Source of the DNA: Patescibacteria group bacterium
GTDB taxonomy: Bacteria > Patescibacteriota > JABMPQ01 > JAQVVF01
Reading direction: 5' to 3'
Length of the DNA stretch: 64,000 nucleotides
NCBI GenBank assembly: GCA_041662665.1
Contig: JBAZSC010000001.1
Span: 513,511-577,510, forward strand
Both the position numbers and the translations under genes were made by a program. The notes under the pieces are model-generated. The model was not told where the DNA came from and did not search any database. It saw only the letters and a program-made list of their open reading frames with translations. Shown here piece after piece: positions 1-64,000 of the stretch (positions are counted from its first letter, which is position 1; the number at the start of each line of letters is the position of its first letter).

Positions 1-264
1 CTTTTACTTCATTTTCTTTTACTATTTTTCGTAATGTAAAAAAGTAATCAACAGAGCTCAAGCCAAACATTCTAAGAGAGCTATTATAGCTTTTTCGGAT
101 AATTTTAAAGCCTTGTTTTTTATCAAAATCGGACGCATTAGAATTAATTGGTGCCCAAACTACGACCTTATCAGAAGGCAATCTTTTGCAAATGTTATAA
201 AGATAATTTTGAATTCCACCTCTTTCTGGAGGAAAGAAATAGGTGAGAAATAATGATTTTTTCA
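1..264 (-). CDS. Glycosyltransferase family 4, N-terminal part (partial, runs off the window start)
   Basis: Reverse-strand ORF with start codon at 262-264. N-terminus MKKSLFLTYFFPPERGGIQNY... is the typical GT4 N-domain motif (FPPxxGG). Missing from the ORF track because there is no stop inside the window. Confidence 0.5.
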
Positions 265-423
265 TGAAATTTATGAATTGAATATTGAATATTTAATATT
301 GGCGTCGAGAGTCGGATAATATTCAATATTTAATATTCAGTAACTTTATTCTACCAAATAATCAAAAATCACACAAATATTGCTATTATATTGGCTTAAA
401 CAAGGGAAAGTGATAAAATCCCA

Positions 424-452
424 TTGACAAGATTTTTAGATTGTGCTAATCT
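424..452 (+). promoter_or_regulatory. sigma70-like promoter: TTGACA, 17-nt spacer, TAATCT
   Basis: TTGACA at 424-429, 17-nt spacer, TAATCT at 447-452. AT-rich host-like promoter reading into the GC-rich CDS; RBS GAGGAGG precedes the ATG at 531. Confidence 0.5.
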
Positions 453-530
453 ACTAAGTTACAATCCTCAGGTTCTGGAGAGAAAGGCAAGAACACTCAC
501 AACGAGAGAGAAAACGAGGAGGCAAGGGAA

Positions 531-1598
531 ATGAAGCGCACCAACAACATGCTCAAGATCGTGGCGGCGGGTTTCGTGATGTTCATGATGATGTTCAACT
601 TCAACCCCTTCTACAACTACTTCTACGACGAGGACGAGGGTGTCGCGTACGCGCAGGGCGAGCAGAGCGAGAAGGTGGAGTGGAAGATGTTGGACGCTGG
701 GTTCCAGGGTCAGAACGTGGCCTGGAAGAGCGAGTGGTCCTCCATGGTCATGGATGCGAAGTCGATGGTTGATATGAATCCGCTGAGTTGTGTAGAGGTG
801 AAGGGTTTCGAGGACGTGATTGGCTACGGCCAGTCCAAGCAGGAGCGCCTGGAGATCCGGGTCGCGGGTGGCGAAGAGCCCCTGCGGCAGGATCGGGCGC
901 GCAAGCGGATGATCTACGTGATGAGCAAGATTCGTGAGACTGGGCTGGAAGGTGCACAGGTCAAGGAAGGAATCCCCGTCATCAACGCCCCCAAGGGGCA
1001 GCGTGGCGCGGTGATCACCCTGATCAAGGATTGCATTCCCAAGCCGCCTGTTGCCTGCTGGGATACGAACCAGAACAGCCAGTGTGACTACGAGGAAGAC
1101 GTCAACAAGGACAACAAGTGTGATGTCATCGACTGCAGGGGCGACGATGGATCGAACGGTCGGAACGGCAAGATGGACATCGACTACGACTTCATCGGCC
1201 AGTACATGGTGAGCTTCGAGCGACCTGACTTCTACGGCTTCGAGCTTCGCGTCAACTTCCCGGTCAGCGACATGCTGATGCTGGGACTGGGCGCGGAAGC
1301 AGGGAAGTCGGACGGTGTGGCGGCGGCGGGATTCGAGCTGGCTGGAGAGTACGATCTGAACCGCTACTTCAAGCCTCGTCTCTCCCTGGTCGGTCGGGCG
1401 TTCGAGCTCGACAATCATCTCTACTTCGGTAGGGGTGAGATCGGCGGAGGGCTGGGGTTCGTCGGCGAATTCGCGGAGTTCGACCACCTCTCCCTGATCT
1501 ACGAGCTCCGAGGAGAATGGAAGGGAGAACTGGCGACGGGCAGGCGGGAATGGAAGGACGTGAAGTCCGGGGTCTTCGACCTCGGCCTCCGGTTCTAG
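531..1598 (+). CDS. Secreted beta-rich protein encoded in GC-rich DNA; homolog of CDS 3410..4663
   Basis: N-terminal hydrophobic signal/TM segment. Strong GC3 codon bias. C-terminal alternating hydrophobic strands ending in ...GLRF (aromatic C-terminus, OMP-like). Blocks align with 3410..4663 (EKVEWKMLDAGF/EKIVQKWDLVDAAL; PLSCVEVKGFEDV/PTSCLDIAGIDDV; KGQRGAVITLIKDC/KGIRGVRITLVKGC; YDLNRYFKPRL/YDLVYLKPRI). Confidence 0.6.
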   Translation: MKRTNNMLKIVAAGFVMFMMMFNFNPFYNYFYDEDEGVAYAQGEQSEKVEWKMLDAGFQGQNVAWKSEWSSMVMDAKSMVDMNPLSCVEVKGFEDVIGYGQSKQERLEIRVAGGEEPLRQDRARKRMIYVMSKIRETGLEGAQVKEGIPVINAPKGQRGAVITLIKDCIPKPPVACWDTNQNSQCDYEEDVNKDNKCDVIDCRGDDGSNGRNGKMDIDYDFIGQYMVSFERPDFYGFELRVNFPVSDMLMLGLGAEAGKSDGVAAAGFELAGEYDLNRYFKPRLSLVGRAFELDNHLYFGRGEIGGGLGFVGEFAEFDHLSLIYELRGEWKGELATGRREWKDVKSGVFDLGLRF

Positions 1599-1692
1599 TT
1601 CGAGAAGCTCCGGGCGCCCGACAAGACAACCGGCTGACAAGAAGTCGGGCGCCCGGTTCCGGTGGCAAGAACGGTTCGAGAGGAGGTGTGCG

Positions 1693-2331
1693 ATGAACGC
1701 GTTCGCGAAGTTCCTGTTCTGCCTGCTGATCGGTCTGTGCCTGTCCATCAACTGGAGCTGCGCGCTCCGCGAGGACGCCCAGCCGCCGGAAGACGGTGGC
1801 GAGGGCGAGGGAGAAGGCGAGGGCGAGGGTGAGGGCGAAGGTGAAGGGGAAGGTGAGGGTGAAGGCGAAGGAGAAGGCTGCGAGGGCGAAGGTGAGGGCG
1901 AGGGCGTGGAGTGCCAGGACGGTGAGCTCCGCCCGTGCAACTGCGACAGCGGCGACGTCGGCTACCAGACCTGCAAGGGAAGCTGGGGCGAGTGCGTCTG
2001 CGACTGTGGCGGCGACTGCGAAGGTGAGGGCGAGGGCGGCGAGGGGGAGGGTGAAGGTGAGAGCTGCTCGGTGTGGATCCAGGATGGGATGCTGTGTGGT
2101 GACATCGCTGGTCTGACTTCGTGGACGTTCGGCTGCATGCCTCCGGGTGTGGAGTCGGTCTGCGAGCTGAAGACCTTCGGTGGAACCTGCACGATGATCC
2201 CGACTGGTGTCGACTCCGCGTGGCCCCGTTCGATCAACGGTGTCTGGCTGACAGTCGTGGGCTGCATGGCTCGCGACGGTCTCCAGATCACCAGCGATCC
2301 GAGCGGCGGCCACTACCTGACCCTGCCGTAA
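1693..2331 (+). CDS. Secreted acidic Cys-rich protein with (GE)n low-complexity repeat
   Basis: RBS GAGGAGG upstream and an N-terminal signal peptide. GGCGAG-type hexanucleotide repeat at about 1797-1875 encodes (GE)n. The Cys motif TCKGSWGECVC resembles the C..G..TC...GSWG.C modules of CDS 25243..28200. Confidence 0.5.
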   Translation: MNAFAKFLFCLLIGLCLSINWSCALREDAQPPEDGGEGEGEGEGEGEGEGEGEGEGEGEGEGCEGEGEGEGVECQDGELRPCNCDSGDVGYQTCKGSWGECVCDCGGDCEGEGEGGEGEGEGESCSVWIQDGMLCGDIAGLTSWTFGCMPPGVESVCELKTFGGTCTMIPTGVDSAWPRSINGVWLTVVGCMARDGLQITSDPSGGHYLTLP

Positions 2332-2423
2332 GATCTTCAATCCCGCCCGACAAACGCAAGTGCGTCGGGTGCGGCCTCTCTCAACACAACAACAAGCAAT
2401 TCCTGTACATTCTGTTCCTTTAA

Positions 2424-2451
2424 GAGTTCACTTCAGTGAGCTCTTTTTTTA
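2424..2451 (+). terminator. Intrinsic terminator
   Basis: GAGTTCAC-TTCA-GTGAGCTC hairpin followed by T7. Confidence 0.6.
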
Positions 2452-2452
2452 T

Positions 2453-2479
2453 CCGCCGAAGCCTGAAAGGCGAAGGCGG
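2453..2479. repeat. GC-rich REP-like hairpin element, copy A (CCGCCGAAGCC-loop-GGCGAAGGCGG)
   Basis: Same motif family recurs at 8243-8275, 20527-20562 (inside ugd) and 21570-21624. Confidence 0.5.
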
Positions 2480-2496
2480 ATTTTGTTCAAATTTTA

Positions 2497-2649
2497 GAAA
2501 CTCGGTTTTATGGGTAAAGAAAAATTAACGTATTTCTGGGATAGTTAATTTAAGTTAAGTAAAATGTTGCTTTGCACAAAAACCGAGTTTCGTAACGTCG
2601 TAATCAACACGCGAAACTCGGTTTTTTCGAAAACCGAGTTTCAAATCAG
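2497..2649. repeat. Left arm of 153-bp imperfect inverted repeat flanking the tRNA operon
   Basis: Reverse complement of 3079-3231. The ends match perfectly (GAAACTCGGTTTTATGGGTAAAGAAA and AAACTCGGTTTTTTCGAAAACCGAGTTTCAAATCAG) around a diverged middle. Holds four copies of the palindromic 12-mer GAAACTCGGTTT/AAACCGAGTTTC. Confidence 0.8.
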
Positions 2650-2760
2650 CTGTGATTTTACGTATTTATAAAATCACATAGAATTGCCCCAAAAGGCATA
2701 TTTTACTATAAAAGCAATATCATACCAGCTCTATATCAATCTCACGCTAGGCCAAAAACC

Positions 2761-2788
2761 TTGACAAATTTAGCCATTGTAGTATACT
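2761..2788 (+). promoter_or_regulatory. sigma70-like promoter of the tRNA operon: TTGACA, 16-nt spacer, TATACT
   Basis: Near-consensus boxes about 38 nt upstream of tRNA-Lys. Confidence 0.6.
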
Positions 2789-2825
2789 TATAAGTTAAAA
2801 ATCCAGCCACCTGTACTTTCGGTAA

Positions 2826-2901
2826 GCGCCCATAGCTCAGCTGGTAGAGCTGCGGACTTTTAATCCGTCGGTCGAGGGTTCGAATCCCTCTGGGCGTACC
2901 A
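2826..2901 (+). tRNA. tRNA-Lys (anticodon UUU), CCA encoded
   Basis: Manual cloverleaf: acceptor GCGCCCA/TGGGCGT, D-stem GCTC/GAGC, anticodon stem GCGGA/TCCGT with loop CTTTTAA, T-arm GAGGG-TTCGAAT-CCCTC, 3' ACCA. Confidence 0.9.
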
Positions 2902-2918
2902 CGTCAGTCGTTCCTTCA

Positions 2919-3007
2919 GCCCGGATGGCGAAAAGGCAGCCGCGCTGGGCTTAAAACCCGGTGGTCCTGAACCAACCGTGCGGGTTCGAATCCCGCTCCG
3001 GGCACCA
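2919..3007 (+). tRNA. tRNA-Leu (anticodon UAA), type II long variable arm, CCA encoded
   Basis: Acceptor GCCCGGA/TCCGGGC, anticodon stem CTGGG/CCCGG with loop CTTAAAA, long variable arm, T-arm GCGGG-TTCGAAT-CCCGC, discriminator A, CCA. Confidence 0.85.
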
Positions 3008-3010
3008 TCA

Positions 3011-3037
3011 ACAGCATCTAATCGTGCTGTTTTTTTC
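3011..3037 (+). terminator. Intrinsic terminator of the tRNA operon
   Basis: ACAGCA-N8-TGCTGT hairpin followed by T7. Confidence 0.7.
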
Positions 3038-3078
3038 TTGTCCAAATTTTTTGTTCAGTTGCTAATCGAATATCAATA

Positions 3079-3231
3079 CTGATTTGAAACTCGGTTTTCG
3101 AAAAAACCGAGTTTCGCGTGTTGACTGTAACACTACGAAACTCGGTTTTTGTGCAAAGCAATATTTTATTTTATCTAAATAAACTATTTAAAAAATACAC
3201 TAATCTTTCTTTACCCATAAAACCGAGTTTC
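3079..3231. repeat. Right arm of 153-bp inverted repeat flanking the tRNA operon
   Basis: Reverse complement of 2497-2649; contains the same palindromic 12-mers. Confidence 0.8.
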
Positions 3232-3287
3232 TATTCGAGCGATTTGTGGCCTTAAGGCATTCGTGAGATTAGTAATGTAAAAAGAGT

Positions 3288-3316
3288 TTGACATAAATAC
3301 AAAATAGTAGTATTCT
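3288..3316 (+). promoter_or_regulatory. sigma70-like promoter: TTGACA, 17-nt spacer, TATTCT
   Basis: Upstream of CDS 3410; RBS AGGGAGGAAAAAGGG precedes the ATG. Confidence 0.5.
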
Positions 3317-3409
3317 CTAATATCCTGTTTAAAGCAAGCAACTTTTATTTATCAATGGAAAAAACTTCGAAGACAGAAACCAGGAGAGCAAAAAGGGAGG
3401 AAAAAGGGA

Positions 3410-4663
3410 ATGAGCAAGTTCAGACGTGCTTTTATTATTGCAGGCATTCTTTTGTTTTCGCAAACAACATATGCTGCAAATACTTGTCCAAATTCTCAAG
3501 TTTCAGCTTGGACTGAAAAAGGATCAGTTTGTGTTACCGCAAATTTGACTGGATCCGTTCAGATTTTTGCGCCAGAGAATTTCTTGATCTATATCAACAA
3601 AGTCAAGGTTTCTGGAATTCAGTACAATCGTGGAAAAGCATATTTCAAGGTTTATTTGATGCCAGGCAAATACGATATTTATGTTGGCACCAACTCAAAC
3701 AATTACAGGCACGAGACAATTCAGATTCATGCCTCAAAGACTGAATCAGTAACTTTCGCATCGCCAAAGTTGATGTACAATGCTCCGAATGTTTCATATC
3801 CAGAAATCAATCCAGAGAAGATTGTGCAGAAATGGGATTTGGTTGATGCTGCTTTGAAGGGAATGGATTGTGTTTATAAGGAATCATGGAAAAAAACTCT
3901 GCAAGAGGCAGCAATTGCTTTGTCAAAGGAAGAGCCAACATCCTGTTTGGATATTGCTGGAATCGATGATGTCAACGATTTTGTCGACTTGGCAACGCCA
4001 GAAGTCAGAGCAGCAGGTAGTCAAGATGCATTTCATACCATCAGAGCGCAAGGTAGAGCAAGCTTGATCATGTATCGTTTTGAAATGGATTTCAATGTTC
4101 CGCCAAAGCGTTTGCGCGAAGGCAAGATTGTGATTAGAGGTGAAAAGGGAATTCGAGGAGTCAGGATTACGCTCGTCAAAGGATGTTTGTCTCAAGCTGT
4201 CAATTCAAATCCTGTTGTAAATGTTCCTGATTCAGTAATGGATGTTTGGAGAGCAGGAGATGATGTTGCTAGGAAAAGGAAGCATTGGGAAGCAATCTAT
4301 GGCGCAAGACTTGTTTTTGGCGCTGGATATAGCACTTACCTTGATAATGTCTTGCAGACTCATCAGATTGAATTCCCAACTGACTTTAATTCAATTCTAG
4401 TAATTCCAGGAATGCGTCTTGGAACATCAGACTATGACAATTTCTATCCTTCTGCGATGTTTTCACTTGGCTATGACCTTGTATATCTCAAGCCAAGGAT
4501 TGGTGGAATTGTTACTGGTCATATCTCAGAAAGAGAAATTGAACGAAGCCTGTTTGCTGGAATTGTGTTTCCTCTGCCTGTCGAAAATTTGACCTTGGGT
4601 TCGCAATATGAGTATGGCAATTTTGGCCAAAACGGTTTTCTTTCCATTGGATTCGATCTTTAA
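3410..4663 (+). CDS. Secreted protein, AT-rich homolog of the GC-rich CDS 531..1598
   Basis: Signal peptide MSKFRRAFIIAGILLFSQTTYA. Strong SD. Several collinear conserved blocks shared with 531..1598. Confidence 0.6.
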   Translation: MSKFRRAFIIAGILLFSQTTYAANTCPNSQVSAWTEKGSVCVTANLTGSVQIFAPENFLIYINKVKVSGIQYNRGKAYFKVYLMPGKYDIYVGTNSNNYRHETIQIHASKTESVTFASPKLMYNAPNVSYPEINPEKIVQKWDLVDAALKGMDCVYKESWKKTLQEAAIALSKEEPTSCLDIAGIDDVNDFVDLATPEVRAAGSQDAFHTIRAQGRASLIMYRFEMDFNVPPKRLREGKIVIRGEKGIRGVRITLVKGCLSQAVNSNPVVNVPDSVMDVWRAGDDVARKRKHWEAIYGARLVFGAGYSTYLDNVLQTHQIEFPTDFNSILVIPGMRLGTSDYDNFYPSAMFSLGYDLVYLKPRIGGIVTGHISEREIERSLFAGIVFPLPVENLTLGSQYEYGNFGQNGFLSIGFDL

Positions 4664-4664
4664 T

Positions 4665-4690
4665 AGCTCACATTAGTTGAGCTTTTTTTA
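4665..4690 (+). terminator. Intrinsic terminator
   Basis: AGCTCA-N7-TGAGCT hairpin followed by T7. Confidence 0.6.
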
Positions 4691-4832
4691 TGCTTACAAA
4701 TCTCACAAATGCCTTCTGGCCACAAATTAACACCAATAATTTAGAGAAACTTTTTTTTATTCAAAAAATATGTTACACTAAAAAAAAGTCAATTTCTTAA
4801 TTTCCGAATTTCTTAATTTCTAAAATTATTAA

Positions 4833-6281
4833 ATGGAAACCATTAAAAACCAAATAAAAAATCTATCAAAACCGGCAATCTATACAGCATTATGTTTTCT
4901 TTATGTCAGTATTTTTATTTTGCCAACATTTTTTATTCCTTTTAATATTTTTCTATACCTTTTCGGCATTGGTTTTGCTTCATTATTTATCCTCAAAATT
5001 CCAGAAGTTGGCTTATATACCATAATATTATGCACAATGGTTTACGAAAGATTTTTTACTTTGCAGCCAATTGTTTTTGATATTAATATCTACAAAATTT
5101 ATCCAATTGATGCAATATTATTAGTTACTTTTATCAGTTTTTTAATTCATCATTTTGGCAATCTAAAAAGCAAAGAAATAAAATATACCAGATTAGAAAT
5201 TGCCACTTTTATTTTCTTTTTAACATTAGTCGTTGCAGTAGTTTACAGTATTATCAAAAATCCAGACAAAGAATTGGCAATTGCAACATTCAAGAATTAT
5301 AGCTATTTATTAATTTTATTTTTAACGATTTTTATAATAAGGACAAAGATTCAGTTCAAGAGAATTATAAATGTCATTTTAGCTGGTGGCATTATATTAA
5401 TTGGCTTTATTATTTATGGACTTGCCTCAGGAAATGGGCTTTGGAGTGAATTTACTCCAGGAACAAGATATTTAGCGCAGACACACACGTATTATCTATT
5501 ATTGCCAGTTTTTATTGCAATTGTTTTTCTAACATATGGCAAGGAAATTTATGGGCATATCAGAACTCAAGCTATAATTTTAATTCAATCAACAGGCATT
5601 ATCGCAGGTTTGCACCGACATTTATGGCTTGGATTTGGAGCTGGACTTGCTACAATTTTATTACTATCAGACAAAGAAAAAAGAAAAATCGCTCTAAAAA
5701 ATATTTTAAGCGTTCTTCTTGCAGGTTTGATAATTTTTTCTTTAGTAATTTGGATTGCTGCTTTATCAAATGCCAATCTTAATATTAAGGCTTCATCTTA
5801 TGTCCAAAGATTTACAGAAAGAGTTCAATCATTGTTTACCTTAAAATCAAGTAATATTGAAGATGCTGCTGGTTGGAGATTAAAAGCATGGCAAGAAGGC
5901 TTAATTTTGTATGCCAAAAATCCAGTTCTGGGCATCGGTTTTGGAAAGATGATCAATGTCGAATTCAAAGGTTTCGTTTCTACAGTTGAAATGAGAGCTT
6001 TGCATAATGAGCCATTAGGACTATTGATTCAAGCTGGTTTATTAGCTCTTATTCCATTTATAATAATAAATATTTATTTAATAAAATATTTTATTAAGCT
6101 TTACAAGACAAAAATAGAAGAACAGCCAGAATTAATTGCCTTATTTGCTTTTTATATCGCTACAATGGTCAGCATGTTTTTTTCCTTGTATTTAGTTACG
6201 AATATGCTTAATATATTCTATTGGATTGCAATGGGATTAATTGTCAGTTTGTATAAGATGTACAAGCCTGAGATTAAATAA
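4833..6281 (+). CDS. Polytopic membrane protein, O-antigen ligase/polymerase (Wzy_C)-like
   Basis: About 12 TM helices with a large loop; sits in a polysaccharide cluster. Family call is tentative. Confidence 0.4.
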   Translation: METIKNQIKNLSKPAIYTALCFLYVSIFILPTFFIPFNIFLYLFGIGFASLFILKIPEVGLYTIILCTMVYERFFTLQPIVFDINIYKIYPIDAILLVTFISFLIHHFGNLKSKEIKYTRLEIATFIFFLTLVVAVVYSIIKNPDKELAIATFKNYSYLLILFLTIFIIRTKIQFKRIINVILAGGIILIGFIIYGLASGNGLWSEFTPGTRYLAQTHTYYLLLPVFIAIVFLTYGKEIYGHIRTQAIILIQSTGIIAGLHRHLWLGFGAGLATILLLSDKEKRKIALKNILSVLLAGLIIFSLVIWIAALSNANLNIKASSYVQRFTERVQSLFTLKSSNIEDAAGWRLKAWQEGLILYAKNPVLGIGFGKMINVEFKGFVSTVEMRALHNEPLGLLIQAGLLALIPFIIINIYLIKYFIKLYKTKIEEQPELIALFAFYIATMVSMFFSLYLVTNMLNIFYWIAMGLIVSLYKMYKPEIK

Positions 6282-6282
6282 T

Positions 6283-6400
6283 TATCAATTTTACAATTTA
6301 CAATAAATTACCAATTTACAATTTTCAAATTATGGTTTTCTGCTTGAAAATTGGTTATTGAAAATTTATTGTAAATTGATAATTGGAAATTGAAAATTTT
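6283..6400. repeat. Long imperfect AT-rich intergenic palindrome built from TTGTAAATTG/CAATTTACAA motifs
   Basis: Arms at 6286-6335 and 6350-6400 are mutual reverse complements with mismatches. The same motif family forms the palindrome at 14105-14225. Confidence 0.5.
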
Positions 6401-7624
6401 ATGAGAATAGTTCAAGCCAACAAATTTTATTATCTAAAAGGCGGTGCAGAGCGCTATTATTTTAATTTGATAAAATTGCTTGAATCAAAGGGTCATGAGA
6501 TTATTCCTTTTTCAATGCAGGATGAAAAGAATGAACCAAGCGAATATTCTAAATATTTTGTTAGCAATGTTGATTTTGATAAAAAAGGGCAGAGTTTTAA
6601 AAAGGCAAGAAGAGTATTATATTCACTTGAAGCCAAAAAGAAGTTTGAACAACTAATTTGTTCAACCAAGCCAGATCTAATTCATATTCATAATATTTAT
6701 CACCAGATCTCACCATCAATTCTTACAATTGCTAAAAAATATAAAATTCCAGTTGTTGAAACTTTGCATGATTTTAAGCTTATCTGCCCTAATTATACTT
6801 TGTATTCAAAAAACGAACTTTGTGAACAATGCAAAAAATATCGCTATTACAAATGCGCATTAAGAAAATGTATTAAGAATAAATTCTGGCAAAGTTTGTT
6901 AGCATCTAAAGAAATGTATTTTCATAAGTTCATCAGAATCTATGAAAACAATGTTAATCAATTTTTAGCGCCAAGCAAATTTGTTTACGATAAAATTTTG
7001 AAATTTGGCATTATAAAACCAGATCAAATTACAATTTTACCTGAATTTATTTTTGATTCGACTGGTGAAGGAGTCCTCTCCTTCGCCAAATCGTCGCAAT
7101 CATATATTTTATATTTTGGTAGGCTTATCAAAGAAAAGGGAATCAAGACTTTAATCAACGCAATGAAACAAGTTAAAGGCTTAGAATTACATCTTGCAGG
7201 AACAGGACCAGATGAACAGGAATTTAAAGATTTAGTAAAAAAAGAAAACTTAAATAATATTAAATTTTTTGGCTTTTTAGATCAAGAAAAATTACAGCAA
7301 GAAATAAGCAATTCATTATTCGTTATTCATCCTTCCGAAGTCTATGAAACTTTTGGCTTATCGATTTTAGAAAATTATGTTTTAAATAAACCTGTCATCG
7401 CATCTAATTTAGGCGCTTTGCCAGAGATAGTAAAAGACAAACAAACTGGTCTTCTGTTCAAAGCAGGCGATAGCCAGGATCTTGCAGATAAAATAAATTA
7501 TTTAGCTAATAACCAAGATTTAGCTAAGCAAATGGGAGATAACGCCAAAATTTTAACCGAACAAAAATATAGTTCAGATGACCATTATCAAAAGATAATC
7601 AAGATCTATGAAGGATTATTATAA
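6401..7624 (+). CDS. Glycosyltransferase family 4
   Basis: N-terminal MRIVQANKFYYLKGGAERYYF (GT4 N-domain). C-terminal E-x7-E-type motif (EVYETFGLSILEN). The ORF-track start at 6383 uses a TTG; the ATG at 6401 is preferred. Confidence 0.8.
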   Translation: MRIVQANKFYYLKGGAERYYFNLIKLLESKGHEIIPFSMQDEKNEPSEYSKYFVSNVDFDKKGQSFKKARRVLYSLEAKKKFEQLICSTKPDLIHIHNIYHQISPSILTIAKKYKIPVVETLHDFKLICPNYTLYSKNELCEQCKKYRYYKCALRKCIKNKFWQSLLASKEMYFHKFIRIYENNVNQFLAPSKFVYDKILKFGIIKPDQITILPEFIFDSTGEGVLSFAKSSQSYILYFGRLIKEKGIKTLINAMKQVKGLELHLAGTGPDEQEFKDLVKKENLNNIKFFGFLDQEKLQQEISNSLFVIHPSEVYETFGLSILENYVLNKPVIASNLGALPEIVKDKQTGLLFKAGDSQDLADKINYLANNQDLAKQMGDNAKILTEQKYSSDDHYQKIIKIYEGLL

Positions 7625-7645
7625 ATTTTACTAATTCTTACAGTA

Positions 7646-7667
7646 GGCGAGAAAACGTTTTCTCGCC
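7646..7667. terminator. Perfect 22-bp palindrome GGCGAGAAAACG/CGTTTTCTCGCC between convergent genes (bidirectional terminator candidate)
   Basis: GC-rich perfect hairpin between the 3' ends of 6401..7624 (+) and 7730..8227 (-). Confidence 0.5.
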
Positions 7668-7729
7668 TTCGTGTTAATTTAGGCAAAGAAAAAATCAGCT
7701 CAAGGCTGATTATTTTTAGTGTACAATTA

Positions 7730-8227
7730 TTAGCGTAATCTCAACTGTATCAAGTTTCTGCAAGGTTCATCCGCAATTGAAAAAAGTGCGACAGGACCGT
7801 TACTATTATAGAAAATCATTCCTTCTTTGCTCAGAGATGTTATTTCTACGAGCTTATAATCTTGCTTGAAGGATTCAAGACTAGCAGTAGAATCTAAGCC
7901 CTTAGCTAGACATTCCCAAGCAGTAACTTCACAAAAAGCTAAAATTCCATAGATATAATGTCGAGGCATTTCAAACACTTCTCCAGGTTTTGGCATGTCA
8001 GTTCCAGTACTTTTTCTAAACCAATAGATATGAAGTTCTTTCTGGCCAAGGCAGATAAATTCGCACTGCATTGACTCAAAGATTCTACCTGCGTAGATTC
8101 CCTTTGATGCAACTTTAAAAGACAAAGGATACAGATTATAGACATATGCATCAAGTAAGTGTTTTTCTTCGCCATGTTCAGAAATTCGAATAATGACACC
8201 CTGACCAACTTGCCATTCATTTTTCAT
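7730..8227 (-). CDS. Hypothetical protein (165 aa)
   Basis: ORF with SD GGAGGG 5 nt before the second ATG (MKNEWQ...). Own promoter. GC somewhat above neighbours. No recognisable family. Confidence 0.5.
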   Translation of the reverse strand: MKNEWQVGQGVIIRISEHGEEKHLLDAYVYNLYPLSFKVASKGIYAGRIFESMQCEFICLGQKELHIYWFRKSTGTDMPKPGEVFEMPRHYIYGILAFCEVTAWECLAKGLDSTASLESFKQDYKLVEITSLSKEGMIFYNSNGPVALFSIADEPCRNLIQLRLR

Positions 8228-8242
8228 TTGTCCCTCCATTGT

Positions 8243-8275
8243 CCGCCGTAGCCATTTGAATTGTGGCGAAGGCGG
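8243..8275. repeat. GC-rich REP-like hairpin element, copy B (CCGCCGTAGCC-loop-GGCGAAGGCGG)
   Basis: Lies in the 5'-UTR of the minus-strand gene 7730..8227. Same family as 2453-2479. Confidence 0.5.
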
Positions 8276-8301
8276 GCTTTTTCTAGGGTGCGACTGTCAT
8301 A

Positions 8302-8330
8302 ATATTATGCTAAAAATAATCAATTTGCAA
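8302..8330 (-). promoter_or_regulatory. sigma70-like promoter for 7730..8227 (minus strand): TTGCAA, 17-nt spacer, TAATAT
   Basis: Boxes read on the reverse strand. Confidence 0.45.
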
Positions 8331-8423
8331 GAGTCTAGATGTAATGAATAAATAACTTGTTCACGAGCGTACAACTTTCGTACGTTTTTTTATACCCAAA
8401 ACCACATTATCCACAAGAAAAGC

Positions 8424-8452
8424 TTGACTATTAAGCCAAAAACTGCTACACT
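8424..8452 (+). promoter_or_regulatory. Promoter module 1: TTGACT, 17-nt spacer, TACACT
   Basis: First of two tandemly duplicated modules of about 89 bp. Confidence 0.45.
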
Positions 8453-8512
8453 GCTTAGTCAAATTGAAAATGTCTTAAATAAGCCAAAAAAACAAAGATT
8501 TACAAAAAAGCC

Positions 8513-8541
8513 TTGACAGCAAAGGCTAAAAGTGCTATATT
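8513..8541 (+). promoter_or_regulatory. Promoter module 2: TTGACA, 17-nt spacer, TATATT
   Basis: Homologous to module 1, including the downstream ...TAAATAAGCCAAAAAAAC / ...TAAAATAACCAAAAAAC tails. Confidence 0.45.
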
Positions 8542-8619
8542 TATACGTCGATAAATAGACATCTAAAATAACCAAAAAACTGAATTATATGCATTTCATG
8601 AGGGAGATTTATCCGTTAA

Positions 8620-8647
8620 TTCGCATATTCGTAGATTAGCATAAATT
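8620..8647 (+). promoter_or_regulatory. Conserved promoter/operator element, copy 1: TTCGCA, 16-nt spacer, TAAATT; spacer contains GTAGATTAGC
   Basis: Shared with 11157-11225 and 20104-20201; immediately upstream of the ATG at 8669. Confidence 0.5.
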
Positions 8648-8668
8648 CGTATATTTGTATTATATATT

Positions 8669-9820
8669 ATGAAAATAGCTTTTATAGGACAAAAAGGAAT
8701 ACCAGCTAAATCTGGCGGTGTCGAAAGACACGTTGAGGATTTAGCCACTAGATTGGCAAAACAAGGCCATGAAGTTTTTGTATACACAAGACCAAATTAT
8801 ACTGATCCAAATATTAAGTTTTACAAAAACGTCAAATTGGTATCTTTGCCTTCAATAAACTCAAAAAACTTTGATGCTATTTCTCATACCTTAATTTCAA
8901 CATTTCACGCTATATTTCAAAAATACGATATTATTCATTATCAAGGTGTTGGACCATCAACTTTAGCATTTATTGCTAGATTATTTACAAAATCAAAAAT
9001 TATCTCAACTTTTCACTGCCAAGATCAATACCATCAAAAATGGGGTTGGTTTGCAAAATTATATTTAAAATTTGGTGAATTCGCTGCATGTAAATTTCCT
9101 CACCAAACTATTGTTGTCTCAAAAATTATTAGACAAATTGCTAAAGAAAGATTTAATACCGAAGCTATCTATATTCCAAATGGTATTAACTTTTTAGATC
9201 TTAAAAATCAAAATAGCAATATTTTACAAAAATTCAATTTGGAACAAAATAAATATATTTTGACTGTTGGCCGTTTAGTAAAGCACAAAGGCATTCATTA
9301 TTTAATTGATGCTTTCAATAAAATCCAAACTGACAAAAAATTAGTAATTGTCGGTGATTCAGCATGTTCTGATGATTATGTTGAATTTATTAAAGAAAAA
9401 GCAAAAAGCAACCCAAACATTATTTTAACTGGTGCTGTTTTTGGTAAAGATTTACATACATTATATAAAAATGCTTATTTATATGTTCAGCCATCAGAAG
9501 CTGAAGGTTTGCCAACTACAGTATTGGAAGCAATGAGTCATGGAAGATGTGTTCTTGTTTCAAACATTCCAGAAAATATTGAAGCTTTCGCTGGATTTGG
9601 ATATTTATTCATGAACAAAAATGTTGATGACTTAGCTTCAAAATTAGAAATCTTAAATCAAAGAACTGATTTGATTATGGAAAAAGGTGAAAAAGCAAAA
9701 ACTTACGCTTTAGAAAATTACAATTGGGACATTTTAAGTCTTCAAACAGAAATTTTGTATGAAAAAACTCTTCAAAATAGAGAAGAGTTATCTTTCAGTT
9801 TGCGTAAAATCGAAATCTAG
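8669..9820 (+). CDS. Glycosyltransferase family 4
   Basis: MKIAFIGQKGIPAKSGGVERHVEDLATRLAKQGHEV... (GT4 N-domain); C-terminal Glycos_transf_1 region (SEAEGLPTTVLEAMSHG). Confidence 0.8.
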   Translation: MKIAFIGQKGIPAKSGGVERHVEDLATRLAKQGHEVFVYTRPNYTDPNIKFYKNVKLVSLPSINSKNFDAISHTLISTFHAIFQKYDIIHYQGVGPSTLAFIARLFTKSKIISTFHCQDQYHQKWGWFAKLYLKFGEFAACKFPHQTIVVSKIIRQIAKERFNTEAIYIPNGINFLDLKNQNSNILQKFNLEQNKYILTVGRLVKHKGIHYLIDAFNKIQTDKKLVIVGDSACSDDYVEFIKEKAKSNPNIILTGAVFGKDLHTLYKNAYLYVQPSEAEGLPTTVLEAMSHGRCVLVSNIPENIEAFAGFGYLFMNKNVDDLASKLEILNQRTDLIMEKGEKAKTYALENYNWDILSLQTEILYEKTLQNREELSFSLRKIEI

Positions 9821-9918
9821 ATTATTTCCTGAAAAATAATTTTAAGCTAATTTTCAGCAATTAGTATTAAAGTTATGTTTCAGGAGATAAACTCCAAAAT
9901 CGAGTTAATCTCCTTAAA

Positions 9919-9952
9919 GCAGGTGTGGCGCTACTATGTCACCCTGCTTTTA
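9919..9952 (+). terminator. Intrinsic terminator (imperfect)
   Basis: GCAGGTG...CACCCTGC hairpin followed by a TTTTATATT run. Confidence 0.4.
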
Positions 9953-10067
9953 TATTACACTAAATTTTAAAAATAAGAATAATGAAAAATAATCTAGCCC
10001 TGTTGATAAATATGTTTTATACTTTAATAAAGCGAAAATTGCTTCATTGCTAAATTATTAAATTGCT

Positions 10068-10096
10068 GTAGCGACAGGGCAGTGCCCTGTCGCTAC
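10068..10096. promoter_or_regulatory. 29-bp perfect palindrome GTAGCGACAGGGCA-G-TGCCCTGTCGCTAC, 18 nt upstream of the rmlC-like start
   Basis: Identical element (central base complemented) at 17818-17846. Confidence 0.6.
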
Positions 10097-10113
10097 GAAA
10101 TAAATAAAATTTT

Positions 10114-10593
10114 ATGATTCAAGGTGTCAAAATCAAACAGTTAATAATTCGTAAAGACAAACCAGATCTAGATCAGAAAAAAGTTAAACCAGGACATTTG
10201 CTAGAAATTTTAAGATCTGATGACAAATTATTAACAAAATTCGGACAAACAATTTTTACTGTTGCTTATCCTGGTACAATCAAAGCTTTTCATTGGCACA
10301 AAAAACAAGACGATCTTTGGTTTTTCGCGACTGGCAAGGCAACTATTGTATTGTATGATACTCGCAAAAAATCAAAAACTTTTGGCGAGACTCAAGTAAT
10401 TGAATGCAACACTGAAACAGATCCAAAATTAGTATTAATTCCAATCGGTGTTGCTCATGGCTACAAAGCTCAAGGTAAAAAACCAGTTATGCTTTTTTAT
10501 CATACAACAAAACCATATAATGCTAAAAATCCAGATGAGCAAAGACTTCCATACAATGATCCAAAAATCGGATTCAATTGGAATAAAATATAA
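10114..10593 (+). CDS. rmlC: dTDP-4-dehydrorhamnose 3,5-epimerase-like cupin
   Basis: Cupin with KAFHWHK (compare RGLHFQ) and C-terminal NDPKIGFNW (compare NDPxLxIxW). Located with rmlB, rmlD and rmlA. Confidence 0.6.
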   Translation: MIQGVKIKQLIIRKDKPDLDQKKVKPGHLLEILRSDDKLLTKFGQTIFTVAYPGTIKAFHWHKKQDDLWFFATGKATIVLYDTRKKSKTFGETQVIECNTETDPKLVLIPIGVAHGYKAQGKKPVMLFYHTTKPYNAKNPDEQRLPYNDPKIGFNWNKI

Positions 10594-10599
10594 GTAGCT

Positions 10600-10623
10600 G
10601 GTTGCAGAGTCCTCTCTGCAACC
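10600..10623. repeat. Perfect hairpin GGTTGCAGAG-TCCT-CTCTGCAACC sharing the 10-mer GAGTCCTCTC with a hairpin inside CDS 6401..7624
   Basis: 10-bp stem, no T-run; just downstream of the rmlC-like stop. Confidence 0.45.
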
Positions 10624-10690
10624 ACATCAACGTATTAAAATAATTTCAGAAAAGATTCTGAAATCAGCAAATTAGTTTTAAATTTTAAAG

Positions 10691-11155
10691 ATGATATCGA
10701 TAGATCAAAATCTAATTTCACAAACCTTAGAACAGGCAAAGGATAATCCTCGTCATCGACAAATTTTTCGTTTTCACAAATTAAAAGAACCAGTTCAGAG
10801 AATGCTCAATGCTTTATTGCCAGACAGCTATGCTAGACCGCATTACCATTCTGACAAGCCAGAAGTATTTATAATTTTAAAAGGCAAATTAGCAATTATA
10901 AAATTTAATAAGCAAGGAAAAATAATTCAGCAAGAAATAATTAAAAGTTCAGGTCCAAATTTTGGCGTTGAAATAAAACCTAAAGAATGGCATAGTATTG
11001 TTGCTTTAATTCCATCTGTTGTATACGAAATTAAAAAAGGACCATATATTAAAAAGACTGACAAAGTTTTTGCCAAATGGGCGCCTGAAGAAAACACTGA
11101 TGAAGGACAAAAATATTTAAAAAAACTTAAAAATATAATACGAATATACAAATAA
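10691..11155 (+). CDS. WbuC-family cupin fold metalloprotein
   Basis: About 150 aa cupin with the YARPHYH motif; typical of WbuC proteins in O-antigen clusters. Confidence 0.55.
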   Translation: MISIDQNLISQTLEQAKDNPRHRQIFRFHKLKEPVQRMLNALLPDSYARPHYHSDKPEVFIILKGKLAIIKFNKQGKIIQQEIIKSSGPNFGVEIKPKEWHSIVALIPSVVYEIKKGPYIKKTDKVFAKWAPEENTDEGQKYLKKLKNIIRIYK

Positions 11156-11156
11156 T

Positions 11157-11225
11157 GCTAATCTACAAAAATACGAATTCGCATATTCGTTGATTAGCAT
11201 AAATTTATAGATTCGTATCACACTA
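11157..11225 (+). promoter_or_regulatory. Conserved promoter/operator element, copy 2 (GCTAATCTAC...ACGAAT/ATTCGT...GATTAGC nested inverted repeats; TTCGCA, 16-nt spacer, TAAATT; ...ATTCGTATCACACTA-ATG)
   Basis: Aligns with copies at 8620-8668 and 20104-20201. Confidence 0.55.
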
Positions 11226-11636
11226 ATGAAGAAATGCATTTTCTGTCAAATTGCAAAAAAAGAATTGCCGTCAGATATAATTTTTGAAAATAAAAATGTG
11301 ATGGCAATTTTAGATATTATGCCAGTAAATCTAGGCCATGTTTTAGTTATTCCAAAAAAACATTTTGCTACAATGGTCGATGTTCCAGATAAATTATTAC
11401 AGGAAATGATTGTGGTTTCCAAAAAAGTTGGCAAAGCAATTATGAAAGGTCTGAAAGTAAAAGGTTTTAATTTAAGTACAAGCAATGGTAGAGTTGCTGG
11501 ACAAAAAATTGATCACGTCCATTTTCATCTTATTCCAAGATTTGCAAATGATGGTTTAAAATTATGGCCACAAAGACAAGGATATAGAGCAACTGAAGCT
11601 GAAAAAATTGTTAAAAAAATTAAGAGCAAACTTTAG
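11226..11636 (+). CDS. HIT-family (histidine triad) nucleotide hydrolase/transferase
   Basis: HVHFHLIPR histidine-triad motif. Confidence 0.8.
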   Translation: MKKCIFCQIAKKELPSDIIFENKNVMAILDIMPVNLGHVLVIPKKHFATMVDVPDKLLQEMIVVSKKVGKAIMKGLKVKGFNLSTSNGRVAGQKIDHVHFHLIPRFANDGLKLWPQRQGYRATEAEKIVKKIKSKL

Positions 11637-11719
11637 AAAACAGGAAATAGAAAACAGAAAACAGGTGTGGTCGTTAACTTTTTTCTCTTTTCTATTTTCT
11701 ATTAACTATTTCTAATCAT

Positions 11720-12736
11720 ATGAAAATTTTAGTCACAGGAGGTCTAGGTTTTATAGGCGCAAACTTTATTCGCTACATGTTATCAAAATATCCAGACTAT
11801 CAAATTGTCAATTTAGACAAAGTTACTTATGCTGGAAATTTTGAAAATTTAAAAGGCATTGATAAAGATCCTCGCTACCAATTTTTAAAAGGCGACATTG
11901 CTGATTCTAAATTAGTTAATAGTTTAATTTCAGTTCAAAAGCCGGATGCTATCATTAATTTTGCAGCTGAAACACATGTTGATCGATCAATCATGAATCC
12001 AGGCGATTTTATCAATACTGATGTTTTTGGCACACATATTTTACTTAATGCAGTTAAAGATCATAATATAAAACGCTATATCCAAATTTCAACTGATGAA
12101 GTTTATGGTGATTTTGATAATGGCGGATTTGCAAAAGAAAATTCACCACTTAGACCTTCATCTCCATATTCTGCATCAAAAGCAGGAGGAGATCTTCAAG
12201 TTTTAGCATTCAGACGAACTTACAATTTACCAGTTATGATTACAAGATGCACAAATAATTATGGACCATATCAATATCCAGAAAAAATTATTCCACTTTT
12301 TATTACAAATTTATTAGAAGGTAAAAAAGTTCCAGTCTATGGTGATGGCCAACAAATTCGTGATTGGTTGCATGTTGATGATCATTGTTCTGCAATTGAT
12401 TTGGTTTTACATAAAGGCAGAGATGGCGAGATTTATAATATCGGCGCTAACCAAAATCCAGAAATTCCAAATTTAGATTTAACAAAAAGAATTGTTTTGG
12501 TATGCAACAAAGATGAAAAATCAATTGAATATGTCAAAGATCGTGCTGGCCATGATCGTCGTTATGCTGTTGATGTTACAAAAATCAAAACAGAATTAGG
12601 CTGGCAACCAAAATATGATTTTGATTCTGGAATTGCACAAACTATTTCTTGGTACCAAAATAATTTAGACTGGTGGAAAAAAATCAAGACAGGAGAGTAT
12701 TTAAATTATTACAAACAGCAATATGTTCAAAGATAA
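11720..12736 (+). CDS. rmlB: dTDP-glucose 4,6-dehydratase
   Basis: GGLGFIGANF Rossmann motif, TDEVYG and YSASKAGGD motifs; 338 aa. Confidence 0.85.
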   Translation: MKILVTGGLGFIGANFIRYMLSKYPDYQIVNLDKVTYAGNFENLKGIDKDPRYQFLKGDIADSKLVNSLISVQKPDAIINFAAETHVDRSIMNPGDFINTDVFGTHILLNAVKDHNIKRYIQISTDEVYGDFDNGGFAKENSPLRPSSPYSASKAGGDLQVLAFRRTYNLPVMITRCTNNYGPYQYPEKIIPLFITNLLEGKKVPVYGDGQQIRDWLHVDDHCSAIDLVLHKGRDGEIYNIGANQNPEIPNLDLTKRIVLVCNKDEKSIEYVKDRAGHDRRYAVDVTKIKTELGWQPKYDFDSGIAQTISWYQNNLDWWKKIKTGEYLNYYKQQYVQR

Positions 12737-13271
12737 TCTGGCAAACAAGATAATTAAAAAAATTTCATCAAAAGAAATATTTTCTTGCAAATGGTATAAA
12801 TTAAAACATGATAAATTAATTCTTCCTAATGGTAAAAAAGGCGATTATTTTTATATTCATAAAAAAGGTTGTGTAATGATTATTGCAATTGAGAATAATA
12901 ATATTATATTAACTGAACAATATCGATATCTATCAAAGAAAAATAGTATAGAGCTACCAGCTGGCGGTTTTGATAATGGAAATCCTAAATTCCATGCTCA
13001 AAGGGAATTTGAGGAAGAAACAGGTTACAGAGCAAAATATTGGAAAAAAATAGGAATTTTTTATCCGTATAATGGAATTTCAAATGAGATTTGTCATGTT
13101 TTCTTAGCAAAGAATTTAATAAAAACTAAAGTAAATCCAGACGAAACTGAATTTATTAAGATAATAAAAAAACCAGTTAAAGAAGTTTACAAAATGGCAG
13201 AACAAAATAAAATTACTGATGGCATGACAATTTCTGCATTATTTTTAGCTAAAAAGTATTTAAAAATATAA
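12723..13271 (+). CDS. Nudix hydrolase (ADP-ribose/NDP-sugar pyrophosphatase-like)
   Basis: Nudix box ...GGFDNGNPKFHAQREFEEETGY. Confidence 0.75.
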   Translation: MFKDNLANKIIKKISSKEIFSCKWYKLKHDKLILPNGKKGDYFYIHKKGCVMIIAIENNNIILTEQYRYLSKKNSIELPAGGFDNGNPKFHAQREFEEETGYRAKYWKKIGIFYPYNGISNEICHVFLAKNLIKTKVNPDETEFIKIIKKPVKEVYKMAEQNKITDGMTISALFLAKKYLKI

Positions 13272-13273
13272 AT

Positions 13274-14104
13274 ATGAAAATATTAATAACCGGCGCTCGT
13301 GGCATGTTAGGCCAAGATTTATGTTCTCTTTTAGAAAAAGAACATGAAATAATAAAATATGATCGCGAAGAATTAGATATTACAAATGCAGAAATGGTTG
13401 ACGAAGTTCTGCCAAAATTAAATCCAAATGCAGTTATAAATTGTGCTGCTTTTACTGATGTTGATGGTTGTGAAGAACAAACAAAAAAAGAAATTGCCAT
13501 GAAAGTTAATGGCTATGGACCAGGAAATCTAGCCAAAGCTTGTGCAAAATTAGACATCCCATTTTTTCATTACAGCACAGATTATATTTTTAATGGCCAA
13601 GAAAAAAATGGCTATAAAGAAGATTATGACAAAATAGATCCAATCAATGCTTATGGCGAAACAAAAGCATTGGGTGAAAAATTAATTAAAGAAAATTGTA
13701 CAAAATATTATATTTTAAGAACAGCCTGGCTTTATGGAAAATTAGGCAAAAATTTTGTTGACACAATGTTGCAATTAGCTCAAAAAAATGATAATTTAAG
13801 GGTAGTCAACGATCAGCACGGCAAGCCAACTTTTACTTTAGATTTAGCCAAAAGAACAAAAGAAATTCTGGATCAAAAAGTGAAGCCAGGAATATATCAT
13901 GTAACCAATGAAGGAGAAGCGAGTTGGTACGATTTTGCTAACGAAATTTTCAAAATTAAAGGCGTAAAAATAAAAGTTACGCCATGCAAAACTTCTGAAT
14001 TTCCAAGGAAAGCTATAAGACCAGAATATTCCGCATTAATAAATACTAAATTACCGGCAATGAGAAAATGGCAAGAGGCGTTAGCCGAGTATTTAGCAAA
14101 CTAA
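13274..14104 (+). CDS. rmlD: dTDP-4-dehydrorhamnose reductase
   Basis: MKILITGARGMLG...; YSTDYIFNG motif; 276 aa. Confidence 0.8.
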   Translation: MKILITGARGMLGQDLCSLLEKEHEIIKYDREELDITNAEMVDEVLPKLNPNAVINCAAFTDVDGCEEQTKKEIAMKVNGYGPGNLAKACAKLDIPFFHYSTDYIFNGQEKNGYKEDYDKIDPINAYGETKALGEKLIKENCTKYYILRTAWLYGKLGKNFVDTMLQLAQKNDNLRVVNDQHGKPTFTLDLAKRTKEILDQKVKPGIYHVTNEGEASWYDFANEIFKIKGVKIKVTPCKTSEFPRKAIRPEYSALINTKLPAMRKWQEALAEYLAN

Positions 14105-14225
14105 TTTTCAATTATCAATAATCAATTTACAATAAATTTTCAATTCACAATTCTCAATGAGCTGTTTGTAAATTAGTTCATTGGAAATTGATTGAAAATT
14201 GGAAATTGTAAATTGAAAATTAAAT
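14105..14225. repeat. Long imperfect AT-rich intergenic palindrome of the TTGTAAATTG/CAATTTACAA family
   Basis: Arms at about 14108-14160 and 14170-14222; shares motifs with 6283-6400. Confidence 0.45.
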
Positions 14226-14226
14226 C

Positions 14227-15105
14227 ATGAAAGGCATTATTTTAGCTGGAGGGTCGGGAACACGTCTATATCCGTTAACTCAAAGCATCTCAAAACAGAT
14301 CATGCCAATTTATGACAAGCCGATGATTTATTATCCATTGTCGATTTTGATGCTTTCAGGAATTAGAGAAATTTTAATTATTTCAACTCCAAGAGATATA
14401 ACAACTTATCAAGATTTACTTGGCAACGGCAAAAAATTCGGCCTAAAAATTTCTTATGCAGTTCAACCTTCTCCAGATGGATTAGCACAAGCATTTATAA
14501 TTGGTGAAAAATTTATCGGCAAAGATAGCGTCAGTTTAATTTTAGGCGATAATGTTTTTTACGGTCATGGATTTAAAGGCATGTTAAAAAAAGCATCCAG
14601 AATAAAAAAAGGCGCTGTAATTTTTGGCTATTATGTTAATGATCCAGAAAGATATGGCATCGCTGAATTTGATAAAAAATTTCGAGTTTTAAGTATTGAA
14701 GAAAAGCCAGAGCATCCAAAATCAAATTACGCAATTACTGGTTTATATTTTTATGATAATTCAGTTGTCAAAAAAGCAAAATCTTTAAAACCATCAGCAA
14801 GAGGCGAGTTAGAAATTACAGATTTAAACAGATTATATTTAAATGAAAAGAAATTAAAATTAGAAATGCTCGGCCGAGGATTTGCTTGGCTAGACACTGG
14901 CACTCATGAAAGTCTTTTAGATGCCTCAAATTTTATTCAAACAATTGAAAAAAGACAAGGCTTGAAAGTTTCTTGTCTTGAAGAGATTGCTTATACAAAT
15001 GGTTATATTAACAAAAAGCAATTATTAAAATTAGCAGAACCGCTGAGCAAGAATCAGTACGGTCAATATTTGCTAAAGATTGCTAATGAAAAAAACTTAT
15101 TCTAA
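14227..15105 (+). CDS. rmlA: Glucose-1-phosphate thymidylyltransferase
   Basis: [18 protein letters not shown]...; 292 aa; canonical RmlA N-terminus. Confidence 0.9.
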
Positions 15106-15108
15106 TTT

Positions 15109-15345
15109 ATGAAAGTGATAAAATTAGATGGTGCAAATATGGATATCGATCTAGTATCTGAAGACAAAACATCTTGGAAACAAATGAAATGCCCATGGAA
15201 CGAAAAAGATAAAAATAATATTCATAAGTGTGCAATTAAAAATATATCAATCTGTAAATATTTTTGCGGTGTTGAATACTTAGATAATGTTTTATGCTGT
15301 TATCCAGAAAAAAATATTGTGAAAGATAATAAACAGAAAAAGTAA
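15109..15345 (+). CDS. Small Cys-rich hypothetical protein (78 aa, 7 Cys)
   Basis: ORF starting 4 nt after the rmlA stop. Cys pattern CPW...HKC...CKYFC...CC. Unknown family. Confidence 0.3.
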   Translation: MKVIKLDGANMDIDLVSEDKTSWKQMKCPWNEKDKNNIHKCAIKNISICKYFCGVEYLDNVLCCYPEKNIVKDNKQKK

Positions 15346-15378
15346 TTTATATATATTAGCTTTGCTATAGCCAATTTT

Positions 15379-16752
15379 ATGTACAAAATCAAAATCAAAA
15401 CAAAAATTTTAATAACCTTAGCGTTATTATTCATACCGATCTTCTCAATTAAAGCAGCGTACTTCAACCCTGACAATATTTTAACAGACGAAGAATATAC
15501 AAATTCCAAATCATTAACAACATCAGCGATTCAAAGATTTTTAATAAAAAAGGGAAGTGAATTGGCAGTTTTACAATACAATGGTAAAAGCGTTGCTAAA
15601 ATTTTTCATGATTCAGCTGTAAAATACGGTATTAATCCAAAATTATTAATTGCAACTGCACAAAAAGAACAAAGCACTATCACTGATTCGAGTCTTTCAG
15701 ATTATCAAAAAAAATATTTAATGGGTTATGCTGTTTTTGATCGATTCAACCCTATTCAATACAAATACCAAGGAATTCCAAAACAAATTGATAGCGCAGC
15801 TTGGCAATTTCGCCAATATATAGACAATCCAAGTTATTATGGCTATCAAAAAGGTTTAACAAAAACAACTTCTGATGGTTATACAGTGACTCCAAAAAAT
15901 AATGCAACAGCAGGATTATATAATTACACTCCACATGCAGGTTTAGGAAAAGGTGCAACAGTTGATGATTCAGGAAATGGAAATTTTTTGTTCTGGCAAA
16001 TCTGGACAAACTGGTTTGCAAATTATTATCCAAATGGAACTTTATTAAAAATAGAAGGAGATGATACTCTTTATGTTTTGCAAGGAGAAAAAAAGAAACC
16101 TTTTCTTTCAGACAGAATAATCACAACCTCAAAATATAAAGATACTCAAGCAGTTGTACTGTCAGCAGATCAAGATAAATATTTGACTGGCAAGCCAACA
16201 ATTTTTCCAGATGGCACATTACTTTATGATCAAAATAATAATTATTTCATAATTAGTCATAAAAAAATCAGGCGTTTTCAATCACTAGATGTCATGAAAA
16301 AATTAGGTTATCACAAAACTAATGCCCAATTTATCGATCAAAAAGGAAAAGATTATTATGAAAAAGATTTACGAATTAAAGAAGACGTTGTTTTTCCAAT
16401 CGATGGTACAGTAATTTATGAAAAGACATCAAATATAAAATATTTACTGGAAAATAGTCAGAAGCGTCCAATTATTAGTGACAAAATTTATAATAATCAA
16501 TTTGATTCAAGAAATTTAGTTGCAGTTTCAAAAGCAACATTAAACAAATTAGAAACTGGCAGTCCAATTTTATTTCGAGATGGCACATTAATCAAAGATG
16601 GCGCTTCTAATTTATATGTCATTGAATATGGCAAAAAGCGACCAATTTCCAAAACAACTTTTGAAAAAATGGGTTATAAATATGAGAATGTAATTTTGAC
16701 TCAATATAAACTCAGAAAACTTCATGAAACAGGAAAAAAAGTTAAAATCTAG
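15379..16752 (+). CDS. Secreted protein with three or four internal repeats of about 60 aa (DGTL..., ...KKRPI.S...GY...)
   Basis: Signal/TM N-terminus. Repeated modules PDGTLLYD.../RDGTLIKD.../IDGTVIYE... each followed by KKRPI/QKRPI. Confidence 0.5.
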   Translation: MYKIKIKTKILITLALLFIPIFSIKAAYFNPDNILTDEEYTNSKSLTTSAIQRFLIKKGSELAVLQYNGKSVAKIFHDSAVKYGINPKLLIATAQKEQSTITDSSLSDYQKKYLMGYAVFDRFNPIQYKYQGIPKQIDSAAWQFRQYIDNPSYYGYQKGLTKTTSDGYTVTPKNNATAGLYNYTPHAGLGKGATVDDSGNGNFLFWQIWTNWFANYYPNGTLLKIEGDDTLYVLQGEKKKPFLSDRIITTSKYKDTQAVVLSADQDKYLTGKPTIFPDGTLLYDQNNNYFIISHKKIRRFQSLDVMKKLGYHKTNAQFIDQKGKDYYEKDLRIKEDVVFPIDGTVIYEKTSNIKYLLENSQKRPIISDKIYNNQFDSRNLVAVSKATLNKLETGSPILFRDGTLIKDGASNLYVIEYGKKRPISKTTFEKMGYKYENVILTQYKLRKLHETGKKVKI

Positions 16753-17221
16753 TTTAGTTAAATGTACGTCATTGTACGGAAAAAAGTGTTTAATTGATAA
16801 GAAAAAAATAAGGAATAGGGTCTCTGTTTATGCTGTCATAATTGATAATGGAAAAATATTATTAACAAATTCAAGAAACACGAATAAGCTCTTTTTACCT
16901 GGCGGAGAAGTTGAGAATGATGAAACAATAGATCAGGCATTAAAAAGAGAGCTCAGAGAAGAAACAGGAATTAAAATAAAAATAAAACATTTTTTAAATT
17001 TTAAAGAAGTGTTTTTTTATTATGATCCATGGGATGAGGGATACCACAATTTTTCTTTTTTCTATCTTTGCAAACCGATCACCAAAAAGCTAACAGAAAA
17101 ATATCAAGTTGAATTTGATGAATCAGAAAAACCAGTCTGGAAAAAATTGTCAGAACTAAAAAAGAAAGATTTTCAATTTCCAACCTACGACATTATTAAA
17201 AAATTCTTGATTGTAAAATAA
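16724..17221 (+). CDS. Nudix hydrolase
   Basis: Nudix box GGEVENDETIDQALKRELREETGI. The true start may lie a few codons downstream of 16724. Confidence 0.7.
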   Translation: MKQEKKLKSSLVKCTSLYGKKCLIDKKKIRNRVSVYAVIIDNGKILLTNSRNTNKLFLPGGEVENDETIDQALKRELREETGIKIKIKHFLNFKEVFFYYDPWDEGYHNFSFFYLCKPITKKLTEKYQVEFDESEKPVWKKLSELKKKDFQFPTYDIIKKFLIVK

Positions 17222-17224
17222 TTT

Positions 17225-17812
17225 ATGATTAAAGAAAAAGACTTTAAAATTACAATGAATCAGATTTGGATATTAGCAAAGCCTTATTTAGAAATGGGGA
17301 CAATGAAAAATTTTATTATCCATTCAAAAGGAGTTTTGTTAGCTATGACAATGTTGTTGAAAAAAGAAAAAGGTGACAAAGAAATTTTATTGCCTGCAGC
17401 TATTTTACATGATGTTGGTTTCTCTAAAGTTTCAAAAGAATTGCAAAAAAGTAATGATAAGGCTGTAAAGACAAAAGTGTTAAGACAGCATTTAGAATTT
17501 GCGCCAGAAATTATAAAGGAAATTTTAAATAAAGTCGGTTATAATAAAAATGATATTGATGAAGTTATTCAAATTGTTATAGCTCATAAATTTCAAGATC
17601 CAAAAGAATTAGATAAACAATTATTAATTGACGCAGATACATTATCCGATGTTTTTAAAGAACAATTTTATTCTGATGCAAAAGCCTACAATAAAACTCC
17701 TCAGGAATTTTATAACGTTAGAAAAGATAACAAATTTTATACAAAAACAGCAAAAAACATTTTTTATCAAGAATTAAAAAATAGAAAAGAAGAAATTTTT
17801 ATAAAAAAATAA
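17225..17812 (+). CDS. HD-domain phosphohydrolase
   Basis: H...HD motif (AAILHDVGF) and a downstream H...D. Confidence 0.55.
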   Translation: MIKEKDFKITMNQIWILAKPYLEMGTMKNFIIHSKGVLLAMTMLLKKEKGDKEILLPAAILHDVGFSKVSKELQKSNDKAVKTKVLRQHLEFAPEIIKEILNKVGYNKNDIDEVIQIVIAHKFQDPKELDKQLLIDADTLSDVFKEQFYSDAKAYNKTPQEFYNVRKDNKFYTKTAKNIFYQELKNRKEEIFIKK

Positions 17813-17817
17813 TTCAC

Positions 17818-17846
17818 GTAGCGACAGGGCACTGCCCTGTCGCTAC
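17818..17846. promoter_or_regulatory. Second copy of the 29-bp perfect palindrome (central base C), 9 nt upstream of the epimerase start
   Basis: GTAGCGACAGGGCA-C-TGCCCTGTCGCTAC; the reverse complement of the copy at 10068-10096. Confidence 0.6.
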
Positions 17847-17855
17847 CAAAACATT

Positions 17856-18785
17856 ATGAAAATATTAGTCACAGGCGGTGCAGGCTTCATTGGCTCGCAC
17901 ATTGTCGATAAATTAATAGCAGAAAATAATGAAGTTGTTGTTATTGATAATTTATCAACTGGCAAAAAAGAAAATTTAAACAACAAAGCAAAATTTTATC
18001 AAGCTGATATCAAAAATTTTGAAGATGTAGAAAAAGTATTTGAGCAAGAAAAACCAGAATATATTTGTCACCAAGCAGCTCATGCCTCAGTTTCAGAATC
18101 AGTCAAAGATCCAATTTATGATGCTGAAAATAATATTTTAGGATCAATAAATATTATAAAATTAGCAATCAAATATAATATTAAAAAAATAGTTTTCGCT
18201 TCAACAGGTGGCGCAATGTATGGCGATGCTGAAATTATTCCAACGCCTGAAAAATCAGAAACAAAGCCGGTTTCTCCATATGCTGTTACAAAGCTTGCAG
18301 TTGAAAAATATTTATATTGCTTCAATTTTTTAAATAAGTTAAACTATACTATTCTACGCTATGCAAATGTTTATGGCCCAAAACAAGATCCATTTGGTGA
18401 GGCTGGAGTAGTTGCAATTTTTAGCCAAAAAATAGTTAATAATGAACAGCCAATAATCAACGGCGATGGCAAATACACTAGAGATTATGTTTATGTTACA
18501 GACATCGCAAATGCAAATTTATTGGCATTGAAAAGTGAAAAATCGCAAAATATTTACAATGTAGGAACTGGAATAGAGACAGATGTTAATACAATTTTCC
18601 AGAATTTATCTAAAATTTCTGGAAAAAATATTCCTGAAAAACATGGTGAAGCAAGAAAGGGTGATCATAGAAAAGGTGCAATCGATTCAACAAAAATTAA
18701 GCAAGAATTAAATTGGCAACCAACAGTTAAATTAGAAGATGGTTTGAAAGAAACATATAAATGGTTTTCGAACTTAAAATCCTAA
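17856..18785 (+). CDS. NAD-dependent sugar-nucleotide epimerase (UDP-glucose 4-epimerase-like)
   Basis: [20 protein letters not shown]...; YAVTKLAVEKY (YxxxK). Confidence 0.7.
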   Translation: MKILVTGGAGFIGSHIVDKLIAENNEVVVIDNLSTGKKENLNNKAKFYQADIKNFEDVEKVFEQEKPEYICHQAAHASVSESVKDPIYDAENNILGSINIIKLAIKYNIKKIVFASTGGAMYGDAEIIPTPEKSETKPVSPYAVTKLAVEKYLYCFNFLNKLNYTILRYANVYGPKQDPFGEAGVVAIFSQKIVNNEQPIINGDGKYTRDYVYVTDIANANLLALKSEKSQNIYNVGTGIETDVNTIFQNLSKISGKNIPEKHGEARKGDHRKGAIDSTKIKQELNWQPTVKLEDGLKETYKWFSNLKS

Positions 18786-18917
18786 GCACTAAATCCTAAA
18801 TACTAAACAAATCCAAATTACTAAAACTCAAATTTTCAAAGGTCGCAACATTGTTTTATATTTTGTAAATTAGAATTTTGAATTTGTTTTGAGTTTAGTA
18901 TTTAGGATTTAGTGCTT
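18784..18917. repeat. About 134-bp imperfect palindrome with perfect 25-bp terminal arms (AAGCACTAAATCCTAAATACTAAAC / GTTTAGTATTTAGGATTTAGTGCTT)
   Basis: Between the epimerase stop and metK; candidate terminator or structured element. Confidence 0.55.
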
Positions 18918-18955
18918 TCTAATCTAAATTAATTTTAACAAGTCAAAAATAAAAC

Positions 18956-20104
18956 ATGAATAAGTACATCTTTACATCAGAGTCAGTAACAGAGGGACAT
19001 CCTGACAAAGTAGCAGATCAAATTTCAGACTCAATTCTGGATGAATTATTAAAACAAGATCCAGATTCAAGAGTCGGCTGTGAAACACTAGTCACAACTG
19101 GATTAGTTGTTGTTGCAGGCGAAATTACAACCAAGGCATATGTTGATATTGCAAAGATAGCAAGAAAAACAGTTAAAGAAATCGGTTACAACAAGCATGA
19201 ATATGGTTTTCATCATGAAGATTGTGGTGTTGTCGTAAGTATAGATGAACAAAGTCCAGACATTGCCATGGGTGTTGATAAAACTAAAAAGAAAAAACAA
19301 GGAGCAGGCGATCAAGGCTTGATGTTTGGTTATGCGACAAATGAAACAGAAGAATTAATGCCATTGCCAATTATTTTGGCTCACAAGCTTTGCCAAAAAT
19401 TAGCAGAAGTAAGAAAAAATGGGACTTTAAATTATTTAAGACCAGATGGAAAATCAGAAGTTGCTGTAGAATATGAAGACAATAAACCAAAAAGAGTTAA
19501 TACAATTGTTATTGCAGCTCAACATGATGAAGATATAAAATTAAGCCAAATAAAAAAAGATATTATTGAAAAAGTTATTAAACCAGTTTGCGGTAATTGG
19601 TTAACTAGAAAAACAAAATTCTTTGTTAATGCTACTGGTAAATTTGTTAAGGGCGGACCTCCAGCTGATTGCGGTTTAACTGGCCGAAAAATAATTGTTG
19701 ATACTTATGGTGGTCATGGAAGTCATGGTGGAGGCTGTTTTTCAGGTAAAGATCCATCAAAAGTTGATCGTTCAGGTAGCTACATGGCAAGATATATTGC
19801 CAAAAATATTGTTGCATCTGGAATAGCAGAAAGATGTGAAATTCAAATCGCTTATGTCATTGGTGTTGCTGAGCCAATTAGTATTTTAGTTAATACTCAC
19901 AACACTTCAAAAATCAGCAATGAACAGATTGAAAAAATAATTCGACAAGTTTTCGATCTAACTCCAGAAGGAATTATTGAAACATTGAAATTGAAACGTC
20001 CAATCTACAAAAAAACAGCAGCTTATGGACATTTTGGTCGCAAAGACAAAGATTTCACTTGGGAAAAAACGGATAAGGTAAAAGAAATCAAGAAATTAAT
20101 TTAA
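18956..20104 (+). CDS. metK: S-adenosylmethionine synthetase (bacterial MetK type)
   Basis: ...[15 protein letters not shown]..., GGGAFSGKDP-type region ([19 protein letters not shown]); 382 aa. Confidence 0.95.
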
Positions 20105-20201
20105 TACAAATCTACGAATTTTATGCTAATCTACGAAAATACGAATGCGCCGATTCGCATATTTGTAGATTAGCATATATTCGTAAATTCGTATCACACT
20201 T
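20104..20201 (+). promoter_or_regulatory. Conserved promoter/operator element, copy 3 (GCTAATCTAC-N...-GTAGATTAGC inverted repeat; TTCGCA, 16-nt spacer, TATATT; ...ATTCGTATCACACTT-ATG)
   Basis: Longest copy. Contains a GCGCCG insertion and a duplicated ATTCGTA segment relative to copy 2. Confidence 0.55.
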
Positions 20202-21518
20202 ATGAAAATCGCAGTTGTCGGCACTGGTTACGTTGGCTTAGTCACTGGTGCATGTTTGGCAAAAGTAGGTCACACAATTACTTGTGTAGATATAGATAAA
20301 AATAAAATTGCCAGATTAAAAAAAGGCATTATTCCAATCTATGAGCCAGGCTTGGACAAAGTTGTCAAAGAAGTAATAAAAAAGAACAAGCTTAGTTTTG
20401 ATATTTCATTAAAAAATGTTTTAAGCGAAGTGCAAGCTGTATTTATTGCAGTCGGCACTCCAGCCAGAAAAGATGGCAAAGCTGATCTAAAATATGTTTT
20501 TGACGTTGCAAAAGAAGTAGGTGAAACCTTGGCCGCCGAAGCCAGCAGGCGAAGGCGGCAGGATTATAAAGTCATTATTAATAAAAGCACAGTACCAGTT
20601 GGAACAGCAAAAGAAGTCACAAATATTATTGCAAAATATTATAAAGGCGAATTTGCTGTTGTCTCAAATCCAGAATTTTTGAAAGAAGGCTATGCAGTTG
20701 ATGATTTTATGAAGCCAGACCGAATTGTCGTTGGCACTTCTTCCAAAAAAGCTAAGAAAATAATGCAAGAAATTTATAAACCTGTAAAAGGTAAAAAAGT
20801 TTTTACGGAAGTGCAAAGTTCAGAGATGATTAAGTATGCATCAAATGCTTTTCTAACAACCAAAATTTCTTTTATCAATGAAATAGCAAATCTTTGCGAA
20901 TTAGTCGGTGCTGATGTAAAAGAAGTTTCCTTTGGAATGGGATTAGACAAAAGAATTGGCAAGAGTTTTTTGAACGCTGGAATTGGTTATGGTGGTTCCT
21001 GTTTTCCAAAGGACACTACAGCCTTAAATCAAATTGCTGGTACAAAAGGTTATGATTTTAAATTGCTAAAGGCAGTTATTGAAGTTAATTCAAAGCAAAG
21101 AAAATACGTCATTGATAAATTAGAACAAGTTTTCGGCAATTTAAAAAATAAAAGAATCGCAGTTTTGGGCTTAGCTTTCAAAAATAATACCGATGATGTT
21201 AGAGAATCAGCTTCGATAGATATTATCAGAATGTTGACCGGAGTTGGCGCAAGAGTAAAAGCCTATGATCCAAAAGCAAATGATAACGCAAAAGAAATTT
21301 TAAATTCTGGAGTTAAAATTACTAATGATCCATACGAAGCAATAAAAAATTCAGACGCATTAGTAATTGCAACAGAATGGCCAGAATTTGCTAATTTAGA
21401 TTTTGATAAAATCAAAACATTATTAAAAAAGCCAATCATAATTGATGGCCGAAATTTGTTAAATTCTGTTATAATAAAAAAACTCGGCTTTCAGTATTAT
21501 GGAATTGGCCGAGCTTAA
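20202..21518 (+). CDS. ugd: UDP-glucose 6-dehydrogenase
   Basis: MKIAVVGTGYVGLVTGACLA...; catalytic GGSCFPKD; 438 aa. Confidence 0.9.
   Translation: MKIAVVGTGYVGLVTGACLAKVGHTITCVDIDKNKIARLKKGIIPIYEPGLDKVVKEVIKKNKLSFDISLKNVLSEVQAVFIAVGTPARKDGKADLKYVFDVAKEVGETLAAEASRRRRQDYKVIINKSTVPVGTAKEVTNIIAKYYKGEFAVVSNPEFLKEGYAVDDFMKPDRIVVGTSSKKAKKIMQEIYKPVKGKKVFTEVQSSEMIKYASNAFLTTKISFINEIANLCELVGADVKEVSFGMGLDKRIGKSFLNAGIGYGGSCFPKDTTALNQIAGTKGYDFKLLKAVIEVNSKQRKYVIDKLEQVFGNLKNKRIAVLGLAFKNNTDDVRESASIDIIRMLTGVGARVKAYDPKANDNAKEILNSGVKITNDPYEAIKNSDALVIATEWPEFANLDFDKIKTLLKKPIIIDGRNLLNSVIIKKLGFQYYGIGRA
20527..20562. repeat. GC-rich REP-like element inserted in frame within ugd (encodes LAAEASRRRRQD)
   Basis: GGCCGCCGAAGCC-AGCA-GGCGAAGGCGGC matches the intergenic motif at 2453-2479. 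A GC-rich patch in an otherwise AT-rich CDS; reading frame preserved. Confidence 0.6.
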
Positions 21519-21554
21519 AATCAAAAATATAAAAACTTAAAAATATTTTTCTAC

Positions 21555-21633
21555 CCTGGCCATGTTTATCCGCCGATTTATCTGCCGTAGTTTTTAACGA
21601 AGGCAGAAGTAACGACGGAGGCGGACCAGGGGT
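21555..21633. terminator. Compound GC-rich hairpin (REP-like copy C) followed by a T-run; bidirectional terminator candidate
   Basis: Outer stem CCCTGG/CCAGGG, inner TCTGCC/GGCAGA, with CCGCCG...GGAGGCGG motifs, then TTTTTATTTT. Confidence 0.5.
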
Positions 21634-21635
21634 TT

Positions 21636-22058
21636 TTATTTTAAATCATTTTGACTATTATCTAACAACAAATAAGATATTAGCCATATTAAAACACCAG
21701 AAAGTATTGAAATTATAATACTTAAAACAATTCCCAAAGACATAATTTTTACAAAAATTAAAATTGCAGCAATTAATCCTAAGAAAAAAGCAAGTATCGA
21801 AAATTTCCAAGAATTTTTTTCTTGATTTTCTGTAACTAATTTATCATCATTGTCTTTAATAAGAATTAACAATATTCCAGAGATAATAACAATTGCAAGT
21901 ATATAATTCAAATTGATAAAATTACTAACAAAATTATCAAATATCTGATCAATCAAAAAGAAAAATAAATAGCCAATCAAAAAAATTCCAAATATTTGTT
22001 GAAAAATAATATTTAATATATCTTTATAATTTTTTTGCCCAGACAAATTTTTTTCCAT
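21636..22058 (-). CDS. Small integral membrane protein (about 4 TM)
   Basis: Hydrophobic segments only; no recognisable family. Confidence 0.45.
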   Translation of the reverse strand: MEKNLSGQKNYKDILNIIFQQIFGIFLIGYLFFFLIDQIFDNFVSNFINLNYILAIVIISGILLILIKDNDDKLVTENQEKNSWKFSILAFFLGLIAAILIFVKIMSLGIVLSIIISILSGVLIWLISYLLLDNSQNDLK

Positions 22059-22095
22059 AATAAACTAAGTAAAACAATTAAATTTTGTAAGTAGT

Positions 22096-22135
22096 GTCCG
22101 CATATTCCGCGTAAGTTCCGCGTATTTCCGCGCAA
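22096..22135. repeat. Four tandem 10-bp direct repeats (..TTCCGCGTA..) in the promoter region of the minus-strand gene 21636..22058
   Basis: GTCCGCATAT TCCGCGTAAG TTCCGCGTAT TTCCGCGCAA; helical-turn periodicity. Confidence 0.6.
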
Positions 22136-22198
22136 AAAATTAATTTAACAAACATATCTTATTATCAGTTTAAAATAAAACATACAAAAAATGTATTT

Positions 22199-23830
22199 TT
22201 ATCGGCTATATTTTAGATCAATTCTATTTATTTTGACATCTCCAGCATCATTACGGTTGTATTGAGGAAATATCAATAATAAATTAAAATTATTTTTTTC
22301 ATCTAAATATAAATTATTAACATCAAAATCAGCACTTGCATTTGTAGTACCATTTTTTTCCTCAGGCTTTTCAAAATAATCAGAAATAATATAATTGCAA
22401 CTCTCTTTATTGAATTTTGCAAAATCAGAAAAATTAATCAAATTATTTACATTTAATGCTTGTAAAGATTCCATATTAGTAGCAATCAAATTATTAAAAT
22501 CAATGTTCAAGTCAGCCTTTGGCATAAATATTTTTGAATATATATTGCGATTAAAAATATATGGCTTATCAATTTTTATGATATCTAGTTCTTTCTTTTG
22601 AAATTCTGGACCAAATTCAGTAACCATTCCTTTTTCTTTAGTGATTGTAACAGTTTGCAAAGCAGAATCGCGAAGAGCTGTAAAAGACATATTTCCGCTA
22701 TTTGAATATAAATCAACGCTTTTTTCTGGATCTAAAAGTTTAATATTGTTGACAAAAGCCCAATATTTTTGTTTTGTTATTAAAGAATCAAATACAATAT
22801 CATCACTAGCATCAAGATAAATATTATAAAAACCTTCTTTTAAATTTGGTATCGTAACACTTAAATTTTTGATAGCTGAAGCAACTTCATCGCCTTTTTC
22901 ATTTCCATCATCAGATATATTTTTTTCTAAGATCTTTTCATCTCCTCTAAAAATAAAAATATTAAAATCACTTTTTTCTTGTAAAGTATTCAAGTCTTGA
23001 TAATCAAAATTAAAATCTAAATCTTCATTTGCTAAATATGTTTTGATTATCGTAAATCCATTTAATTGATAATCAAAACTATTAGTGGAAGATGCAGGAG
23101 AATAATCAGGCACTTTAGCAAGATCATTAAGTCCATCTATATTAAAAGTGCAGATTTTCTCTTTTTGTATTAGATTTGGAATATCATTCATAAAACTGCC
23201 AACATCTTCATAATCATAATTTACCCAATTTTTTTTAGGATTTTTTTCTTTCAAATATTCACTATCTTTGTCATACATCAATGCGCAATTTTCATATTCA
23301 GCAACTGGATCAATATCACTTTCTGATTGAAGTTCCTTAACTTTTTTTTCGCAAATATCATCGCCTTTCTGGTATAAAATTTTGCTTTGATTTTTATCAG
23401 CTATTCTATACCAATCCAAATTATCAAAAAGCTTATTCTCTAAAATTTTCGTTGCATTTTTGTATGTTGGTTTATATTTAAATGGACTCTTTAAAGCAAT
23501 TGATGCCATGACAAAATTTGTATTTTGATTTTCGTATTTTACTTTTACATTCAAGTTATTAAAAGTCTTAAAAACTTTAATTTTTAATTGTGCTAAAAAT
23601 CCAGTAACTCTGCGGTAAGTCTGGCCAGTTTTTAAATTTTTTTCAGCATTATCCAATCCAATAGTTTCAGTTACATAAGCAGGTAACTTACTCGAATTAA
23701 AAACTATTGCTAACTTTGTAGATCCAAATGGCCCAAAATAAGAAAACAGAGCATAAATCAAAATAATAGCAATTACTACAATTGAAAAAATTCGCGCTAT
23801 TTTTGCGTAAGTTTTTGTATTTAGTTTCAT
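22199..23830 (-). CDS. N-terminally anchored extracytoplasmic protein (543 aa), hypothetical
   Basis: Single N-terminal TM then a large Asn/Asp/Lys-rich domain resembling the C-terminal domains of the giant membrane proteins at 54-63 kb. Confidence 0.5.
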   Translation of the reverse strand: MKLNTKTYAKIARIFSIVVIAIILIYALFSYFGPFGSTKLAIVFNSSKLPAYVTETIGLDNAEKNLKTGQTYRRVTGFLAQLKIKVFKTFNNLNVKVKYENQNTNFVMASIALKSPFKYKPTYKNATKILENKLFDNLDWYRIADKNQSKILYQKGDDICEKKVKELQSESDIDPVAEYENCALMYDKDSEYLKEKNPKKNWVNYDYEDVGSFMNDIPNLIQKEKICTFNIDGLNDLAKVPDYSPASSTNSFDYQLNGFTIIKTYLANEDLDFNFDYQDLNTLQEKSDFNIFIFRGDEKILEKNISDDGNEKGDEVASAIKNLSVTIPNLKEGFYNIYLDASDDIVFDSLITKQKYWAFVNNIKLLDPEKSVDLYSNSGNMSFTALRDSALQTVTITKEKGMVTEFGPEFQKKELDIIKIDKPYIFNRNIYSKIFMPKADLNIDFNNLIATNMESLQALNVNNLINFSDFAKFNKESCNYIISDYFEKPEEKNGTTNASADFDVNNLYLDEKNNFNLLLIFPQYNRNDAGDVKINRIDLKYSR

Positions 23831-23978
23831 ATATTAAAAGTATACCATATATTTTACATCAATAATATAAAATTGAAAACTTGACAAGTGGATAATCTTT
23901 TGTTACGCTATTTTGAAGCAAATCTGTGCCGAAGTACCGAAAAACAACCCGTTTCCGAGAGAAGAGGAGGAGAAAAAG

Positions 23979-25004
23979 ATGAGAATCCTGAACTTTCTAG
24001 TATTTTGTGGAGTTGCTTGTTTTTCATCGACTGCTTATACTCAAGAAGAATCCGAAAGCAAGTCGGATATTGCTATTGTTTTGATGTCTGAAGAAACTCA
24101 TGATCAGAGAATGGTAGATGATGCTGTTGAAATGATTATTGCCAAATTTTCAAATGAAAAGATCCAGTCTTCTGGCAAAGAAATGTTTGGCAGTGATTCT
24201 GATGAACAGATCAAAACTTGTCTGAAAGACAATTCTTGTGTACAAAAAAAAGCTGTGGAAAAACATGTTTCCCGAGTATTTTATGGAACTTTGGCTAGTG
24301 ACAGAAGAGTTGAAAATGTTGTAGTTATCACTCCTGGCAAGAGATACAATAAGATCAAGGATGTTGTTCCAGTAGAGAAGAAAACTCTGACTATTAGACT
24401 GACTATGTTTGATGCAGTCAACAACAAGGTTGAAATGTCATGGGTGAGCAAAAAGATTGAACCAAGCAAACTCGCTTCTGAAGTTCTGACTGACATTGCT
24501 TCCGAAGCTGTTCGTATCTACAAGGCAAGTCCACTGACCTGGCCAGAAACAAAAAAGCCAAATACTGAAGTCAAGGTTGAAATTGTAAATGTCGATCCTG
24601 TTTCAGAACCAGCCAAGCCAGTTGTCGAAGAAGTGCAGGAAAAGCCAATCGTTCTGCTGGATCCTGAAGTGAGCAATTTGGATTGGCATTTCTGGACGAG
24701 CGTTGGCGGTGCAAGTGTCGGTGTAATCTTGATTTCTGCAGGCAGTTACTACGGTCTCAAGTCAAGCAATGCTAGCGACAATTATGATGCAACCAACATT
24801 CAGACCCAGGCAGAAAGCTTTAAAGATGAAGCAGAATCTGCTGGATCAACTGCTAACATTATGTTTGCTTCTGGTGGAGTTCTGATTGCAGGCAGTGCAG
24901 CTCTTTATGTTCTTGATCAATTCGGTATTCTCGATGCCAATGAATCACCTCAGGCAGTTTTCGTGCCAAAAGACGGCATGTTCTGTTTGAACCTTTCGTT
25001 CTAA
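23979..25004 (+). CDS. Secreted/membrane-anchored hypothetical protein
   Basis: Strong SD (GAGGAGGAG), signal peptide MRILNFLVFCGVACFSS, C-terminal hydrophobic segments. The ATG at 23979 is preferred over the ORF-track start at 23913. Confidence 0.55.
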   Translation: MRILNFLVFCGVACFSSTAYTQEESESKSDIAIVLMSEETHDQRMVDDAVEMIIAKFSNEKIQSSGKEMFGSDSDEQIKTCLKDNSCVQKKAVEKHVSRVFYGTLASDRRVENVVVITPGKRYNKIKDVVPVEKKTLTIRLTMFDAVNNKVEMSWVSKKIEPSKLASEVLTDIASEAVRIYKASPLTWPETKKPNTEVKVEIVNVDPVSEPAKPVVEEVQEKPIVLLDPEVSNLDWHFWTSVGGASVGVILISAGSYYGLKSSNASDNYDATNIQTQAESFKDEAESAGSTANIMFASGGVLIAGSAALYVLDQFGILDANESPQAVFVPKDGMFCLNLSF

Positions 25005-25030
25005 ACGCTATTTTTGGCGTTTTTTTATTG
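25003..25030 (+). terminator. Intrinsic terminator
   Basis: AAACGC-N8-GCGTTT hairpin followed by a T-run. Confidence 0.45.
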
Positions 25031-25242
25031 CCTGAAATCCTATATTTTACGTTCAGCTTAAATATTATATTTGAAAATAATAATGCTTCTAGGCTCAAAA
25101 ATTGACAAAATTATACAAAATATCCATAATAAGCCATTTTCTCTTGCCAAAATTTTATGATTATGCTATTATAATATGAACAGAAAACCAGGAAAGGTCG
25201 GTTACAGGACCGAACCTTCACATCAAGAGAGGAGGAAGAGAG

Positions 25243-28200
25243 ATGAGACAAACAGCATTAATGTTTTTGTTGTCCTTGTATTTTGTTGGTTGTATTGCAG
25301 AGTTGGCACCTGCTGATGAAAAGAATGGAAAGAATCTTTGTGATGAAAATGCACGTTGCTCTGATGGCTATACTTGTGTTTGCAACATGAATAATCATTC
25401 CAAGATTTGCGTGAAGAATCCGAATGCTGAAATGATTTTGGCAAACAAGTCTACTGTCTGTGAAGAGACTATGTCTGACACCGGACCCGATGCTGAAGCT
25501 GACGCCGAAGTTGGAACAAGCGCTGATATCGACGCTGATTCTAACGCTGAAGCGGACGCTGAAGTCGGAACGCCTGATGAAGATTCGACGACTGATACAG
25601 ATGCCAACGCTTCTACCGATGTCGAGCCTGATGAAGGCAACGATGTTGGTAATGACGCTCAGCCTGATGTCTCGCCTGACAATGGAACCGATCTCGGTTC
25701 TGATGTCGGTGAAGATGTTCCTTGTATTCCCGCAACCGAAATCTGTGATGGCGTTGACAATGACTGCGATAGCTATACTGACGAAGATTTCAACAATCTG
25801 AATCAGTCCTGTTCTGTCGGACTCGGTTTGTGTGAGAACGAAGGCGTTTACGTTTGTAGTACCGATAGAAGCACAACTGTTTGTAATGTTGCAGCTTTTC
25901 AAGCTTATCCTGAAGAATGTGATGACATGGACAACGACTGCGATGGCCAAACTGACGAAGATTTGGTTGGCTGTTGCGACGTTGACGCTGTTCAGGAATG
26001 CGGATCTGATGTTGGGGAATGTGTGAAGGGCGAGATGACTTGTCAGGAAGATGGCAGTTGGGGCGACTGTGAAAACGCTGTTGGTCCGACTGTTGATCTT
26101 TGCGACAGTCTTGACAATGACTGTGATGGCGCAACTGACGAGGATTTTCTGAATCGAGGGATGGAATGCCAGATTGGTCAAGGCAACTGTCTTTCTAATG
26201 GCAATTATGCTTGTACTGAAGATATGTTTGGAACTTTCTGTGCAGCTCTGATCATCCAGCCGTCCAATGAGGCTTGCGATCAGCAGGATAATGACTGCGA
26301 TGGCGCAACTGATGAGGACTTGGTTGGATGTTGCGAGCCTAACGATCAGGTCGAATGCGGATCCGCTGTCGGCGAATGCCGTAAGGGTCACAAGACTTGT
26401 TCGATTGATGGTGTGTGGAGCGAATGTCTTGAAGAAGTGAAGCCAATGGCTGAACTTTGTGATGGCAAGGATAACAACTGCGACGGTCAGACAGATGAAA
26501 CCTTTGCTAATCTGAACAGCGAATGTCAGATTGGGCGTGGTGAATGTCTGTCGATTGGTCGCATGACTTGCGGTGTTGATCAGCAGTCAACGTCTTGTAA
26601 TGCAGATATCCTCACCGGCAACGATGAGATCTGTGATAACAAAGATAATGACTGCGATGGCGATGTTGACGAAAATCTGCTGCGTGAATGTGGCAGTGAC
26701 GTCGGTGAATGTGAGATCGGTATCCAATCTTGTTTTGCTGGTGGCTGGCTTGCCTGCGAAGGTGAGATTCAGTCGAGCGACGAGATTTGTGATAACCTTG
26801 ATAACAATTGCGACGGTAATACAGATGAAGGTTTCAACATCAACGATCAATGCTTTGAAGGTCTTGGCGAATGCCAGGCTGAAGGCGTGATCGTTTGTGT
26901 TGATGAGAATATGAGTGCTTGCAATGCAGTTGTCGGTCAGCAGTCGGAAGAGACATGCGATGGCTTGGACAACGATTGCGATGGCAATACAGATGAAGAG
27001 TTGGAAAATTGTTGTATTCCTGATACCATTTCCGAATGCGGTATTGACACTGGCGAATGTGTGAAGGGAACTTCCACTTGCCAGGCAGACCGTACTTGGG
27101 GTTGGTGTTTGGATGCAACTGGACCATCGGATGAAATCTGCGATGGATTGGATAACAACTGCGATGGCGAAACAGACGAAGGTTTGACTGGTTGTTGCTC
27201 ACCTTCCGTTTCTCGCAACTGCGGATCTGATGTGGGCGAATGCTCTCATGGGACGCAGATTTGCTGGGAAAGCCGTGAGTGGGGCGAATGCCAGAATCAG
27301 ACTTTGCCTGCAAATGAAATCTGCGATGGACTTGACAATGACTGCGATGGCCAGACAGACAATGGATTCGACCTCATGGCTGAAGCCAATAACTGCGGCC
27401 AATGCAATTATGTTTGTGGCAGTCAGGGGACAGTGAGTACTACTTGCGAAGCAGGTGAGTGCGTTCTGACGTGCAGCCGCTTCCGAGTTGATTTGAACAC
27501 TGATCCGACTGACGGCTGTGAATGTGAAGTCACCAATTGCGGTGTGGAAATCTGCGATCAGGTGGACAACGATTGTGATGGTGCAATTGACGAAGACTGT
27601 GATTCTCTCGTCATGTACCTGAGCTTCGATGGACACATGAATGATGGATCTACCAATGCCAACAACGCTCTCAACCATGGCGCCACTTACACTGCTGATG
27701 CAGTTTGTGGCCAGGCAGCATCGTTCGACGGAGTCGACGATTATGCCGAAGTGGCTGATAGCGTGAGCATGGATTCGATTGTGAATGAGTTTACGATTTG
27801 CGTTTCAGCAAATGTGACTGATTACGAAAGAGGTGATGTTGTATTCTCAAAGTTTAGGCTGCAACCAGCACTTGGAATCGAATGGAACGATGTAACTATG
27901 GAAAACAACTGGACATTCTTTTTAAACCGAGTAAAGCTTGCTCAGGGAAGAACTGTTAATGTGAATCAGTGGATTACTTTCTGTGGGAAATTCAAGCAAG
28001 GAGTTTTTACTGCATACATTGATGGCGAACAAATTTGGCAAGGTAATGCTCAAAACCCAGTTGGCGGTATTACCTATATTGGGTCTAACGATATGCCACC
28101 AGCCAAGAACAGCCACACAAAGATTGATGAGACTACATTTTATAACGTTGCACTTTCCGATGAGGAAATCCAGCACTACTTTGAAATCATGAAACGCTAG
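25243..28200 (+). CDS. Large secreted (lipo)protein with 11 MopE-like/TSP3-like Cys-rich Ca-binding repeats (CDGxDNDCDGxTDE) and a C-terminal LamG/concanavalin-A-like domain
   Basis: Strong SD, signal peptide with ...YFVGC. N-terminal acidic DAEADAEVGT repeats. Eleven copies of C-D-x-x-D-N-D-C-D-G-x-x-D-E alternate with two types of Cys-knot-like spacers. C-terminal LSFDG...DGSTNANNALNHGAT...ASFDGVDDYAEV is the LamG_3 signature. GC about 45-50%. Confidence 0.7.
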   Translation: MRQTALMFLLSLYFVGCIAELAPADEKNGKNLCDENARCSDGYTCVCNMNNHSKICVKNPNAEMILANKSTVCEETMSDTGPDAEADAEVGTSADIDADSNAEADAEVGTPDEDSTTDTDANASTDVEPDEGNDVGNDAQPDVSPDNGTDLGSDVGEDVPCIPATEICDGVDNDCDSYTDEDFNNLNQSCSVGLGLCENEGVYVCSTDRSTTVCNVAAFQAYPEECDDMDNDCDGQTDEDLVGCCDVDAVQECGSDVGECVKGEMTCQEDGSWGDCENAVGPTVDLCDSLDNDCDGATDEDFLNRGMECQIGQGNCLSNGNYACTEDMFGTFCAALIIQPSNEACDQQDNDCDGATDEDLVGCCEPNDQVECGSAVGECRKGHKTCSIDGVWSECLEEVKPMAELCDGKDNNCDGQTDETFANLNSECQIGRGECLSIGRMTCGVDQQSTSCNADILTGNDEICDNKDNDCDGDVDENLLRECGSDVGECEIGIQSCFAGGWLACEGEIQSSDEICDNLDNNCDGNTDEGFNINDQCFEGLGECQAEGVIVCVDENMSACNAVVGQQSEETCDGLDNDCDGNTDEELENCCIPDTISECGIDTGECVKGTSTCQADRTWGWCLDATGPSDEICDGLDNNCDGETDEGLTGCCSPSVSRNCGSDVGECSHGTQICWESREWGECQNQTLPANEICDGLDNDCDGQTDNGFDLMAEANNCGQCNYVCGSQGTVSTTCEAGECVLTCSRFRVDLNTDPTDGCECEVTNCGVEICDQVDNDCDGAIDEDCDSLVMYLSFDGHMNDGSTNANNALNHGATYTADAVCGQAASFDGVDDYAEVADSVSMDSIVNEFTICVSANVTDYERGDVVFSKFRLQPALGIEWNDVTMENNWTFFLNRVKLAQGRTVNVNQWITFCGKFKQGVFTAYIDGEQIWQGNAQNPVGGITYIGSNDMPPAKNSHTKIDETTFYNVALSDEEIQHYFEIMKR

Positions 28201-28210
28201 CACTTTTTTT

Positions 28211-28237
28211 ACCACAGATTTTTCTGTGGTTTTTTTG
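28211..28237 (+). terminator. Intrinsic terminator
   Basis: ACCACAGA-TTTT-TCTGTGGT hairpin followed by T6. Confidence 0.7.
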
Positions 28238-28240
28238 TAC

Positions 28241-28275
28241 AAAATAAAAACTTCCTTGCATATTTAGCAAGGAAG
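28241..28275 (-). terminator. Intrinsic terminator for the minus-strand gene 28295..29029
   Basis: CTTCCTTGC-N7-GCAAGGAAG hairpin, T-run on the minus strand. Confidence 0.65.
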
Positions 28276-28294
28276 TAAAACAAATAATATTAAA

Positions 28295-29029
28295 TTAATA
28301 AACAGTTAGATAAAATCCTGTAGGATCTGAACCTGCACCAGTATCATCATAAAAATCAATCGTAACCGATGTTGTACCAACAGACCTAATAACAGCAAAT
28401 AAACTTGTACCAGAAATAAGAGGAGTAACATTAAAATAATTAGAAGAAATATTTGTTGTTGCTCCAAAATCAACTGTATATCTTCCAGCTGTTGAATTAT
28501 AGCTAGGCGTTATTGTTGTTCCATTAGCTAGTTTGTTAAATTGGGTGGCTGCTGTTGGAGTAGAGGGAGTCGAAGTGTTAATATACGCTGCCGCCTTTAC
28601 AACTCCATCCATAGAAAAATCCATTTTATCACCAGTTACAGAAGCACTTTGCAAATTACCAGAAGTTATAGTTTCGCTAGCAATTTTATTTCCAGTTACA
28701 GCGCCTTCGCCAATTTTTCCATTTGTAACAACACCAGTTCCAAGATTATCAGCACCAACAATATTGCTACCTTGCAAAATTCCGCCAACTTTGACATTTC
28801 CTTGAACTTTCAAATGATCCTTGATATAAACTTTTTTGCCTTTGACAGGATTTCTGATAAAACCTTTTACTAACAATTGTCCTTTATTGCTGTTTGTTCC
28901 AACAGTCAATGTTTTTTTTACTAGACCAGTATCAATGGTCCAGACAGATGCTGCGCTTGCAAAAGCAGTTGTAAACAACAACGCGCTTCCTAAAACAAGC
29001 GACAACCCTAAAAATCTTTTTTGTTTCAT
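28295..29029 (-). CDS. Secreted Gly/Thr/Val-rich repeat protein (beta-helix or fiber-like)
   Basis: Signal peptide, repeated G.V.TG.KI..G motifs, 244 aa. Confidence 0.5.
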   Translation of the reverse strand: MKQKRFLGLSLVLGSALLFTTAFASAASVWTIDTGLVKKTLTVGTNSNKGQLLVKGFIRNPVKGKKVYIKDHLKVQGNVKVGGILQGSNIVGADNLGTGVVTNGKIGEGAVTGNKIASETITSGNLQSASVTGDKMDFSMDGVVKAAAYINTSTPSTPTAATQFNKLANGTTITPSYNSTAGRYTVDFGATTNISSNYFNVTPLISGTSLFAVIRSVGTTSVTIDFYDDTGAGSDPTGFYLTVY

Positions 29030-29080
29030 TTGTTTGTATTAATTATTTTTTAAATTTATAAGTAATTTTAATTAATTTTT

Positions 29081-29131
29081 ATGCGTAAATTCTGCGTTTT
29101 CTGCGTTCGATTCTGCGTTAGTCTGCGTTAT
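29081..29131. repeat. Five tandem direct repeats of about 10 bp (..TCTGCGTT..) in the promoter region of the minus-strand gene 28295..29029
   Basis: ATGCGTAAAT TCTGCGTTTT CTGCGTTCGAT TCTGCGTTAG TCTGCGTTAT. Confidence 0.6.
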
Positions 29132-29200
29132 AACAAATTAAATATTACGAATTGTGCTTAATTTTTCAGCCTTTGTAATTAATTAGCACTTCTTATCAAT

Positions 29201-29785
29201 TTATGATTTAAGCTCAATAGTTGGAAAAGCTTTTATTTTACTAATCTTTTCATACTCGATATCACTTAGAATTCGATGACCTTTTAAAGTATCAACTAAA
29301 ACAATTATTTTTTCATCTAACTTTCTAATAATCAAAATAACATCACCCTTTGCAGAATCAATTTTATTGATCAAAGATTCTTCAACATGATCAATTTTAT
29401 TTGTTAATTCTTTTTTAATACCATCAACTTTAATATTTAATATTTCTAAATCTTCTTTTGTTGCGGTCTCTTCAAAACCTTTTGCAACCATTAATGCAAG
29501 TTCTGAAATTTTTTTATCGAATTTTTTATCAAGTCTTTTTTCTTGTTGATTAAAACCAATATCCATTTTTTTATCAAGTCTTTTTTCTTGTTGATTAAAA
29601 CCAATATCCATTTTTTTATCAAGTCTTTTTTCTTGTTCTTTAAAACCACTATCCATTTTTACGGATAATTTTTCAAACTTTGTAGATATCTTTTCAACCT
29701 TTGTAGATATCTTTTCAACTTTTGTGCCAAGCTTTTCAATCAATTTGGCCAAATCATTAATTGTAATTTCTTTTTTTATTTTCAT
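29201..29785 (-). CDS. Coiled-coil protein with perfect in-frame tandem DNA repeats (45 bp in 3 copies; 21 bp in 3 copies)
   Basis: Two perfect copies plus one variant of a 45-bp unit at about 29522-29655 encode FNQQEKRLDKKMDIG. A 21-bp unit at about 29668-29740 encodes KVEKIST. The internal Met (MKIKKE) is preferred as start. Confidence 0.5.
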   Translation of the reverse strand: MKIKKEITINDLAKLIEKLGTKVEKISTKVEKISTKFEKLSVKMDSGFKEQEKRLDKKMDIGFNQQEKRLDKKMDIGFNQQEKRLDKKFDKKISELALMVAKGFEETATKEDLEILNIKVDGIKKELTNKIDHVEESLINKIDSAKGDVILIIRKLDEKIIVLVDTLKGHRILSDIEYEKISKIKAFPTIELKS

Positions 29786-29863
29786 GAATTCAAAAATTTT
29801 ATCACCAAAATTATAACACATTTTTTCTAAGTCAACAAATATACTGTTGATAATAAATCAAAG

Positions 29864-29892
29864 TTGACAAATATCAATTTTAAAAGTATTAT
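29864..29892 (+). promoter_or_regulatory. sigma70-like promoter: TTGACA, 17-nt spacer, TATTAT
   Basis: Upstream of the lipoprotein gene 29935; SD ACAGGAGGGAAG. Confidence 0.55.
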
Positions 29893-29934
29893 ATATAAAT
29901 CGTACCTTGCCAAAAAGAGAACAGGAGGGAAGAG

Positions 29935-30864
29935 ATGAAAAGGGAAATGACATTAGTTATTTTATTGTCAATTTTGCTTGCATCTTGTATGAGCTATCCA
30001 GAAAGAATCAAGGCTTACACAACCGGCAATCCTGGAAAGCCATTTAGAGTCTTAGGCAGTGCTGAAGCAACATATATTCCCCAAGGATATTCCAAAAAAG
30101 TTGCGCCTGGTCTGAAAAGCTATGAAAGAAATTATGAAAAATATGGCGACACAAAAACTCATGTCAGCAGCTATAATTTGGAAGCTCCGCCTGATTTGAA
30201 GCCTGATTATCAAGAAGCAAATCGACTGATGCTCATCATGGCCTATCGTCAATATGGATCAATTCTTGCTGCAGTTGTTAATGTTCGTTATTCAACTTCC
30301 AAAGAATATTATGCAGAAGGTGGTAAGGTTGATACCAATTTACAACGAATGCGCGTGAAAGCTTCTGGCACAGCTGTCTGTTTTATTGATCGGCAAAACA
30401 AATGCATTGCCTATGATGATGATTCTGTAATTGAAGAAGAGTCTACAGCAGTTGCTTCAATTCCAAAAGAAAAGCCAGTTGCAATGAATGATTCACCAGG
30501 AGAAAAGTTGCTTGTTTCTCGAAATATTTTAGGAAGTGATTTGCTATCAACCAAAACTGATACTGATACAAAGAGACATTCAAAAGGATTCAAGAAAGGA
30601 TATTTTTACGATTATGATTTATTTTCGATTAGAATTATGGAATTCAAAACTCCCAAAATTGCAAAAAGTTATCTTGAATCTCTGGGTAAAAAGCCAAATG
30701 CCAAAAGAGTCAACGAAGGATTCTATTGGCTTAGTCAACAAGATTCTGAACAAACTTCGTACCTAGTATATCTGCTTGATCCGACAAAAGTTGTTGCTAT
30801 TTATCCTGCTGATAAGAGCTTAAGTACAGCTGCAAAAATTTCAGCTGAGTTGGAAAAGAAATAA
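29935..30864 (+). CDS. Lipoprotein, hypothetical
   Basis: Signal peptide with lipobox LLASC; strong SD. Confidence 0.55.
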   Translation: MKREMTLVILLSILLASCMSYPERIKAYTTGNPGKPFRVLGSAEATYIPQGYSKKVAPGLKSYERNYEKYGDTKTHVSSYNLEAPPDLKPDYQEANRLMLIMAYRQYGSILAAVVNVRYSTSKEYYAEGGKVDTNLQRMRVKASGTAVCFIDRQNKCIAYDDDSVIEEESTAVASIPKEKPVAMNDSPGEKLLVSRNILGSDLLSTKTDTDTKRHSKGFKKGYFYDYDLFSIRIMEFKTPKIAKSYLESLGKKPNAKRVNEGFYWLSQQDSEQTSYLVYLLDPTKVVAIYPADKSLSTAAKISAELEKK

Positions 30865-30883
30865 TGTTCTATTTTTAGTCTCA

Positions 30884-30909
30884 ATCGAAGAAAGTCTTCG
30901 ATTTTTTAT
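30884..30909 (+). terminator. Intrinsic terminator
   Basis: ATCGAAGA-AAG-TCTTCGAT hairpin followed by T6. Confidence 0.7.
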
Positions 30910-30913
30910 TTTA

Positions 30914-30943
30914 AAATAAAAAAAACCGAAGAAAATCTTCGGT
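30914..30943 (-). terminator. Intrinsic terminator (minus strand)
   Basis: ACCGAAGA-AAA-TCTTCGGT hairpin with a T8 run on the minus strand. Confidence 0.7.
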
Positions 30944-30949
30944 AGAATC

Positions 30950-32053
30950 TTACTCCTTTTCGAGCTCTTGATTGATATATCCAGAGCCATCTGAAGCTTC
31001 AAAAACACGAGGAAGACTATTCCAATCCCAATCATAAGTAAATGTCTTAAAGCCAGGCTTTTTGATTTCAATTTTAAATGGATAACTAGGCAAATTATCA
31101 AGAGTTAATTCAGCAGAATCACCAGGTTTCACAGATTTCAAAACGCCACGTCTTTCACCACTTATAAATACTTCTGAATCTTCTTGCCCGATAAAATCAA
31201 TCCTTCGCACTTTCTCAACTTTCTTACTTCTTGTAACATACTTTTTCTGATCACTATCATAATAATTAAAATATTTCGTTACAGAACCACCACCTGAACT
31301 ATCCGTTGTGACGAGCATTGGAAAATTGCCATCCGTATTTGGCTGAACGTCCTTGATTGATGGCGCGCTTTCGAAAATCATTTTCGGTGATTCATCGACA
31401 ATTGACCACAGATTAGAATAACAATTGCCAGATCTTGCATGGCAAGTATCTGAAACTAGCACTTCATCAATTCCATCACTATTCAAATCTTTCACTTCAG
31501 AGATTCCGCAATTATCCATGCTGTTTTCTTCATCACAATTATGATGTTTGCAATAGCAAGAAGCTAATGCAGTTTCCTTCAGTGCAGTTTCTAGATTCGT
31601 CTTTCTAATTGCTTTGAAATCTTCTGATTCTGGACAATTGGCATCAACTTCAACTGAAATGTTCCGCAGTTTGAAGCCTTCATCGAAAATTTCATAAGAC
31701 AATGTCAAACATTGCTGATAAATGAAAACACCAGGTCTGCGACCAGCAACGCCATCTTCAAAATTACCTGCAAAAGTAAGGAGAGAATTTCTAGACTCTT
31801 TGGGCGTGCATGTATTATTCACAGAAATTCTCACTTTGATTTCAGCTTTTTCATCACGCGTCAACTTTTCAATCTGTTCGGGATTTGTCAAAGTAAAAGT
31901 GCAATTCAAGTTTCCAGATGAAAATCTTCTAGCCAAATTAATATAATACAAATTCACATCCTGCTCAATTTGTTTTTCTTCAACTTCTTTTTTGCATGAC
32001 ACTAGAGAAGAAATCGCAAGAATCGCCAGCAAAAGTGCTAGTGTTTTTCTCAT
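30950..32053 (-). CDS. Lipoprotein, hypothetical (Cys-containing extracytoplasmic protein)
   Basis: SD GAGGAGGAGG, then MRKTLALLLAILAISSLVSC lipobox. Start at 32053 is preferred over the track's 32116. Confidence 0.55.
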   Translation of the reverse strand: MRKTLALLLAILAISSLVSCKKEVEEKQIEQDVNLYYINLARRFSSGNLNCTFTLTNPEQIEKLTRDEKAEIKVRISVNNTCTPKESRNSLLTFAGNFEDGVAGRRPGVFIYQQCLTLSYEIFDEGFKLRNISVEVDANCPESEDFKAIRKTNLETALKETALASCYCKHHNCDEENSMDNCGISEVKDLNSDGIDEVLVSDTCHARSGNCYSNLWSIVDESPKMIFESAPSIKDVQPNTDGNFPMLVTTDSSGGGSVTKYFNYYDSDQKKYVTRSKKVEKVRRIDFIGQEDSEVFISGERRGVLKSVKPGDSAELTLDNLPSYPFKIEIKKPGFKTFTYDWDWNSLPRVFEASDGSGYINQELEKE

Positions 32054-32142
32054 GACTTTTTCCTCCTCCTCTCTCGTTTTTGGGAGTAAAATTTTAAAAG
32101 AACAATACCATAACATACGCTAAACTTTAAATTTTGTCAAAT

Positions 32143-32167
32143 AAAAAAAACCGAAATAAATTCGGTT
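32143..32167 (-). terminator. Intrinsic terminator (minus strand)
   Basis: AACCGAA-ATAAA-TTCGGTT hairpin with a T8 run on the minus strand. Confidence 0.7.
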
Positions 32168-32181
32168 AAAAGAGCAAAAAA

Positions 32182-33777
32182 TTACAAACAAAGTCTTAGA
32201 GGCATTCTCCCATAAGGTTGATCAAAGCTTTTGCAAGTTGTGCCAACAGGACATTCACTAAACAAATTGCAATTATCACAAGTTACTCCCAGATCTTGAC
32301 CACGATCTTTTTCCTCAAAACAAGCTTCGGTGCAAGTTCCTACAAGACATGGCAAATCAAAATCACAATCACTGTTTTGCGAACAAGGTTTGCCAATTCC
32401 ATGATTTGGCAAATCCATTTCATGAGTTGCTTTTTTCACAGCTTCCAAGACATTGATTCTTCTCCAATAATGAAAAACACCGTCAGGATAAGTAACTAGA
32501 ATTTCTGTTGCTGATTCATACATAATTCTTCTAACTTCATCAGGATTCAATTCTGGTCTTATCTCTTTCAGTAAACCAGCAAGTCCAGCAACCATTGGCG
32601 AGGCAAAAGAAGTACCTTCTCCAATTGAATAAGAATTATCAAGACCCAACAATCTTAAATCCTTTCCAGGTGCAGCCAATGTCAAAATATTAGGATCATC
32701 ATTTTGAGAAAAATTTGAAAAAGTAGTTCTATTCTCAAGACCATATTGGTCATAATAAGTTGCACCGACAGAGATAACTTCAGGATAAGCAGAAGGATAA
32801 TGGTTTGTCGCATCAATGAAAGTATTGCCTGCTGAACAAACAATGACAACGCCATGTTTGTTTGCATACACTACTGCCAAGTTCAGCATGCCCAAAGAAA
32901 AATTATTTGCTGATAAAGTATTTCCGCTATAATTTATTACCGATGCGCCTCTTTTTGTTGCCATTACAATTGCCGAAACCAGCGTTCTTATTAAACTATG
33001 GTTTTCGCCAGTATCAGGAAAAATCTTGTATGCCAGAAAATCAGCATTATATGCAATTCCATTAATTCCTGTGCCATTATTTTGAGCAAAGATAATTCCA
33101 GCAGTTGCAGTTCCATGCCCATCAGAATAATAGACATTGTTATCAGTATCAGCAAAATCATATTTTTCAACATCTAAGCCAGCAAATTCTTGATGATTCA
33201 AGTCAAAGCCATTATCCAAATCCGCAATTTTGATAGGATGAAGAGTAATACCATTTTGTTCAATGAAGTCATAAGCTTGTGCTAATTTGATTTTCTCAAA
33301 TCCCCACAGTCCAGCGTCATCTTTGCCTTCAATATCCAAACTTTCAAGCTGTACAGCATAATTCTTTTCTGCCAATTCGACATTATAATTAGCGAGCAAT
33401 GTATCAATCTTTTGTTCAATTTCTTCAATGGAATTGCAATCAAACTTTAATTCATAAATATTTAAATCAGGAATGAATGCCGATATTTTTGCATCAACAA
33501 TTCCAAGAACAATTTCAATGCCAGAAATGCTCACATCATCCTTGAATTTGACAAGCAACGTGTTAGTTGAAGCAATATTTCCATCAGAATCAACAACATT
33601 TAAATTTATATCAATTGGTGTCAGATAAAAATCTTCAACTTGCCAAATTACACTTTCGCAATAACTATCATCACAAAGCTTCTTTGCTGTTTCAGTGCCA
33701 GTGAATTTACTTTCTTCATCTGAATCAGTACAAGCAATCATTAAAAAGGCTAGGCAGAGCAAACTGGTGTTTCGCAT
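32182..33777 (-). CDS. Subtilisin-like serine peptidase (S8 family) lipoprotein with Cys-rich C-terminal extension
   Basis: Lipobox FLMIAC. Catalytic HGTATAGII (His) and GTSFASPMVAG (Ser) motifs. C-terminal region with 14 Cys. Confidence 0.8.
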   Translation of the reverse strand: MRNTSLLCLAFLMIACTDSDEESKFTGTETAKKLCDDSYCESVIWQVEDFYLTPIDINLNVVDSDGNIASTNTLLVKFKDDVSISGIEIVLGIVDAKISAFIPDLNIYELKFDCNSIEEIEQKIDTLLANYNVELAEKNYAVQLESLDIEGKDDAGLWGFEKIKLAQAYDFIEQNGITLHPIKIADLDNGFDLNHQEFAGLDVEKYDFADTDNNVYYSDGHGTATAGIIFAQNNGTGINGIAYNADFLAYKIFPDTGENHSLIRTLVSAIVMATKRGASVINYSGNTLSANNFSLGMLNLAVVYANKHGVVIVCSAGNTFIDATNHYPSAYPEVISVGATYYDQYGLENRTTFSNFSQNDDPNILTLAAPGKDLRLLGLDNSYSIGEGTSFASPMVAGLAGLLKEIRPELNPDEVRRIMYESATEILVTYPDGVFHYWRRINVLEAVKKATHEMDLPNHGIGKPCSQNSDCDFDLPCLVGTCTEACFEEKDRGQDLGVTCDNCNLFSECPVGTTCKSFDQPYGRMPLRLCL

Positions 33778-33865
33778 CTTTTTCCTCCTTCTTGGTCATT
33801 AACCTAGAATTTGTAATGAGCTAACCAAAAATATAATTAAATAATATAACATAAAAATATAAATT

Positions 33866-33896
33866 TGTAAAACAAAAACGGGATTTTAGCCCGTTT
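33866..33896 (-). terminator. Intrinsic terminator (minus strand)
   Basis: AAACGGG-N7-CCCGTTT hairpin with a T-rich tract on the minus strand. Confidence 0.55.
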
Positions 33897-33913
33897 CTTA
33901 GATTTAAATTAAT

Positions 33914-34855
33914 TTAAGAGCTGCGTAATGCCTTTTTAAAATAAGGTATAGTTTTTTTAAGTCCAGAAGTTAAATTAATCGTTGGTTCCCAATCTAAAAC
34001 TTTTTTAGCCAAAGAAATATCAGGTTTTCTTTGCTTTGGGTCATTGATTGGCAAAGGCTCATAAATAAGTTTACTTTTTGATTTTGTCAGTTTTATCACA
34101 AGATTTGCCAATTCAAGCATTGTAAATTCTCCAGGATTGCCAAGATTTATTGGACCAGTAATTTTATCATCAGTTTCCATCATTTCATAAAGTCCATTTA
34201 CTAAATCATCTACATAACAAAATGATCTTGTTTGCTTTCCTTTGCCATAAATAGTTATTGGTTTATTTTGCAAAGCTTGAATAAGAAAATTTGAAACAAC
34301 TCTGCCGTCATTCATAGCTAATCTCGGACCATAAGTATTAAAAATTCTAACAATCTTTATTTTCACTTTATTTTGTCGCCAGTAATCCATAAATAATGTT
34401 TCAGCACATCGTTTTGCTTCATCGTAGCAAGATCTAGGACCGATTGGATTAACATTGCCCCAATAGCTTTCTTTTTGCGGATGGACTTTTGGATCGCCGT
34501 AGACTTCTGAAGTTGAAGTTAACAAAATTTTAATCTTTAACCTTTTTGCTAAACCAAGCATTTGGATCGCACCTAAAACATTTGTTTTAGTTGTCTGAAT
34601 TGGATCCTTTTGATAATGAATCGGTGCTGCAGGCGAGGCAAGATGGTAAATCTGATCAACTTCAATATATAACGGCCAAGTAACATCATGTCTAATGACT
34701 TCAAAATAAGGATTTTTTAACAAATGAATAATATTTTGTTTTTGGCCAGTAAAAAAATTATCAACACATATAACCTCGTTGTCTTTTTTTAACAAGTATT
34801 CACATAAATGTGAACCTATAAACCCCGCACCTCCAGTAACTAAAATTCGTTTCAT
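33914..34855 (-). CDS. UDP-glucuronate decarboxylase (UDP-xylose synthase)-like
   Basis: [18 protein letters not shown]...[15 protein letters not shown] (the NFFTG motif typical of UXS); 313 aa. Fits with Ugd upstream. Confidence 0.7.
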
Positions 34856-34913
34856 AAAATTTAATTCTAGTTCTCAATTATTAATTCATAGTATATAATA
34901 CTTTCATAACATT

Positions 34914-36230
34914 ATGTCATCATTTTTATATAAAATCAAACAAAATTTAATCGCAAGCTTATTTTTAAAAAATACTGTAATTTTATTTTCAGGAACAATA
35001 ATTGCCAGTGTCTTAAATTATCTTTTTAATTTAATTATTGGTCGCGTATTAACAGTTGATGAATATGGCCAATTAGTCTCTCTCGAAAGTATATTCTTAA
35101 TCGTAACAATGATTGGCGGCGCGATTATTTTAGCAGGAACTAGAAAAGTTGCGGAATATAAAGCTAACAAAAATTTTGCAAAACTTGCTCAATTCAAATC
35201 ATATTTTGAAAAAAAATTCTTGTATTTTGGAATTATTGTTTTCATAATTTTAACGGCATTTTCAGATTTAATTGCTCAATATTTAAAAATTCAAAAAGCC
35301 CCAATTATTATTATGGCTTCATGTCTTATTCTTGCGTATGTGGGTAGTTTTTATATATCTATATTGCAAGGTTTACAAAGATTTAAAGCACTTTCTATTG
35401 TAAATGTTATAGGTACAATTCTTAAGATTATATTGGGCGTTGGATTAGTTTTGCTTGGATTTTCAGTTTCCGGCGCTGTAGTTGGTTATGTTTTTCCTTC
35501 AGTTATTTGTGCAGTGATTATTTATTTGTTATTAAGGGATATAAAACTGAACAAGGCAGATTTTATAAATCTTCAGTCGATAAAAATTAGCACTAAACAA
35601 ATTCAAAGCATTAGCTATTTTTTTATTACATCTCTTTGCTTAACCCTTTTATATAATATTGATTTGATTTTAGTCAAACATTATTTTTCTAATAATGACG
35701 CGGGACTCTATAGCTCTTTAGCAATGCTAGCTAGAATAATTTTTTTCGGAACAGGTATCATTGCATCTGTTCTCTTGCCAATGGCAACTGAAAAATTTGA
35801 ACGCCAAGAAAAACATCAACATTTATTTATTTATGCCTTGTTACTAGTCACAGTTTTGGGAATATTATTAAACATCTTATATTTTATTTTTCCTGAGCAA
35901 ATTATAAAAATGCTATTCGGCGCAAAATACCTACAAAGCAGTAATCTTTTAGGAATAATGAGCGTTGTAATGACTGCATATTCCATTTTAAATCTGATTA
36001 TTACATATTTAATTTCTATTAAAAAATTTATATTTTTACCAATTCTTGCAGCTGGCTCAATTTTGCAAATTATATTTATAATAATTTTTCATGCTTCACT
36101 TTTTCAAGTTATTATGATATGTTTAATTATAAATAGCTTGATCTCGCTTATAAGTTTTATGTTTGTTTATTTTCCTAAAGAAAAGAATAAAAATTATGCC
36201 GAACATCTCAATAGTAGTGCCGGTTTATAA
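34914..36230 (+). CDS. Polysaccharide biosynthesis protein / Wzx-like oligosaccharide flippase (MOP superfamily)
   Basis: About 12-14 TM helices; in a glycan cluster. Confidence 0.5.
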   Translation: MSSFLYKIKQNLIASLFLKNTVILFSGTIIASVLNYLFNLIIGRVLTVDEYGQLVSLESIFLIVTMIGGAIILAGTRKVAEYKANKNFAKLAQFKSYFEKKFLYFGIIVFIILTAFSDLIAQYLKIQKAPIIIMASCLILAYVGSFYISILQGLQRFKALSIVNVIGTILKIILGVGLVLLGFSVSGAVVGYVFPSVICAVIIYLLLRDIKLNKADFINLQSIKISTKQIQSISYFFITSLCLTLLYNIDLILVKHYFSNNDAGLYSSLAMLARIIFFGTGIIASVLLPMATEKFERQEKHQHLFIYALLLVTVLGILLNILYFIFPEQIIKMLFGAKYLQSSNLLGIMSVVMTAYSILNLIITYLISIKKFIFLPILAAGSILQIIFIIIFHASLFQVIMICLIINSLISLISFMFVYFPKEKNKNYAEHLNSSAGL

Positions 36231-37125
36231 CGAATCAAAAAATTTAGATTTTTTTTGCAGAGAGATCAATTCAGTTTTGAATAAAATACCAAATTTGACT
36301 TATGAAATAATTTTTGTCAACGATGGGAGCAAAGATAACAGTCGAAACGTTCTTAAAAATTTAGCGAATCAAAATAACAAAATTAAATATCTTGATTTTA
36401 CAAAAAACTTCGGCAAAGAAATTGCAACAACGGCGGGCTTGAATTTTTGCCAAGGCGAAGCAGCAATTACGATTGATGCCGACTTGCAACATCCACTTTA
36501 TTTAATTCCAAAATTTATAAAGTATTGGCAGAAAGGGCATAAAGTCGTTATCGGTGTCAGAAATAAAAGCAAAAGTGATAAGACTACCAAAAAAATTGGT
36601 TCCTGGATGTTCTATAAAATAATAAATAATATTTCTGAAACAAAAATGGTTCAAGGATCAACAGATTATCGGCTTTTGGATCGCCAAGTTATTGATGAAT
36701 TTAATAAACTTAAAGAAAAAAATAGAATAACACGTGGTCTAATCGATTGGCTCGGTTTTGATAAGAAATATATATATTTTGATGCACAAGACAGAAAAGA
36801 AGGAAAACCAGGTTACAGTTTTTTAAAATTAGTTAGGCTCGCTTTTTCTTCTTTTGTATCAATGAGCCTTTTTCCTTTAAAACTTGCTGGCTACTTAGGA
36901 ATATTTATTATGATTGGTTCAGGAATTTTCGGAATTTATATGTTTTTCACAAACTATATTTTAGGGATGAAAAATTTTTCAGGGCCAGCAATTTTAGCAA
37001 TTATAAATTTATTTTTAATTGGCATTGTTCTAAGTTGCTTAGGCTTAATTGCCTTGTATATCGCTAACATCAATTTTCAGGTTATTAATCGGCCATTATA
37101 CATTATAAATAGTAAAAAGTTATAA
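36196..37125 (+). CDS. GT2 polyprenyl-phosphate sugar transferase (GtrB/ArnC/DPM1-like)
   Basis: ISIVVPVYNESKNL...DADLQHP; two C-terminal TM helices. Confidence 0.75.
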   Translation: MPNISIVVPVYNESKNLDFFCREINSVLNKIPNLTYEIIFVNDGSKDNSRNVLKNLANQNNKIKYLDFTKNFGKEIATTAGLNFCQGEAAITIDADLQHPLYLIPKFIKYWQKGHKVVIGVRNKSKSDKTTKKIGSWMFYKIINNISETKMVQGSTDYRLLDRQVIDEFNKLKEKNRITRGLIDWLGFDKKYIYFDAQDRKEGKPGYSFLKLVRLAFSSFVSMSLFPLKLAGYLGIFIMIGSGIFGIYMFFTNYILGMKNFSGPAILAIINLFLIGIVLSCLGLIALYIANINFQVINRPLYIINSKKL

Positions 37126-37181
37126 AGTTTTAAAGTCCATAAAGTACTTTATAACTTTTTATTTTATAACTTTATAACTGT

Positions 37182-38156
37182 TTGAAATACACGTTTGTCA
37201 TTCCAGTCAAGGAAATTAATGATTATATAAGAGAAACCATTCCCAATATTTTAGAAATTAAGCGAGATGATTTTGAAATAATTATTTATCCAAACGAAAT
37301 TAATTCAGAACATTGGCCAAAAACAAAGCAAATTTCTACAGGTCCAGGCGGACCAGCAATGAAAAGAAATCTAGCAATCAGAGATGCAAAAGGTGAAATA
37401 TTGATTTTCGTTGACGATGATGCTTTTCCTAAAAATAATTTGTTGGAAATCCTTGATCAAGATTTTAACGATAAAAATATTATTGCTGTTGGCGGTCCAG
37501 CTTTAACACCTAAAGAAGACAATTTTTGGCAAAAGGTTTCGGGTGCAGTTTTTTTAAGTAATTTTTCTGGCGGTTTTCCAGAACGTTATGTTCAAGTTGG
37601 CCAAAAAAGATTTATCAATGATTGGCCAAGTGTCAATTTATCAATCAGAAAAAACAATTTTCAAAAAGTCAAAGGTTTCAATTCGGAATATTGGCCAGGT
37701 GAAGATACTAAGTTATGTATTGACCTATTAAAAGAAAATAAAGGCAAAATAATTTACGATCCAGAATTAATTGTTTATCATCATCGCCGTCAAGGTTTGT
37801 TAGAGCACTTAAAACAAGTTGGCAATTATGGAATTCATCGCGGTTTTTTCGCCAAGAAATATCCAGAGACTTCTTTAAAATTAAAGTACTTTGTTCCAAG
37901 CTTCTTTTTATTATTTATTATTTTGGGAGCTATATCTAGTATCTTTTCAAGCATAATCCTTCGTCTCTACATTTTAGGCTGGATAATTTATGCGCTTTCT
38001 TATATCAAGATTTTCTTCGACATTCACAAATACGAAAAGAATATCCTAATAATTTTTAATACTTTTTACTACATTTTTTTAACACACATCTGGTATGGAA
38101 CAAGATTTTTACAAGGATTTATTTTTACTAAAAATTTAAAAAGCAAATACCGATGA
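37182..38156 (+). CDS. Glycosyltransferase family 2 with C-terminal membrane segment
   Basis: FVIPVKE...; DDDAFP motif; C-terminal TM helices. Confidence 0.55.
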   Translation: MKYTFVIPVKEINDYIRETIPNILEIKRDDFEIIIYPNEINSEHWPKTKQISTGPGGPAMKRNLAIRDAKGEILIFVDDDAFPKNNLLEILDQDFNDKNIIAVGGPALTPKEDNFWQKVSGAVFLSNFSGGFPERYVQVGQKRFINDWPSVNLSIRKNNFQKVKGFNSEYWPGEDTKLCIDLLKENKGKIIYDPELIVYHHRRQGLLEHLKQVGNYGIHRGFFAKKYPETSLKLKYFVPSFFLLFIILGAISSIFSSIILRLYILGWIIYALSYIKIFFDIHKYEKNILIIFNTFYYIFLTHIWYGTRFLQGFIFTKNLKSKYR

Positions 38157-39607
38157 AAATATCAATTTCGTATCCGCCAATGCAATCAAAAAAAGGCACG
38201 CCTTTATTATCACAAAATCGTCAATTCCAATGGTTTAATTCGCCAACCTATATTTTTCCAGTTATTCCAGCTTATGCTGCAACTTTATTATCAAAAAATG
38301 GTTATCAAGTTTTTTGGCATGATGGCATTGCCAAAGAGCAGACCTATCAAGAATGGCTTGCCGATATTATTAACACAAAGCCAGATATTCTAGTTATTGA
38401 ATCAAAAACCCCAGTCATAAAAAAGCATTGGAAAATTATTGATGAATTAAAGGCAAAAAACAAAGAATTAAAAATTGTTCTAATGGGTGATCATGTGACA
38501 GCAATGCCAGAAGAATCATTGAAAAATTCAAAAGCTGATTATATTTTAACAGGCGGAGATTTTGATTTTCTTTTGCTCAATCTAGCAAATCATTTAAGCA
38601 AAGGCGAAAAACTTGAGGGTGGAATTTGGTTTAGAGAAAATGGAGCATTGAAAAATTCAGGTCCAATTGATTTATTAAAACATGATTTAAATTCCTTGCC
38701 AATGGTTGATAGAGAATTAGTTAATTGGCAATTATATGCCTACAAAAATGGCAATTTTAAACATACTCCAGGCACATACATGATGTCAGGACGTGATTGT
38801 TGGTGGGGAAGATGTTCATTTTGTTCTTGGACAACATTATTCCCAGGCCAGCATTTCCGTACTCGATCTGCAAAACAAGCTTTGGATGAAATAGGTCATT
38901 TGATCGATTTAGGTGTTAAAGAAATAATGGAAGATTCAGGTAGTTTACCAATAGGAGATTGGCTACTAGAATTTTGTAATGGCATGATTGAAAGAGGTTA
39001 CAACAAAAAAGTTACCATGAGTTGCAATATGAGGATTAGCGGCATCAAGGATCCAAAAATTTGGCAATTAATGAAGCAAGCTGGTTTTCGTTTTGTATTA
39101 TTTGGTCTAGAATCAGCAAACCAAAAAACACTAGATAAAATTAATAAAAATCTTAAAGTTGAAGAAATTGAATATGGTTTAAAAATTTGTAAAGAAGCAG
39201 GCTTAGAACCGCATATCACTGCAATGATTGGTTATCCTTGGGAAACAAAAGAAGATGCTCAAAGAACTGTTTGTCTTGCCAAAGATTTATTTAAAAAAGG
39301 TTATGTTGATACTTTGCAGGCAACTGTTTTAATTCCTTATCCAGGTACACCATTATATAAGTATTGCTTAGAAAATAATTTATTGAATTTTACAGATTAT
39401 GATCGTTTTGATCAACGAGAACAAGTAATGAAGAGTGTTTTAACTACAGAAGATGTTAAAGAGTTGACTTCAGGATTATATAAAGCTTTTATGACGCCAA
39501 AATTTATCTTGAAAAAAATCAGCCAGACTAGAAATATGAATGATCTTAAATTTTTGTGGAAAGCAGGAACAAAAGTTTTAGGACATCTAATGGATTTTAA
39601 AAGCTAA
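38153..39607 (+). CDS. B12-binding-domain radical SAM protein
   Basis: N-terminal cobalamin-binding-like Rossmann segment and a Cys cluster CWWGRCSFC (Cx4Cx2C). Confidence 0.55.
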   Translation: MKISISYPPMQSKKGTPLLSQNRQFQWFNSPTYIFPVIPAYAATLLSKNGYQVFWHDGIAKEQTYQEWLADIINTKPDILVIESKTPVIKKHWKIIDELKAKNKELKIVLMGDHVTAMPEESLKNSKADYILTGGDFDFLLLNLANHLSKGEKLEGGIWFRENGALKNSGPIDLLKHDLNSLPMVDRELVNWQLYAYKNGNFKHTPGTYMMSGRDCWWGRCSFCSWTTLFPGQHFRTRSAKQALDEIGHLIDLGVKEIMEDSGSLPIGDWLLEFCNGMIERGYNKKVTMSCNMRISGIKDPKIWQLMKQAGFRFVLFGLESANQKTLDKINKNLKVEEIEYGLKICKEAGLEPHITAMIGYPWETKEDAQRTVCLAKDLFKKGYVDTLQATVLIPYPGTPLYKYCLENNLLNFTDYDRFDQREQVMKSVLTTEDVKELTSGLYKAFMTPKFILKKISQTRNMNDLKFLWKAGTKVLGHLMDFKS

Positions 39608-39622
39608 TTTTACTGACTATCC

Positions 39623-40495
39623 ATGACAATCCCTTTAATATCAGTAATTATAACGACAAAAAATGAAGAAGATAATATTAGATATTGCCTAAAATCAATA
39701 AAACAGCAAACATATCCGAAAGAATTTATTGAAATGATTGTTATAGATAATAATTCTACGGATAAGACAAAAGAAATTGCCAAGCAATATACAAAGCTAG
39801 TTTTCAATTTTGGTCCAGAAAGATCGGCTCAAAGAAATTATGGAATTAATAAATGTCATGGAGAATATTTTTTACAACTCGATGCTGATCAATCACTAGA
39901 CAAAAACGTAATTGAAGAATGTGTAAAAAAAATTGTCAATTTCAAAGATAATGATAAGTCAAACAATTATTTCGCAGATATCGCTTTACAGGTACCAGAA
40001 AATATTGTCGGAAGTAAAAATTACTTTAATAGAATAAGAAATTATGAAAAAGTATTTTATACAAATTCAGTAATCGATTGTGTAAGATTTATTCCGACAA
40101 AAATAATAAAAGATATTGGAGGATATGATTGTTCTCTTAACGGACCAGAAGATTGGGATTTGGATCAGCGCATTAGGGAAAAATGTTACATTGATATTAT
40201 TGATAGCCATATGGATCATAATGAAGGGAATGTAACTTTTTTAAAATTCTTGGAAAAAAAATGGTACTATTCAAAATCCTTCGGAAAATATATAAGTAAA
40301 TGGGGAAAAAATAATAGATATGTTAAACTAAGGCTTGGTTTTTTTTACAGATACATAGGAGTTTTTGTAGAGAATAAAAAATACAAAAATGTCTTAATTC
40401 ACCCAATGTTATTCGCAAGCCTGATTGGCACTAAATTAATACTAGGCGGAGTATTTCTTGGCCGAACATTCGCTGATAAATTCAAAACAAGATGA
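39623..40495 (+). CDS. Glycosyltransferase family 2
   Basis: LISVIITTKNEEDNIRYCLKSI...; DADQ and EDWD motifs. Paralog of 43474..44337. Confidence 0.75.
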   Translation: MTIPLISVIITTKNEEDNIRYCLKSIKQQTYPKEFIEMIVIDNNSTDKTKEIAKQYTKLVFNFGPERSAQRNYGINKCHGEYFLQLDADQSLDKNVIEECVKKIVNFKDNDKSNNYFADIALQVPENIVGSKNYFNRIRNYEKVFYTNSVIDCVRFIPTKIIKDIGGYDCSLNGPEDWDLDQRIREKCYIDIIDSHMDHNEGNVTFLKFLEKKWYYSKSFGKYISKWGKNNRYVKLRLGFFYRYIGVFVENKKYKNVLIHPMLFASLIGTKLILGGVFLGRTFADKFKTR

Positions 40496-41355
40496 ACAAA
40501 ATTTTTTTGACAGGCTCAACAGGTTTTATAGGCAAAAAATTATTAGATAAAATTTCTAAAAACAAAGATAACTATATTATTTGTTTAATCAGAAATGAGA
40601 ATAAAGCAAAGAAAAAGCTATCAAATATCAAATATATAGAAGGCGATTTAAATCCTAGCAAATACTTCAGTCTTTTATCAAATTGTAATTATATAATTCA
40701 CTTAGCAGCTGAACTAGATTCCAAAAATGAAGACATTTTCAGAGTTAACGTTGATTTTACCGAAGCTTTAATAAGTGCTTGTAATAAAAATATTAAAAAG
40801 TTTATTTTTTTTAGTTCTATTACTGCGAAACGGAATGATACGGTTGCATACTCTGAATCAAAGAAAAGAGCCGAAGAAAAAATAAAAAAATATAATAAGC
40901 CTTATCTAATTATTCGTCCTGCCTGGGTCTTGGGAAAAGATTCGCGAAGTACAAAAAAATTTATCAGCTATCTCAAAAAATTTCCAATTCTACCAATAAT
41001 AGGAAACGGAAAAACTTTACTGCAACCTATATATATTGACGATTTAATAGAAATTACAAACACTCTCAGCTTCAATAATTTTGAAACCAACAAAAGTATA
41101 GAAATTGCTGGAAAATATCCAGTTGCTTATGAAGAATTTATTAATTATTTTCTTAAGAGAATGGCAATAAATAAAAGTAAAATTCATTTACCAATATCTA
41201 TTTGCAAACAAATCGCAAAACATTCGAATCTTCTTTCTCTGGATGCAGTCAGCGATTTTGCAAATAATACCATCGCTGATATCTCTTATCTTAAAAAAGC
41301 ATATAATTTTACTCCTTTAGACTATAAAGAAATTATCAATAAAATAGTAGAATAA
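40492..41355 (+). CDS. NAD-dependent epimerase/dehydratase family protein
   Basis: IFLTGSTGFIGKKLL; SxnYxxxK-like region. Confidence 0.55.
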   Translation: MNKIFLTGSTGFIGKKLLDKISKNKDNYIICLIRNENKAKKKLSNIKYIEGDLNPSKYFSLLSNCNYIIHLAAELDSKNEDIFRVNVDFTEALISACNKNIKKFIFFSSITAKRNDTVAYSESKKRAEEKIKKYNKPYLIIRPAWVLGKDSRSTKKFISYLKKFPILPIIGNGKTLLQPIYIDDLIEITNTLSFNNFETNKSIEIAGKYPVAYEEFINYFLKRMAINKSKIHLPISICKQIAKHSNLLSLDAVSDFANNTIADISYLKKAYNFTPLDYKEIINKIVE

Positions 41356-41360
41356 TCTTA

Positions 41361-42368
41361 ATGAAAAAATTAAATATTTCAATAATCGGAACAGGTGCAA
41401 TTGCAGAAAGTGCTCACTTGCCAAGTCTATTAAGTATTCCCCAAACGAATATCGTTAGTATTTGCGATTTAAAAAAAGATAAATTAGAAAAAATCGGACA
41501 TCAGTTTAATATTAGCAAAAAAGAAACTGATTACCACAGAGTACTCAACGATCCATCAGTTGAAGCTGTAATTGTTTCCACAAATGCACCAATGCATGAA
41601 AAAATCGTTTTAGATAGCCTAAAATCAGGAAAACATGTTTTTGTCGAGAAGCCGATTACAACTTCAATTGAAGCAGCAGAAAAAATTTTAAAACTACAGA
41701 ATGAGACAAATCTTTCCATTATGGTTGGCTATCAACTTCGTTTTATGCCGAACCATATTAAAGTGCGTGAATATCTAAAACAAGATATAGTGGGAAAAAT
41801 TTATCTTGGACACATTAGATCTGAAACATTAGTAATAAAACCAGAAGAAACATTATTAATAGATTATGGAACGCATTTTTTTGATTTAATAAGATGGTAT
41901 TTTGAAGGAAAGAAAATAGAATCAGTATCTGGCACAGTTATTTACGATAATGAAATTCAAGTAGGTGCAACTACCACTATTGTATTTGAAGATAATATAC
42001 AGACAATAGTTGAAATCTATTGGGTGCCAAAATGGAATTGGAGTAATGTTAATCGGACAGCTGAATTTATAGGTGAAAAGGGAAAAATATCTACACAAAT
42101 GAGCATACCTGCTATAAAACTGTGGAGATGTGATTCATTCAGAGATAAAATATTAGGTGAAAAAAACTTTACTCCTAAAGAGGTTTCTAATGTGTACATG
42201 TCAGCAGGAGATATCGCTTATAGAAAACAACTTGAAGTATTTGTTGATTGCATCTTGAATAATAAACCTGTACCGACGAATGCTTATGACGGTCTTATTG
42301 CTCTGAAAATTGCTCAGGCCTCTTTGCAATCACATCAAGAAAAAAAAGTAATAACAAATATTGAATGA
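41361..42368 (+). CDS. Gfo/Idh/MocA-family oxidoreductase
   Basis: ISIIGTGAIAESAHLPSL... N-terminal Rossmann fold; EKP motif. Confidence 0.7.
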   Translation: MKKLNISIIGTGAIAESAHLPSLLSIPQTNIVSICDLKKDKLEKIGHQFNISKKETDYHRVLNDPSVEAVIVSTNAPMHEKIVLDSLKSGKHVFVEKPITTSIEAAEKILKLQNETNLSIMVGYQLRFMPNHIKVREYLKQDIVGKIYLGHIRSETLVIKPEETLLIDYGTHFFDLIRWYFEGKKIESVSGTVIYDNEIQVGATTTIVFEDNIQTIVEIYWVPKWNWSNVNRTAEFIGEKGKISTQMSIPAIKLWRCDSFRDKILGEKNFTPKEVSNVYMSAGDIAYRKQLEVFVDCILNNKPVPTNAYDGLIALKIAQASLQSHQEKKVITNIE

Positions 42369-43447
42369 AAAATCAGGTTTCAATAATTGACGGTAAAATA
42401 GATTTTGGAAGAATTATTCCAAAATATTTTGATTCAACTAAAATCAAAGATTCAACAATATTAATCAAAATTGATACGTACTCTGGATTAAAATCACAAC
42501 AATCAGGAACTACAACAAATATCAAATTAGTTGAAAGTTTGATTCAATCACTTAATGTCTTTAGCCCCAAAAAAATATTAATTGCGGATTCCGAAAATAA
42601 AGATGATCTGAACTTAATTTTTGATACAATCGGTTATTCAGAATTAACTTTAAAATATCAAAATGTTGAATTGCTAAATCTAAGTCATGGCAGAACAGTT
42701 AGTTATATCGGAGAAAAAGATTATAAAATTCGTAATCAAGAATTTTCTGAAAAACTAAATTTTATTGATTTTTTCATAATTTTCTCAAATCTAAAAAGTC
42801 ATGTTGCAGAAAAAATTTCTGGATGTTGGCTTAGCCAATTAAATTATCTAGCAAATAATGAACAAAAAATTGTTTTACAGCCTTTCTCATTTTATATCGC
42901 TTATGATTTGTACAGATTTTTTAAGCCAAGTCTTTGTATTCTAGATGCTACGACTATTCTAGGTACTATGGGTCCTGTTGAAGGTCAGCCAAGAAAAATG
43001 AACAAGATCATAATTGGCAATAATCCTTGTCTTACTGACATTTGCGCTGCTAGATTATTAAAATTAGACTATAAAACTATTCCAACACTAAAATATGCAG
43101 TTAAAAAGCTAAAACTCAAGAAAATAGTTGAAAAGATCACTGGTCAAATTCAGCCAATAAATATTGATTTTCAGAAACTCTCAAGTTTACATTTTTTCAT
43201 TTTTAAATTTTCTTATTTTATTAATCGTTTATCAATTTATCTAAATAATTTCGCTTATCTAATTTTTTTAGGAGGAATGGCGCTAATTTCTATTGGTGGA
43301 AAAGATCTTGTCACGGGCAGATGGATGTCAATAAATAATTATTTTAAAATCGCAAAAGAAGTAATTACAAAAATTAATAAAGCTGATAACCTATTGAATT
43401 TAAAAATAACAATTAATAATCACGTTAAAGAACAAAGTATTTCATAG
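42365..43447 (+). CDS. Hypothetical protein (possibly DUF362-like)
   Basis: ORF with translational coupling to its neighbours. Family assignment is uncertain. Confidence 0.35.
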   Translation: MKNQVSIIDGKIDFGRIIPKYFDSTKIKDSTILIKIDTYSGLKSQQSGTTTNIKLVESLIQSLNVFSPKKILIADSENKDDLNLIFDTIGYSELTLKYQNVELLNLSHGRTVSYIGEKDYKIRNQEFSEKLNFIDFFIIFSNLKSHVAEKISGCWLSQLNYLANNEQKIVLQPFSFYIAYDLYRFFKPSLCILDATTILGTMGPVEGQPRKMNKIIIGNNPCLTDICAARLLKLDYKTIPTLKYAVKKLKLKKIVEKITGQIQPINIDFQKLSSLHFFIFKFSYFINRLSIYLNNFAYLIFLGGMALISIGGKDLVTGRWMSINNYFKIAKEVITKINKADNLLNLKITINNHVKEQSIS

Positions 43448-43473
43448 CTATTTTATTTACTGAAAAAGTTAAA

Positions 43474-44337
43474 ATGTCTGAATTAAATATTCCATTGGTT
43501 TCAATAATTATTGCAACCAAGAATGAGGAAAAAAATATTAAAAATTGCTTAAGATCTATCAAAAAACAAACTCTATCAAAAAATAAAATAGAGATTATTG
43601 TTGTTGACAATAATTCAATTGATAAAACGAAAAAAATAGCCAAACAATTTACCAATATTGTTCTAAATTATGGTCCTGAAAGATCAGCACAAAGAAATTT
43701 TGGCGTTTTACATGCTAAGGCAAACTGGATTCTATATCTCGATGCTGATATGATTTTATCAAATCACGTTTTAGACGAATGCTTAACAATGGTTCGAAGA
43801 AATAAAAAGCTCATTGGATTATATATTCCTGAAATTATTATAGGTAAAAGTTTTTTAAGTAAAATAAGGCAATTTGAAAGAAGTTTTTATAATGCAACTG
43901 CCATAGATGCTGTTCGTTTTATAAAAAAAGATATTTTTCTAAGCGTAAAAGGTTTTGACGAATCGTTAAATAGTGCTGAAGACTGGGATCTTGATAAGAG
44001 GTTGAAAGAACATGGAACTGTCGGAATAATTGACAATCCTCTTTTTCACAACGAAAAAGAGCTATCTTTAAGTAGATATTTATCAAAAAAGGTTTATTAC
44101 ACTAAAAGTTTTGAAAAATACATATCTAAATGGGGCTCTAGTGACAAAGATATCAGAAAACAACTCGGTTTTTATTATCGGTTTTTAGGCGTTCATTTTG
44201 AAAATAGTAAATGGAAAAAAGTTATTTCACATCCAATCCTTAGTTTAGGCGTATATTATTTACATTTTAGAAAAGGATTGATTTATCTATCTCAAAAAAA
44301 TCAATGGAAAAAGAATCCTTCAAAAATAAAGAATTAA
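43474..44337 (+). CDS. Glycosyltransferase family 2 (paralog of 39623..40495)
   Basis: LVSIIIATKNEEKNIKNCLRSI...DADM...EDWD. Confidence 0.75.
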   Translation: MSELNIPLVSIIIATKNEEKNIKNCLRSIKKQTLSKNKIEIIVVDNNSIDKTKKIAKQFTNIVLNYGPERSAQRNFGVLHAKANWILYLDADMILSNHVLDECLTMVRRNKKLIGLYIPEIIIGKSFLSKIRQFERSFYNATAIDAVRFIKKDIFLSVKGFDESLNSAEDWDLDKRLKEHGTVGIIDNPLFHNEKELSLSRYLSKKVYYTKSFEKYISKWGSSDKDIRKQLGFYYRFLGVHFENSKWKKVISHPILSLGVYYLHFRKGLIYLSQKNQWKKNPSKIKN

Positions 44338-45512
44338 TTTTTTGTTCTTTTGCGCCTGTTGGGTTAGATGATTACGAGTCTTATTTTAAAGAAAATTTCT
44401 CTGATTTTATCTATCTAAAATGGAAATTTCCACATGGAGACAAAAATACTAGTTCTTTCTTAAGACATTATAGGGAACAAGAAAAAATTATAGACAAAAA
44501 AATATTATCTCCAATAGTCTTTAGGAATAGGTTATTATATTTTATTTTTCTGCCTTTTAATTACATGCTATATTTCTGTCAAGCTTTATTTTATCTTTCT
44601 AGAAAAAAAGAAAGAAAGAAAAGGATATTCTTTGGCATAAATTATATATGTACATTTTACGGGATATTCTTGAAAAAAATTGGTTACATTGATTTTATTA
44701 TTTATAGAGTGATGGACTTTTTCCCATTGCCAAAAAAAGGTATCTATCGTTTTTTGACCAGAATATTTTATATAATGGATGCATTTTGTTTAAAAAATGC
44801 AGATTCTATTTGGTTTACAACTAATCGACACATAATCGGGCGTCAAAAATATGGCTATTTTAAAGATTATGCTAAAAAGTCACAACTTATTCCACTTGGC
44901 ATTAATATTGATAATTGCCAATTAAAATTAATTAAAAAAAATTCAACCCCCACATTAGTTTATTGCGGCATAATAAGCAAATACCAACTTCTGGATTTAT
45001 TATTTGAAAGCGTAAAGGAATTAAAAAATGAATTTCCAAATTTAAAACTTGAAGTAATCGGTAGCGGACCTGATGAAATCTATTTCAAAAAAATAGCTAA
45101 AGAAATGGGAATTGATAAAAATATATTTTTTCATGGTTTTATAGAAAACATGGACGAAGTAAAAAAAATAATTTCTAGAAGTCATCTTGGAATAGCATTG
45201 TACAAAGATGAAGAAAACTATATGAAATACACTGAGCCAGCCAAGGTTAAATATTACTTAAATTTTGGTGTCCCAGTTGTAATTTCAAAAGTTCCAGAAA
45301 TTGCGCATGAACTTGACGAAAAGAAAATTAGCTTTTCAGTCAACAATAATAAAATAGAACTCGTTCAGGTTATTAGAAATTATTTATTAAATCAAAACCA
45401 GCAGAAAATATATCAAGAAAACATTAAAAATTTTTTGCCAACTATAGATATTAATAAATTATTATCTAAAAATTTCAAGCAAACTTTTACTAGTGAATAT
45501 ATTTATGATTAA
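44304..45512 (+). CDS. Glycosyltransferase family 4-like (C-terminal Glycos_transf_1 domain)
   Basis: C-terminal ...EPAKVKYYLNFGVPVV...; paralog of 51725..52858. Confidence 0.55.
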   Translation: MEKESFKNKELIFCSFAPVGLDDYESYFKENFSDFIYLKWKFPHGDKNTSSFLRHYREQEKIIDKKILSPIVFRNRLLYFIFLPFNYMLYFCQALFYLSRKKERKKRIFFGINYICTFYGIFLKKIGYIDFIIYRVMDFFPLPKKGIYRFLTRIFYIMDAFCLKNADSIWFTTNRHIIGRQKYGYFKDYAKKSQLIPLGINIDNCQLKLIKKNSTPTLVYCGIISKYQLLDLLFESVKELKNEFPNLKLEVIGSGPDEIYFKKIAKEMGIDKNIFFHGFIENMDEVKKIISRSHLGIALYKDEENYMKYTEPAKVKYYLNFGVPVVISKVPEIAHELDEKKISFSVNNNKIELVQVIRNYLLNQNQQKIYQENIKNFLPTIDINKLLSKNFKQTFTSEYIYD

Positions 45513-46389
45513 ACGATATTATTATTATATAAAAATTAACTTTTTAAGCATTTTAGATTATATATTTGGTGAATGGCGACGACTTGGAATAAAACCTAAA
45601 GAAATTGTTGTAGATTTAGGCTGTGGAGGCCGTCCATTGCCCAGAGCTGATATAATAGTCGATAAATTTTTAACAGGATTTACAGAAAGACCAACTGATT
45701 TCATTGATAACAAGGCTTTCATCATTCAATGTGATATTGATCATCTGCCTTTCAAAAATAAATCCATAGATTTTGTTTATAGTAGTCATGTTATTGAACA
45801 TTTAAATAATCCCGCAATTTGCTTGAATGAAATGGAGAGAATTGGGAAGAGAGGATATATTACTTGTCCTTCAGCTTTACGTGAACAAATCATGGCTCTT
45901 AAAATGCATTTATGGTTTGCAGAAATAAAAGATAATAAGATTATCTTATTCAGAAAAAAACAACCGTATCCCGAATTTATTAATAATTATTTTGATAAAT
46001 TTTTAGCATCTGAGCAAAGCTACATCTGGCATAGTTTTGAAAGAAGTTTTAGAAAAGAATTTTTTATCAATTATTTTTGGAAAAATAAAATTAATTACGT
46101 AATTCATGATCTGCAAAATATTCAAACCTGGAAAATAGCAGGCGAAACTGAATTTCAACCAGAGAAGAATTTCCTTTTAAGTATTAGAAAGAGCATAATT
46201 ATTTTCACCTCACAAACGATTAAAAAGATCTTTAGTAAGCAAATTGATATAGAAAAAATTTTATGTTGTCCAAATTGTCATGGAAATATAAAAATTAATG
46301 ATGAATTTGTTTTTTGCGAAAAATGTAATGAAAAATACCAGCATCAAGACAAAAGAATCTTTTATTTTGTTCAGAAATATGATGCATAA
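45493..46389 (+). CDS. Class I SAM-dependent methyltransferase with C-terminal zinc-ribbon (CxxC...CxxC)
   Basis: VVDLGCGGRPL motif I; CCPNCHG...CEKCN. Confidence 0.6.
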   Translation: MNIFMIKRYYYYIKINFLSILDYIFGEWRRLGIKPKEIVVDLGCGGRPLPRADIIVDKFLTGFTERPTDFIDNKAFIIQCDIDHLPFKNKSIDFVYSSHVIEHLNNPAICLNEMERIGKRGYITCPSALREQIMALKMHLWFAEIKDNKIILFRKKQPYPEFINNYFDKFLASEQSYIWHSFERSFRKEFFINYFWKNKINYVIHDLQNIQTWKIAGETEFQPEKNFLLSIRKSIIIFTSQTIKKIFSKQIDIEKILCCPNCHGNIKINDEFVFCEKCNEKYQHQDKRIFYFVQKYDA

Positions 46390-46425
46390 ATTCCAAGTTC
46401 GTTTAATAATTTAAAAAGATATATT

Positions 46426-47226
46426 ATGGAAATTAATTTTAAAAAAAATTTTAATTTGATAGTTTTTTATCATTTAAGAAATCTTTTTGAACAAATTAAA
46501 ATAATTAAATTAATCAGAAATGTTCGGTATAATAAAGAAAAAATTAAAAAGCTTCAATTTTTTTCATCCTTTATGAAAGAAAAAGATTTAGTTTTTGATG
46601 TTGGAGCTAATGTCGGCATCTATTCAGAATTTTTTCTTGGATTAAAAACAAAGGTTGTGGCAATCGAACCTCAAGTTAAATGCGTAAAGTATTTGGAATA
46701 TTTATTTAAAAATAATAAAAATGTGGCAATCGAAAACGTAGCTCTAGGCAAGAATGAAGAAACGGGCGAAATTTTAATAAGTAGAACAAATGACGGACAT
46801 TCATCAATGTCAAATGATTTTATTTCGTCTATTAAAAAAAGCAATAGATTTTCTAATGACACATATTATTTTTTTGACAGAAAACAAGAAGTTAAAATCG
46901 CAACACTTGATTCGCTAATCAAGAAATATGGAATTCCAAAATTTATTAAAATTGATGTTGAAGGATTTGAATACAACGTTTTACAAGGATTGACTCAACC
47001 TATAAAAGCGTTATCTTTTGAGTTTTTCCCTGATTTTTTCGATCCAACCAAGAAATGTATTCAACACTTAGAAAAATTAAATAATTACCGTTTTAATTAT
47101 TCATTGAGAGATTTTTATCAATTAGAATTGCCAAAGTATGTGACAGGTACTGAATTAATCAAAATTATTTCAAACTTTTCTGAAAAAAACATATATGGCG
47201 AAATATATTGCAGAATCGAGAAATAA
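46426..47226 (+). CDS. FkbM-family methyltransferase
   Basis: FDVGANVGIYSEFF motif. Confidence 0.6.
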   Translation: MEINFKKNFNLIVFYHLRNLFEQIKIIKLIRNVRYNKEKIKKLQFFSSFMKEKDLVFDVGANVGIYSEFFLGLKTKVVAIEPQVKCVKYLEYLFKNNKNVAIENVALGKNEETGEILISRTNDGHSSMSNDFISSIKKSNRFSNDTYYFFDRKQEVKIATLDSLIKKYGIPKFIKIDVEGFEYNVLQGLTQPIKALSFEFFPDFFDPTKKCIQHLEKLNNYRFNYSLRDFYQLELPKYVTGTELIKIISNFSEKNIYGEIYCRIEK

Positions 47227-48067
47227 TTATTTATCTTTAACAAAAATTATGATTGAGCAAAAAACAAATAGTAAAAAAACATTATCACTTTTGCATAAAT
47301 ATTATATCTTAATTAGAAATATTAGATATAAAGAGTATATTGATGAAATTGAAAAAATTAAAAACGCCGAGTACGCTGATTTTTCCAGTTTTAGCGGTAT
47401 TAGGAAAGAAAATTTTGCCAAATGTATCGATCAATGGAATAATTATATTTCTAAAAATAAAATAGATTATAATAATTTAGATAAATATTATTCAAATTGT
47501 AACACAATAACAAATATTGAGGATCAATACAGTAGAGTGAATCTATATAAAGTATTAAAAGAATCAATTAAAAGTTTAAACAAAAAAATAAATTATCTTG
47601 ATTTTGGTTGTGGAAGCGGTTCTTTAAGCTTTAATTTCATTAAGTTTTTTCAGGAGGGCTATTTTTTAGACTTTCATAGCATGTCTCAAGAATTTTTAAA
47701 ATATAGAATAAACTTGAATAAAGATTGCAGAAATAATTTACATATTTTAGAACCACAAGAAATTGATAAAATAAAAAACAACTCACTAGATATTGTATTA
47801 ATATATGATGTTTTAGAACATTTACCAAATCCATCAGCAACCTTGAAAAAAATATCCTCTAAAATCAAAATCGGTGGTTTTATAGTATTTAGAGCGCCAT
47901 GGGGAGACACATTTTTTGGTAAGCATCCTGACCATAATATATTTTCTAGAAAAGAAATGATCAAAAACGGAGGCATGAAATTGCTTAAAGAAAAGTACGC
48001 TAAGATTAAATCAGTTTGTATTCTTGATTATTATTATAAACAAGGCGTTTTTCAAAAAATAATATAG
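47195..48067 (+). CDS. Class I SAM-dependent methyltransferase
   Basis: LDFGCGSGSLS motif I; start possibly at the internal Met at 47249. Confidence 0.6.
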   Translation: MAKYIAESRNNYLSLTKIMIEQKTNSKKTLSLLHKYYILIRNIRYKEYIDEIEKIKNAEYADFSSFSGIRKENFAKCIDQWNNYISKNKIDYNNLDKYYSNCNTITNIEDQYSRVNLYKVLKESIKSLNKKINYLDFGCGSGSLSFNFIKFFQEGYFLDFHSMSQEFLKYRINLNKDCRNNLHILEPQEIDKIKNNSLDIVLIYDVLEHLPNPSATLKKISSKIKIGGFIVFRAPWGDTFFGKHPDHNIFSRKEMIKNGGMKLLKEKYAKIKSVCILDYYYKQGVFQKII

Positions 48068-48079
48068 TTTTTAAAAAAA

Positions 48080-49489
48080 ATGTATAAGATTTTAGTTTTG
48101 AATTTACCAGGTAATGTAATGAAAGCTGGTTCAAGATGGTATAATGTTATTCAAAATTCAGCAACATCGCTAAGATACTCTCCATATCCTTGGTTTATGG
48201 GTTATTTAACATCATTATTAAAAAAAAATAATTTTGAAGCTAAACTTATTGACGCTATTGCGATGGAATGGAATTTTGAAAGAACGCTAGCTTTTATTAA
48301 AAAATTTAAACCAAAATACATAATTTGCGAACCTACATGGGTAAGTGAAGAAAGCGATAAAGATTTTTTAAGTAAAATTGACAAAAAAATAATCAAAATT
48401 GCGGTTGGAAACTATGCTACAAATTATCCATTTAATTGCTTAAAAAAAATACCAATAGATTATGTAGTTATCGGAGAATATGAATTTTCGATACTAGATT
48501 TTGTTAAGTCAGGTAACAAAATAATACCCAAAAATTTTGTAAGTAAAAATAAGAATAGTTTTGACAGATCAGAATTAGTAGATTTGAATCTCCTGCCTTT
48601 TCCAGAACGCAATGATACTCCGATTGAGTATTACAATGAACCATCTTGTTTTGGACGCAATATCGTAATGGTATCTTCACGCGGCTGTCGTTTAAAATGT
48701 AGTTTTTGTAATGTAGAATGCATATATGGCAAACATATCTACCGGACCAGAAATGTTAATAATGTAGTAGATGAAATGGAATATTTGAAAAAAAATTTTA
48801 AATTCGATGAAATATACTTTGATGATGACAATATGGTTGCCAAAAAAGAACATATAGATGGAATTTGTAAAGAAATTATTAGGAGAAGATTAAAAATAAA
48901 ATGGCTATGCATGGGTGATGGTTTAATCGATGATCAGACTCTGGAATTACTTGCGCTAGCTGGCTGTGTAACATATAAATATGGGCTTGAACATCTTGAC
49001 GAACAAGTTCTTAAAGCCATCCCGAAACCATTAAAAAGAGAACGTTTATTAGAAATAATTAAAAAATGCAAAGAGCTAAGAATGAGATCATACGTCAATC
49101 TGATTTTTGGACTTCCGCAATCAACTTTTAAAAAAGACTATAAAATGTTTCAGGATGTTCTTAAAGCTAATCCAGACTTATTACAAATTTCAATTGCTAC
49201 TCCATATCCAGGCACATTATTCTTTCAAAAAGCGAAAGCTAATGGTTGGCTTATCTCAGAAGATCCTAGTTATTTCGATGCTACTGGAAAAAGTGCTGTT
49301 TCATATCCAAATTATTCCGCAGAAGAGATTCAAAAAATGTTTAACTTAGGCTGGAAGATGTGGTATAAGCATGTTTTATTTAAGAAACCAAAAACACTTT
49401 TATTTTTCGTTAACAGTGAAATAAAAAGAAACGGATTATTAAGTACTCTTAATAAAATGACTTCTTATTCTAAAAAAATTATCAACTAA
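48080..49489 (+). CDS. B12-binding-domain radical SAM protein
   Basis: CRLKCSFC (CxxxCxxC) radical-SAM cluster after an N-terminal cobalamin-binding-like domain. Confidence 0.65.
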   Translation: MYKILVLNLPGNVMKAGSRWYNVIQNSATSLRYSPYPWFMGYLTSLLKKNNFEAKLIDAIAMEWNFERTLAFIKKFKPKYIICEPTWVSEESDKDFLSKIDKKIIKIAVGNYATNYPFNCLKKIPIDYVVIGEYEFSILDFVKSGNKIIPKNFVSKNKNSFDRSELVDLNLLPFPERNDTPIEYYNEPSCFGRNIVMVSSRGCRLKCSFCNVECIYGKHIYRTRNVNNVVDEMEYLKKNFKFDEIYFDDDNMVAKKEHIDGICKEIIRRRLKIKWLCMGDGLIDDQTLELLALAGCVTYKYGLEHLDEQVLKAIPKPLKRERLLEIIKKCKELRMRSYVNLIFGLPQSTFKKDYKMFQDVLKANPDLLQISIATPYPGTLFFQKAKANGWLISEDPSYFDATGKSAVSYPNYSAEEIQKMFNLGWKMWYKHVLFKKPKTLLFFVNSEIKRNGLLSTLNKMTSYSKKIIN

Positions 49490-49502
49490 ATTAATCAAAC
49501 AA

Positions 49503-50714
49503 TTGCAAAAAAATAAGATTCTTATTACTGGTGGAGCAGGCTATGTAGGCTCTAATCTTGAAAAATTTCTCAAAAAGAAAAATTTTATGATTTACTGTCT
49601 CGATATTCTCCCCAAAATAAAAAAAAATTATTTTCAAATTAATATTGTCAATAAAAAGCAAGTTTTAAATTTTCTTAAAAAAATTAAACCCGATATCATA
49701 ATTCATACTGCAGGTTTAAGCAATCTAAAAATTTGCGAAGAAAATAAAAAATTAGCATATCAAATCAATATTCAGGGAACAAAAAATCTAATTTCAGCAA
49801 TTAAGAATATTGACCAAAAAATTAAATTAGTATTTTTTTCTTCCGACTATGTATTTGATGGAATAAATGGAAATTATAAAGAGAATTCTATACAAAAACC
49901 AAGGACTGAATATGGAAAAAATAAACTTCAATCCGAAAAAGATATTAAAGATAACTTAAATAACTATATAATTTTGAGAACTGCCAACATATTCGGACAT
50001 AATGGCGGCAACTTTTTTAATTTCGTTGTAAAAAACTTGTTAGAAAATAAAAAGATCGAAGTTTTTAACGACGTATTTTACACTCCGACTTACATTGATT
50101 ATTTATTAGACTCAATCTATTATTTATTACAAAATGATTTTAACGGAACTATTCACATCGCAGGTGCTGAAACTATATCTCGTTATCAATTTGCTAAAAA
50201 AATAGCTTGTTCACTAAAAATAAATCCAAGGCTTATTAAACCTATTAAACAAGGAAACGGACTTATTTCAAAAAATGTTTCGCTTAATTCAAGCTATTCA
50301 AGAAAAATAATTAAAAATTATTATCCCAGTATAGATAAATCTCTTCATCATAATTTTTTGAATTTGCAGTATCCGTATTTTTATTTTGAAGATCAACGAG
50401 GTAAAATATTAGGATTGCTCCAGACAGGAAATTGGAAAGAAATTAACTACATAGAATCACAAAAAAAATGCATACGAGGTAATCATTATCATAAAAGAAC
50501 AAAAGAAGCCTTTTTCATTATTGATGGTAAAATCAAAGTCATTCTTAAAGATTTAAAAAACAACAAAACTAAAATATTTTATGTCCAAAAGGGTGACATT
50601 TTTATCGTAAACAAGTATGTTCTTCATACTTTTGAAATTATTAAAAATGCATCTTGGATTAATATGCTTTCAAAGCCAATGAACGAAAATGATAAGGACA
50701 TTCATCGAATATAA
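49503..50714 (+). CDS. Fusion protein: NAD(P)-dependent sugar-nucleotide reductase/epimerase (RmlD-like) plus C-terminal cupin (WxcM/FdtA-like sugar ketoisomerase)
   Basis: N-terminal ILITGGAGYVGSNL; C-terminal IRGNHYHKRTKEAFFIIDGKIKV cupin motif. Confidence 0.5.
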   Translation: MQKNKILITGGAGYVGSNLEKFLKKKNFMIYCLDILPKIKKNYFQINIVNKKQVLNFLKKIKPDIIIHTAGLSNLKICEENKKLAYQINIQGTKNLISAIKNIDQKIKLVFFSSDYVFDGINGNYKENSIQKPRTEYGKNKLQSEKDIKDNLNNYIILRTANIFGHNGGNFFNFVVKNLLENKKIEVFNDVFYTPTYIDYLLDSIYYLLQNDFNGTIHIAGAETISRYQFAKKIACSLKINPRLIKPIKQGNGLISKNVSLNSSYSRKIIKNYYPSIDKSLHHNFLNLQYPYFYFEDQRGKILGLLQTGNWKEINYIESQKKCIRGNHYHKRTKEAFFIIDGKIKVILKDLKNNKTKIFYVQKGDIFIVNKYVLHTFEIIKNASWINMLSKPMNENDKDIHRI

Positions 50715-50786
50715 TTTTTTCTGGTAATAATATTTATAAAAATATATACTACTAGATAGACACAAATAATTTTAAATAATATTTTT

Positions 50787-51722
50787 ATGAGCACTCATTC
50801 AGTAAGGAGAGAAAAAGTCTTAATAACAGGGGGGACAGGTTTGTTGGGATTATCACTAATACAAAATGCACCTAGAAATTATGATATTTTTGCCACTTAT
50901 CATAGATTTCCTACAAAGATTCTTCCAGATTTCAGTAATTGTAAATATATTTCATTAGATGTTACTGACAAAAAGAATGTAATGAAACTGTTCAAAAAAA
51001 ATAAACCTAAATATTTAATTCACACTGCATCAATAGGAAGTGTTGATTTTTGCGAACAACATAAAAAAGAAGCTTTCAAGATTAACGTTTTGGGTGGAAG
51101 AAACATGATTGAGGCGTGTAAAAAGTACGATACTAAAATTATTTACACATCATCAAATGCTGTGTTCGATGGAAAAAATCCTCCATACAAAGAAAGCGAC
51201 CAAACAAAACCTCTGGATTATTATGGCAAAACAAAACTGCAGACCGAAAAAGATATTTTGAAAAATAATATTAAATATTGTATTGTGCGTCTTATGACTA
51301 TGTACGGATGGAATCATTGTAACGAAAGGCCAAATCCAGTCACTTGGCTTCTGGATGAATTAAAAAACAATCGTCAAGTCAAAGTGGTAGATGATATATA
51401 CAATAATCATTTATACGTTAAAGATGCTGCTAAAGCTATATGGCAAATAATCAAAAAAAATAAATCAAAAATCTATCATCTAGCCGGACCAAAAACAATT
51501 TCTCGTTTTGATCTTTCATTAAATGTAGCCAAAACCTTTAAACTTAACCAAAATTTGATTCAACCCGTTGATTCTTCATTTTTTCCGTCATTAGCACCTC
51601 GACCAAAAGATACAACCTACCAGATCAATAAAATGATCAAAGAATTAGGCGTTAAACCAATGAGTCCTCTAAAAGGTTTACTTGATATGAAAAAAAATCA
51701 GCCTTCCTGGAAAAAAAGTTAA
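50787..51722 (+). CDS. dTDP-4-dehydrorhamnose reductase-like (RmlD family)
   Basis: VLITGGTGLLG; SSNAVFDG motif. Confidence 0.6.
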   Translation: MSTHSVRREKVLITGGTGLLGLSLIQNAPRNYDIFATYHRFPTKILPDFSNCKYISLDVTDKKNVMKLFKKNKPKYLIHTASIGSVDFCEQHKKEAFKINVLGGRNMIEACKKYDTKIIYTSSNAVFDGKNPPYKESDQTKPLDYYGKTKLQTEKDILKNNIKYCIVRLMTMYGWNHCNERPNPVTWLLDELKNNRQVKVVDDIYNNHLYVKDAAKAIWQIIKKNKSKIYHLAGPKTISRFDLSLNVAKTFKLNQNLIQPVDSSFFPSLAPRPKDTTYQINKMIKELGVKPMSPLKGLLDMKKNQPSWKKS

Positions 51723-51724
51723 AT

Positions 51725-52858
51725 ATGAACAAACCTAAAAAAATATTATTAATTTCACATATTGCTAATTCGATCGGACCAGTCCAAAAAATGGAAGAAT
51801 TTTTAATTCAAAAAAAATCATGCTTTGCTGTTATTGGACATCCTTACGAGTTTACGTCAAACGAAAGTTTTTTAAAAATATATAGTAATGGTAAAATTAT
51901 AAGCGAAAAGAAGATTATCCGTAAAAAAAAGTTAAGTGCAATTGCCTATATCGAAGATATTTTTTTATCAATTAGGATCTATAAAAAATATCTAGATAGC
52001 AATTTTGAATTATGCTTTGGATTTGATCCACTTAACGCCATTTCAGCCATTATCATCAAAAAAATATATAGGATAAATAAAGTGATCTATTATTCTGTAG
52101 ACTATGCTGAAAAAAGATTTGAAAACTTTTTTCTTAATTATATCTATCATCTTTTAGATAAATTTGCTAGTAGGCACGCTGATTATTGCTGGTCAGTTTC
52201 AAATTCTATTCGTAATATTAGAAAGCATTTAAGAATACCAGATAAAAAAAACATTTTAGCGCCGAATGGGCTAAATATTAATGAAATTTGCACAACTCCA
52301 GAATTTCCTAAAAACAATATTTTTTATATCGGGGTGCTTTCAAAAACGAAAGGCGTGCATAGTCTAATCGACATAATGCCACAAATTCTTAAACAAAATC
52401 CGCTAGTTAAATTACACATAATTGGCGGAGGTCCAGATGAAGAATTTCTTCAAACTCTTGCGCAGAAGAAAGGAATAAGCGATAGAATTAATTTTTATGG
52501 ATATACGAAGCAAGAGCGAACAAACAAAATTCTTTCTCTTGGTGGAATCGGTGTTGCCCCTTATGAAGATACCGAGGATTATGTAAGATTCTGCGATCCT
52601 CTCAAAGTAAAAAATTATTTAGCAATGGGAATTCCTGTCGTTATGACAAAGATTCCAGCACTTGCAGAGGAGATTGAAGAAAATAGTTTAGGTTTTGCAG
52701 TCGAAAACAAAAAAGAAATGGCTGATAGAATCAATGAAATTCTGTCAGATTCAAACAAATATATGTTATTTAGAAATAATGCATTAAAAGCAAAAAAGAT
52801 GTATGATATTAATATGATTTATGACCAAGCTTTTCAAAAAATATCTTACAATATTTAA
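51725..52858 (+). CDS. Glycosyltransferase family 4-like
   Basis: C-terminal Glycos_transf_1-like region; paralog of 44304..45512. Confidence 0.6.
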   Translation: MNKPKKILLISHIANSIGPVQKMEEFLIQKKSCFAVIGHPYEFTSNESFLKIYSNGKIISEKKIIRKKKLSAIAYIEDIFLSIRIYKKYLDSNFELCFGFDPLNAISAIIIKKIYRINKVIYYSVDYAEKRFENFFLNYIYHLLDKFASRHADYCWSVSNSIRNIRKHLRIPDKKNILAPNGLNINEICTTPEFPKNNIFYIGVLSKTKGVHSLIDIMPQILKQNPLVKLHIIGGGPDEEFLQTLAQKKGISDRINFYGYTKQERTNKILSLGGIGVAPYEDTEDYVRFCDPLKVKNYLAMGIPVVMTKIPALAEEIEENSLGFAVENKKEMADRINEILSDSNKYMLFRNNALKAKKMYDINMIYDQAFQKISYNI

Positions 52859-52870
52859 ATCATTTGAAAT

Positions 52871-53698
52871 ATGCAAAATACGAATGTGATTCAAGATCAA
52901 AAATATTTTTTCGATTTAAATGCCCAAAAAGAAGAAAAAAAAGTAAACAAAAACAACTTTTTCTATATTTATAATACAGAAATCATCTATTCTGGTTTTA
53001 ATTGGTTATCTGATAGAAAGAAGATAATTGATTATGGATGCGGGACTGGTAAAAACATTGAAATGTTTTTGGACAATACGAACGACAAAAGCAAGAGTTT
53101 TATTGGTGTTGATATTTCTGATGAAGCAATTAAAAAGGCAAAAGAAAAATTTACAGAAAAACAATATAATTTCATCAAAATTTCAAACAATAAAATACCG
53201 CAAATTGCTGATATGGGAACCGATGGAGCTTATATGATTTGTGTTTTACATCATAGTCATGAACATCAGGCAATTTTTAACGAAATTTATAAAAAATTGA
53301 AGAAAAATGGGAAATTTTACATTGTAGATTTAACAGCAGATAACATAATTGTGAATTTTGCAAGAAATGCTTTTACAATATTGCCAAAAAAATTTAGGAA
53401 TAGCTTTAGCGATGACCTAGTTGTTGATGGAAAAATTCCAGAAAAATATGTAGTTAATATCAATAGTGTTGTCCAACAACTTAAACAAACTGGCTTTGAA
53501 ATTCAGGGGATAGATAAAAGTGAACTTTTTTTATTTATTGCAAGCTGGGTAGAAAAATTTGTCCCTATAAGTTGCAATGATTCTAACCTTTACTGTAAAT
53601 TACTAAGAAAATGCCATCAACTTGAAAAGAAAATGCTTAAAATTAATTATTTTAATAAAAGGGCTCATGTTTTTTCAATAAAATGCATCAAAAAATAG
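52871..53698 (+). CDS. Class I SAM-dependent methyltransferase
   Basis: IDYGCGTGKN motif I. Confidence 0.6.
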   Translation: MQNTNVIQDQKYFFDLNAQKEEKKVNKNNFFYIYNTEIIYSGFNWLSDRKKIIDYGCGTGKNIEMFLDNTNDKSKSFIGVDISDEAIKKAKEKFTEKQYNFIKISNNKIPQIADMGTDGAYMICVLHHSHEHQAIFNEIYKKLKKNGKFYIVDLTADNIIVNFARNAFTILPKKFRNSFSDDLVVDGKIPEKYVVNINSVVQQLKQTGFEIQGIDKSELFLFIASWVEKFVPISCNDSNLYCKLLRKCHQLEKKMLKINYFNKRAHVFSIKCIKK

Positions 53699-54429
53699 AC
53701 AATTCAAACAATTGTATGCCGTCACAGCATGGAGGCTATTCACCAGGAAAAGAAAAGCCAATGCTGAATATAATAAATGACATATTGAAAGAGAATAAAC
53801 GTGGTTTTAAATTAATTGACATAGGATGTGGCGACGGATTTTTTTTAAACATGTTTTATCAAATTTTAGAAGAAAAAAAAATTGATTTAGATAATGTTAA
53901 ACTGGTTGGAATTGATAAGCATGAATACCATAATTCTTCAAGAAATAATAAAATTTTTTTTCTCAAAGAAGATATTTTTGAAATTGAAAAGCATTTCCCA
54001 CATAATTATTTTGATTTTGTAGTTTGTTCAGAGGTCATTGAACATGTTGTCGAAACAGATAAATTGATTAAGAAAATTAAAAAGATATTAAAACCAAATG
54101 GTTTTTTATTTTTGACTACACCAAATTTAGCTTCATATCACGGCAGATTTTCGTTATTAATGGGTCTTTTACCACTCGCGAGTGAAATAAGCAATGAAAA
54201 TGCAAAATTTGGAAAAGGCTTTTTATCGAAATATTATTTTACTTCGTCAAAACCGATTTTTCATGTTCGCGTCTTCACATTAAAAGCCCTAAAAGAATTT
54301 ATTATTTTTCACAAATTAGAAATAAAGAACATTTCTGGTTTTGATTACAAGATGCCTTGGTTTTGGAAAAAAATTCCTTCATTTGCACCTGGAATTTATA
54401 TGATTTGCCAAAATACAAAAGATTTTTAA
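53683..54429 (+). CDS. Class I SAM-dependent methyltransferase
   Basis: IDIGCGDGFF motif I; CSEVIEHV motif. Confidence 0.6.
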   Translation: MHQKIDNSNNCMPSQHGGYSPGKEKPMLNIINDILKENKRGFKLIDIGCGDGFFLNMFYQILEEKKIDLDNVKLVGIDKHEYHNSSRNNKIFFLKEDIFEIEKHFPHNYFDFVVCSEVIEHVVETDKLIKKIKKILKPNGFLFLTTPNLASYHGRFSLLMGLLPLASEISNENAKFGKGFLSKYYFTSSKPIFHVRVFTLKALKEFIIFHKLEIKNISGFDYKMPWFWKKIPSFAPGIYMICQNTKDF

Positions 54430-54446
54430 AAAAATAAATATAGGCA

Positions 54447-56993
54447 ATGTTTGATAAAATAAAAAACAACAAATTAATATCTATTTTCAAACGAGAAAGT
54501 GTTTTGGTTGTTGTATTCGCATTTATCGCAATTTTTTTATTTTTAAGTAGGGTATTGTTTAAAGAGGGTTTTCTGTCATTTTCGGATTATCTGCATTTTT
54601 TTAATCTTGAAAAATTAAACTTATTTTTTTCCGTCTGGAAAGAAGATAATAGCGGCTTTTTAGCAATTACGGAAAATATTTTATTATTACCGTTATTAAT
54701 TCCGATGTACTGCCTCAGTTTTTTTGTTCAGCCGATAGTTATAGATAAATTTATATCATTTATATCATTTTTTATCGTTATTTTATCAAGTTATTACTTC
54801 TGCAAAAGTTACATTAAAAAATATAGTATACTAGGAACCCTATTGATTGTGTTTTCTTTTTTCTTCATAGCCTCATTATCATTTGGTTGGACTCTTATTG
54901 GCTTCATACCATTCTCAGGCAGTATTCTGATGGTTGCTTTTTTTCATCGTTTTAACGAAACTAATCAAAAGAAATATTTGGTTTTTTCGATTATTAGTGC
55001 TTTGTATTCATTTGTTTTAATTCAATATTTTGCTTTGAGCTTGTTTTTTATCTTTACTGAATTACTATTTTACCAAAACAAGAAAAAAGTTATTAAAAAT
55101 ATTATCATTTTTTTAATTGCATCCATATTGATGAATGCTTATTTTATTATACCTTTTTTTATTAGTTCAAAACTTTATAAATTTAATCATTATAAATATG
55201 TTGACCCATTCGCATCAATAGAAATTGTAAAAAGGTCGAATTCTTTTTCCAAAACCCTAGCTTTCCAAAACAGCGGACCTGGAGGCAAAGATCTTTCCGC
55301 ATTTTTTTCATCTAACTATGTAAAAATTCCTTCTCTTATTCTATTAATAATGGTCTTATTGCTATTAATCAAAAAAAACAGACCAGACAAAACCAGTGCA
55401 TACAGTCTATTAATGGTGATATTTTTAACGCTTGGATTAGGAGGATATAGTATTATCTACGTCTTGCTTTTTAAATATTTTCCGATGTTCTTCATTTTTA
55501 GGGATGTTTTTAAATTTACTCCATTTGCACTATTGGCTTTTGTTGTTCTATTTTTGTTGCTTTTAAAAGATAATAAAAAAATTCCGATATATGTTATTGC
55601 AGGAGTTATGCTGTATCTGATCGTTGCATGTCCGTTGTTGACCGGAAATTTGATGGGCAATATTAAACCTTATGTTTTGCCAAATGAATATTACGATATT
55701 TCAGAAGATTTAAATTCAAAAAAAATAGAATCAAATGTTTTAATTTTTCCTTTCGCATACCTTTTTTCCGAATTTAGTTGGAATAAAGGATCATACCAAA
55801 TGGCAAATCCATTAAAAATGCTAATCATGAAGCCTGTCATTTTTGATGAATTTTTTAATAATAATTTGAATATTTTACAAAAGAAATATATTGAAAATTT
55901 TACTTTTGATAATAATTTTGATAATAAGTTTGCATCTTTAAATAGTGTAAAATATATCGTATTTCAAAAAGATCAGCTCAACACTTTTTCAAGAAATTAC
56001 AGTCTAACGCAAAAAAATATCAACAATTATTCCAACCCAAATTTTATCGAAGGTCAAAACACAAAATATCTCGAACTTTATACTCTAAAACAAACTCTGC
56101 CTATAATTTTTACGCCTCAAAAAATTTCTATCGAGCAAGGCGATTTTAAGCTTGCAAGCATAGATATTTTAAATACTGTTTACTATAAATCGCAAGAAGA
56201 TAATTCTATTCTAGAAAAAGTACAGAACTCTCTTTTGCAAAATTCGCAAAAACCGATTATAGAATTTAAGAAAATTAATACAACTAAATATAGAATCTTT
56301 CTTCATAATGTAAAAAATACAACACCTCTTGTTTATAATTCAACCTTTCATAATGGCTGGAAAATATATTTAACTAAAAACAATTCAAAAATTTTGCCAG
56401 AGAAGGAAAAAATAAATGAACTCTATAAAATTATTGAAAATAATGAACAGGAACAAGCAACAAAAGAAGAAGTAACTTCATATGTCAATAGCGGTTTGAT
56501 TACAGCAATAGGTGATCTTAAAGAAAAAGAGATTAAGCACAAAAAATGGTTCAAAGGCAGGACTAGTATAGATCATATTGAAAAATATAATATTGATTTT
56601 ATTTCAAAAAATAATAACGGAACAATTCAAAACAACAACTTAGATGATGGAAAATTATATGAAACGTGGTTCGCACTCAAAAAAAATGGAAATAACTTGT
56701 TTGGACTAAATAAAAATGTTGTTGAATTAGCAGACGTAAAACATTTGATCGCAAACGAATATGCAAACAGCTGGATTGTTGATCCTCAAGAGATTTGTAA
56801 AAATAATAATTTCTGTCGTAAAAATAGCGATGGAAGCTATGATCTCGAACTAGTAATTGAACTTTGGCCACAAAGATTATTTTATATTGGATTAATAATT
56901 ACAGTTGCAACCATTTTTGTACTATTTTGCTATTTAATTTTTATTTTATTCAAAAATAAATCAACCCAAAAAATTGCTCAAGGAACCAAATAA
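54447..56993 (+). CDS. Large polytopic membrane protein with extracytoplasmic C-terminal domain (YfhO/GT-C-like glycosyltransferase candidate)
   Basis: About 14 N-terminal TM helices, then a roughly 450-aa soluble domain and a terminal TM helix; 848 aa. Confidence 0.4.
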   Translation: MFDKIKNNKLISIFKRESVLVVVFAFIAIFLFLSRVLFKEGFLSFSDYLHFFNLEKLNLFFSVWKEDNSGFLAITENILLLPLLIPMYCLSFFVQPIVIDKFISFISFFIVILSSYYFCKSYIKKYSILGTLLIVFSFFFIASLSFGWTLIGFIPFSGSILMVAFFHRFNETNQKKYLVFSIISALYSFVLIQYFALSLFFIFTELLFYQNKKKVIKNIIIFLIASILMNAYFIIPFFISSKLYKFNHYKYVDPFASIEIVKRSNSFSKTLAFQNSGPGGKDLSAFFSSNYVKIPSLILLIMVLLLLIKKNRPDKTSAYSLLMVIFLTLGLGGYSIIYVLLFKYFPMFFIFRDVFKFTPFALLAFVVLFLLLLKDNKKIPIYVIAGVMLYLIVACPLLTGNLMGNIKPYVLPNEYYDISEDLNSKKIESNVLIFPFAYLFSEFSWNKGSYQMANPLKMLIMKPVIFDEFFNNNLNILQKKYIENFTFDNNFDNKFASLNSVKYIVFQKDQLNTFSRNYSLTQKNINNYSNPNFIEGQNTKYLELYTLKQTLPIIFTPQKISIEQGDFKLASIDILNTVYYKSQEDNSILEKVQNSLLQNSQKPIIEFKKINTTKYRIFLHNVKNTTPLVYNSTFHNGWKIYLTKNNSKILPEKEKINELYKIIENNEQEQATKEEVTSYVNSGLITAIGDLKEKEIKHKKWFKGRTSIDHIEKYNIDFISKNNNGTIQNNNLDDGKLYETWFALKKNGNNLFGLNKNVVELADVKHLIANEYANSWIVDPQEICKNNNFCRKNSDGSYDLELVIELWPQRLFYIGLIITVATIFVLFCYLIFILFKNKSTQKIAQGTK

Positions 56994-58704
56994 TAACGTA
57001 AAAAAAATAGGTATAATAGAAATCTGTATATTCTTTCTCTTTATAATTATAAGTATCTTTTTTTATCCTGCAATCTTACATCCTAATACCCAAATTTCAG
57101 GTCAAGGCGGGGGAGATGATTATGGGACAATATATAATTTTTGGTGGAATAAATATTCAAAAGATAATAATCTAAATCTTTATAATAATCAGCTTTTGAA
57201 TTATCCATATGGAAATAATTTTTATCAAAATCTTCAACCTTTTTGGAATTTTATAATTAATAATATTCTACTAAATTTTTGTTCTGATATTTGTAGCTAT
57301 AACATTATAAATTGGATAAGTTTTCCATTGTCAGCAATCGCTATGTACTTTCTTGCTTTTTATTTAACTAAAAACAGATTTATCAGTCTATTAGCTGGTT
57401 TAATGTACGCTTTTACACCATATCATTTTATACGAACAACAGGGCACATTTTTTTAGCTCAAATTGAATGGATTCCATTATATGTATTATATCTTTTGAA
57501 AACATTTAATAATCCAAACTATAAAAATTCAATCTTAGCTGGATCTTTTTTGGCGTTAGTATTTTTATCAGATCCTTATTATGCTTTATTTGTAGTTTTT
57601 TTTACAATCATGTTTTGGATTATAAAACTATTTTTTGGTTATAAACAAGCAGTGCTTAAATATTTTTTTATAATAACTGTTCTTGCATTTTCTTTATCTG
57701 CAATCTTTTATTTACCAGCATATTTTCAATCAAAGAAAACTTCAAATCTCGTTGCACCTCGCGCTACAGAAGAATTATATAGATGGGGATTGAATCAAGT
57801 AAAATATTATTTTATTCCATCTCAGTATAACTATTTGCTTGGTAATTTTTGGAATAAAATTTTTTATAAAAACCAAGGCATGCCAGATTTTGAGTGGCTA
57901 GTTTATCTGGGTATACCAGCGATAATTTTTGCAATTTATTGTCTATACCAATGCTTTAAAGGTAAATTTGAAAAAGATAAAAAATCGATTATTGTAATTT
58001 TTTTAGCTTTAGCTATTTTTAGTATTATATTCTCTCTAAGACCACCACTTTCGCCAACTCTTTGGATTCACAAGATCTTGCCAGTCTTTCGAGTTTATTC
58101 TAGAATGTTTGTCTTCGTTGATCTTTCTATTATCATACTTGCAATTTATGGATTACAGTATTTCCTAAATGTTCTAGCAAATAACAAGTTTCTAGCCAAG
58201 CATTTTTCAAGTTCTCAAATAAAAATATTTATTCTCGCTTTTATATTTTTGATTATATCAGTCGATTTTTTACCTTCTTTTGAAACAAAAAATATTGGTA
58301 ATGTTCCAGAAGAATATTTATGGTTAAAAAACCAGCCCCAAAATACTGTTATTGCAGAATATCCATATACGAATCGCAACTTCACACCAACGCAAACATA
58401 TATGTTTTGGCAAAGAATTCACCAACACCCAATTATAAATGGACAACCAGAACCGGATCCAACAGGAAAAGAAAGAATTCGATTACAAATATTTGATATT
58501 ACGAATAATTCAACTCCAATCGCTCTAAAGAAAATGGGTGCAAAATACATTTTTCTGCATAAAGACTATTATAATAAACCTGATCTTAAAGATAATCCTG
58601 TTTTGCCAGAAAAAATACTTAATATTACTGATTTTGAAAATATTAATCCAAATCTAAAATTAGTTAACGTTATCAATCAAACATACATTTATGAAATAAA
58701 ATAG
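56974..58704 (+). CDS. Polytopic membrane protein (GT-C-like candidate)
   Basis: About 12 TM helices plus a C-terminal soluble region; 576 aa. Confidence 0.4.
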   Translation: MLKEPNNNVKKIGIIEICIFFLFIIISIFFYPAILHPNTQISGQGGGDDYGTIYNFWWNKYSKDNNLNLYNNQLLNYPYGNNFYQNLQPFWNFIINNILLNFCSDICSYNIINWISFPLSAIAMYFLAFYLTKNRFISLLAGLMYAFTPYHFIRTTGHIFLAQIEWIPLYVLYLLKTFNNPNYKNSILAGSFLALVFLSDPYYALFVVFFTIMFWIIKLFFGYKQAVLKYFFIITVLAFSLSAIFYLPAYFQSKKTSNLVAPRATEELYRWGLNQVKYYFIPSQYNYLLGNFWNKIFYKNQGMPDFEWLVYLGIPAIIFAIYCLYQCFKGKFEKDKKSIIVIFLALAIFSIIFSLRPPLSPTLWIHKILPVFRVYSRMFVFVDLSIIILAIYGLQYFLNVLANNKFLAKHFSSSQIKIFILAFIFLIISVDFLPSFETKNIGNVPEEYLWLKNQPQNTVIAEYPYTNRNFTPTQTYMFWQRIHQHPIINGQPEPDPTGKERIRLQIFDITNNSTPIALKKMGAKYIFLHKDYYNKPDLKDNPVLPEKILNITDFENINPNLKLVNVINQTYIYEIK

Positions 58705-58741
58705 CTTTGTATTTTTAATTACTTTTTGATAAAATGTCAAT

Positions 58742-59350
58742 ATGATAGCAGTTCGTAAAATTATCTTTGTTTTCACATTAATTTTAATACCCATTTTTTT
58801 CACCCTAATTATTTTGAGGTTGCTTTTTAATACCCAGTTTAATTATTACTCATACTTAGATTATTCAATTCTTTTGGCAATTATATTAGATGTTATAATT
58901 TTGAATCGCGTATCCAGCAAAAATGGATTTAAAAGAGAAAAATCTATGCTGATTTTTTTAATTAGTTTCTTAAGCATTGATTTAATTTGGCTGATAGAAA
59001 AAAGAATTACTATCCCAATAAGTGTTTATCAAGAATCTATGCTATTTCCATTTAGAATTATCGCCTTTTTGATTCTTATTGGTGTATTTTTTTTAGCACT
59101 CAACAAACAGCCACTTGGAATTAAGTTAAAAATACTACTTCTCAAATTAATAGATCCGCGTTCGATCATTTTTCTTGCAATTATCTTTTTATCAATATGT
59201 TGTTTTTTTCTTTTTTTCAAAGCTGATCCAATTGCAGAAAAAGCTGCAAACGTCGCTTATTTATTGCTTGTCATTGGAGCAATTGGTTTATTCATACAGT
59301 ATTTAATCAATTTGAGAAGAGAAAGAAAAAATAAGTTGCCAAAAATATGA
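58742..59350 (+). CDS. Small integral membrane protein (about 6 TM)
   Basis: Hydrophobicity only. Confidence 0.4.
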   Translation: MIAVRKIIFVFTLILIPIFFTLIILRLLFNTQFNYYSYLDYSILLAIILDVIILNRVSSKNGFKREKSMLIFLISFLSIDLIWLIEKRITIPISVYQESMLFPFRIIAFLILIGVFFLALNKQPLGIKLKILLLKLIDPRSIIFLAIIFLSICCFFLFFKADPIAEKAANVAYLLLVIGAIGLFIQYLINLRRERKNKLPKI

Positions 59351-62300
59351 ATAATATCCTAACATTTTTTAAAACAAAGCAAAAACTAAAAATTTTTGTT
59401 ATCTATTTTATTTTTGGAATAATAGTTACGCTTCCGGCAATTTTTTTAATACCAAGTCATCTTGCGATTGACCCTAGCTTATCAGCTGAAAATGCACGAT
59501 ATTTTGATCTAATTAATAATTTTGACAATAAATTCACTAATCGATCAGTCATGACTGTTATATTTGAAATTTTTAATCCTTTATTTTTAGGATATCTTTT
59601 ACATTTAGTGCTTTTCGAACCATTGGCATTTAATATTTTTTGGCTATTATTCTTTCCATTTGGAGCTTTTGGCGGTTTTTTACTTCTCGAAAAAATATTT
59701 AAAAAAGAAATTAATATCTTAAGTATCATTTTTGGTGGAATAATATTTGGGTTGCTCTCCTTGATTTTTTTTCCAGTAGTCTTAGTCCTTTATTTCATTT
59801 TCTTTCTCTTAAAATTTCTTGATAACCCAAGTCCAATCTCTGCATTACTTACTTTACTCTCTTATATTTTTATTGTTGGTTTTAATCTATTTTTTGCGAT
59901 TTGTACGCTTCTATTAACGATTATAATTATTACTTTTAGACTTGTGCCAGTTTTCAAAGATCTTCTTAAGAAGGAAAATATCTATAACCTATACAAAATT
60001 GCAATTTTATTTTTAATGCTCATATTTATTTTTGGATTAAAATATTATTTCTTATTTCATAAAATCGAACCGTTCGGACTAGAAAATCAGTATTTCCTAT
60101 ATAATTCTTTTTCTTTAACTGATGCTTTTAAAAACGTTATTCCTTTTTTTCAAAGCTTTGCTATTATATCAATCGTCGGAATAGCCGTATTGTTATTAAT
60201 AATTTTGTTATTAGTATCATCTTCTTTTACCTTCAAAAAAAATAGGTGGGTAGCCCTTTCATTTTTCCTTTCAATTCTTTTCTTTGTTTTTTCATTAGGA
60301 CCATATCTAAAAACCAGCGGTCAGATTTTCGATACACAAATTCCATTACCTTATATATTTCTGTATCGCTTTTTTCCATATTTCAATCAAACAGTTGATT
60401 TGCGAGAATTTCTTATTTTTGCACTTATATTTTTTATAATCGTTTTGACAGCAGGGTTAAACTATTTTTTCCTAAAATTTAAACTTAATCCAAATAGAAG
60501 CATATTAATTACGAGCATTTTAGTTGCACTTATTTTTACACTTAGTTGGATTGCTTGGAAACCAAGTGAGAAAATTCCAGAATTTTACAAAAAGTTATCA
60601 CCGAATGAAGTTATGGTTTATCTAACTTTTTTATCGAAACAACCATCTTCATTTCTCTACAATAAATCAGATACTAAAAATAATGTAATTCTAAATCAAA
60701 GTTTGTTTTTTGAAAATAGAAAAAATATTGACCTCGATCCAATAGTAAACAATTTAACCGGCAAAAGCGATCAAATTTATTTTATAAAAGAAGATTCTGA
60801 TCAAATTATTAATTATTTTAGAGATAAAAATGTCAAATATCTAGTAATAGATTCACAATTACTAGAAAAACAGAGAGAAAATTCCGATGGTATCATCAAT
60901 TTCAGAAAAATAGTTAATTTTGTAAAAAATAATGCAGTCGGAACAGGACAATTAGTAGGCGATAAACTAATCTACAGAATAAGTAATAAAAATACACCAA
61001 ATAATTTAATCGTTTACCAAGGAAAGAATTGGTCGTTACCAGATTTTGATCCAACTATTTTCGCAACAAATGGTATAAAAACATTTAATAAAGAGAGGTG
61101 GATGTTAAACGATTCTACTTTTATTATTCAAAATATTTCTACTCAAACAACAGACGCTGAGTTATACTTTGAAGCGAAAACAGAAGCTGAACTAAGAAAT
61201 ATTTATGTAACGTTAAACAATGAAAATGTAGATAAGCTAATTATTAGCCCAAACAAAAAAGCATTCGTTATCATTTTGCACAATTTAAAACAAGGAAAAA
61301 ACATAATTCAATTCCACGTTAAAAAATATTCAGGTGATGAGATTGAAAATATAGATGAATCGAATAAGATAAGAGAATCTGTTCAATTTAACAATGTAAG
61401 AATTAAACAATTCAATGAATCTTCTGTTCTTGATTTTTCAAAAGAACTTGAGCTTGGTGATAATTCAAAGATTATGATGTATCCTGAAATTAACGAATTG
61501 AATAATAAAAACGGTTTCGTTAATGAGTCTGATTTTATTAATGCAAAAGAAATTATTGAAAAACCATCAGTGATTAGCAATATATATTTTAATGATCTGT
61601 TTATACAACCCAATATAAATATTTTAGATAAAAATTATTATTATAAAACTGGACAAGATGCCATTAATAAGTATAATGTAAGATACATTGGAATCTACAA
61701 GAAATGGCTTTCAAAAACAGATTTTACAAATTTAGTGAAATTTATTATTAGTAATACTGGCATAGAAGATATTCAAATTAATAATGATGAACTTATTGTT
61801 TTCAAACTTAAAAATCCGGATAATGATCTGCAACCACTGATTGAATTTGTTAGCAATTGGGATTTAAATTATTGGAACCCGCAACTTAATAATTATTTTA
61901 ATCTAGCGTATAGCGATTCAAAAATAAGCATTATAAATTCTTACGACGCGCCCAGAGACATAAATTTTTCTTTTAAAATTAATGAGACTAATCAAAATCG
62001 GAAATTAAAGATTTATCTCAATGAAGATTGGACGAATGAACAGGAATTGTTTATTATTGATACAAAAAACGACAAAGATAACAATATAGTTTTAAAAAAT
62101 TTAAAACCTGGCAATAACGAAATTACCTTCAAGCTTTTTGATGAAAATAATAATGAAATTTTTAAGGAAAATAATAGTATAGGCACAGCAATATCAAAAT
62201 TTAAAGCTGAAATTGTTGAAATGCCAATTAACGAAGATTTATCGAATAATGAATATTGCGATGCGCTTTCTTCAAGTAAAATAATTAATTTAATTCAAGA

Positions 62301-62856
62301 TAACTTTGAAGATGAAAAACAATCACGAGAAAAATGGCAATTCAGCCCATCAACAATATTTTCACAAAAGGAAAAAATTGAAGGTAAGCAATCAATAAAA
62401 TTTAACAATGAGACAGGTGAATCTACAGGAGAAATAAAATTTGATAATTGCCCAGAAAAAATAACAACCACCTTTATGATTAATCCTAAAAAATTTATTC
62501 CTGGAGCAGATTTATCAATTACATTCACTGATAATAATCCTTATAGTATAACTAATTTTCAGCCATCTAGTCCAAATCGTCTTGTTTTTCTGTCTACAAC
62601 AAAAGCGCTATATCTCTCAAAGGATGGAAAAATATACGAATTCAAGCATAACCTACCTTTGAATGAATGGTCAGAAATTAAATTAGTTTGGACAAAAGAG
62701 GGTAAGCTAGAGTTCTATGAAAATAATGAATTAGTTTTATCCAAAGATGACTATGGCAATAAAACTCCAGTTGGCTTTAAAATTGCACCTGGAGGAGTAA
62801 AACCAAAAGAAAATCTCGATATCTATTTTGATGATTTTAAGCTAAATTTTGAATGA
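59347..62856 (+). CDS. Giant polytopic membrane protein (1169 aa) with large extracytoplasmic C-terminal domain (GT-C/YfhO-like candidate)
   Basis: About 15 TM helices followed by a roughly 750-aa soluble domain with a LamG/jelly-roll-like C-terminus. Confidence 0.4.
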   Translation: MNNILTFFKTKQKLKIFVIYFIFGIIVTLPAIFLIPSHLAIDPSLSAENARYFDLINNFDNKFTNRSVMTVIFEIFNPLFLGYLLHLVLFEPLAFNIFWLLFFPFGAFGGFLLLEKIFKKEINILSIIFGGIIFGLLSLIFFPVVLVLYFIFFLLKFLDNPSPISALLTLLSYIFIVGFNLFFAICTLLLTIIIITFRLVPVFKDLLKKENIYNLYKIAILFLMLIFIFGLKYYFLFHKIEPFGLENQYFLYNSFSLTDAFKNVIPFFQSFAIISIVGIAVLLLIILLLVSSSFTFKKNRWVALSFFLSILFFVFSLGPYLKTSGQIFDTQIPLPYIFLYRFFPYFNQTVDLREFLIFALIFFIIVLTAGLNYFFLKFKLNPNRSILITSILVALIFTLSWIAWKPSEKIPEFYKKLSPNEVMVYLTFLSKQPSSFLYNKSDTKNNVILNQSLFFENRKNIDLDPIVNNLTGKSDQIYFIKEDSDQIINYFRDKNVKYLVIDSQLLEKQRENSDGIINFRKIVNFVKNNAVGTGQLVGDKLIYRISNKNTPNNLIVYQGKNWSLPDFDPTIFATNGIKTFNKERWMLNDSTFIIQNISTQTTDAELYFEAKTEAELRNIYVTLNNENVDKLIISPNKKAFVIILHNLKQGKNIIQFHVKKYSGDEIENIDESNKIRESVQFNNVRIKQFNESSVLDFSKELELGDNSKIMMYPEINELNNKNGFVNESDFINAKEIIEKPSVISNIYFNDLFIQPNINILDKNYYYKTGQDAINKYNVRYIGIYKKWLSKTDFTNLVKFIISNTGIEDIQINNDELIVFKLKNPDNDLQPLIEFVSNWDLNYWNPQLNNYFNLAYSDSKISIINSYDAPRDINFSFKINETNQNRKLKIYLNEDWTNEQELFIIDTKNDKDNNIVLKNLKPGNNEITFKLFDENNNEIFKENNSIGTAISKFKAEIVEMPINEDLSNNEYCDALSSSKIINLIQDNFEDEKQSREKWQFSPSTIFSQKEKIEGKQSIKFNNETGESTGEIKFDNCPEKITTTFMINPKKFIPGADLSITFTDNNPYSITNFQPSSPNRLVFLSTTKALYLSKDGKIYEFKHNLPLNEWSEIKLVWTKEGKLEFYENNELVLSKDDYGNKTPVGFKIAPGGVKPKENLDIYFDDFKLNFE

Positions 62857-63785
62857 CACAGGCAAATAATATTACAACAAAAAAAATAACAATAGTTATA
62901 CCTTGCTATAATGAAGAAAAAACAATTAGCAAGGTTATTAATGATTTTAAAAAAGAATTGCCAAATGTGGAAATAATAGTTATAGACAATAATTCTAATG
63001 ACAATTCTGTTAAATTGGCAAAAGAGAGTAATGCAATCGTGATGACTGAAGAAAAACAAGGCAAGGGCTATGTTGTTCAAAAAATGTTTGATGAAATCGA
63101 CTCTGATATTTATATTATGGTTGATGGAGATGATACATATTTTGCTGACGATGTACACAAGCTGTTACAACCTGTATTTGATGGGAAAATTGATATGAGT
63201 GTTGGCACAAGGCTGGAACAAGCTACAAAAAAAACACTTCGGCCGTTGCACCAATTTGGCAATAGAGTTATCTTGGAAATTATAAATATTTTTTTTAGAT
63301 GTAATTTTAAAGACATACTTTCAGGTTATCGTGTAATGAATAAAAAATTTGTTAAGAATATCCCAATCCTCGCTAATGGATTTGAGGTCGAAACAGTATT
63401 AACATTACAAGCATTAGAAAAAAACTTAAGTATTAAAGAAATTCCAATAAAGTACAAGGAGAGACCAGAAGGAAGTCACTCTAAACTTAAATCTTTTAGA
63501 GACGGATCTAAAATTCTGTATACAATATTATCGATTTTGCGCGATTATCGACCAATGACTTTTTTTCCATTACTCGCAGGAATTATGATTTTTATAGGCT
63601 TTATAATTGGCGTTGTAATAATTATTGAATATTATCAAACTGGATTTGTTTCAAGACTGCCTTCAGCTGTTTTATCAGTTTCTCTGATAATTTTAGGAGC
63701 AATAACTTTTATTACTGGCTTGGTTGTTGATACTATCAATCGAAGATTCAAAGAGCTTCAGCAACTTAATCAAAGAAGCAAATGA
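62853..63785 (+). CDS. GT2 polyprenyl-phosphate sugar transferase (GtrB/ArnC-like)
   Basis: ITIVIPCYNEEKTI...DGDDTY; two C-terminal TM helices. Confidence 0.75.
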   Translation: MTQANNITTKKITIVIPCYNEEKTISKVINDFKKELPNVEIIVIDNNSNDNSVKLAKESNAIVMTEEKQGKGYVVQKMFDEIDSDIYIMVDGDDTYFADDVHKLLQPVFDGKIDMSVGTRLEQATKKTLRPLHQFGNRVILEIINIFFRCNFKDILSGYRVMNKKFVKNIPILANGFEVETVLTLQALEKNLSIKEIPIKYKERPEGSHSKLKSFRDGSKILYTILSILRDYRPMTFFPLLAGIMIFIGFIIGVVIIIEYYQTGFVSRLPSAVLSVSLIILGAITFITGLVVDTINRRFKELQQLNQRSK

Positions 63786-64000
63786 AAATAGTTTTTGTTT
63801 CAGATTCAATCTATCCATATTTTAAAGGTGGCAAGGAAAAAAGAATTTACGAAGTGACAACAAGATTAGTGACGCTTGGACACGAAGTCCATATTTTTAC
63901 GATGAAATGGTGGCAAGGGGATAGTGTAATAAAAAAAGATAACATTACCTTACATGGGATTTCAAAGCTTTATCAGCTGTATAATAAAAAGAATAAAAGA
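63782..64000 (+). CDS. Glycosyltransferase family 4, N-terminal part (partial, runs off the window end)
   Basis: MKIVFVSDSIYPYFKGGKEKRIYEV... GT4 N-domain motif. Confidence 0.55.
   Translation, partial: MKIVFVSDSIYPYFKGGKEKRIYEVTTRLVTLGHEVHIFTMKWWQGDSVIKKDNITLHGISKLYQLYNKKNKR

What the first reader, a model, noticed from the sequence alone, without database searches (positions are those of the whole stretch)
25243..28200. 985-aa secreted protein with 11 MopE-like/thrombospondin-type-3-like Ca-binding Cys repeats and a LamG domain, a Myxococcota-style architecture in an AT-rich small genome
The protein contains eleven copies of C-D-x-x-D-N-D-C-D-G-x-T-D-E. The D-N-D-C-D-G core matches DxDxDG calcium-binding loops, and the whole motif matches what I recall as the MopE-type putative metal-binding repeat that is abundant in Myxococcales.

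The repeats alternate regularly with two kinds of Cys-knot-like spacers: QC.IG.G.C...G...C and CC......ECGSDVGEC.KG..TC...G.WG.C. An N-terminal acidic DAEADAEVGT repeat precedes them. At the C-terminus is a clear LamG/concanavalin-A-like signature (LSFDG...ASFDGVDDYAEV).

The gene's GC (about 45-50%) is far above the host background. The architecture suggests either horizontal acquisition from a delta-proteobacterial or myxobacterial-type donor followed by amelioration, or a convergent adhesin.
Basis: partly seen in the sequence, partly recalled or inferred. Interest (0 to 1): 0.6.

Follow-up and report, generated by a model that had tools for sequence, protein, structure and literature searches.

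The report
Calcium-repeat stalk lipoprotein with lectin tip
This gene from a tiny-genome (Patescibacteria/CPR) bacterium encodes a membrane-anchored surface protein with eleven probable calcium-binding, disulfide-locked modules and a fast-evolving lectin-like tip, most likely an attachment protein; its domains are already catalogued, but its GC-rich codon usage is stably inherited rather than a mark of recent gene transfer.

Summary
ORF 25243-28200 (+) encodes 985 aa with 11 exact CDxxDN[DN]CD[GS]xxD[EN] motifs (Pfam PF11617, E 4.8e-41), a C-terminal Laminin_G_3 domain (E 7.5e-10, fold-confirmed), an acidic disordered linker and 87 Cys. It is a lipoprotein (lipobox Cys17), not a freely secreted protein. 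NCBI already names it "MopE-related protein" but calls the start too late.

The host is a Patescibacteria MAG. The gene sits at the same syntenic position in four diverged relatives.

Best reading: a lipid-anchored stalk, probably stiffened by Ca2+, that presents a rapidly diverging lectin tip. This would be an adhesin, plausibly for host-cell attachment.

The HGT interpretation is only partly supported:
- MopE repeats are commonest in Myxococcota, but the MopE+LamG_3 fusion and its partner gene were found only in Patescibacteria-type contexts.
- GC3 (0.43 vs ~0.2) is equally raised in all orthologs although synonymous sites are saturated, and it shows no net decay.
- A second island in the window (GC3 ~0.8) is also vertically conserved at ~50% aa identity.

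High GC3 is therefore a maintained, unexplained state in this clade. The protein is a new member of a known kind; the codon-composition pattern is the more interesting point.

The parts
25102..25130 (+). Promoter-like site, TTGACA-17-CATAAT (11/12)
   Evidence: This is a consensus match only; the total count in the region is not above shuffles.
25230..25235 (+). Shine-Dalgarno AGGAGG, 7 nt before ATG 25243
   Evidence: Read from the sequence. Supports the long (985-aa) start rather than NCBI's internal TTG.
25243..28200 (+). CDS of the 985-aa MopE-repeat/LamG lipoprotein
   Evidence: The identical 985-aa JGI gene call is P0122.
25243..25293 (+). Signal peptide plus lipobox (aa 1-17, LYFVG|C)
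   Evidence: Read from the sequence. The lipobox Cys is conserved in four orthologs (ISGC, LSGC, LAGC).
25339..25461 (+). N-terminal Cys-rich cap (aa 33-73, 6 Cys)
   Evidence: Conserved in orthologs. Two beta-hairpins in the model at low-to-moderate pLDDT.
25474..25725 (+). Acidic low-complexity linker (aa 78-161) with 2 x AEADAEVGT
   Evidence: pLDDT 25-32, so disordered. Length varies among orthologs. 12-nt tandem repeat.
25726..27624 (+). Array of 11 MopE-type modules (aa 162-794); order A B A B A B' A B B C J
   Evidence: The A+B pair was modelled at pLDDT 93.6. DNA copies are 60-78% identical.
25744..25785 (+). Motif core 1, CDGVDNDCDSYTDE
25918..25959 (+). Motif core 2, CDDMDNDCDGQTDE
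26101..26142 (+). Motif core 3, CDSLDNDCDGATDE
26275..26316 (+). Motif core 4, CDQQDNDCDGATDE
26458..26499 (+). Motif core 5, CDGKDNNCDGQTDE
26632..26673 (+). Motif core 6, CDNKDNDCDGDVDE
26788..26829 (+). Motif core 7, CDNLDNNCDGNTDE
26956..26997 (+). Motif core 8, CDGLDNDCDGNTDE
27139..27180 (+). Motif core 9, CDGLDNNCDGETDE
27322..27363 (+). Motif core 10, CDGLDNDCDGQTDN
27553..27594 (+). Motif core 11, CDQVDNDCDGAIDE
27625..28197 (+). LamG / concanavalin-A-like lectin domain (aa 795-985; Pfam match aa 829-977)
   Evidence: Pfam. Foldseek hits at E~1e-7 to the trans-sialidase lectin domain, AbnA domain 4, pentraxins, BoNT HcN and PAPP-A LamG. The C-terminal half is the fastest-evolving part.
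28211..28240 (+). Intrinsic-terminator-like hairpin plus T-run
23979..25004 (+). Co-inherited upstream gene (~341 aa from MRILNF…): signal peptide, C-terminal hydrophobic segments, no Pfam family; shares the raised GC3 (0.36)
   Evidence: Homologs only in Patescibacteria loci.
28295..29029 (-). Conserved downstream secreted 244-aa protein (normal GC3 0.19)
   Evidence: Syntenic in L001, L002 and L004, and also beside the MopE-LamG gene in L006.

Best explanation
The gene encodes a surface lipoprotein that most likely acts as a calcium-stiffened adhesin stalk.

Proposed mechanism, step by step:
1. After Sec export, the protein is lipidated at Cys17 and held on the outer face of the cell membrane. 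This is inferred from the lipobox.
2. An ~85-aa acidic disordered linker carries the rest of the protein through the wall layer. The disorder is seen in the model; the role is inferred.
3. About 630 aa then form eleven small disulfide-locked modules. Each contains an E-x-C-D-x-x-D-N-D-C-D-G-x-T-D-E loop whose acidic and Asn ligands match the Ca2+-coordinating residues of the teneurin-4 C-rich domain and of thrombospondin type-3 repeats. Ca2+ probably rigidifies the array into a rod. The motif match is shown; Ca2+ binding is inferred.
4. At the distal end, a LamG/ConA-like jelly-roll domain binds a glycan or protein ligand. Its C-terminal half diverges 3-4 times faster than the stalk. The fold and the divergence are shown; the ligand is unknown.

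The host is a small-genome Patescibacteria bacterium, and cultivated members of that group live attached to other microbes. The ligand is therefore plausibly on a host cell.

The gene is vertically inherited within its clade together with an upstream membrane-protein gene. Its GC-rich codon usage is a maintained gene-specific state, not a decaying trace of recent transfer.
For: - Domains: PF11617 x11 and Laminin_G_3.
- Lipobox conserved in four orthologs.
- SD and promoter support ATG 25243.
- Models: linker disordered, modules pLDDT 65-85 in the full model, A+B pair pLDDT 93.6.
- The LamG model matches lectin/receptor-binding jelly rolls at E~1e-7.
- Ca2+ ligand motif: the teneurin-4 C-rich domain binds 3 Ca2+ through E…CxDxxDNDxDxxxD, described as TSP3-like and LDL-A-like (PMC9058538). 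The PF11617 consensus was previously aligned with that domain (PMC3278476).
- In MopE* itself the Cu(I) site is two His plus kynurenine, and CaCl2 stabilises the protein (PMC3423442).
- Purifying selection: whole-gene dN/dS ~0.18-0.23; motif cores ~0.05.
- LamG C-half: aa identity 0.35-0.45 and dN 0.5-0.75, against 0.2 for the array.
- Module number and linker length vary among orthologs.
- Conserved synteny in four independent assemblies.
- The neighbourhood consists of cell-envelope genes: polysaccharide synthesis, lipoproteins, an S8 peptidase. Relatives also carry a MopE + C-type-lectin paralog.
- Patescibacteria lifestyle: abstracts of PMC10633639 and PMC12206443.
Against: - No experiment or structural superposition shows Ca2+ binding here.
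- Profiles of the repeat and of the array found no PDB sequence at E<=10.
- Foldseek found no significant PDB analogue of the module (best E 2.5). The teneurin/TSP3 link therefore rests on motif identity alone.
- Pfam TSP_3, Ldl_recept_a and EGF models did not match at E<=0.1.
- The window's own lipobox has Phe at -3, which is less canonical than in the orthologs.
- The LamG ligand, the host organism and surface exposure are all unknown.
- The taxon label is only 'Patescibacteria group' / 'Candidatus Saccharibacteria' from record titles.
- No disulfide-forming enzyme was seen in the ORFs scanned.
Confidence: 0.55

Rival explanations
1. Ancient horizontal acquisition: the MopE array, perhaps with its upstream partner, entered an ancestor of this Patescibacteria clade from a high-GC, MopE-rich lineage such as Myxococcota. 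The raised GC is what remains of the donor composition.
For: - GC3 is raised for nearly every amino acid in the gene and its upstream partner.
- The family is commonest in Myxococcota, Bradymonadia and 'Deltaproteobacteria'.
- Another Patescibacteria MAG (L005) carries a MopE cluster at GC3 ~0.8 against 0.47 housekeeping.
Against: - Orthologs are syntenic in four diverged genomes with the same GC3.
- W-L004 synonymous S/W states retain only ~4-9% correlation. A pure relic would therefore need an ancestral GC3 of >=0.9 exactly at that node.
- ML finds stationarity, and decay to the background equilibrium is disfavoured (2dlnL 4.85, p~0.03).
- The LamG tip and partner gene have no homolog in ~35 Myxococcota-type loci.
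- The best non-CPR hits are only 35-40% identical over the repeats.
- The window's GC3~0.8 island shows that high GC3 can be a stable, vertically inherited state in this clade.
Confidence: 0.3
2. Recent horizontal transfer, or an assembly or binning chimera specific to this genome.
For: Sharp local GC rise, 47% vs 28%.
Against: - The same gene sits at the same position in four independent assemblies from NCBI, JGI and ENA.
- dS is ~1.2-1.4 between the closest pairs.
- dN/dS is ~0.2, so the gene is under long-term purifying selection in this lineage.
Confidence: 0.03
3. Copper (or other metal) scavenging protein like MopE of Methylococcus capsulatus.
For: The Pfam family name 'Cu-binding_MopE' and the NCBI name 'MopE-related protein'.
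Against: - In MopE* the high-affinity Cu(I) site is formed by His132, His203 and a kynurenine, not by the Asp/Asn/Cys motif (PMC3423442).
- The protein here has only 7 His in 985 aa, and all motif ligands are hard oxygen donors typical of Ca2+.
- No PDB chain at all, and hence none of MopE*, matched the array profile.
Confidence: 0.04
4. Structural envelope or matrix protein: a Ca2+-crosslinked component of an S-layer-like or capsule-associated layer rather than a ligand-specific adhesin. In this reading the LamG domain binds the cell's own surface polysaccharide.
For: - The gene is embedded between large surface-polysaccharide biosynthesis clusters.
- A weak sequence match of the LamG region to an S-layer-domain protein, 4qvs (E 0.25).
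- Acidic linker and Ca2+ motifs.
Against: - The LamG C-half diverges very fast (aa identity 0.35-0.45) while the flanking polysaccharide genes are 80-90% identical. This fits a changing external ligand better than a conserved self-glycan.
- It is a single-copy lipoprotein with no S-layer homology or self-assembly domain detected.
Confidence: 0.2

Closest known systems
PF11617 (Cu-binding_MopE / 'MopE-related') repeat proteins, abundant in Myxococcota and Bradymonadia (many with MYXO-CTERM)
   Same: The same 14-residue C-D-x-x-D-N-D-C-D-G-x-x-D-E motif in tandem, interleaved with the same small Cys-rich spacers. Thousands of homologs at 30-40% identity.
   Different: Those proteins are typically 1200-1700 aa, contain only MopE repeats or MopE repeats with other C-terminal domains, and come from high-GC diderm bacteria. 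This one is a 985-aa lipoprotein with an acidic linker and a single C-terminal LamG_3 domain, in a ~28% GC Patescibacteria genome. The MopE+LamG_3 combination was seen only in Patescibacteria-type or unlabelled metagenomic sequences.
Teneurin C-rich domain (human teneurin-4 residues 834-871; crystal structure in Meijer et al. 2022, PMC9058538)
   Same: Core L-D-N-D-x-D-G-x-T-D is nearly identical. The acidic/Asn ligands that coordinate Ca2+ I and II are all present. It is disulfide-rich and extracellular. PF11617 was aligned to it by Tucker et al. 2012 (PMC3278476).
   Different: There is one residue fewer between the first Cys and DND. The Cys pattern differs (Cys replaces Gly inside the loop). 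Teneurins have a single copy against 11 tandem copies here. No significant sequence-profile or Foldseek link was obtained here, so this is a resemblance in mechanism, not shown homology.
Thrombospondin type-3 repeats / LDL-receptor class A modules
   Same: DxDxDGxxDxxD-type acidic loops that wrap Ca2+ and are pinned by disulfides. Meijer et al. describe the teneurin sites as TSP3-like and LA-like.
   Different: Pfam TSP_3 and Ldl_recept_a did not match at E<=0.1. The spacers and Cys connectivity are different.
MopE of Methylococcus capsulatus
   Same: Gives the Pfam family its name. It is a surface-associated/secreted protein stabilised by Ca2+.
   Different: MopE's copper site (His, His, kynurenine) has no counterpart here. 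There is no detectable similarity to any solved chain, MopE* included, and no LamG domain in MopE.
LamG_3 / ConA-like lectin domains of bacterial surface and toxin proteins (trans-sialidase lectin domain, AbnA domain 4, BoNT HcN, pentraxins)
   Same: Same jelly-roll fold (Foldseek E~1e-7) at the distal end of an extracellular protein. 3548 sequence relatives.
   Different: Only 11-19% identity to solved examples. The nearest sequence relatives (42-54%) form a distinct MopE+LamG_3 subfamily. The ligand is unknown.

Membership tests
Pfam PF11617 Cu-binding_MopE repeat | Score above the Pfam gathering threshold; repeated C-D-G-x-D-N-D-C-D-G-x-x-D-E motif | tested here: met
   139.1 bits against a cutoff of 27; 11 stretches. 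11 regex matches.
Pfam PF13385 Laminin_G_3 (ConA-like lectin/glucanase superfamily) | Score above the gathering threshold and a jelly-roll fold | tested here: met
   39.6 bits against 27.6, covering profile positions 1-151 of 151. The model matches LamG/pentraxin/lectin domains at E~1e-7.
Bacterial lipoprotein | N-terminal signal peptide ending in a lipobox [LVI][ASTVI][GAS]C | tested here: met
   Window: LYFVG-C (Phe at -3, slightly atypical). Orthologs: ISGC, LSGC, LAGC at the aligned position. Lgt/LspA presence and actual lipidation were not testable.
Ca2+-binding module of teneurin C-rich / TSP type-3 kind | Conserved acidic/Asn ligand set D-x-x-D-N-D-x-D-x-x-x-D preceded by Glu | tested here: met
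   All ligand positions are invariant or >=90% conserved across the 11 repeats, compared with the ligands listed in PMC9058538.
Ca2+-binding module of teneurin C-rich / TSP type-3 kind | Detectable homology or structural superposition with a solved Ca2+-bound module | tested here: not met
Ca2+-binding module of teneurin C-rich / TSP type-3 kind | Measured Ca2+ binding | not testable with these tools
   Needs ITC/DSF or a crystal structure.
Pfam TSP_3 / Ldl_recept_a / EGF_CA | HMM match | tested here: not met
   None reported at E<=0.1 in the Pfam scan.
MopE-type copper protein | His/His/kynurenine Cu(I) site and similarity to MopE* | tested here: not met
   No PDB chain, and so no MopE* chain, was found by phmmer or by profiles. 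The Cu ligands described in PMC3423442 lie outside the motif. His makes up 0.7% of residues.
Recently transferred genomic island | Atypical composition AND patchy presence among close relatives | tested here: not met
   The composition is atypical, but the gene is present and syntenic in all four relatives examined, with equal GC3. There is no net S->W decay.

The most novel reading that the evidence does not exclude
This Patescibacteria clade keeps a small set of exported, Cys-containing surface-protein genes at a gene-specific, much higher synonymous GC content than the rest of the genome, over times long enough to randomise synonymous sites. The set comprises the MopE-LamG lipoprotein and its partner (GC3 ~0.36-0.48) and the two-gene island at 531-2331 (GC3 ~0.8); the genome background is GC3 ~0.2. 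If so, a directional force acts on particular genes in an ultra-small AT-rich genome. Candidates are selection for rare GC-ending codons (for example to slow translation of disulfide-rich exported proteins or to gate their expression), GC-biased gene conversion in recombination-prone surface genes, or continual replacement from an unsampled high-GC pool such as the host. Composition-based HGT calls in such genomes would then be systematically misleading.
Probability: 0.45. Interest if true: 0.65.

Novelty: new member of a known kind. Interest (0 to 1): 0.4.

Why it matters
How ultra-small Patescibacteria recognise and hold on to their host cells is largely unknown. Large surface proteins with variable tips are the obvious candidates. 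This gene defines a conserved MopE+LamG_3 lipoprotein subfamily, with a rigid-stalk/variable-lectin design, that could be tested directly for host binding.

The finding is also a clear case where raised GC and foreign-looking codon usage do not mean recent transfer. The state is inherited and stationary across diverged relatives. That bears on how HGT is inferred in reduced genomes, and it raises an open question about what maintains GC-rich codons in a 28% GC genome.

The practical annotation points are minor. The NCBI start codon is mis-called, so the lipoprotein signal is lost from the record. The 'Cu-binding' label is probably misleading.

Tried and rejected
1. Parsimony polarisation of synonymous changes gave S->W 110 against W->S 106 for the target. 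The same method gave an impossible imbalance for background genes (a majority-rule artefact at high divergence), so I replaced it with an ML two-state model and a retention calculation.

2. A LamG-only search in the word-indexed protein database returned a single hit and was uninformative. The exhaustive HMMER search replaced it.

3. PDB sequence searches with the whole protein, a 22-column repeat profile and the 1091-position array profile found only a marginal LamG hit (4qvs) or nothing.

5. NCBIfam gave no family for the protein.

6. I first took the 531-2331 island (GC3 ~0.8, next to tRNA genes) for a fresh transfer that would support the HGT reading. Its orthologs in L050 and L051 showed the opposite.

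7. Recent intragenic homogenisation as a cause of high GC was rejected: the DNA repeats are only 60-78% identical.

8. 'Exported proteins in general are GC-rich' was rejected: the S8 peptidase, the 244-aa and the 453-aa exported neighbours have normal GC3.

9. A literature search found no prior description of either the MopE-LamG subfamily in CPR or the GC3 pattern.
Full report
**Observation.** The ORF at 25243-28200 (+) is real and encodes 985 aa.
- A pattern scan finds exactly eleven copies of C-D-x-x-D-N-[DN]-C-D-[GS]-x-x-D-[EN]. In the aligned copies C, D, D, N, C, D and D are invariant, and the preceding Glu, the Gly and the final Glu are >=90% conserved.
- Pfam assigns PF11617 (Cu-binding_MopE; 11 stretches, 139 bits against a cutoff of 27, E 4.8e-41) and PF13385 (Laminin_G_3; aa 829-977, full profile coverage, E 7.5e-10). 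NCBIfam has no model for the protein.
- The protein has 87 Cys (8.8%) and 12.7% Asp.
Type A is 58 aa with 6 Cys (modules 1, 3, 5, 7). Type B is 61 aa with 8 Cys including 'CC' (modules 2, 4, 8, 9). The order is A B A B A B' A B B, followed by a distinct 77-aa 10-Cys unit and a 30-aa junction, so strict alternation holds only for the first eight modules.
- The acidic segment (aa ~78-161, with two AEADAEVGT copies) is predicted disordered.

**Gene boundaries and export signal.**
- A terminator-like hairpin follows the upstream gene. A TTGACA-17-CATAAT site lies at 25102-25130, AGGAGG lies 7 nt before ATG 25243, and a hairpin with a T-run follows the stop codon.
- The N-terminus reads MRQTALMFLLSLYFVG-C. 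The aligned orthologs have ISGC, LSGC and LAGC. The product is therefore a lipoprotein, not a freely secreted protein.
- The identical NCBI record (MFA6296255.1, 'MAG: MopE-related protein [Patescibacteria group bacterium]', 790 aa) starts at an internal TTG inside module 1. The JGI call is the full 985 aa.

**Host and conservation.**
- The window belongs to a 645-kb contig of a Patescibacteria MAG. The nearest species-representative genome with an ortholog is titled 'uncultured Candidatus Saccharibacteria bacterium'.
- Orthologs (P0002 64%, P0003 63%, P0009 50% identity) lie in the same gene order in three further independent assemblies. The order is RmlA-like, a 453-aa protein, epimerase, MetK, UDP-glucose dehydrogenase, a 140-aa and a 543-aa gene on the minus strand, a ~370-aa exported protein, (in two genomes) an extra MopE + C-type-lectin lipoprotein, the MopE-LamG gene, and a ~240-aa secreted protein.
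- The genomes are well diverged. MetK is 91% identical within the closest trio and 83% to L004. Four-fold sites are ~55% and ~30% identical respectively. dS for the target is 1.2-1.4 within the trio and not computable (saturated) to L004.
- The gene is under purifying selection (dN/dS ~0.18-0.23), and the motif cores are strongly constrained (~0.05).
- The C-terminal half of LamG is the most variable region, with aa identity 0.35-0.45 and dN 0.5-0.75 against 0.2 for the array.
- Linker length and module number vary among orthologs.

**Structure.**
- A full-length AlphaFold2 model is extended (pTM 0.28). The linker is disordered, the modules score pLDDT 65-85, and the C-terminal jelly roll scores pLDDT 70-85.
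- Against the PDB the full model matches only through its C-terminal domain. The hits are the trans-sialidase lectin domain, AbnA domain 4, pentraxins, the BoNT Hc N-subdomain and PAPP-A (E~1e-7). This confirms the LamG/ConA-like assignment.
- An A+B module pair (aa 162-280) modelled with 42 homologous rows reaches mean pLDDT 93.6. It has no significant PDB neighbour by Foldseek (best E 2.5).
- Sequence profiles of the repeat and of the whole array find no PDB chain at E<=10. The module therefore has no solved representative that these tools can detect.

**Why calcium rather than copper.**
- Tucker et al. (PMC3278476) aligned the PF11617 consensus with the teneurin Cys-rich core (CxDxxDNDxDGxxDC).
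- Meijer et al. (PMC9058538) solved the teneurin-4 C-rich domain at 1.5 Å. They found three Ca2+ ions held by E835, D840, D843, N844, D845, D847, D851, D854 and D856. Two of the sites resemble thrombospondin type-3 repeats and one resembles LDL-A modules.
- The repeat here, E-x-C-D-x-x-D-N-D-C-D-G-x-T-D-E, preserves the Glu, the D-N-D, the D-G and the distal D/E, with one residue fewer after the first Cys. This is a motif-level match, not demonstrated homology. Pfam TSP_3, Ldl_recept_a and EGF models do not hit.
- In MopE* itself the Cu(I) site is His132/His203 plus a kynurenine, and CaCl2 stabilises the protein (PMC3423442). The 'Cu-binding' label therefore should not be transferred to this protein.

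**Mechanism proposed.** The protein is probably a lipid-anchored stalk: an acidic flexible linker, a Ca2+-rigidified rod of eleven disulfide-locked modules, and a distal lectin-like domain whose binding face changes quickly between lineages.
- Context supports a surface role. The gene lies between surface-polysaccharide clusters and among lipoproteins and an S8 peptidase.
- A paralog ends in a C-type lectin instead of LamG.
- Cultivated Patescibacteria are episymbionts (abstracts listed).
- Taken together, an adhesin for host or substrate recognition is the most likely role (confidence ~0.55).
- A self-glycan-binding envelope component is the main functional rival.

**The HGT question.** The compositional anomaly is real and is not an amino-acid effect.
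- GC3 is 0.43 against 0.16-0.25 in neighbouring genes. GC-ending codons are preferred for almost every amino acid (Lys 0.84 vs 0.17, Gln 0.70 vs 0.18, Leu 0.67 vs 0.26). The upstream gene shows the same pattern.
- MopE repeats are concentrated in Myxococcota-type genomes.

Four results argue against the simple reading of 'transfer, then amelioration':
1. All four syntenic orthologs have GC3 0.42-0.48 against backgrounds of 0.18-0.29.
2. W-L004 synonymous S/W states retain only 4-9% correlation. A relic would need an ancestral GC3 of >=0.9 right at that node.
3. An ML two-state model on the closest trio gives equilibrium GC3 0.435 and root 0.51. Stationarity is not rejected (2dlnL 0.42). Decay towards the background equilibrium is disfavoured, though only at p~0.03.
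4. The LamG tip and the upstream gene have homologs only in Patescibacteria-type loci and in none of ~35 Myxococcota-type loci. The closest LamG sequences in an exhaustive search of 1.8 billion representatives all have the MopE+LamG_3 architecture.

An ancient transfer of the repeat array remains possible (about 0.3) but is not shown.

**A second example in the same window.**
- Genes 531-1598 and 1693-2331 have GC3 0.82 and 0.79. The second is a lipoprotein with (GE)n repeats and a Cys motif like the type-B spacer. Both sit next to tRNA-Lys and tRNA-Leu. This looked like a fresh island.
- Only six homologs exist in 5.8 billion proteins. The two with enough flanking DNA lie in the same synteny (DUF5679, DUF5656, Wzz, GT4, then the island gene) on AT-rich contigs.
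- At 48-52% aa identity, with S/W synonymous states fully randomised (0.36 observed against 0.37 expected if independent), both still have GC3 0.72-0.80. The flanking GT4 gene has GC3 0.20-0.24 and is ~80% identical.
- High GC3 is thus a stable, vertically inherited property of particular exported-protein genes in this clade.
- It is not a general property of exported proteins: the S8 peptidase and the 244-aa and 453-aa proteins have normal GC3. It is not due to recent repeat homogenisation: DNA repeats are 60-78% identical.
- A distant Patescibacteria MAG shows the same contrast around its MopE cluster, 0.8 against 0.47.
- The force responsible is unknown. I found no description of this pattern in the literature searched.

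**Verdict.** The protein is a new member (a Patescibacteria MopE+LamG_3 lipoprotein subfamily) of a known and already annotated repeat family. Its probable function is Ca2+-dependent surface adhesion. The HGT/amelioration interpretation is only partly supported. The more interesting result is the maintained, gene-specific GC-rich codon usage.

Noticed in passing
window 531-1598 (+) and 1693-2331 (+): Two adjacent exported-protein genes with GC3 0.82 and 0.79 in a genome with GC3 ~0.2. The first ends in …GLRF. The second is a lipoprotein with (GE)n repeats and a Cys motif like the target's type-B spacer. Orthologs in L050 and L051 keep the same synteny and the same high GC3 at ~50% aa identity. 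No Pfam family matches either gene.
   Followed up: yes
window ~2342-2450 (+); L050 ~5560-5650: A ~110-nt non-coding stretch downstream of the GC-rich island is ~95% identical between W and L050, although the adjacent genes are only ~50% identical in protein. It folds as a 5' hairpin plus a terminator hairpin (MFE -31.1 kcal/mol, z -4.2), occurs once in the window, and matches no Rfam family above threshold.
   Followed up: partly
L001 8541-9824 and L004 8729-9844 (absent from the window and L002): An extra lipoprotein gene with three MopE repeats and a C-terminal C-type lectin domain (PF00059) sits immediately upstream of the MopE-LamG gene in two relatives. It has the same stalk design with a different lectin tip.
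   Followed up: partly
window 23979-25004 (+): The upstream ~341-aa exported protein with C-terminal hydrophobic segments is always adjacent to the MopE-LamG gene and shares its raised GC3 (0.35-0.43). It evolves very fast (27-34% aa identity among orthologs), has no Pfam family, and has no homolog outside the Patescibacteria loci examined.
   Followed up: partly
window 25243 vs 25828 (residue 196, TTG): The NCBI record MFA6296255.1 starts at an internal TTG and is 790 aa. It therefore lacks the lipoprotein signal, the linker and the first MopE motif. The JGI call (985 aa), the Shine-Dalgarno sequence and the ortholog alignment all support ATG 25243.
   Followed up: yes
window 28295-29029 (-) and 29201-29821 (-); L006 6259-7251 and 7341-7946: The downstream 244-aa secreted protein and a coiled-coil protein beginning MK(I/T)KK(E/P)ITI…L also lie beside the MopE-LamG gene in a more distant Patescibacteria MAG. 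This suggests a conserved surface-protein cluster of unknown function.
   Followed up: partly
L005 5844-11282 and 14878-15642: In another Patescibacteria MAG (GCA_043820285.1), a three-gene MopE cluster and a nearby lipoprotein have GC3 0.79-0.83, while the surrounding housekeeping genes (trigger factor, RNase HII, ProRS) have 0.45-0.49.
   Followed up: partly
window 3410-4663 (+): A 417-aa ORF just after the tRNA genes also has moderately raised GC3 (0.34) and no Pfam match.
   Followed up: no
window 4833-15105 and 33914-63785: The target lies between large surface-polysaccharide biosynthesis clusters (Wzy, GT4s, RmlA-D, flippase-type transporters), almost all on the + strand. No disulfide-forming enzyme was seen among the ORFs scanned.
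   Followed up: partly

Follow-up and report, generated by a model that had tools for sequence, protein, structure and literature searches.

Organization of the Operon

The window analysed here is a 64-kb stretch of DNA from a member of Patescibacteria, tiny-genome bacteria of the candidate phyla radiation. To our knowledge, neither a glycan product nor its acceptor or carrier lipid has been described from this group. The window bears a co-directional operon of ~29 kb that comprises 24 genes on the + strand (34914–63785, Table 1). Gaps between the genes range from −68 to +72 nt, start and stop codons overlap as ATGA at five junctions, no conspicuous terminator-like sites lie between the 24 genes, and a terminator-like hairpin (63877–63891) is located 3′ of the last one.

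A preliminary description presented 38153–54429 as a unit of tightly packed tailoring genes. All 17 ORFs are indeed found on the + strand where it placed them, with seven overlaps (4, 4, 4, 34, 20, 32, and 16 nt, including ATGA junctions at 38153, 40492, and 42365) and remaining gaps of 2–72 nt. This block forms the central part of a larger unit, which extends from the Wzx-like gene at 34914 to 63785. Genes called independently on a Logan contig place the MT1 start at 45505, which shortens one overlap, and the gene call on L001 gives 36217 as the likely true start of GT2a.

Table 1. Genes of the operon and of the neighbouring donor supply
Feature	Position	Strand	Basis
dTDP-rhamnose-type donor genes	10114..15105	+	NCBIfam, Pfam
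RmlC-like cupin	10114..10593	+	NCBIfam, weak (43.7 bits)
RmlB	11720..12736	+	NCBIfam 475.6 bits, above cutoff
RmlD	13274..14104	+	NCBIfam 292.5 bits, above cutoff
RmlA	14227..15105	+	NCBIfam 499.1 bits, above cutoff
GalE-like epimerase	17856..18785	+	NCBIfam galE 232 bits, below cutoff (262)
SAM synthetase MetK	18956..20104	+	NCBIfam metK 602.9 bits, above cutoff
UDP-glucose 6-dehydrogenase-like (Ugd-like)	20202..21518	+	NCBIfam NDP-sugar dehydrogenase 469.8 bits, above cutoff
Extended SDR (4,6-dehydratase/ArnA-dehydrogenase/UXS-like)	33914..34855	-	Divergent from operon start
Wzx-like (MOP) flippase, first operon gene	34914..36230	+	Pfam
GT2a, polyprenyl-phosphate sugar synthase-like (PgfS/ArnC-like)	36163..37125	+	NCBIfam
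GT2b glycosyltransferase	37182..38156	+	Pfam Glycos_transf_2
RS1, class-B-architecture radical-SAM protein	38153..39607	+	Pfam, NCBIfam, AlphaFold/Foldseek
GT2c glycosyltransferase	39623..40495	+	Pfam Glycos_transf_2 88 bits
Extended SDR oxidoreductase, generic	40492..41355	+	Pfam 3Beta_HSD, Epimerase, NAD_binding_4
GFO/IDH/MocA sugar dehydrogenase	41361..42368	+	Pfam GFO_IDH_MocA 87 bits
DUF362 protein	42365..43447	+	Pfam DUF362 72 bits
GT2d glycosyltransferase	43474..44337	+	Pfam Glycos_transf_2 85 bits
GT4a (GT-B, Glycos_transf_1), first gene of triad	44304..45512	+	Pfam
MT1, class-I SAM methyltransferase with C-terminal zinc ribbon	45493..46389	+	Pfam Methyltransf_11
FkbM-family methyltransferase	46426..47226	+	Pfam Methyltransf_21 68 bits
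Class-I SAM methyltransferase	47195..48067	+	Pfam Methyltransf_12/23/31/11
RS2, class-B-architecture radical-SAM protein	48080..49489	+	Pfam, NCBIfam, hhalign, AlphaFold/Foldseek
RmlD-type NDP-sugar 4-reductase + cupin fusion	49503..50714	+	Pfam
Stand-alone RmlD-like reductase	50787..51722	+	Pfam RmlD_sub_bind 202 bits
GT4b glycosyltransferase	51725..52858	+	Pfam Glycos_transf_1 89 bits
Class-I SAM methyltransferase	52871..53698	+	Pfam Methyltransf_31/11/25
Class-I SAM methyltransferase (MT5)	53683..54429	+	Pfam Methyltransf_23/31/11
848-aa polytopic membrane protein, probable GT-C (AftD-related)	54447..56993	+	Hydropathy, homologs
576-aa polytopic membrane protein, about 10 TM	56974..58704	+	Hydropathy
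202-aa membrane protein, 6–7 TM	58742..59350	+	Hydropathy
1169-aa membrane protein	59347..62856	+	Hydropathy
GT2e, polyprenyl-phosphate hexose synthase-like (AglJ-like), last operon gene	62853..63785	+	NCBIfam

Glycan Assembly and Tailoring Genes

The reading of the block as a glycan-assembly and tailoring cluster is borne out by HMMs for nearly every domain call. The flippase matches Pfam Polysacc_synt (76 bits, cutoff 28.2) as well as Polysacc_synt_3 and has about 12–15 hydrophobic segments. GT2a and GT2e both carry C-terminal TM helices and are named from matches below the curated NCBIfam cutoffs: GT2a matches PgfS (225.6 bits, cutoff 500) and the ArnC-type PRK10714 (134.9 bits) over its full length, while GT2e matches AglJ (251.6 bits, cutoff 325) and a dolichyl-phosphate hexose transferase (88 bits). 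A scan of ORFs in the window yielded no phosphoglycosyl-transferase. Both pairs of paralogs described earlier are real, GT2c and GT2d sharing 49% identity and the GT1/GT4-type enzymes GT4a and GT4b 32%.

The 848-aa membrane protein consists of about 12–13 N-terminal TM segments and a large C-terminal domain. It has no Pfam match itself, and it is probably an AftD-related GT-C glycosyltransferase because two of ten homologs match GT-C_AftD (3e-15), a transitive assignment; its homologs come after methyltransferases in L005, L017, L024, L088, and other loci. The 576-aa protein, with no Pfam or NCBIfam match and weak relatives in L065 and L075, is possibly GT-C-like or polymerase-like. The 202-aa protein has no Pfam match, and comparison with a DUF6580 protein from L087 found the two unrelated. 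The 1169-aa protein combines about 12 N-terminal TM segments with an outside domain of ~770 aa; it matches no Pfam or NCBIfam model and is a near-orphan, with two homologs (36–37% identity) among 5.8 billion proteins.

Pfam and motif searches agree with the earlier count of one FkbM-family and four class-I methyltransferases. The FkbM enzyme exceeds the NCBIfam fkbM_fam cutoff (100.7 versus 37.7 bits), the zinc ribbon of MT1 is a CxxC...CxxC motif (C259/C262/C275/C278), and MT5-like genes recur across related loci. The Gfo/Idh/MocA and DUF assignments are likewise upheld by Pfam. The former protein matches inositol 2-dehydrogenase (150 bits) and UDP-GlcNAc 3-dehydrogenase (123 bits), both below the NCBIfam cutoff. 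The latter belongs to DUF362, which shares a Pfam clan with LarA/DUF2088 (PMC11770544); it has no sequence relative in the PDB and lies outside the conserved core, with a single, weak counterpart across 82 related loci. Of the two reductases called RmlD-like, the one at 50787 deserves the name (191.9 bits against NCBIfam rmlD, whose cutoff is 224), but that at 40492 is a generic extended SDR with 35 bits to RmlD_sub_bind.

The proposed donor supply holds for RmlA, RmlB, RmlD, and the Ugd-like dehydrogenase, with RmlC weakly matched, but the gene at 17856 called UXS has its top score, below cutoff, as a GalE-like protein. The divergent SDR at 33914 scores 174 bits against Pfam GDP_Man_Dehyd and 171 bits against Epimerase, and it matches no NCBIfam model above cutoff. 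In 23 of 40 related loci, a relative is found at most 6 kb from RS1, often located between GT2a and GT2b.

RS1 and Its Partner GT2b

A class-B architecture, which combines a B12-binding-like Rossmann domain with a radical-SAM barrel, is supported for both RS1 and RS2 by HMMs (Pfam or NCBIfam), by alignment of profiles, and by AlphaFold/Foldseek, in line with the earlier assignment, and both cysteine motifs reported before are present. In RS1, Pfam detects Radical_SAM (56 bits) and B12-binding (33.1 bits, barely over the 32.1 cutoff). Its motif is the non-canonical Cx4Cx2C (C216-x4-C221-x2-C224), unchanged across 15 homologs. RS1 scores 170 bits against the NCBIfam HpnJ model, below the cutoff of 577.6, and its AF2 model (pLDDT 81.5) matches AprD4, TsrM, QCMT, OxsB, CysS, and TokK.

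Relatives of RS1 occur in at least 560 species-representative genomes, from CPR to Bathyarchaeia, with 54–79% identity in the best 80 of these. Among 71 loci, 64 have a GT2b-type gene directly upstream, at most 2.5 kb away and in the same orientation; here, the two genes share an ATGA overlap. GT2b itself weakly matches the NCBIfam models MftF and AglG. Wzx, GT2a, and GT2c/d also recur near RS1 across many phyla: a Wzx-like protein cluster is found in 51 related loci (median −3.1 kb from RS1), and a GT2c/d-like gene follows RS1 in 28 of 53. Since the genes adjoin, RS1 may act on the product of GT2b, a proposal drawn from adjacency.

The module spans Patescibacteria, Desulfobacterota, Elusimicrobia, Dehalococcoidia, and Bathyarchaeia, and a plasmid of Lawsonia intracellularis carries a similar glycan cluster with a radical-SAM gene and multiple methyltransferases. 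The chemistry is thus not peculiar to small AT-rich genomes.

RS2 and the RmlD/Cupin Fusion

RS2 matches Pfam Radical_SAM (54.6 bits) and bears the canonical Cx3Cx2C motif (C203-x3-C207-x2-C210). Pfam gives no B12-binding match for it; a domain of this type is supported instead by full-length alignment to the NCBIfam HpnJ model, a B12 radical-SAM model (181.9 bits over positions 32–444 of 472, cutoff 578), by hhalign to RS1 (probability 100 over residues 32–440), and by a confident class-B-matching AF2 model (pLDDT 84.4; Foldseek matches AprD4, TsrM, QCMT, and OxsB). Relatives above 50% identity form about 100 clusters among the matches listed.

The neighbouring fusion consists of a reductase (residues 1–280; RmlD_sub_bind 184 bits) and a C-terminal cupin (residues ~295–400; Polysacc_synt_C 47.6, FdtA 27.4, and Cupin_1 24.9 bits). 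It was described as unusual, and the RmlD-type version is rare (some 15 full-length clusters in a set of 1.84 billion representatives), but the domain order, SDR then cupin, is that of the solved CapF/Cap5F. Its PDB matches are RmlD chains and, over 128–379, Cap5F. In L004, L054, L087, and L088, a GT4a ortholog lies directly upstream of the RS2 ortholog, and the fusion always comes directly after.

Possible Chemistry of the Radical-SAM Proteins

It was previously suggested that B12 radical-SAM enzymes imply C-methylation, for which the architecture is insufficient. The top NCBIfam models for both proteins, at scores below cutoff, are those for HpnJ, BchE, and the ladderane enzyme, which reviews class as non-methylases or as enzymes of unknown reaction (PMC9204698, PMC12931638). 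The nearest named relatives, genuine HpnJ and a MoeK5-like methylase, lie at a similar distance from RS1 and RS2 (24–29% identity). Against HpnJ, RS1 and RS2 both score 126 bits; against the MoeK5-like protein, they score 96 and 114 bits, respectively. For these two proteins, methylase and non-methylase are indistinguishable by sequence and fold.

C-methylation of an unactivated sugar carbon, as by MoeK5, is tentatively placed first, at somewhat less than even odds. HpnJ, a non-methylase, is the best HMM match of both proteins, and a non-methylating ring contraction or rearrangement of the HpnJ/Cds kind comes second, as rather unlikely. Some other chemistry is slightly less probable still. Least probable is a diol dehydration that needs no cobalamin, with SDR reduction as the next step, as in AprD4/AprD3. 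AprD4, a sugar 1,2-diol dehydratase that does not bind cobalamin (PMC12931638), is the best structural match of RS1 and RS2. Cobalamin uptake or salvage genes were not found within the 64-kb window.

Among the named relatives, hpnJ comes after the GT2 gene hpnI, and the MoeK5-like gene stands in the order epimerase, amidotransferase, unknown 411-aa ORF, radical-SAM gene. MoeK5 is held to act on a lipid-linked sugar. The same is held for HpnJ (PMC13459092), and the nearest named relatives of RS1 and RS2 thereby offer a precedent for sugar-on-lipid action.

A Proposed Pathway

It is suggested, with a probability of roughly 0.6, that the operon builds a methylated, deoxyhexose-containing oligosaccharide on polyprenyl phosphate, flips it across the membrane, and passes it to an envelope acceptor. 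Donors from HMM-identified genes nearby would include dTDP-6-deoxyhexoses (RmlA/B/D with the RmlC-like cupin) and UDP-glucuronate-derived sugars (the Ugd-like dehydrogenase with SDR 33914), with SAM provided by MetK. GT2a and the last gene product, GT2e, would load sugar onto polyprenyl phosphate, and GT2b, GT2c, GT2d, GT4a, and GT4b would extend the chain. RS1 may alter the sugar installed by GT2b while it is still lipid-linked, and RS2, the fusion, and GT4a may form a second module acting on a 6-deoxyhexose branch. The five ordinary methyltransferases would O- or N-methylate the glycan, the Wzx-like protein would flip it, and transfer outside might be performed by GT-C-type membrane proteins (the 848-aa protein, perhaps also the 576-aa and 1169-aa ones).

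Because five ordinary SAM methyltransferases are encoded with MetK and rml genes nearby, an O-methylated, deoxyhexose-containing glycan is plausible; of the heavily C- and O-methylated glycan envisaged earlier, this part stands, but C-methylation is not established. RS1 and RS2 are members of uncharacterised families. What is new is that RS1 represents a very conserved family with a near-invariant upstream partner, GT2b, and that RS2 belongs to a conserved triad, GT4a–RS2–RmlD/cupin fusion, which is rarer than the RS1 module.

Extent and Gene Content of the Operon

The 17 ORFs singled out in the preliminary description form the middle of a longer unit, a co-directional run of 24 genes. All of them lie on the + strand exactly where they had been placed, and their packing is as tight as was reported: seven junctions overlap (by 4, 4, 4, 34, 20, 32, and 16 nt, the 4-nt overlaps being of the ATGA start/stop type), and the other gaps measure 2–72 nt. 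Promoter and terminator scans gave the same counts as shuffled sequence in this AT-rich DNA, and no operon-internal signals are drawn; the sole exception is a hairpin 3′ of the last operon gene. A scan of the window with Rfam and ARAGORN found two tRNAs only, none of them inside the cluster.

Most of the gene content first read from the block was borne out by Pfam: the paralogous GT2 pair (GT2c and GT2d, 49% identical), the GT1/GT4-type pair (GT4a and GT4b, 32% identical), the GFO/IDH/MocA oxidoreductase, the DUF362 protein, the FkbM methyltransferase, and four class-I methyltransferases. The zinc ribbon of MT1 is a CxxC...CxxC at the C-terminal end of the protein. Of the two reductases taken to be RmlD-like, the one at 50787 retains this assignment in Pfam, whereas the one at 40492 is a generic extended SDR that is not clearly related to RmlD. 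The trio formed by this SDR, the GFO/IDH/MocA oxidoreductase, and the DUF362 protein, for which no PDB sequence relative was found, stands between the duplicated GT2c and GT2d and belongs to neither of the conserved modules described below. No pertinent publication on the role of DUF362 turned up in the incompletely covered literature, and the protein is left without an assignment.

Positions of the features discussed, in nucleotides of the window
Feature	Position	Remarks
Whole unit	34914–63785	24-gene co-directional run
Block first described	38153–54429	17 ORFs
Wzx-like flippase	upstream of block	Pfam Polysacc_synt 76 bits (cutoff 28.2)
GT2a	36163	full-length alignment to PgfS and ArnC-type models; C-terminal TM helices
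GT2b	37182	overlaps RS1 by ATGA
RS1	38153–39607	radical SAM protein
GT2c	39623	
Extended SDR	40492	
GT2d	43474	
GT4a	44304	
MT1	45493–46389	zinc-ribbon methyltransferase
RS2	48080–49489	radical SAM protein
SDR–cupin fusion	49503–50714	RmlD-type SDR
RmlD-like reductase	50787	
GT4b	51725	
Polytopic membrane proteins of 848, 576, 202, and 1169 aa	downstream of block	1169-aa protein at 59347–62856 (NCBI locus tag WC663_02950)
GT2e	62853, downstream of block	second polyprenyl-phosphate hexose synthase-like GT2; AglJ model 251.6 bits
GalE-like gene	17856	
metK	18956–20104	603 bits, above cutoff
GC-rich island	470–2340	53% G+C over 1–2000
ORF of 355 aa	531–1598	
ORF of 212 aa	1693–2331	
Inverted repeat, 165 nt	arms 2495–2659 and 3069–3233	86% complementary
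tRNA-Lys(UUU) and tRNA-Leu(UAA) genes	2826–3007	
Second GC-rich island	24001–28000	41–48% G+C
ORF of 985 aa	25243–28200	

Architecture of the Two Radical SAM Proteins

RS1 and RS2 both possess a radical SAM core (Pfam Radical_SAM, 56.1 and 54.6 bits, respectively; cutoff 29.5). Their cysteine motifs are as described earlier: C216-x4-C221-x2-C224 (Cx4Cx2C) in RS1, unchanged in 15 homologs, and C203-x3-C207-x2-C210, the canonical Cx3Cx2C, in RS2. That both are B12-binding radical SAM proteins was upheld by HMMs, though not by the same models. In RS1, the B12-binding domain is recognized by Pfam at 33.1 bits, barely over the cutoff of 32.1. In RS2, Pfam B12-binding gave no match, but NCBIfam models of B12-binding radical SAM proteins align with it from residue 28–35 on, the HpnJ model doing so over positions 32–444 of 472 (181.9 bits). 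Alignments of RS1 with RS2 by hhalign have a probability of 100 across residues 32–440, N-terminal domain included, and precomputed PF02310 matches are present in several remoter RS2 relatives. In AlphaFold models built from homolog alignments (pLDDT 81.5 for RS1 and 84.4 for RS2), both proteins resemble two-domain enzymes: the first 16–17 Foldseek matches in the PDB are all of this type (TM 0.58–0.72) and comprise AprD4, TsrM, QCMT/MgmA, OxsB, CysS, and TokK. An N-terminal Rossmann-type B12-binding domain can thus be assigned to both proteins from profiles and models, and cobalamin binding itself is a prediction; AprD4 has the same fold yet binds no cobalamin.

The RS1 family also has an invariant N-terminal motif, LLxQNRQFQWFN (residues 18–29), in a region modeled with low confidence (pLDDT < 50 for residues 20–31). 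Its Arg is the only residue common to RS2, HpnJ, and the Lawsonia enzyme considered below. The motif may represent a cofactor or substrate loop.

The GT2b–RS1 Module across Genomes

Metagenome contigs from Logan, ENA, and JGI encode an identical copy of the RS1 protein, and the cluster genes are already present in public databases under generic names. Among the matches listed, RS1 homologs are 68–79% identical in all 120 clusters, the named ones coming from Parcubacteria, Moranbacteria, and Falkowbacteria. A species scan, with one genome per species and two RS1-specific peptide patterns, confirmed at least 560 loci. The best 80 of these are 54–79% identical to RS1 and are labeled in their records as Patescibacteria, Elusimicrobia, Nitrospinota, Desulfobacterota, Dehalococcoidia, Spirochaetota, Bathyarchaeia, and ANME-2. 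One carrier is a cultured organism, Fundidesulfovibrio agrisoli SG106 (Desulfobacterota; locus L045, 57% identity). RS1 orthologs were not found on annotated plasmids, where the nearest protein is 28% identical.

The neighborhood is conserved as well. In 64 of the 71 loci with enough sequence, RS1 is preceded on its own strand by GT2b at a distance of no more than 2.5 kb. When all neighboring ORFs were clustered separately, the GT2 family was found near RS1 in 71 loci, Wzx-like proteins in 51, extended SDRs in 41, and GT4s in 31, and the recurring order is Wzx - GT2a - [SDR/Ugd] - GT2b - RS1 - GT2c/d. In 21 loci, RS1 is directly followed by a gene for a YdjM-like membrane protein of ~165 aa with DxDHxxDY and HGWE motifs (e.g., 11537–12052 in L004, 7361–7870 in L005, and 19 further loci), which is absent from the window.

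A published account of B12-type radical SAM proteins in glycan loci of CPR bacteria, or of the GT2b–RS1 pair, was not found in the incompletely covered literature. It may tentatively be proposed, as an unlikely reading, that the pair marks a widespread unrecognized pathway, in which a class-B-type radical SAM enzyme (a B12-binding-like Rossmann domain joined to a radical-SAM barrel) would alter a sugar linked to polyprenyl phosphate while it awaits export. Its ring would be contracted to a carbocycle, or a C-branch would be formed, possibly cobalamin-free in lineages unable to make cobalamin.

A comparable case is plasmid 1 of Lawsonia intracellularis (locus L090; NC_008012.1, 7151–26437), a 27-kb plasmid of a cultured pathogen, most of which is filled by a glycan cluster. 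It encodes a GT2, GalE, another GT2, two radical SAM proteins (the first of the B12 type and 28% identical to RS1), five class-I methyltransferases, one more GT2, and a DUF2142 membrane protein. This is the same kind of gene set, so this type of cluster is not restricted to small AT-rich genomes. Unlike the operon studied here, however, the Lawsonia cluster is plasmid-borne, its radical SAM protein is not an RS1 ortholog, and it contains heptose-type genes (SIS, HAD, GHMP). A published function for the plasmid 1 cluster was not found.

The RS2 Module and the SDR–Cupin Fusion

The RS2 family comprises ~100 clusters above 50% identity among the matches listed, after which identity drops sharply. 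In four compared loci (L004, L054, which carries the label Desulfofervidaceae, L087, and L088), the RS2 ortholog is located between an ortholog of GT4a upstream and the RmlD/cupin fusion downstream.

The fusion itself was confirmed: RmlD_sub_bind covers residues 5–250 (184 bits), and the cupin models PF14667, FdtA, and Cupin_1 cover residues 296–397. It had been called unusual, and it is indeed rare, since an exhaustive search of 1.84 billion representatives yielded ~15 full-length clusters (~400 aa) and then plain RmlD. Its domain order is nevertheless not new, being the same as in the solved CapF/Cap5F (WbjC) of UDP-L-FucNAc synthesis, where an N-terminal SDR reductase is likewise followed by a C-terminal cupin. 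The PDB match to Cap5F covers residues 128–379 of the fusion, and its cupin resembles that of CapF in matching PF14667 and FdtA. Unlike CapF, the fusion has an SDR half of the RmlD type, with 122 bits to an RmlD chain vs. 29 bits to Cap5F and 172.4 bits to TIGR01214, which is under that model's own cutoff of 224. The WbcJ/CapF-type model NF047837 reaches only 39.8 bits (cutoff 500), there are no CapE/CapG partners, and the constant neighbor is instead a radical SAM gene.

Supply of Donors, SAM, and Cobalamin

Several of the nearby donor genes named at first are backed by NCBIfam. RmlA (499 bits), RmlB (476 bits), and RmlD (292 bits) of dTDP-L-rhamnose synthesis and a nucleotide-sugar dehydrogenase exceed their NCBIfam cutoffs; the RmlC-like cupin is weak (43.7 bits vs. 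a cutoff of 155.75), and the supposed UXS at 17856 scores best as GalE-like. The same upstream region, which includes this cupin and the GalE-like gene, encodes two GT4s and a Wzy_C protein as well. The metK gene is grouped with the sugar-nucleotide genes; a distance of 15 kb separates it from the downstream operon, which encodes seven SAM-using enzymes.

No gene for B12 uptake or salvage was recognized within the 64-kb window. A CPR locus of another genome, L087 (GCA_004196315.1, SDBT01001699.1), contains four class-B radical SAM genes and, at 7502–8585, shortly before the triad of GT4, RS2, and fusion, adjacent genes for a DUF4430 lipoprotein and a DUF6580 membrane protein. DUF4430 is the C-terminal domain of transcobalamins (PMC4350170), and the two proteins may be a dedicated B12 capture pair; this is a lead only and not evidence for the genome of the window. 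Neither protein has a counterpart in the window or among the other loci compared: no DUF4430 homolog was found there, and the 202-aa membrane protein of the operon, considered as a match for the DUF6580 protein, is unrelated to it.

Chemistry of the Radical Step

C-methylation had been suggested from the class-B architecture, from which it does not follow. The best curated models for both proteins are those of HpnJ, BchE, and the ladderane-associated enzyme (170, 111, and 77 bits for RS1; 182, 87, and 100 bits for RS2); methylase models score lower, the top HMMs reaching about twice the score of any of them, and the best structural match of both is AprD4. In reviews, OxsB, HpnJ, and BchE are listed as non-methylases, and AprD4 and ArsL-like enzymes are described as having a related Rossmann domain that does not bind cobalamin (PMC9204698, PMC12931638). 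All model scores are far under the equivalog cutoffs (577.6 bits for HpnJ, TIGR03471), so RS1 and RS2 belong to no named family.

For pairwise comparison, two references were used, namely the authentic hpnI-hpnJ-hpnK genes of a Mycetohabitans megaplasmid and a B12-radical SAM gene from S. clavuligerus pSCL4, which is preceded by genes for an epimerase, an Asn-synthase-like protein, a 411-aa ORF without a Pfam match, and a second Asn-synthase-like protein. We take this order to be that of moeE5-F5-GT1-H5-K5 in the moenomycin cluster, and the name MoeK5 for the pSCL4 protein rests on this assumption. RS1 scores 126 bits with HpnJ and 96 with the MoeK5-like protein, RS2 scores 126 and 114, and the two references give 110 bits with each other. 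Neither HMM scores, nor PDB sequence matches (QCMT and AprD4 for RS1; AprD4 and TsrM for RS2), nor pairwise BLAST, nor the fold search separated methylases from non-methylases. No sequence signature divides methylases from enzymes of the HpnJ, BchE, and OxsB types, and the undiscriminating pairwise scores agree with a published similarity network in which Fom3, MoeK5, and HpnJ co-localize (PMC9204698).

The reading of the preliminary description, with a probability of roughly 35%, is that RS1 and RS2 are both cobalamin-dependent C-methyltransferases, which together with the five SAM methyltransferases would produce a heavily C- and O-methylated deoxy-sugar glycan. As to the radical step itself, C-methylation is ranked first, as the likeliest single chemistry though short of even odds, because it is the commonest one in class B and has a precedent on a lipid-linked sugar in MoeK5, which is held to act on a sugar that is already lipid-bound. 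Most characterized class-B enzymes are C-methylases, including the sugar methylases GenK and MoeK5 (PMC9204698, PMC12931638); the top-ranking fold matches include QCMT, TsrM, CysS, and TokK, all of them methylases of solved structure, the MoeK5-like protein is 26% identical to RS1 and to RS2, RS1 matches Pfam B12-binding, MetK is encoded nearby, and a transcobalamin-like DUF4430 lipoprotein is encoded beside the radical SAM genes in the related CPR locus (PMC4350170). The moenomycin unit-F module (epimerase, GT, AsnB-like amidotransferases, and a B12 radical SAM C-methylase) resembles the operon in that the gene of a class-B radical SAM protein adjoins those of a sugar epimerase and of a GT for a lipid-phosphate-linked sugar; AsnB-like genes are found in related CPR loci, but the window has none, nor does it contain prenyl-phosphoglycerate genes or an antibiotic context, and the similarity of the MoeK5-like protein to RS1 and RS2 is no higher than that of HpnJ. 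C-methylation is further weakened by the non-methylase nature of the top HMMs, by the best fold match being an enzyme without cobalamin, and by the absence of a Pfam B12-binding match in RS2 and of a B12 uptake gene in the window; in addition, Patescibacteria are generally not known as cobalamin makers. The specific claim of C-methylation is unproven. Independently of the radical step, the five ordinary methyltransferases plausibly O- or N-methylate the glycan.

Alternatively, RS1 and possibly RS2 might be non-methylating rearrangement enzymes similar to HpnJ or calditol synthase (Cds), contracting a lipid-linked hexose to a carbocyclic (cyclitol-like) unit or rearranging it in some other way. 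We regard this as unlikely; the narrower proposal of an HpnJ/Cds-like ring contraction, ranked second among the radical steps, is doubtful but somewhat easier to accept. In NCBIfam, the HpnJ model ranks first for both proteins and aligns over nearly the full length, and no functionally annotated protein of a plasmid collection is closer than genuine HpnJ (28.5% identity; 24.6–28.5% for the two proteins). The GT2 gene directly upstream of a class-B radical SAM gene recalls hpnI-hpnJ of the HpnI-HpnJ-HpnK pathway, which turns bacteriohopanetetrol glucosamine into a cyclitol ether, and the sugar on which HpnJ and Cds are considered to work is attached to a lipid beforehand (PMC13459092); contraction of this hexose has been proposed (PMC13459092, PMC9204698). 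However, the scores of both proteins fall far below the HpnJ cutoff, GT2b was rejected as HpnI-like (BLASTP E = 0.033), and HpnJ is not meaningfully closer to RS2 than the MoeK5-like methylase is. The window is devoid of HpnK-like deacetylase genes, squalene-hopene cyclase domains, and hopanoid or GDGT genes; RS1 has Cx4Cx2C where HpnJ has Cx3Cx2C, and it resides in a Wzx/GT-C glycan operon rather than in a lipid head-group pathway. The HpnJ reaction, moreover, has never been reconstituted (PMC13459092).

Still less probable, and third in rank, is a deoxygenation of the AprD4/AprD3 type, with RS2 and/or RS1 acting as a cobalamin-independent diol dehydratase whose keto-deoxy product would be reduced by the SDR of the fusion. 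AprD4 and AprD3 are a dehydratase–reductase pair acting on a sugar 1,2-diol, and the RS2–fusion order mirrors it, the SDR reductase fusion always coming next after RS2. With both models, Foldseek ranks AprD4 first (TM 0.68–0.72), an enzyme of equal size and with the same Rossmann-plus-barrel layout; it is also the top PDB sequence match for RS2 (38 bits), the protein that lacks the Pfam B12 match. On the other hand, identity to AprD4 is ~15%, its NCBIfam model gives only 44–54 bits vs. 170–182 for HpnJ, cobalamin-binding enzymes reach nearly equal TM-scores, and the fusion is sufficiently explained as an ordinary epimerase/4-reductase for a dTDP-4-keto-6-deoxyhexose. Besides, AprD4 binds no cobalamin (PMC12931638), whereas RS1 retains its Pfam B12-binding match.

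Finally, a secreted or membrane glycolipid natural product of the moenomycin or aminoglycoside kind, in place of a structural envelope glycan, is improbable: the nearest characterized sugar-modifying relatives (MoeK5, AprD4, and GenK) do come from antibiotic pathways (PMC9204698), and AsnB-like amidotransferases occur in some related CPR loci as in the moenomycin cluster, but the Wzx-like flippase, Wzy_C, the polyprenyl-P sugar synthase-like GT2s, and the GT-C-related proteins are hallmarks of envelope glycoconjugates, the RS1 core is conserved at 54–79% identity across hundreds of species, unlike typical specialized-metabolite clusters, and the window has no prenyltransferase, NRPS/PKS, or aminocyclitol genes.

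Membrane Proteins and a Proposed Pathway

The genes flanking the block suggest how its products may be used. GT2a aligns over its full length with the models of PgfS (225.6 bits, cutoff 500) and ArnC-type PRK10714 (134.9 bits, cutoff 529), staying under both cutoffs, and GT2e does so with AglJ (cutoff 325); both have 2–3 C-terminal hydrophobic segments. The Wzx-like protein, with 12–15 hydrophobic segments, is of the Wzx/MOP flippase type. The 848-aa protein has no Pfam match; two of its 10 aligned homologs match GT-C_AftD (PF11847) at 3e-15, its topology of ~12–13 TM segments plus a large outer domain fits the GT-C_AftD type, and its homologs occupy the same position in related loci. Only two homologs of the 1169-aa protein (36–37% identity) were found among 5.8 billion proteins; they gave no annotation, and Pfam and NCBIfam assigned no family. 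Among the window ORFs scanned, no match to phosphoglycosyl-transferase families was obtained.

By analogy, the operon most likely encodes a polyprenyl-monophosphate-based glycoconjugate pathway similar to archaeal N-glycosylation by the Agl system (AglJ/G/M/P/R/B) or to the bacterial systems ArnC-ArnT, PgfS-PgfM, and CsbB-YfhO. Like them, it encodes AglJ/PgfS/ArnC-like GT2s that end in TM helices, together with SAM methyltransferases, a dehydrogenase resembling Ugd, a flippase resembling Wzx, and large membrane proteins probably related to GT-C. It differs in that all of its matches are under equivalog cutoffs; no oligosaccharyltransferase signature was confirmed in it, the AglB C-terminal domain giving only a marginal match (0.0048). 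Radical SAM enzymes are not known from polyprenyl-monophosphate glycosylation systems.

In the proposed pathway, the lipid carrier would be charged by a GT2 and the chain extended by soluble or peripheral GTs; tailoring enzymes would work on the cytoplasmic face, after which the glycan would be exported by the MOP flippase and transferred outside by GT-C enzymes. RS1 is placed on the product of GT2b because of their near-invariant adjacency and the HpnI-HpnJ and moenomycin precedents, and RS2 would act on the 6-deoxyhexose branch, since the RmlD/cupin fusion and GT4a are its fixed partners. The domains present and the conservation of gene order are observed directly; carrier and acceptor, the sequence of steps, and all substrates are inferred.

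Other Features of the Window

The window has ~29% G+C except for two GC-rich islands. The first contains two ORFs, of which the shorter begins much as a signal peptide does, contains (Glu-Gly)n repeats, and is rich in cysteines. Pfam gave no match for either ORF, and no rRNA was found in this island. Nearby, the tRNA genes are bracketed by an inverted repeat, each arm of which holds GAAACTCGGTTTT...AAAACCGAGTTTC palindromes. In the 985-aa ORF of the second island, a hydrophobic segment at the N-terminus is accompanied by a Laminin_G_3 domain and by five Cys-rich “Cu-binding” repeats of the MopE type. A MAG-specific mis-join at this ORF was considered; the same gene context on the Logan assembly of SRR18595301, possibly derived from the same reads, argues against it.

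Biological Significance

The observation made in the preliminary description is sound and points to a tractable enzyme family, with nothing categorically new in the system: it is an ordinary type of envelope-glycan operon with two uncharacterized class-B radical SAM modules, one of them very widely conserved. Neither radical SAM family has a characterized member. Being unusually conserved, widespread, and locked to one glycosyltransferase, RS1 is a well-defined target in the search for a new sugar modification, and the cultured carrier F. agrisoli SG106 brings the question within experimental reach.

For Patescibacteria, with their minimal genomes and a life spent in attachment to other cells, an operon of 29 kb (~4% of the ~650-kb contig) devoted to one surface glycoconjugate is a large investment. 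The operon is a likely determinant of host contact. If RS1 and RS2 need cobalamin, the locus implies that B12 is scavenged by organisms unable to make it. If the tentative reading of the GT2b–RS1 pair is true, this pair, whose range of at least 560 species extends from Patescibacteria to the archaeal Bathyarchaeia and ANME, would bring a new kind of monosaccharide into the envelopes of many uncultured anaerobes.
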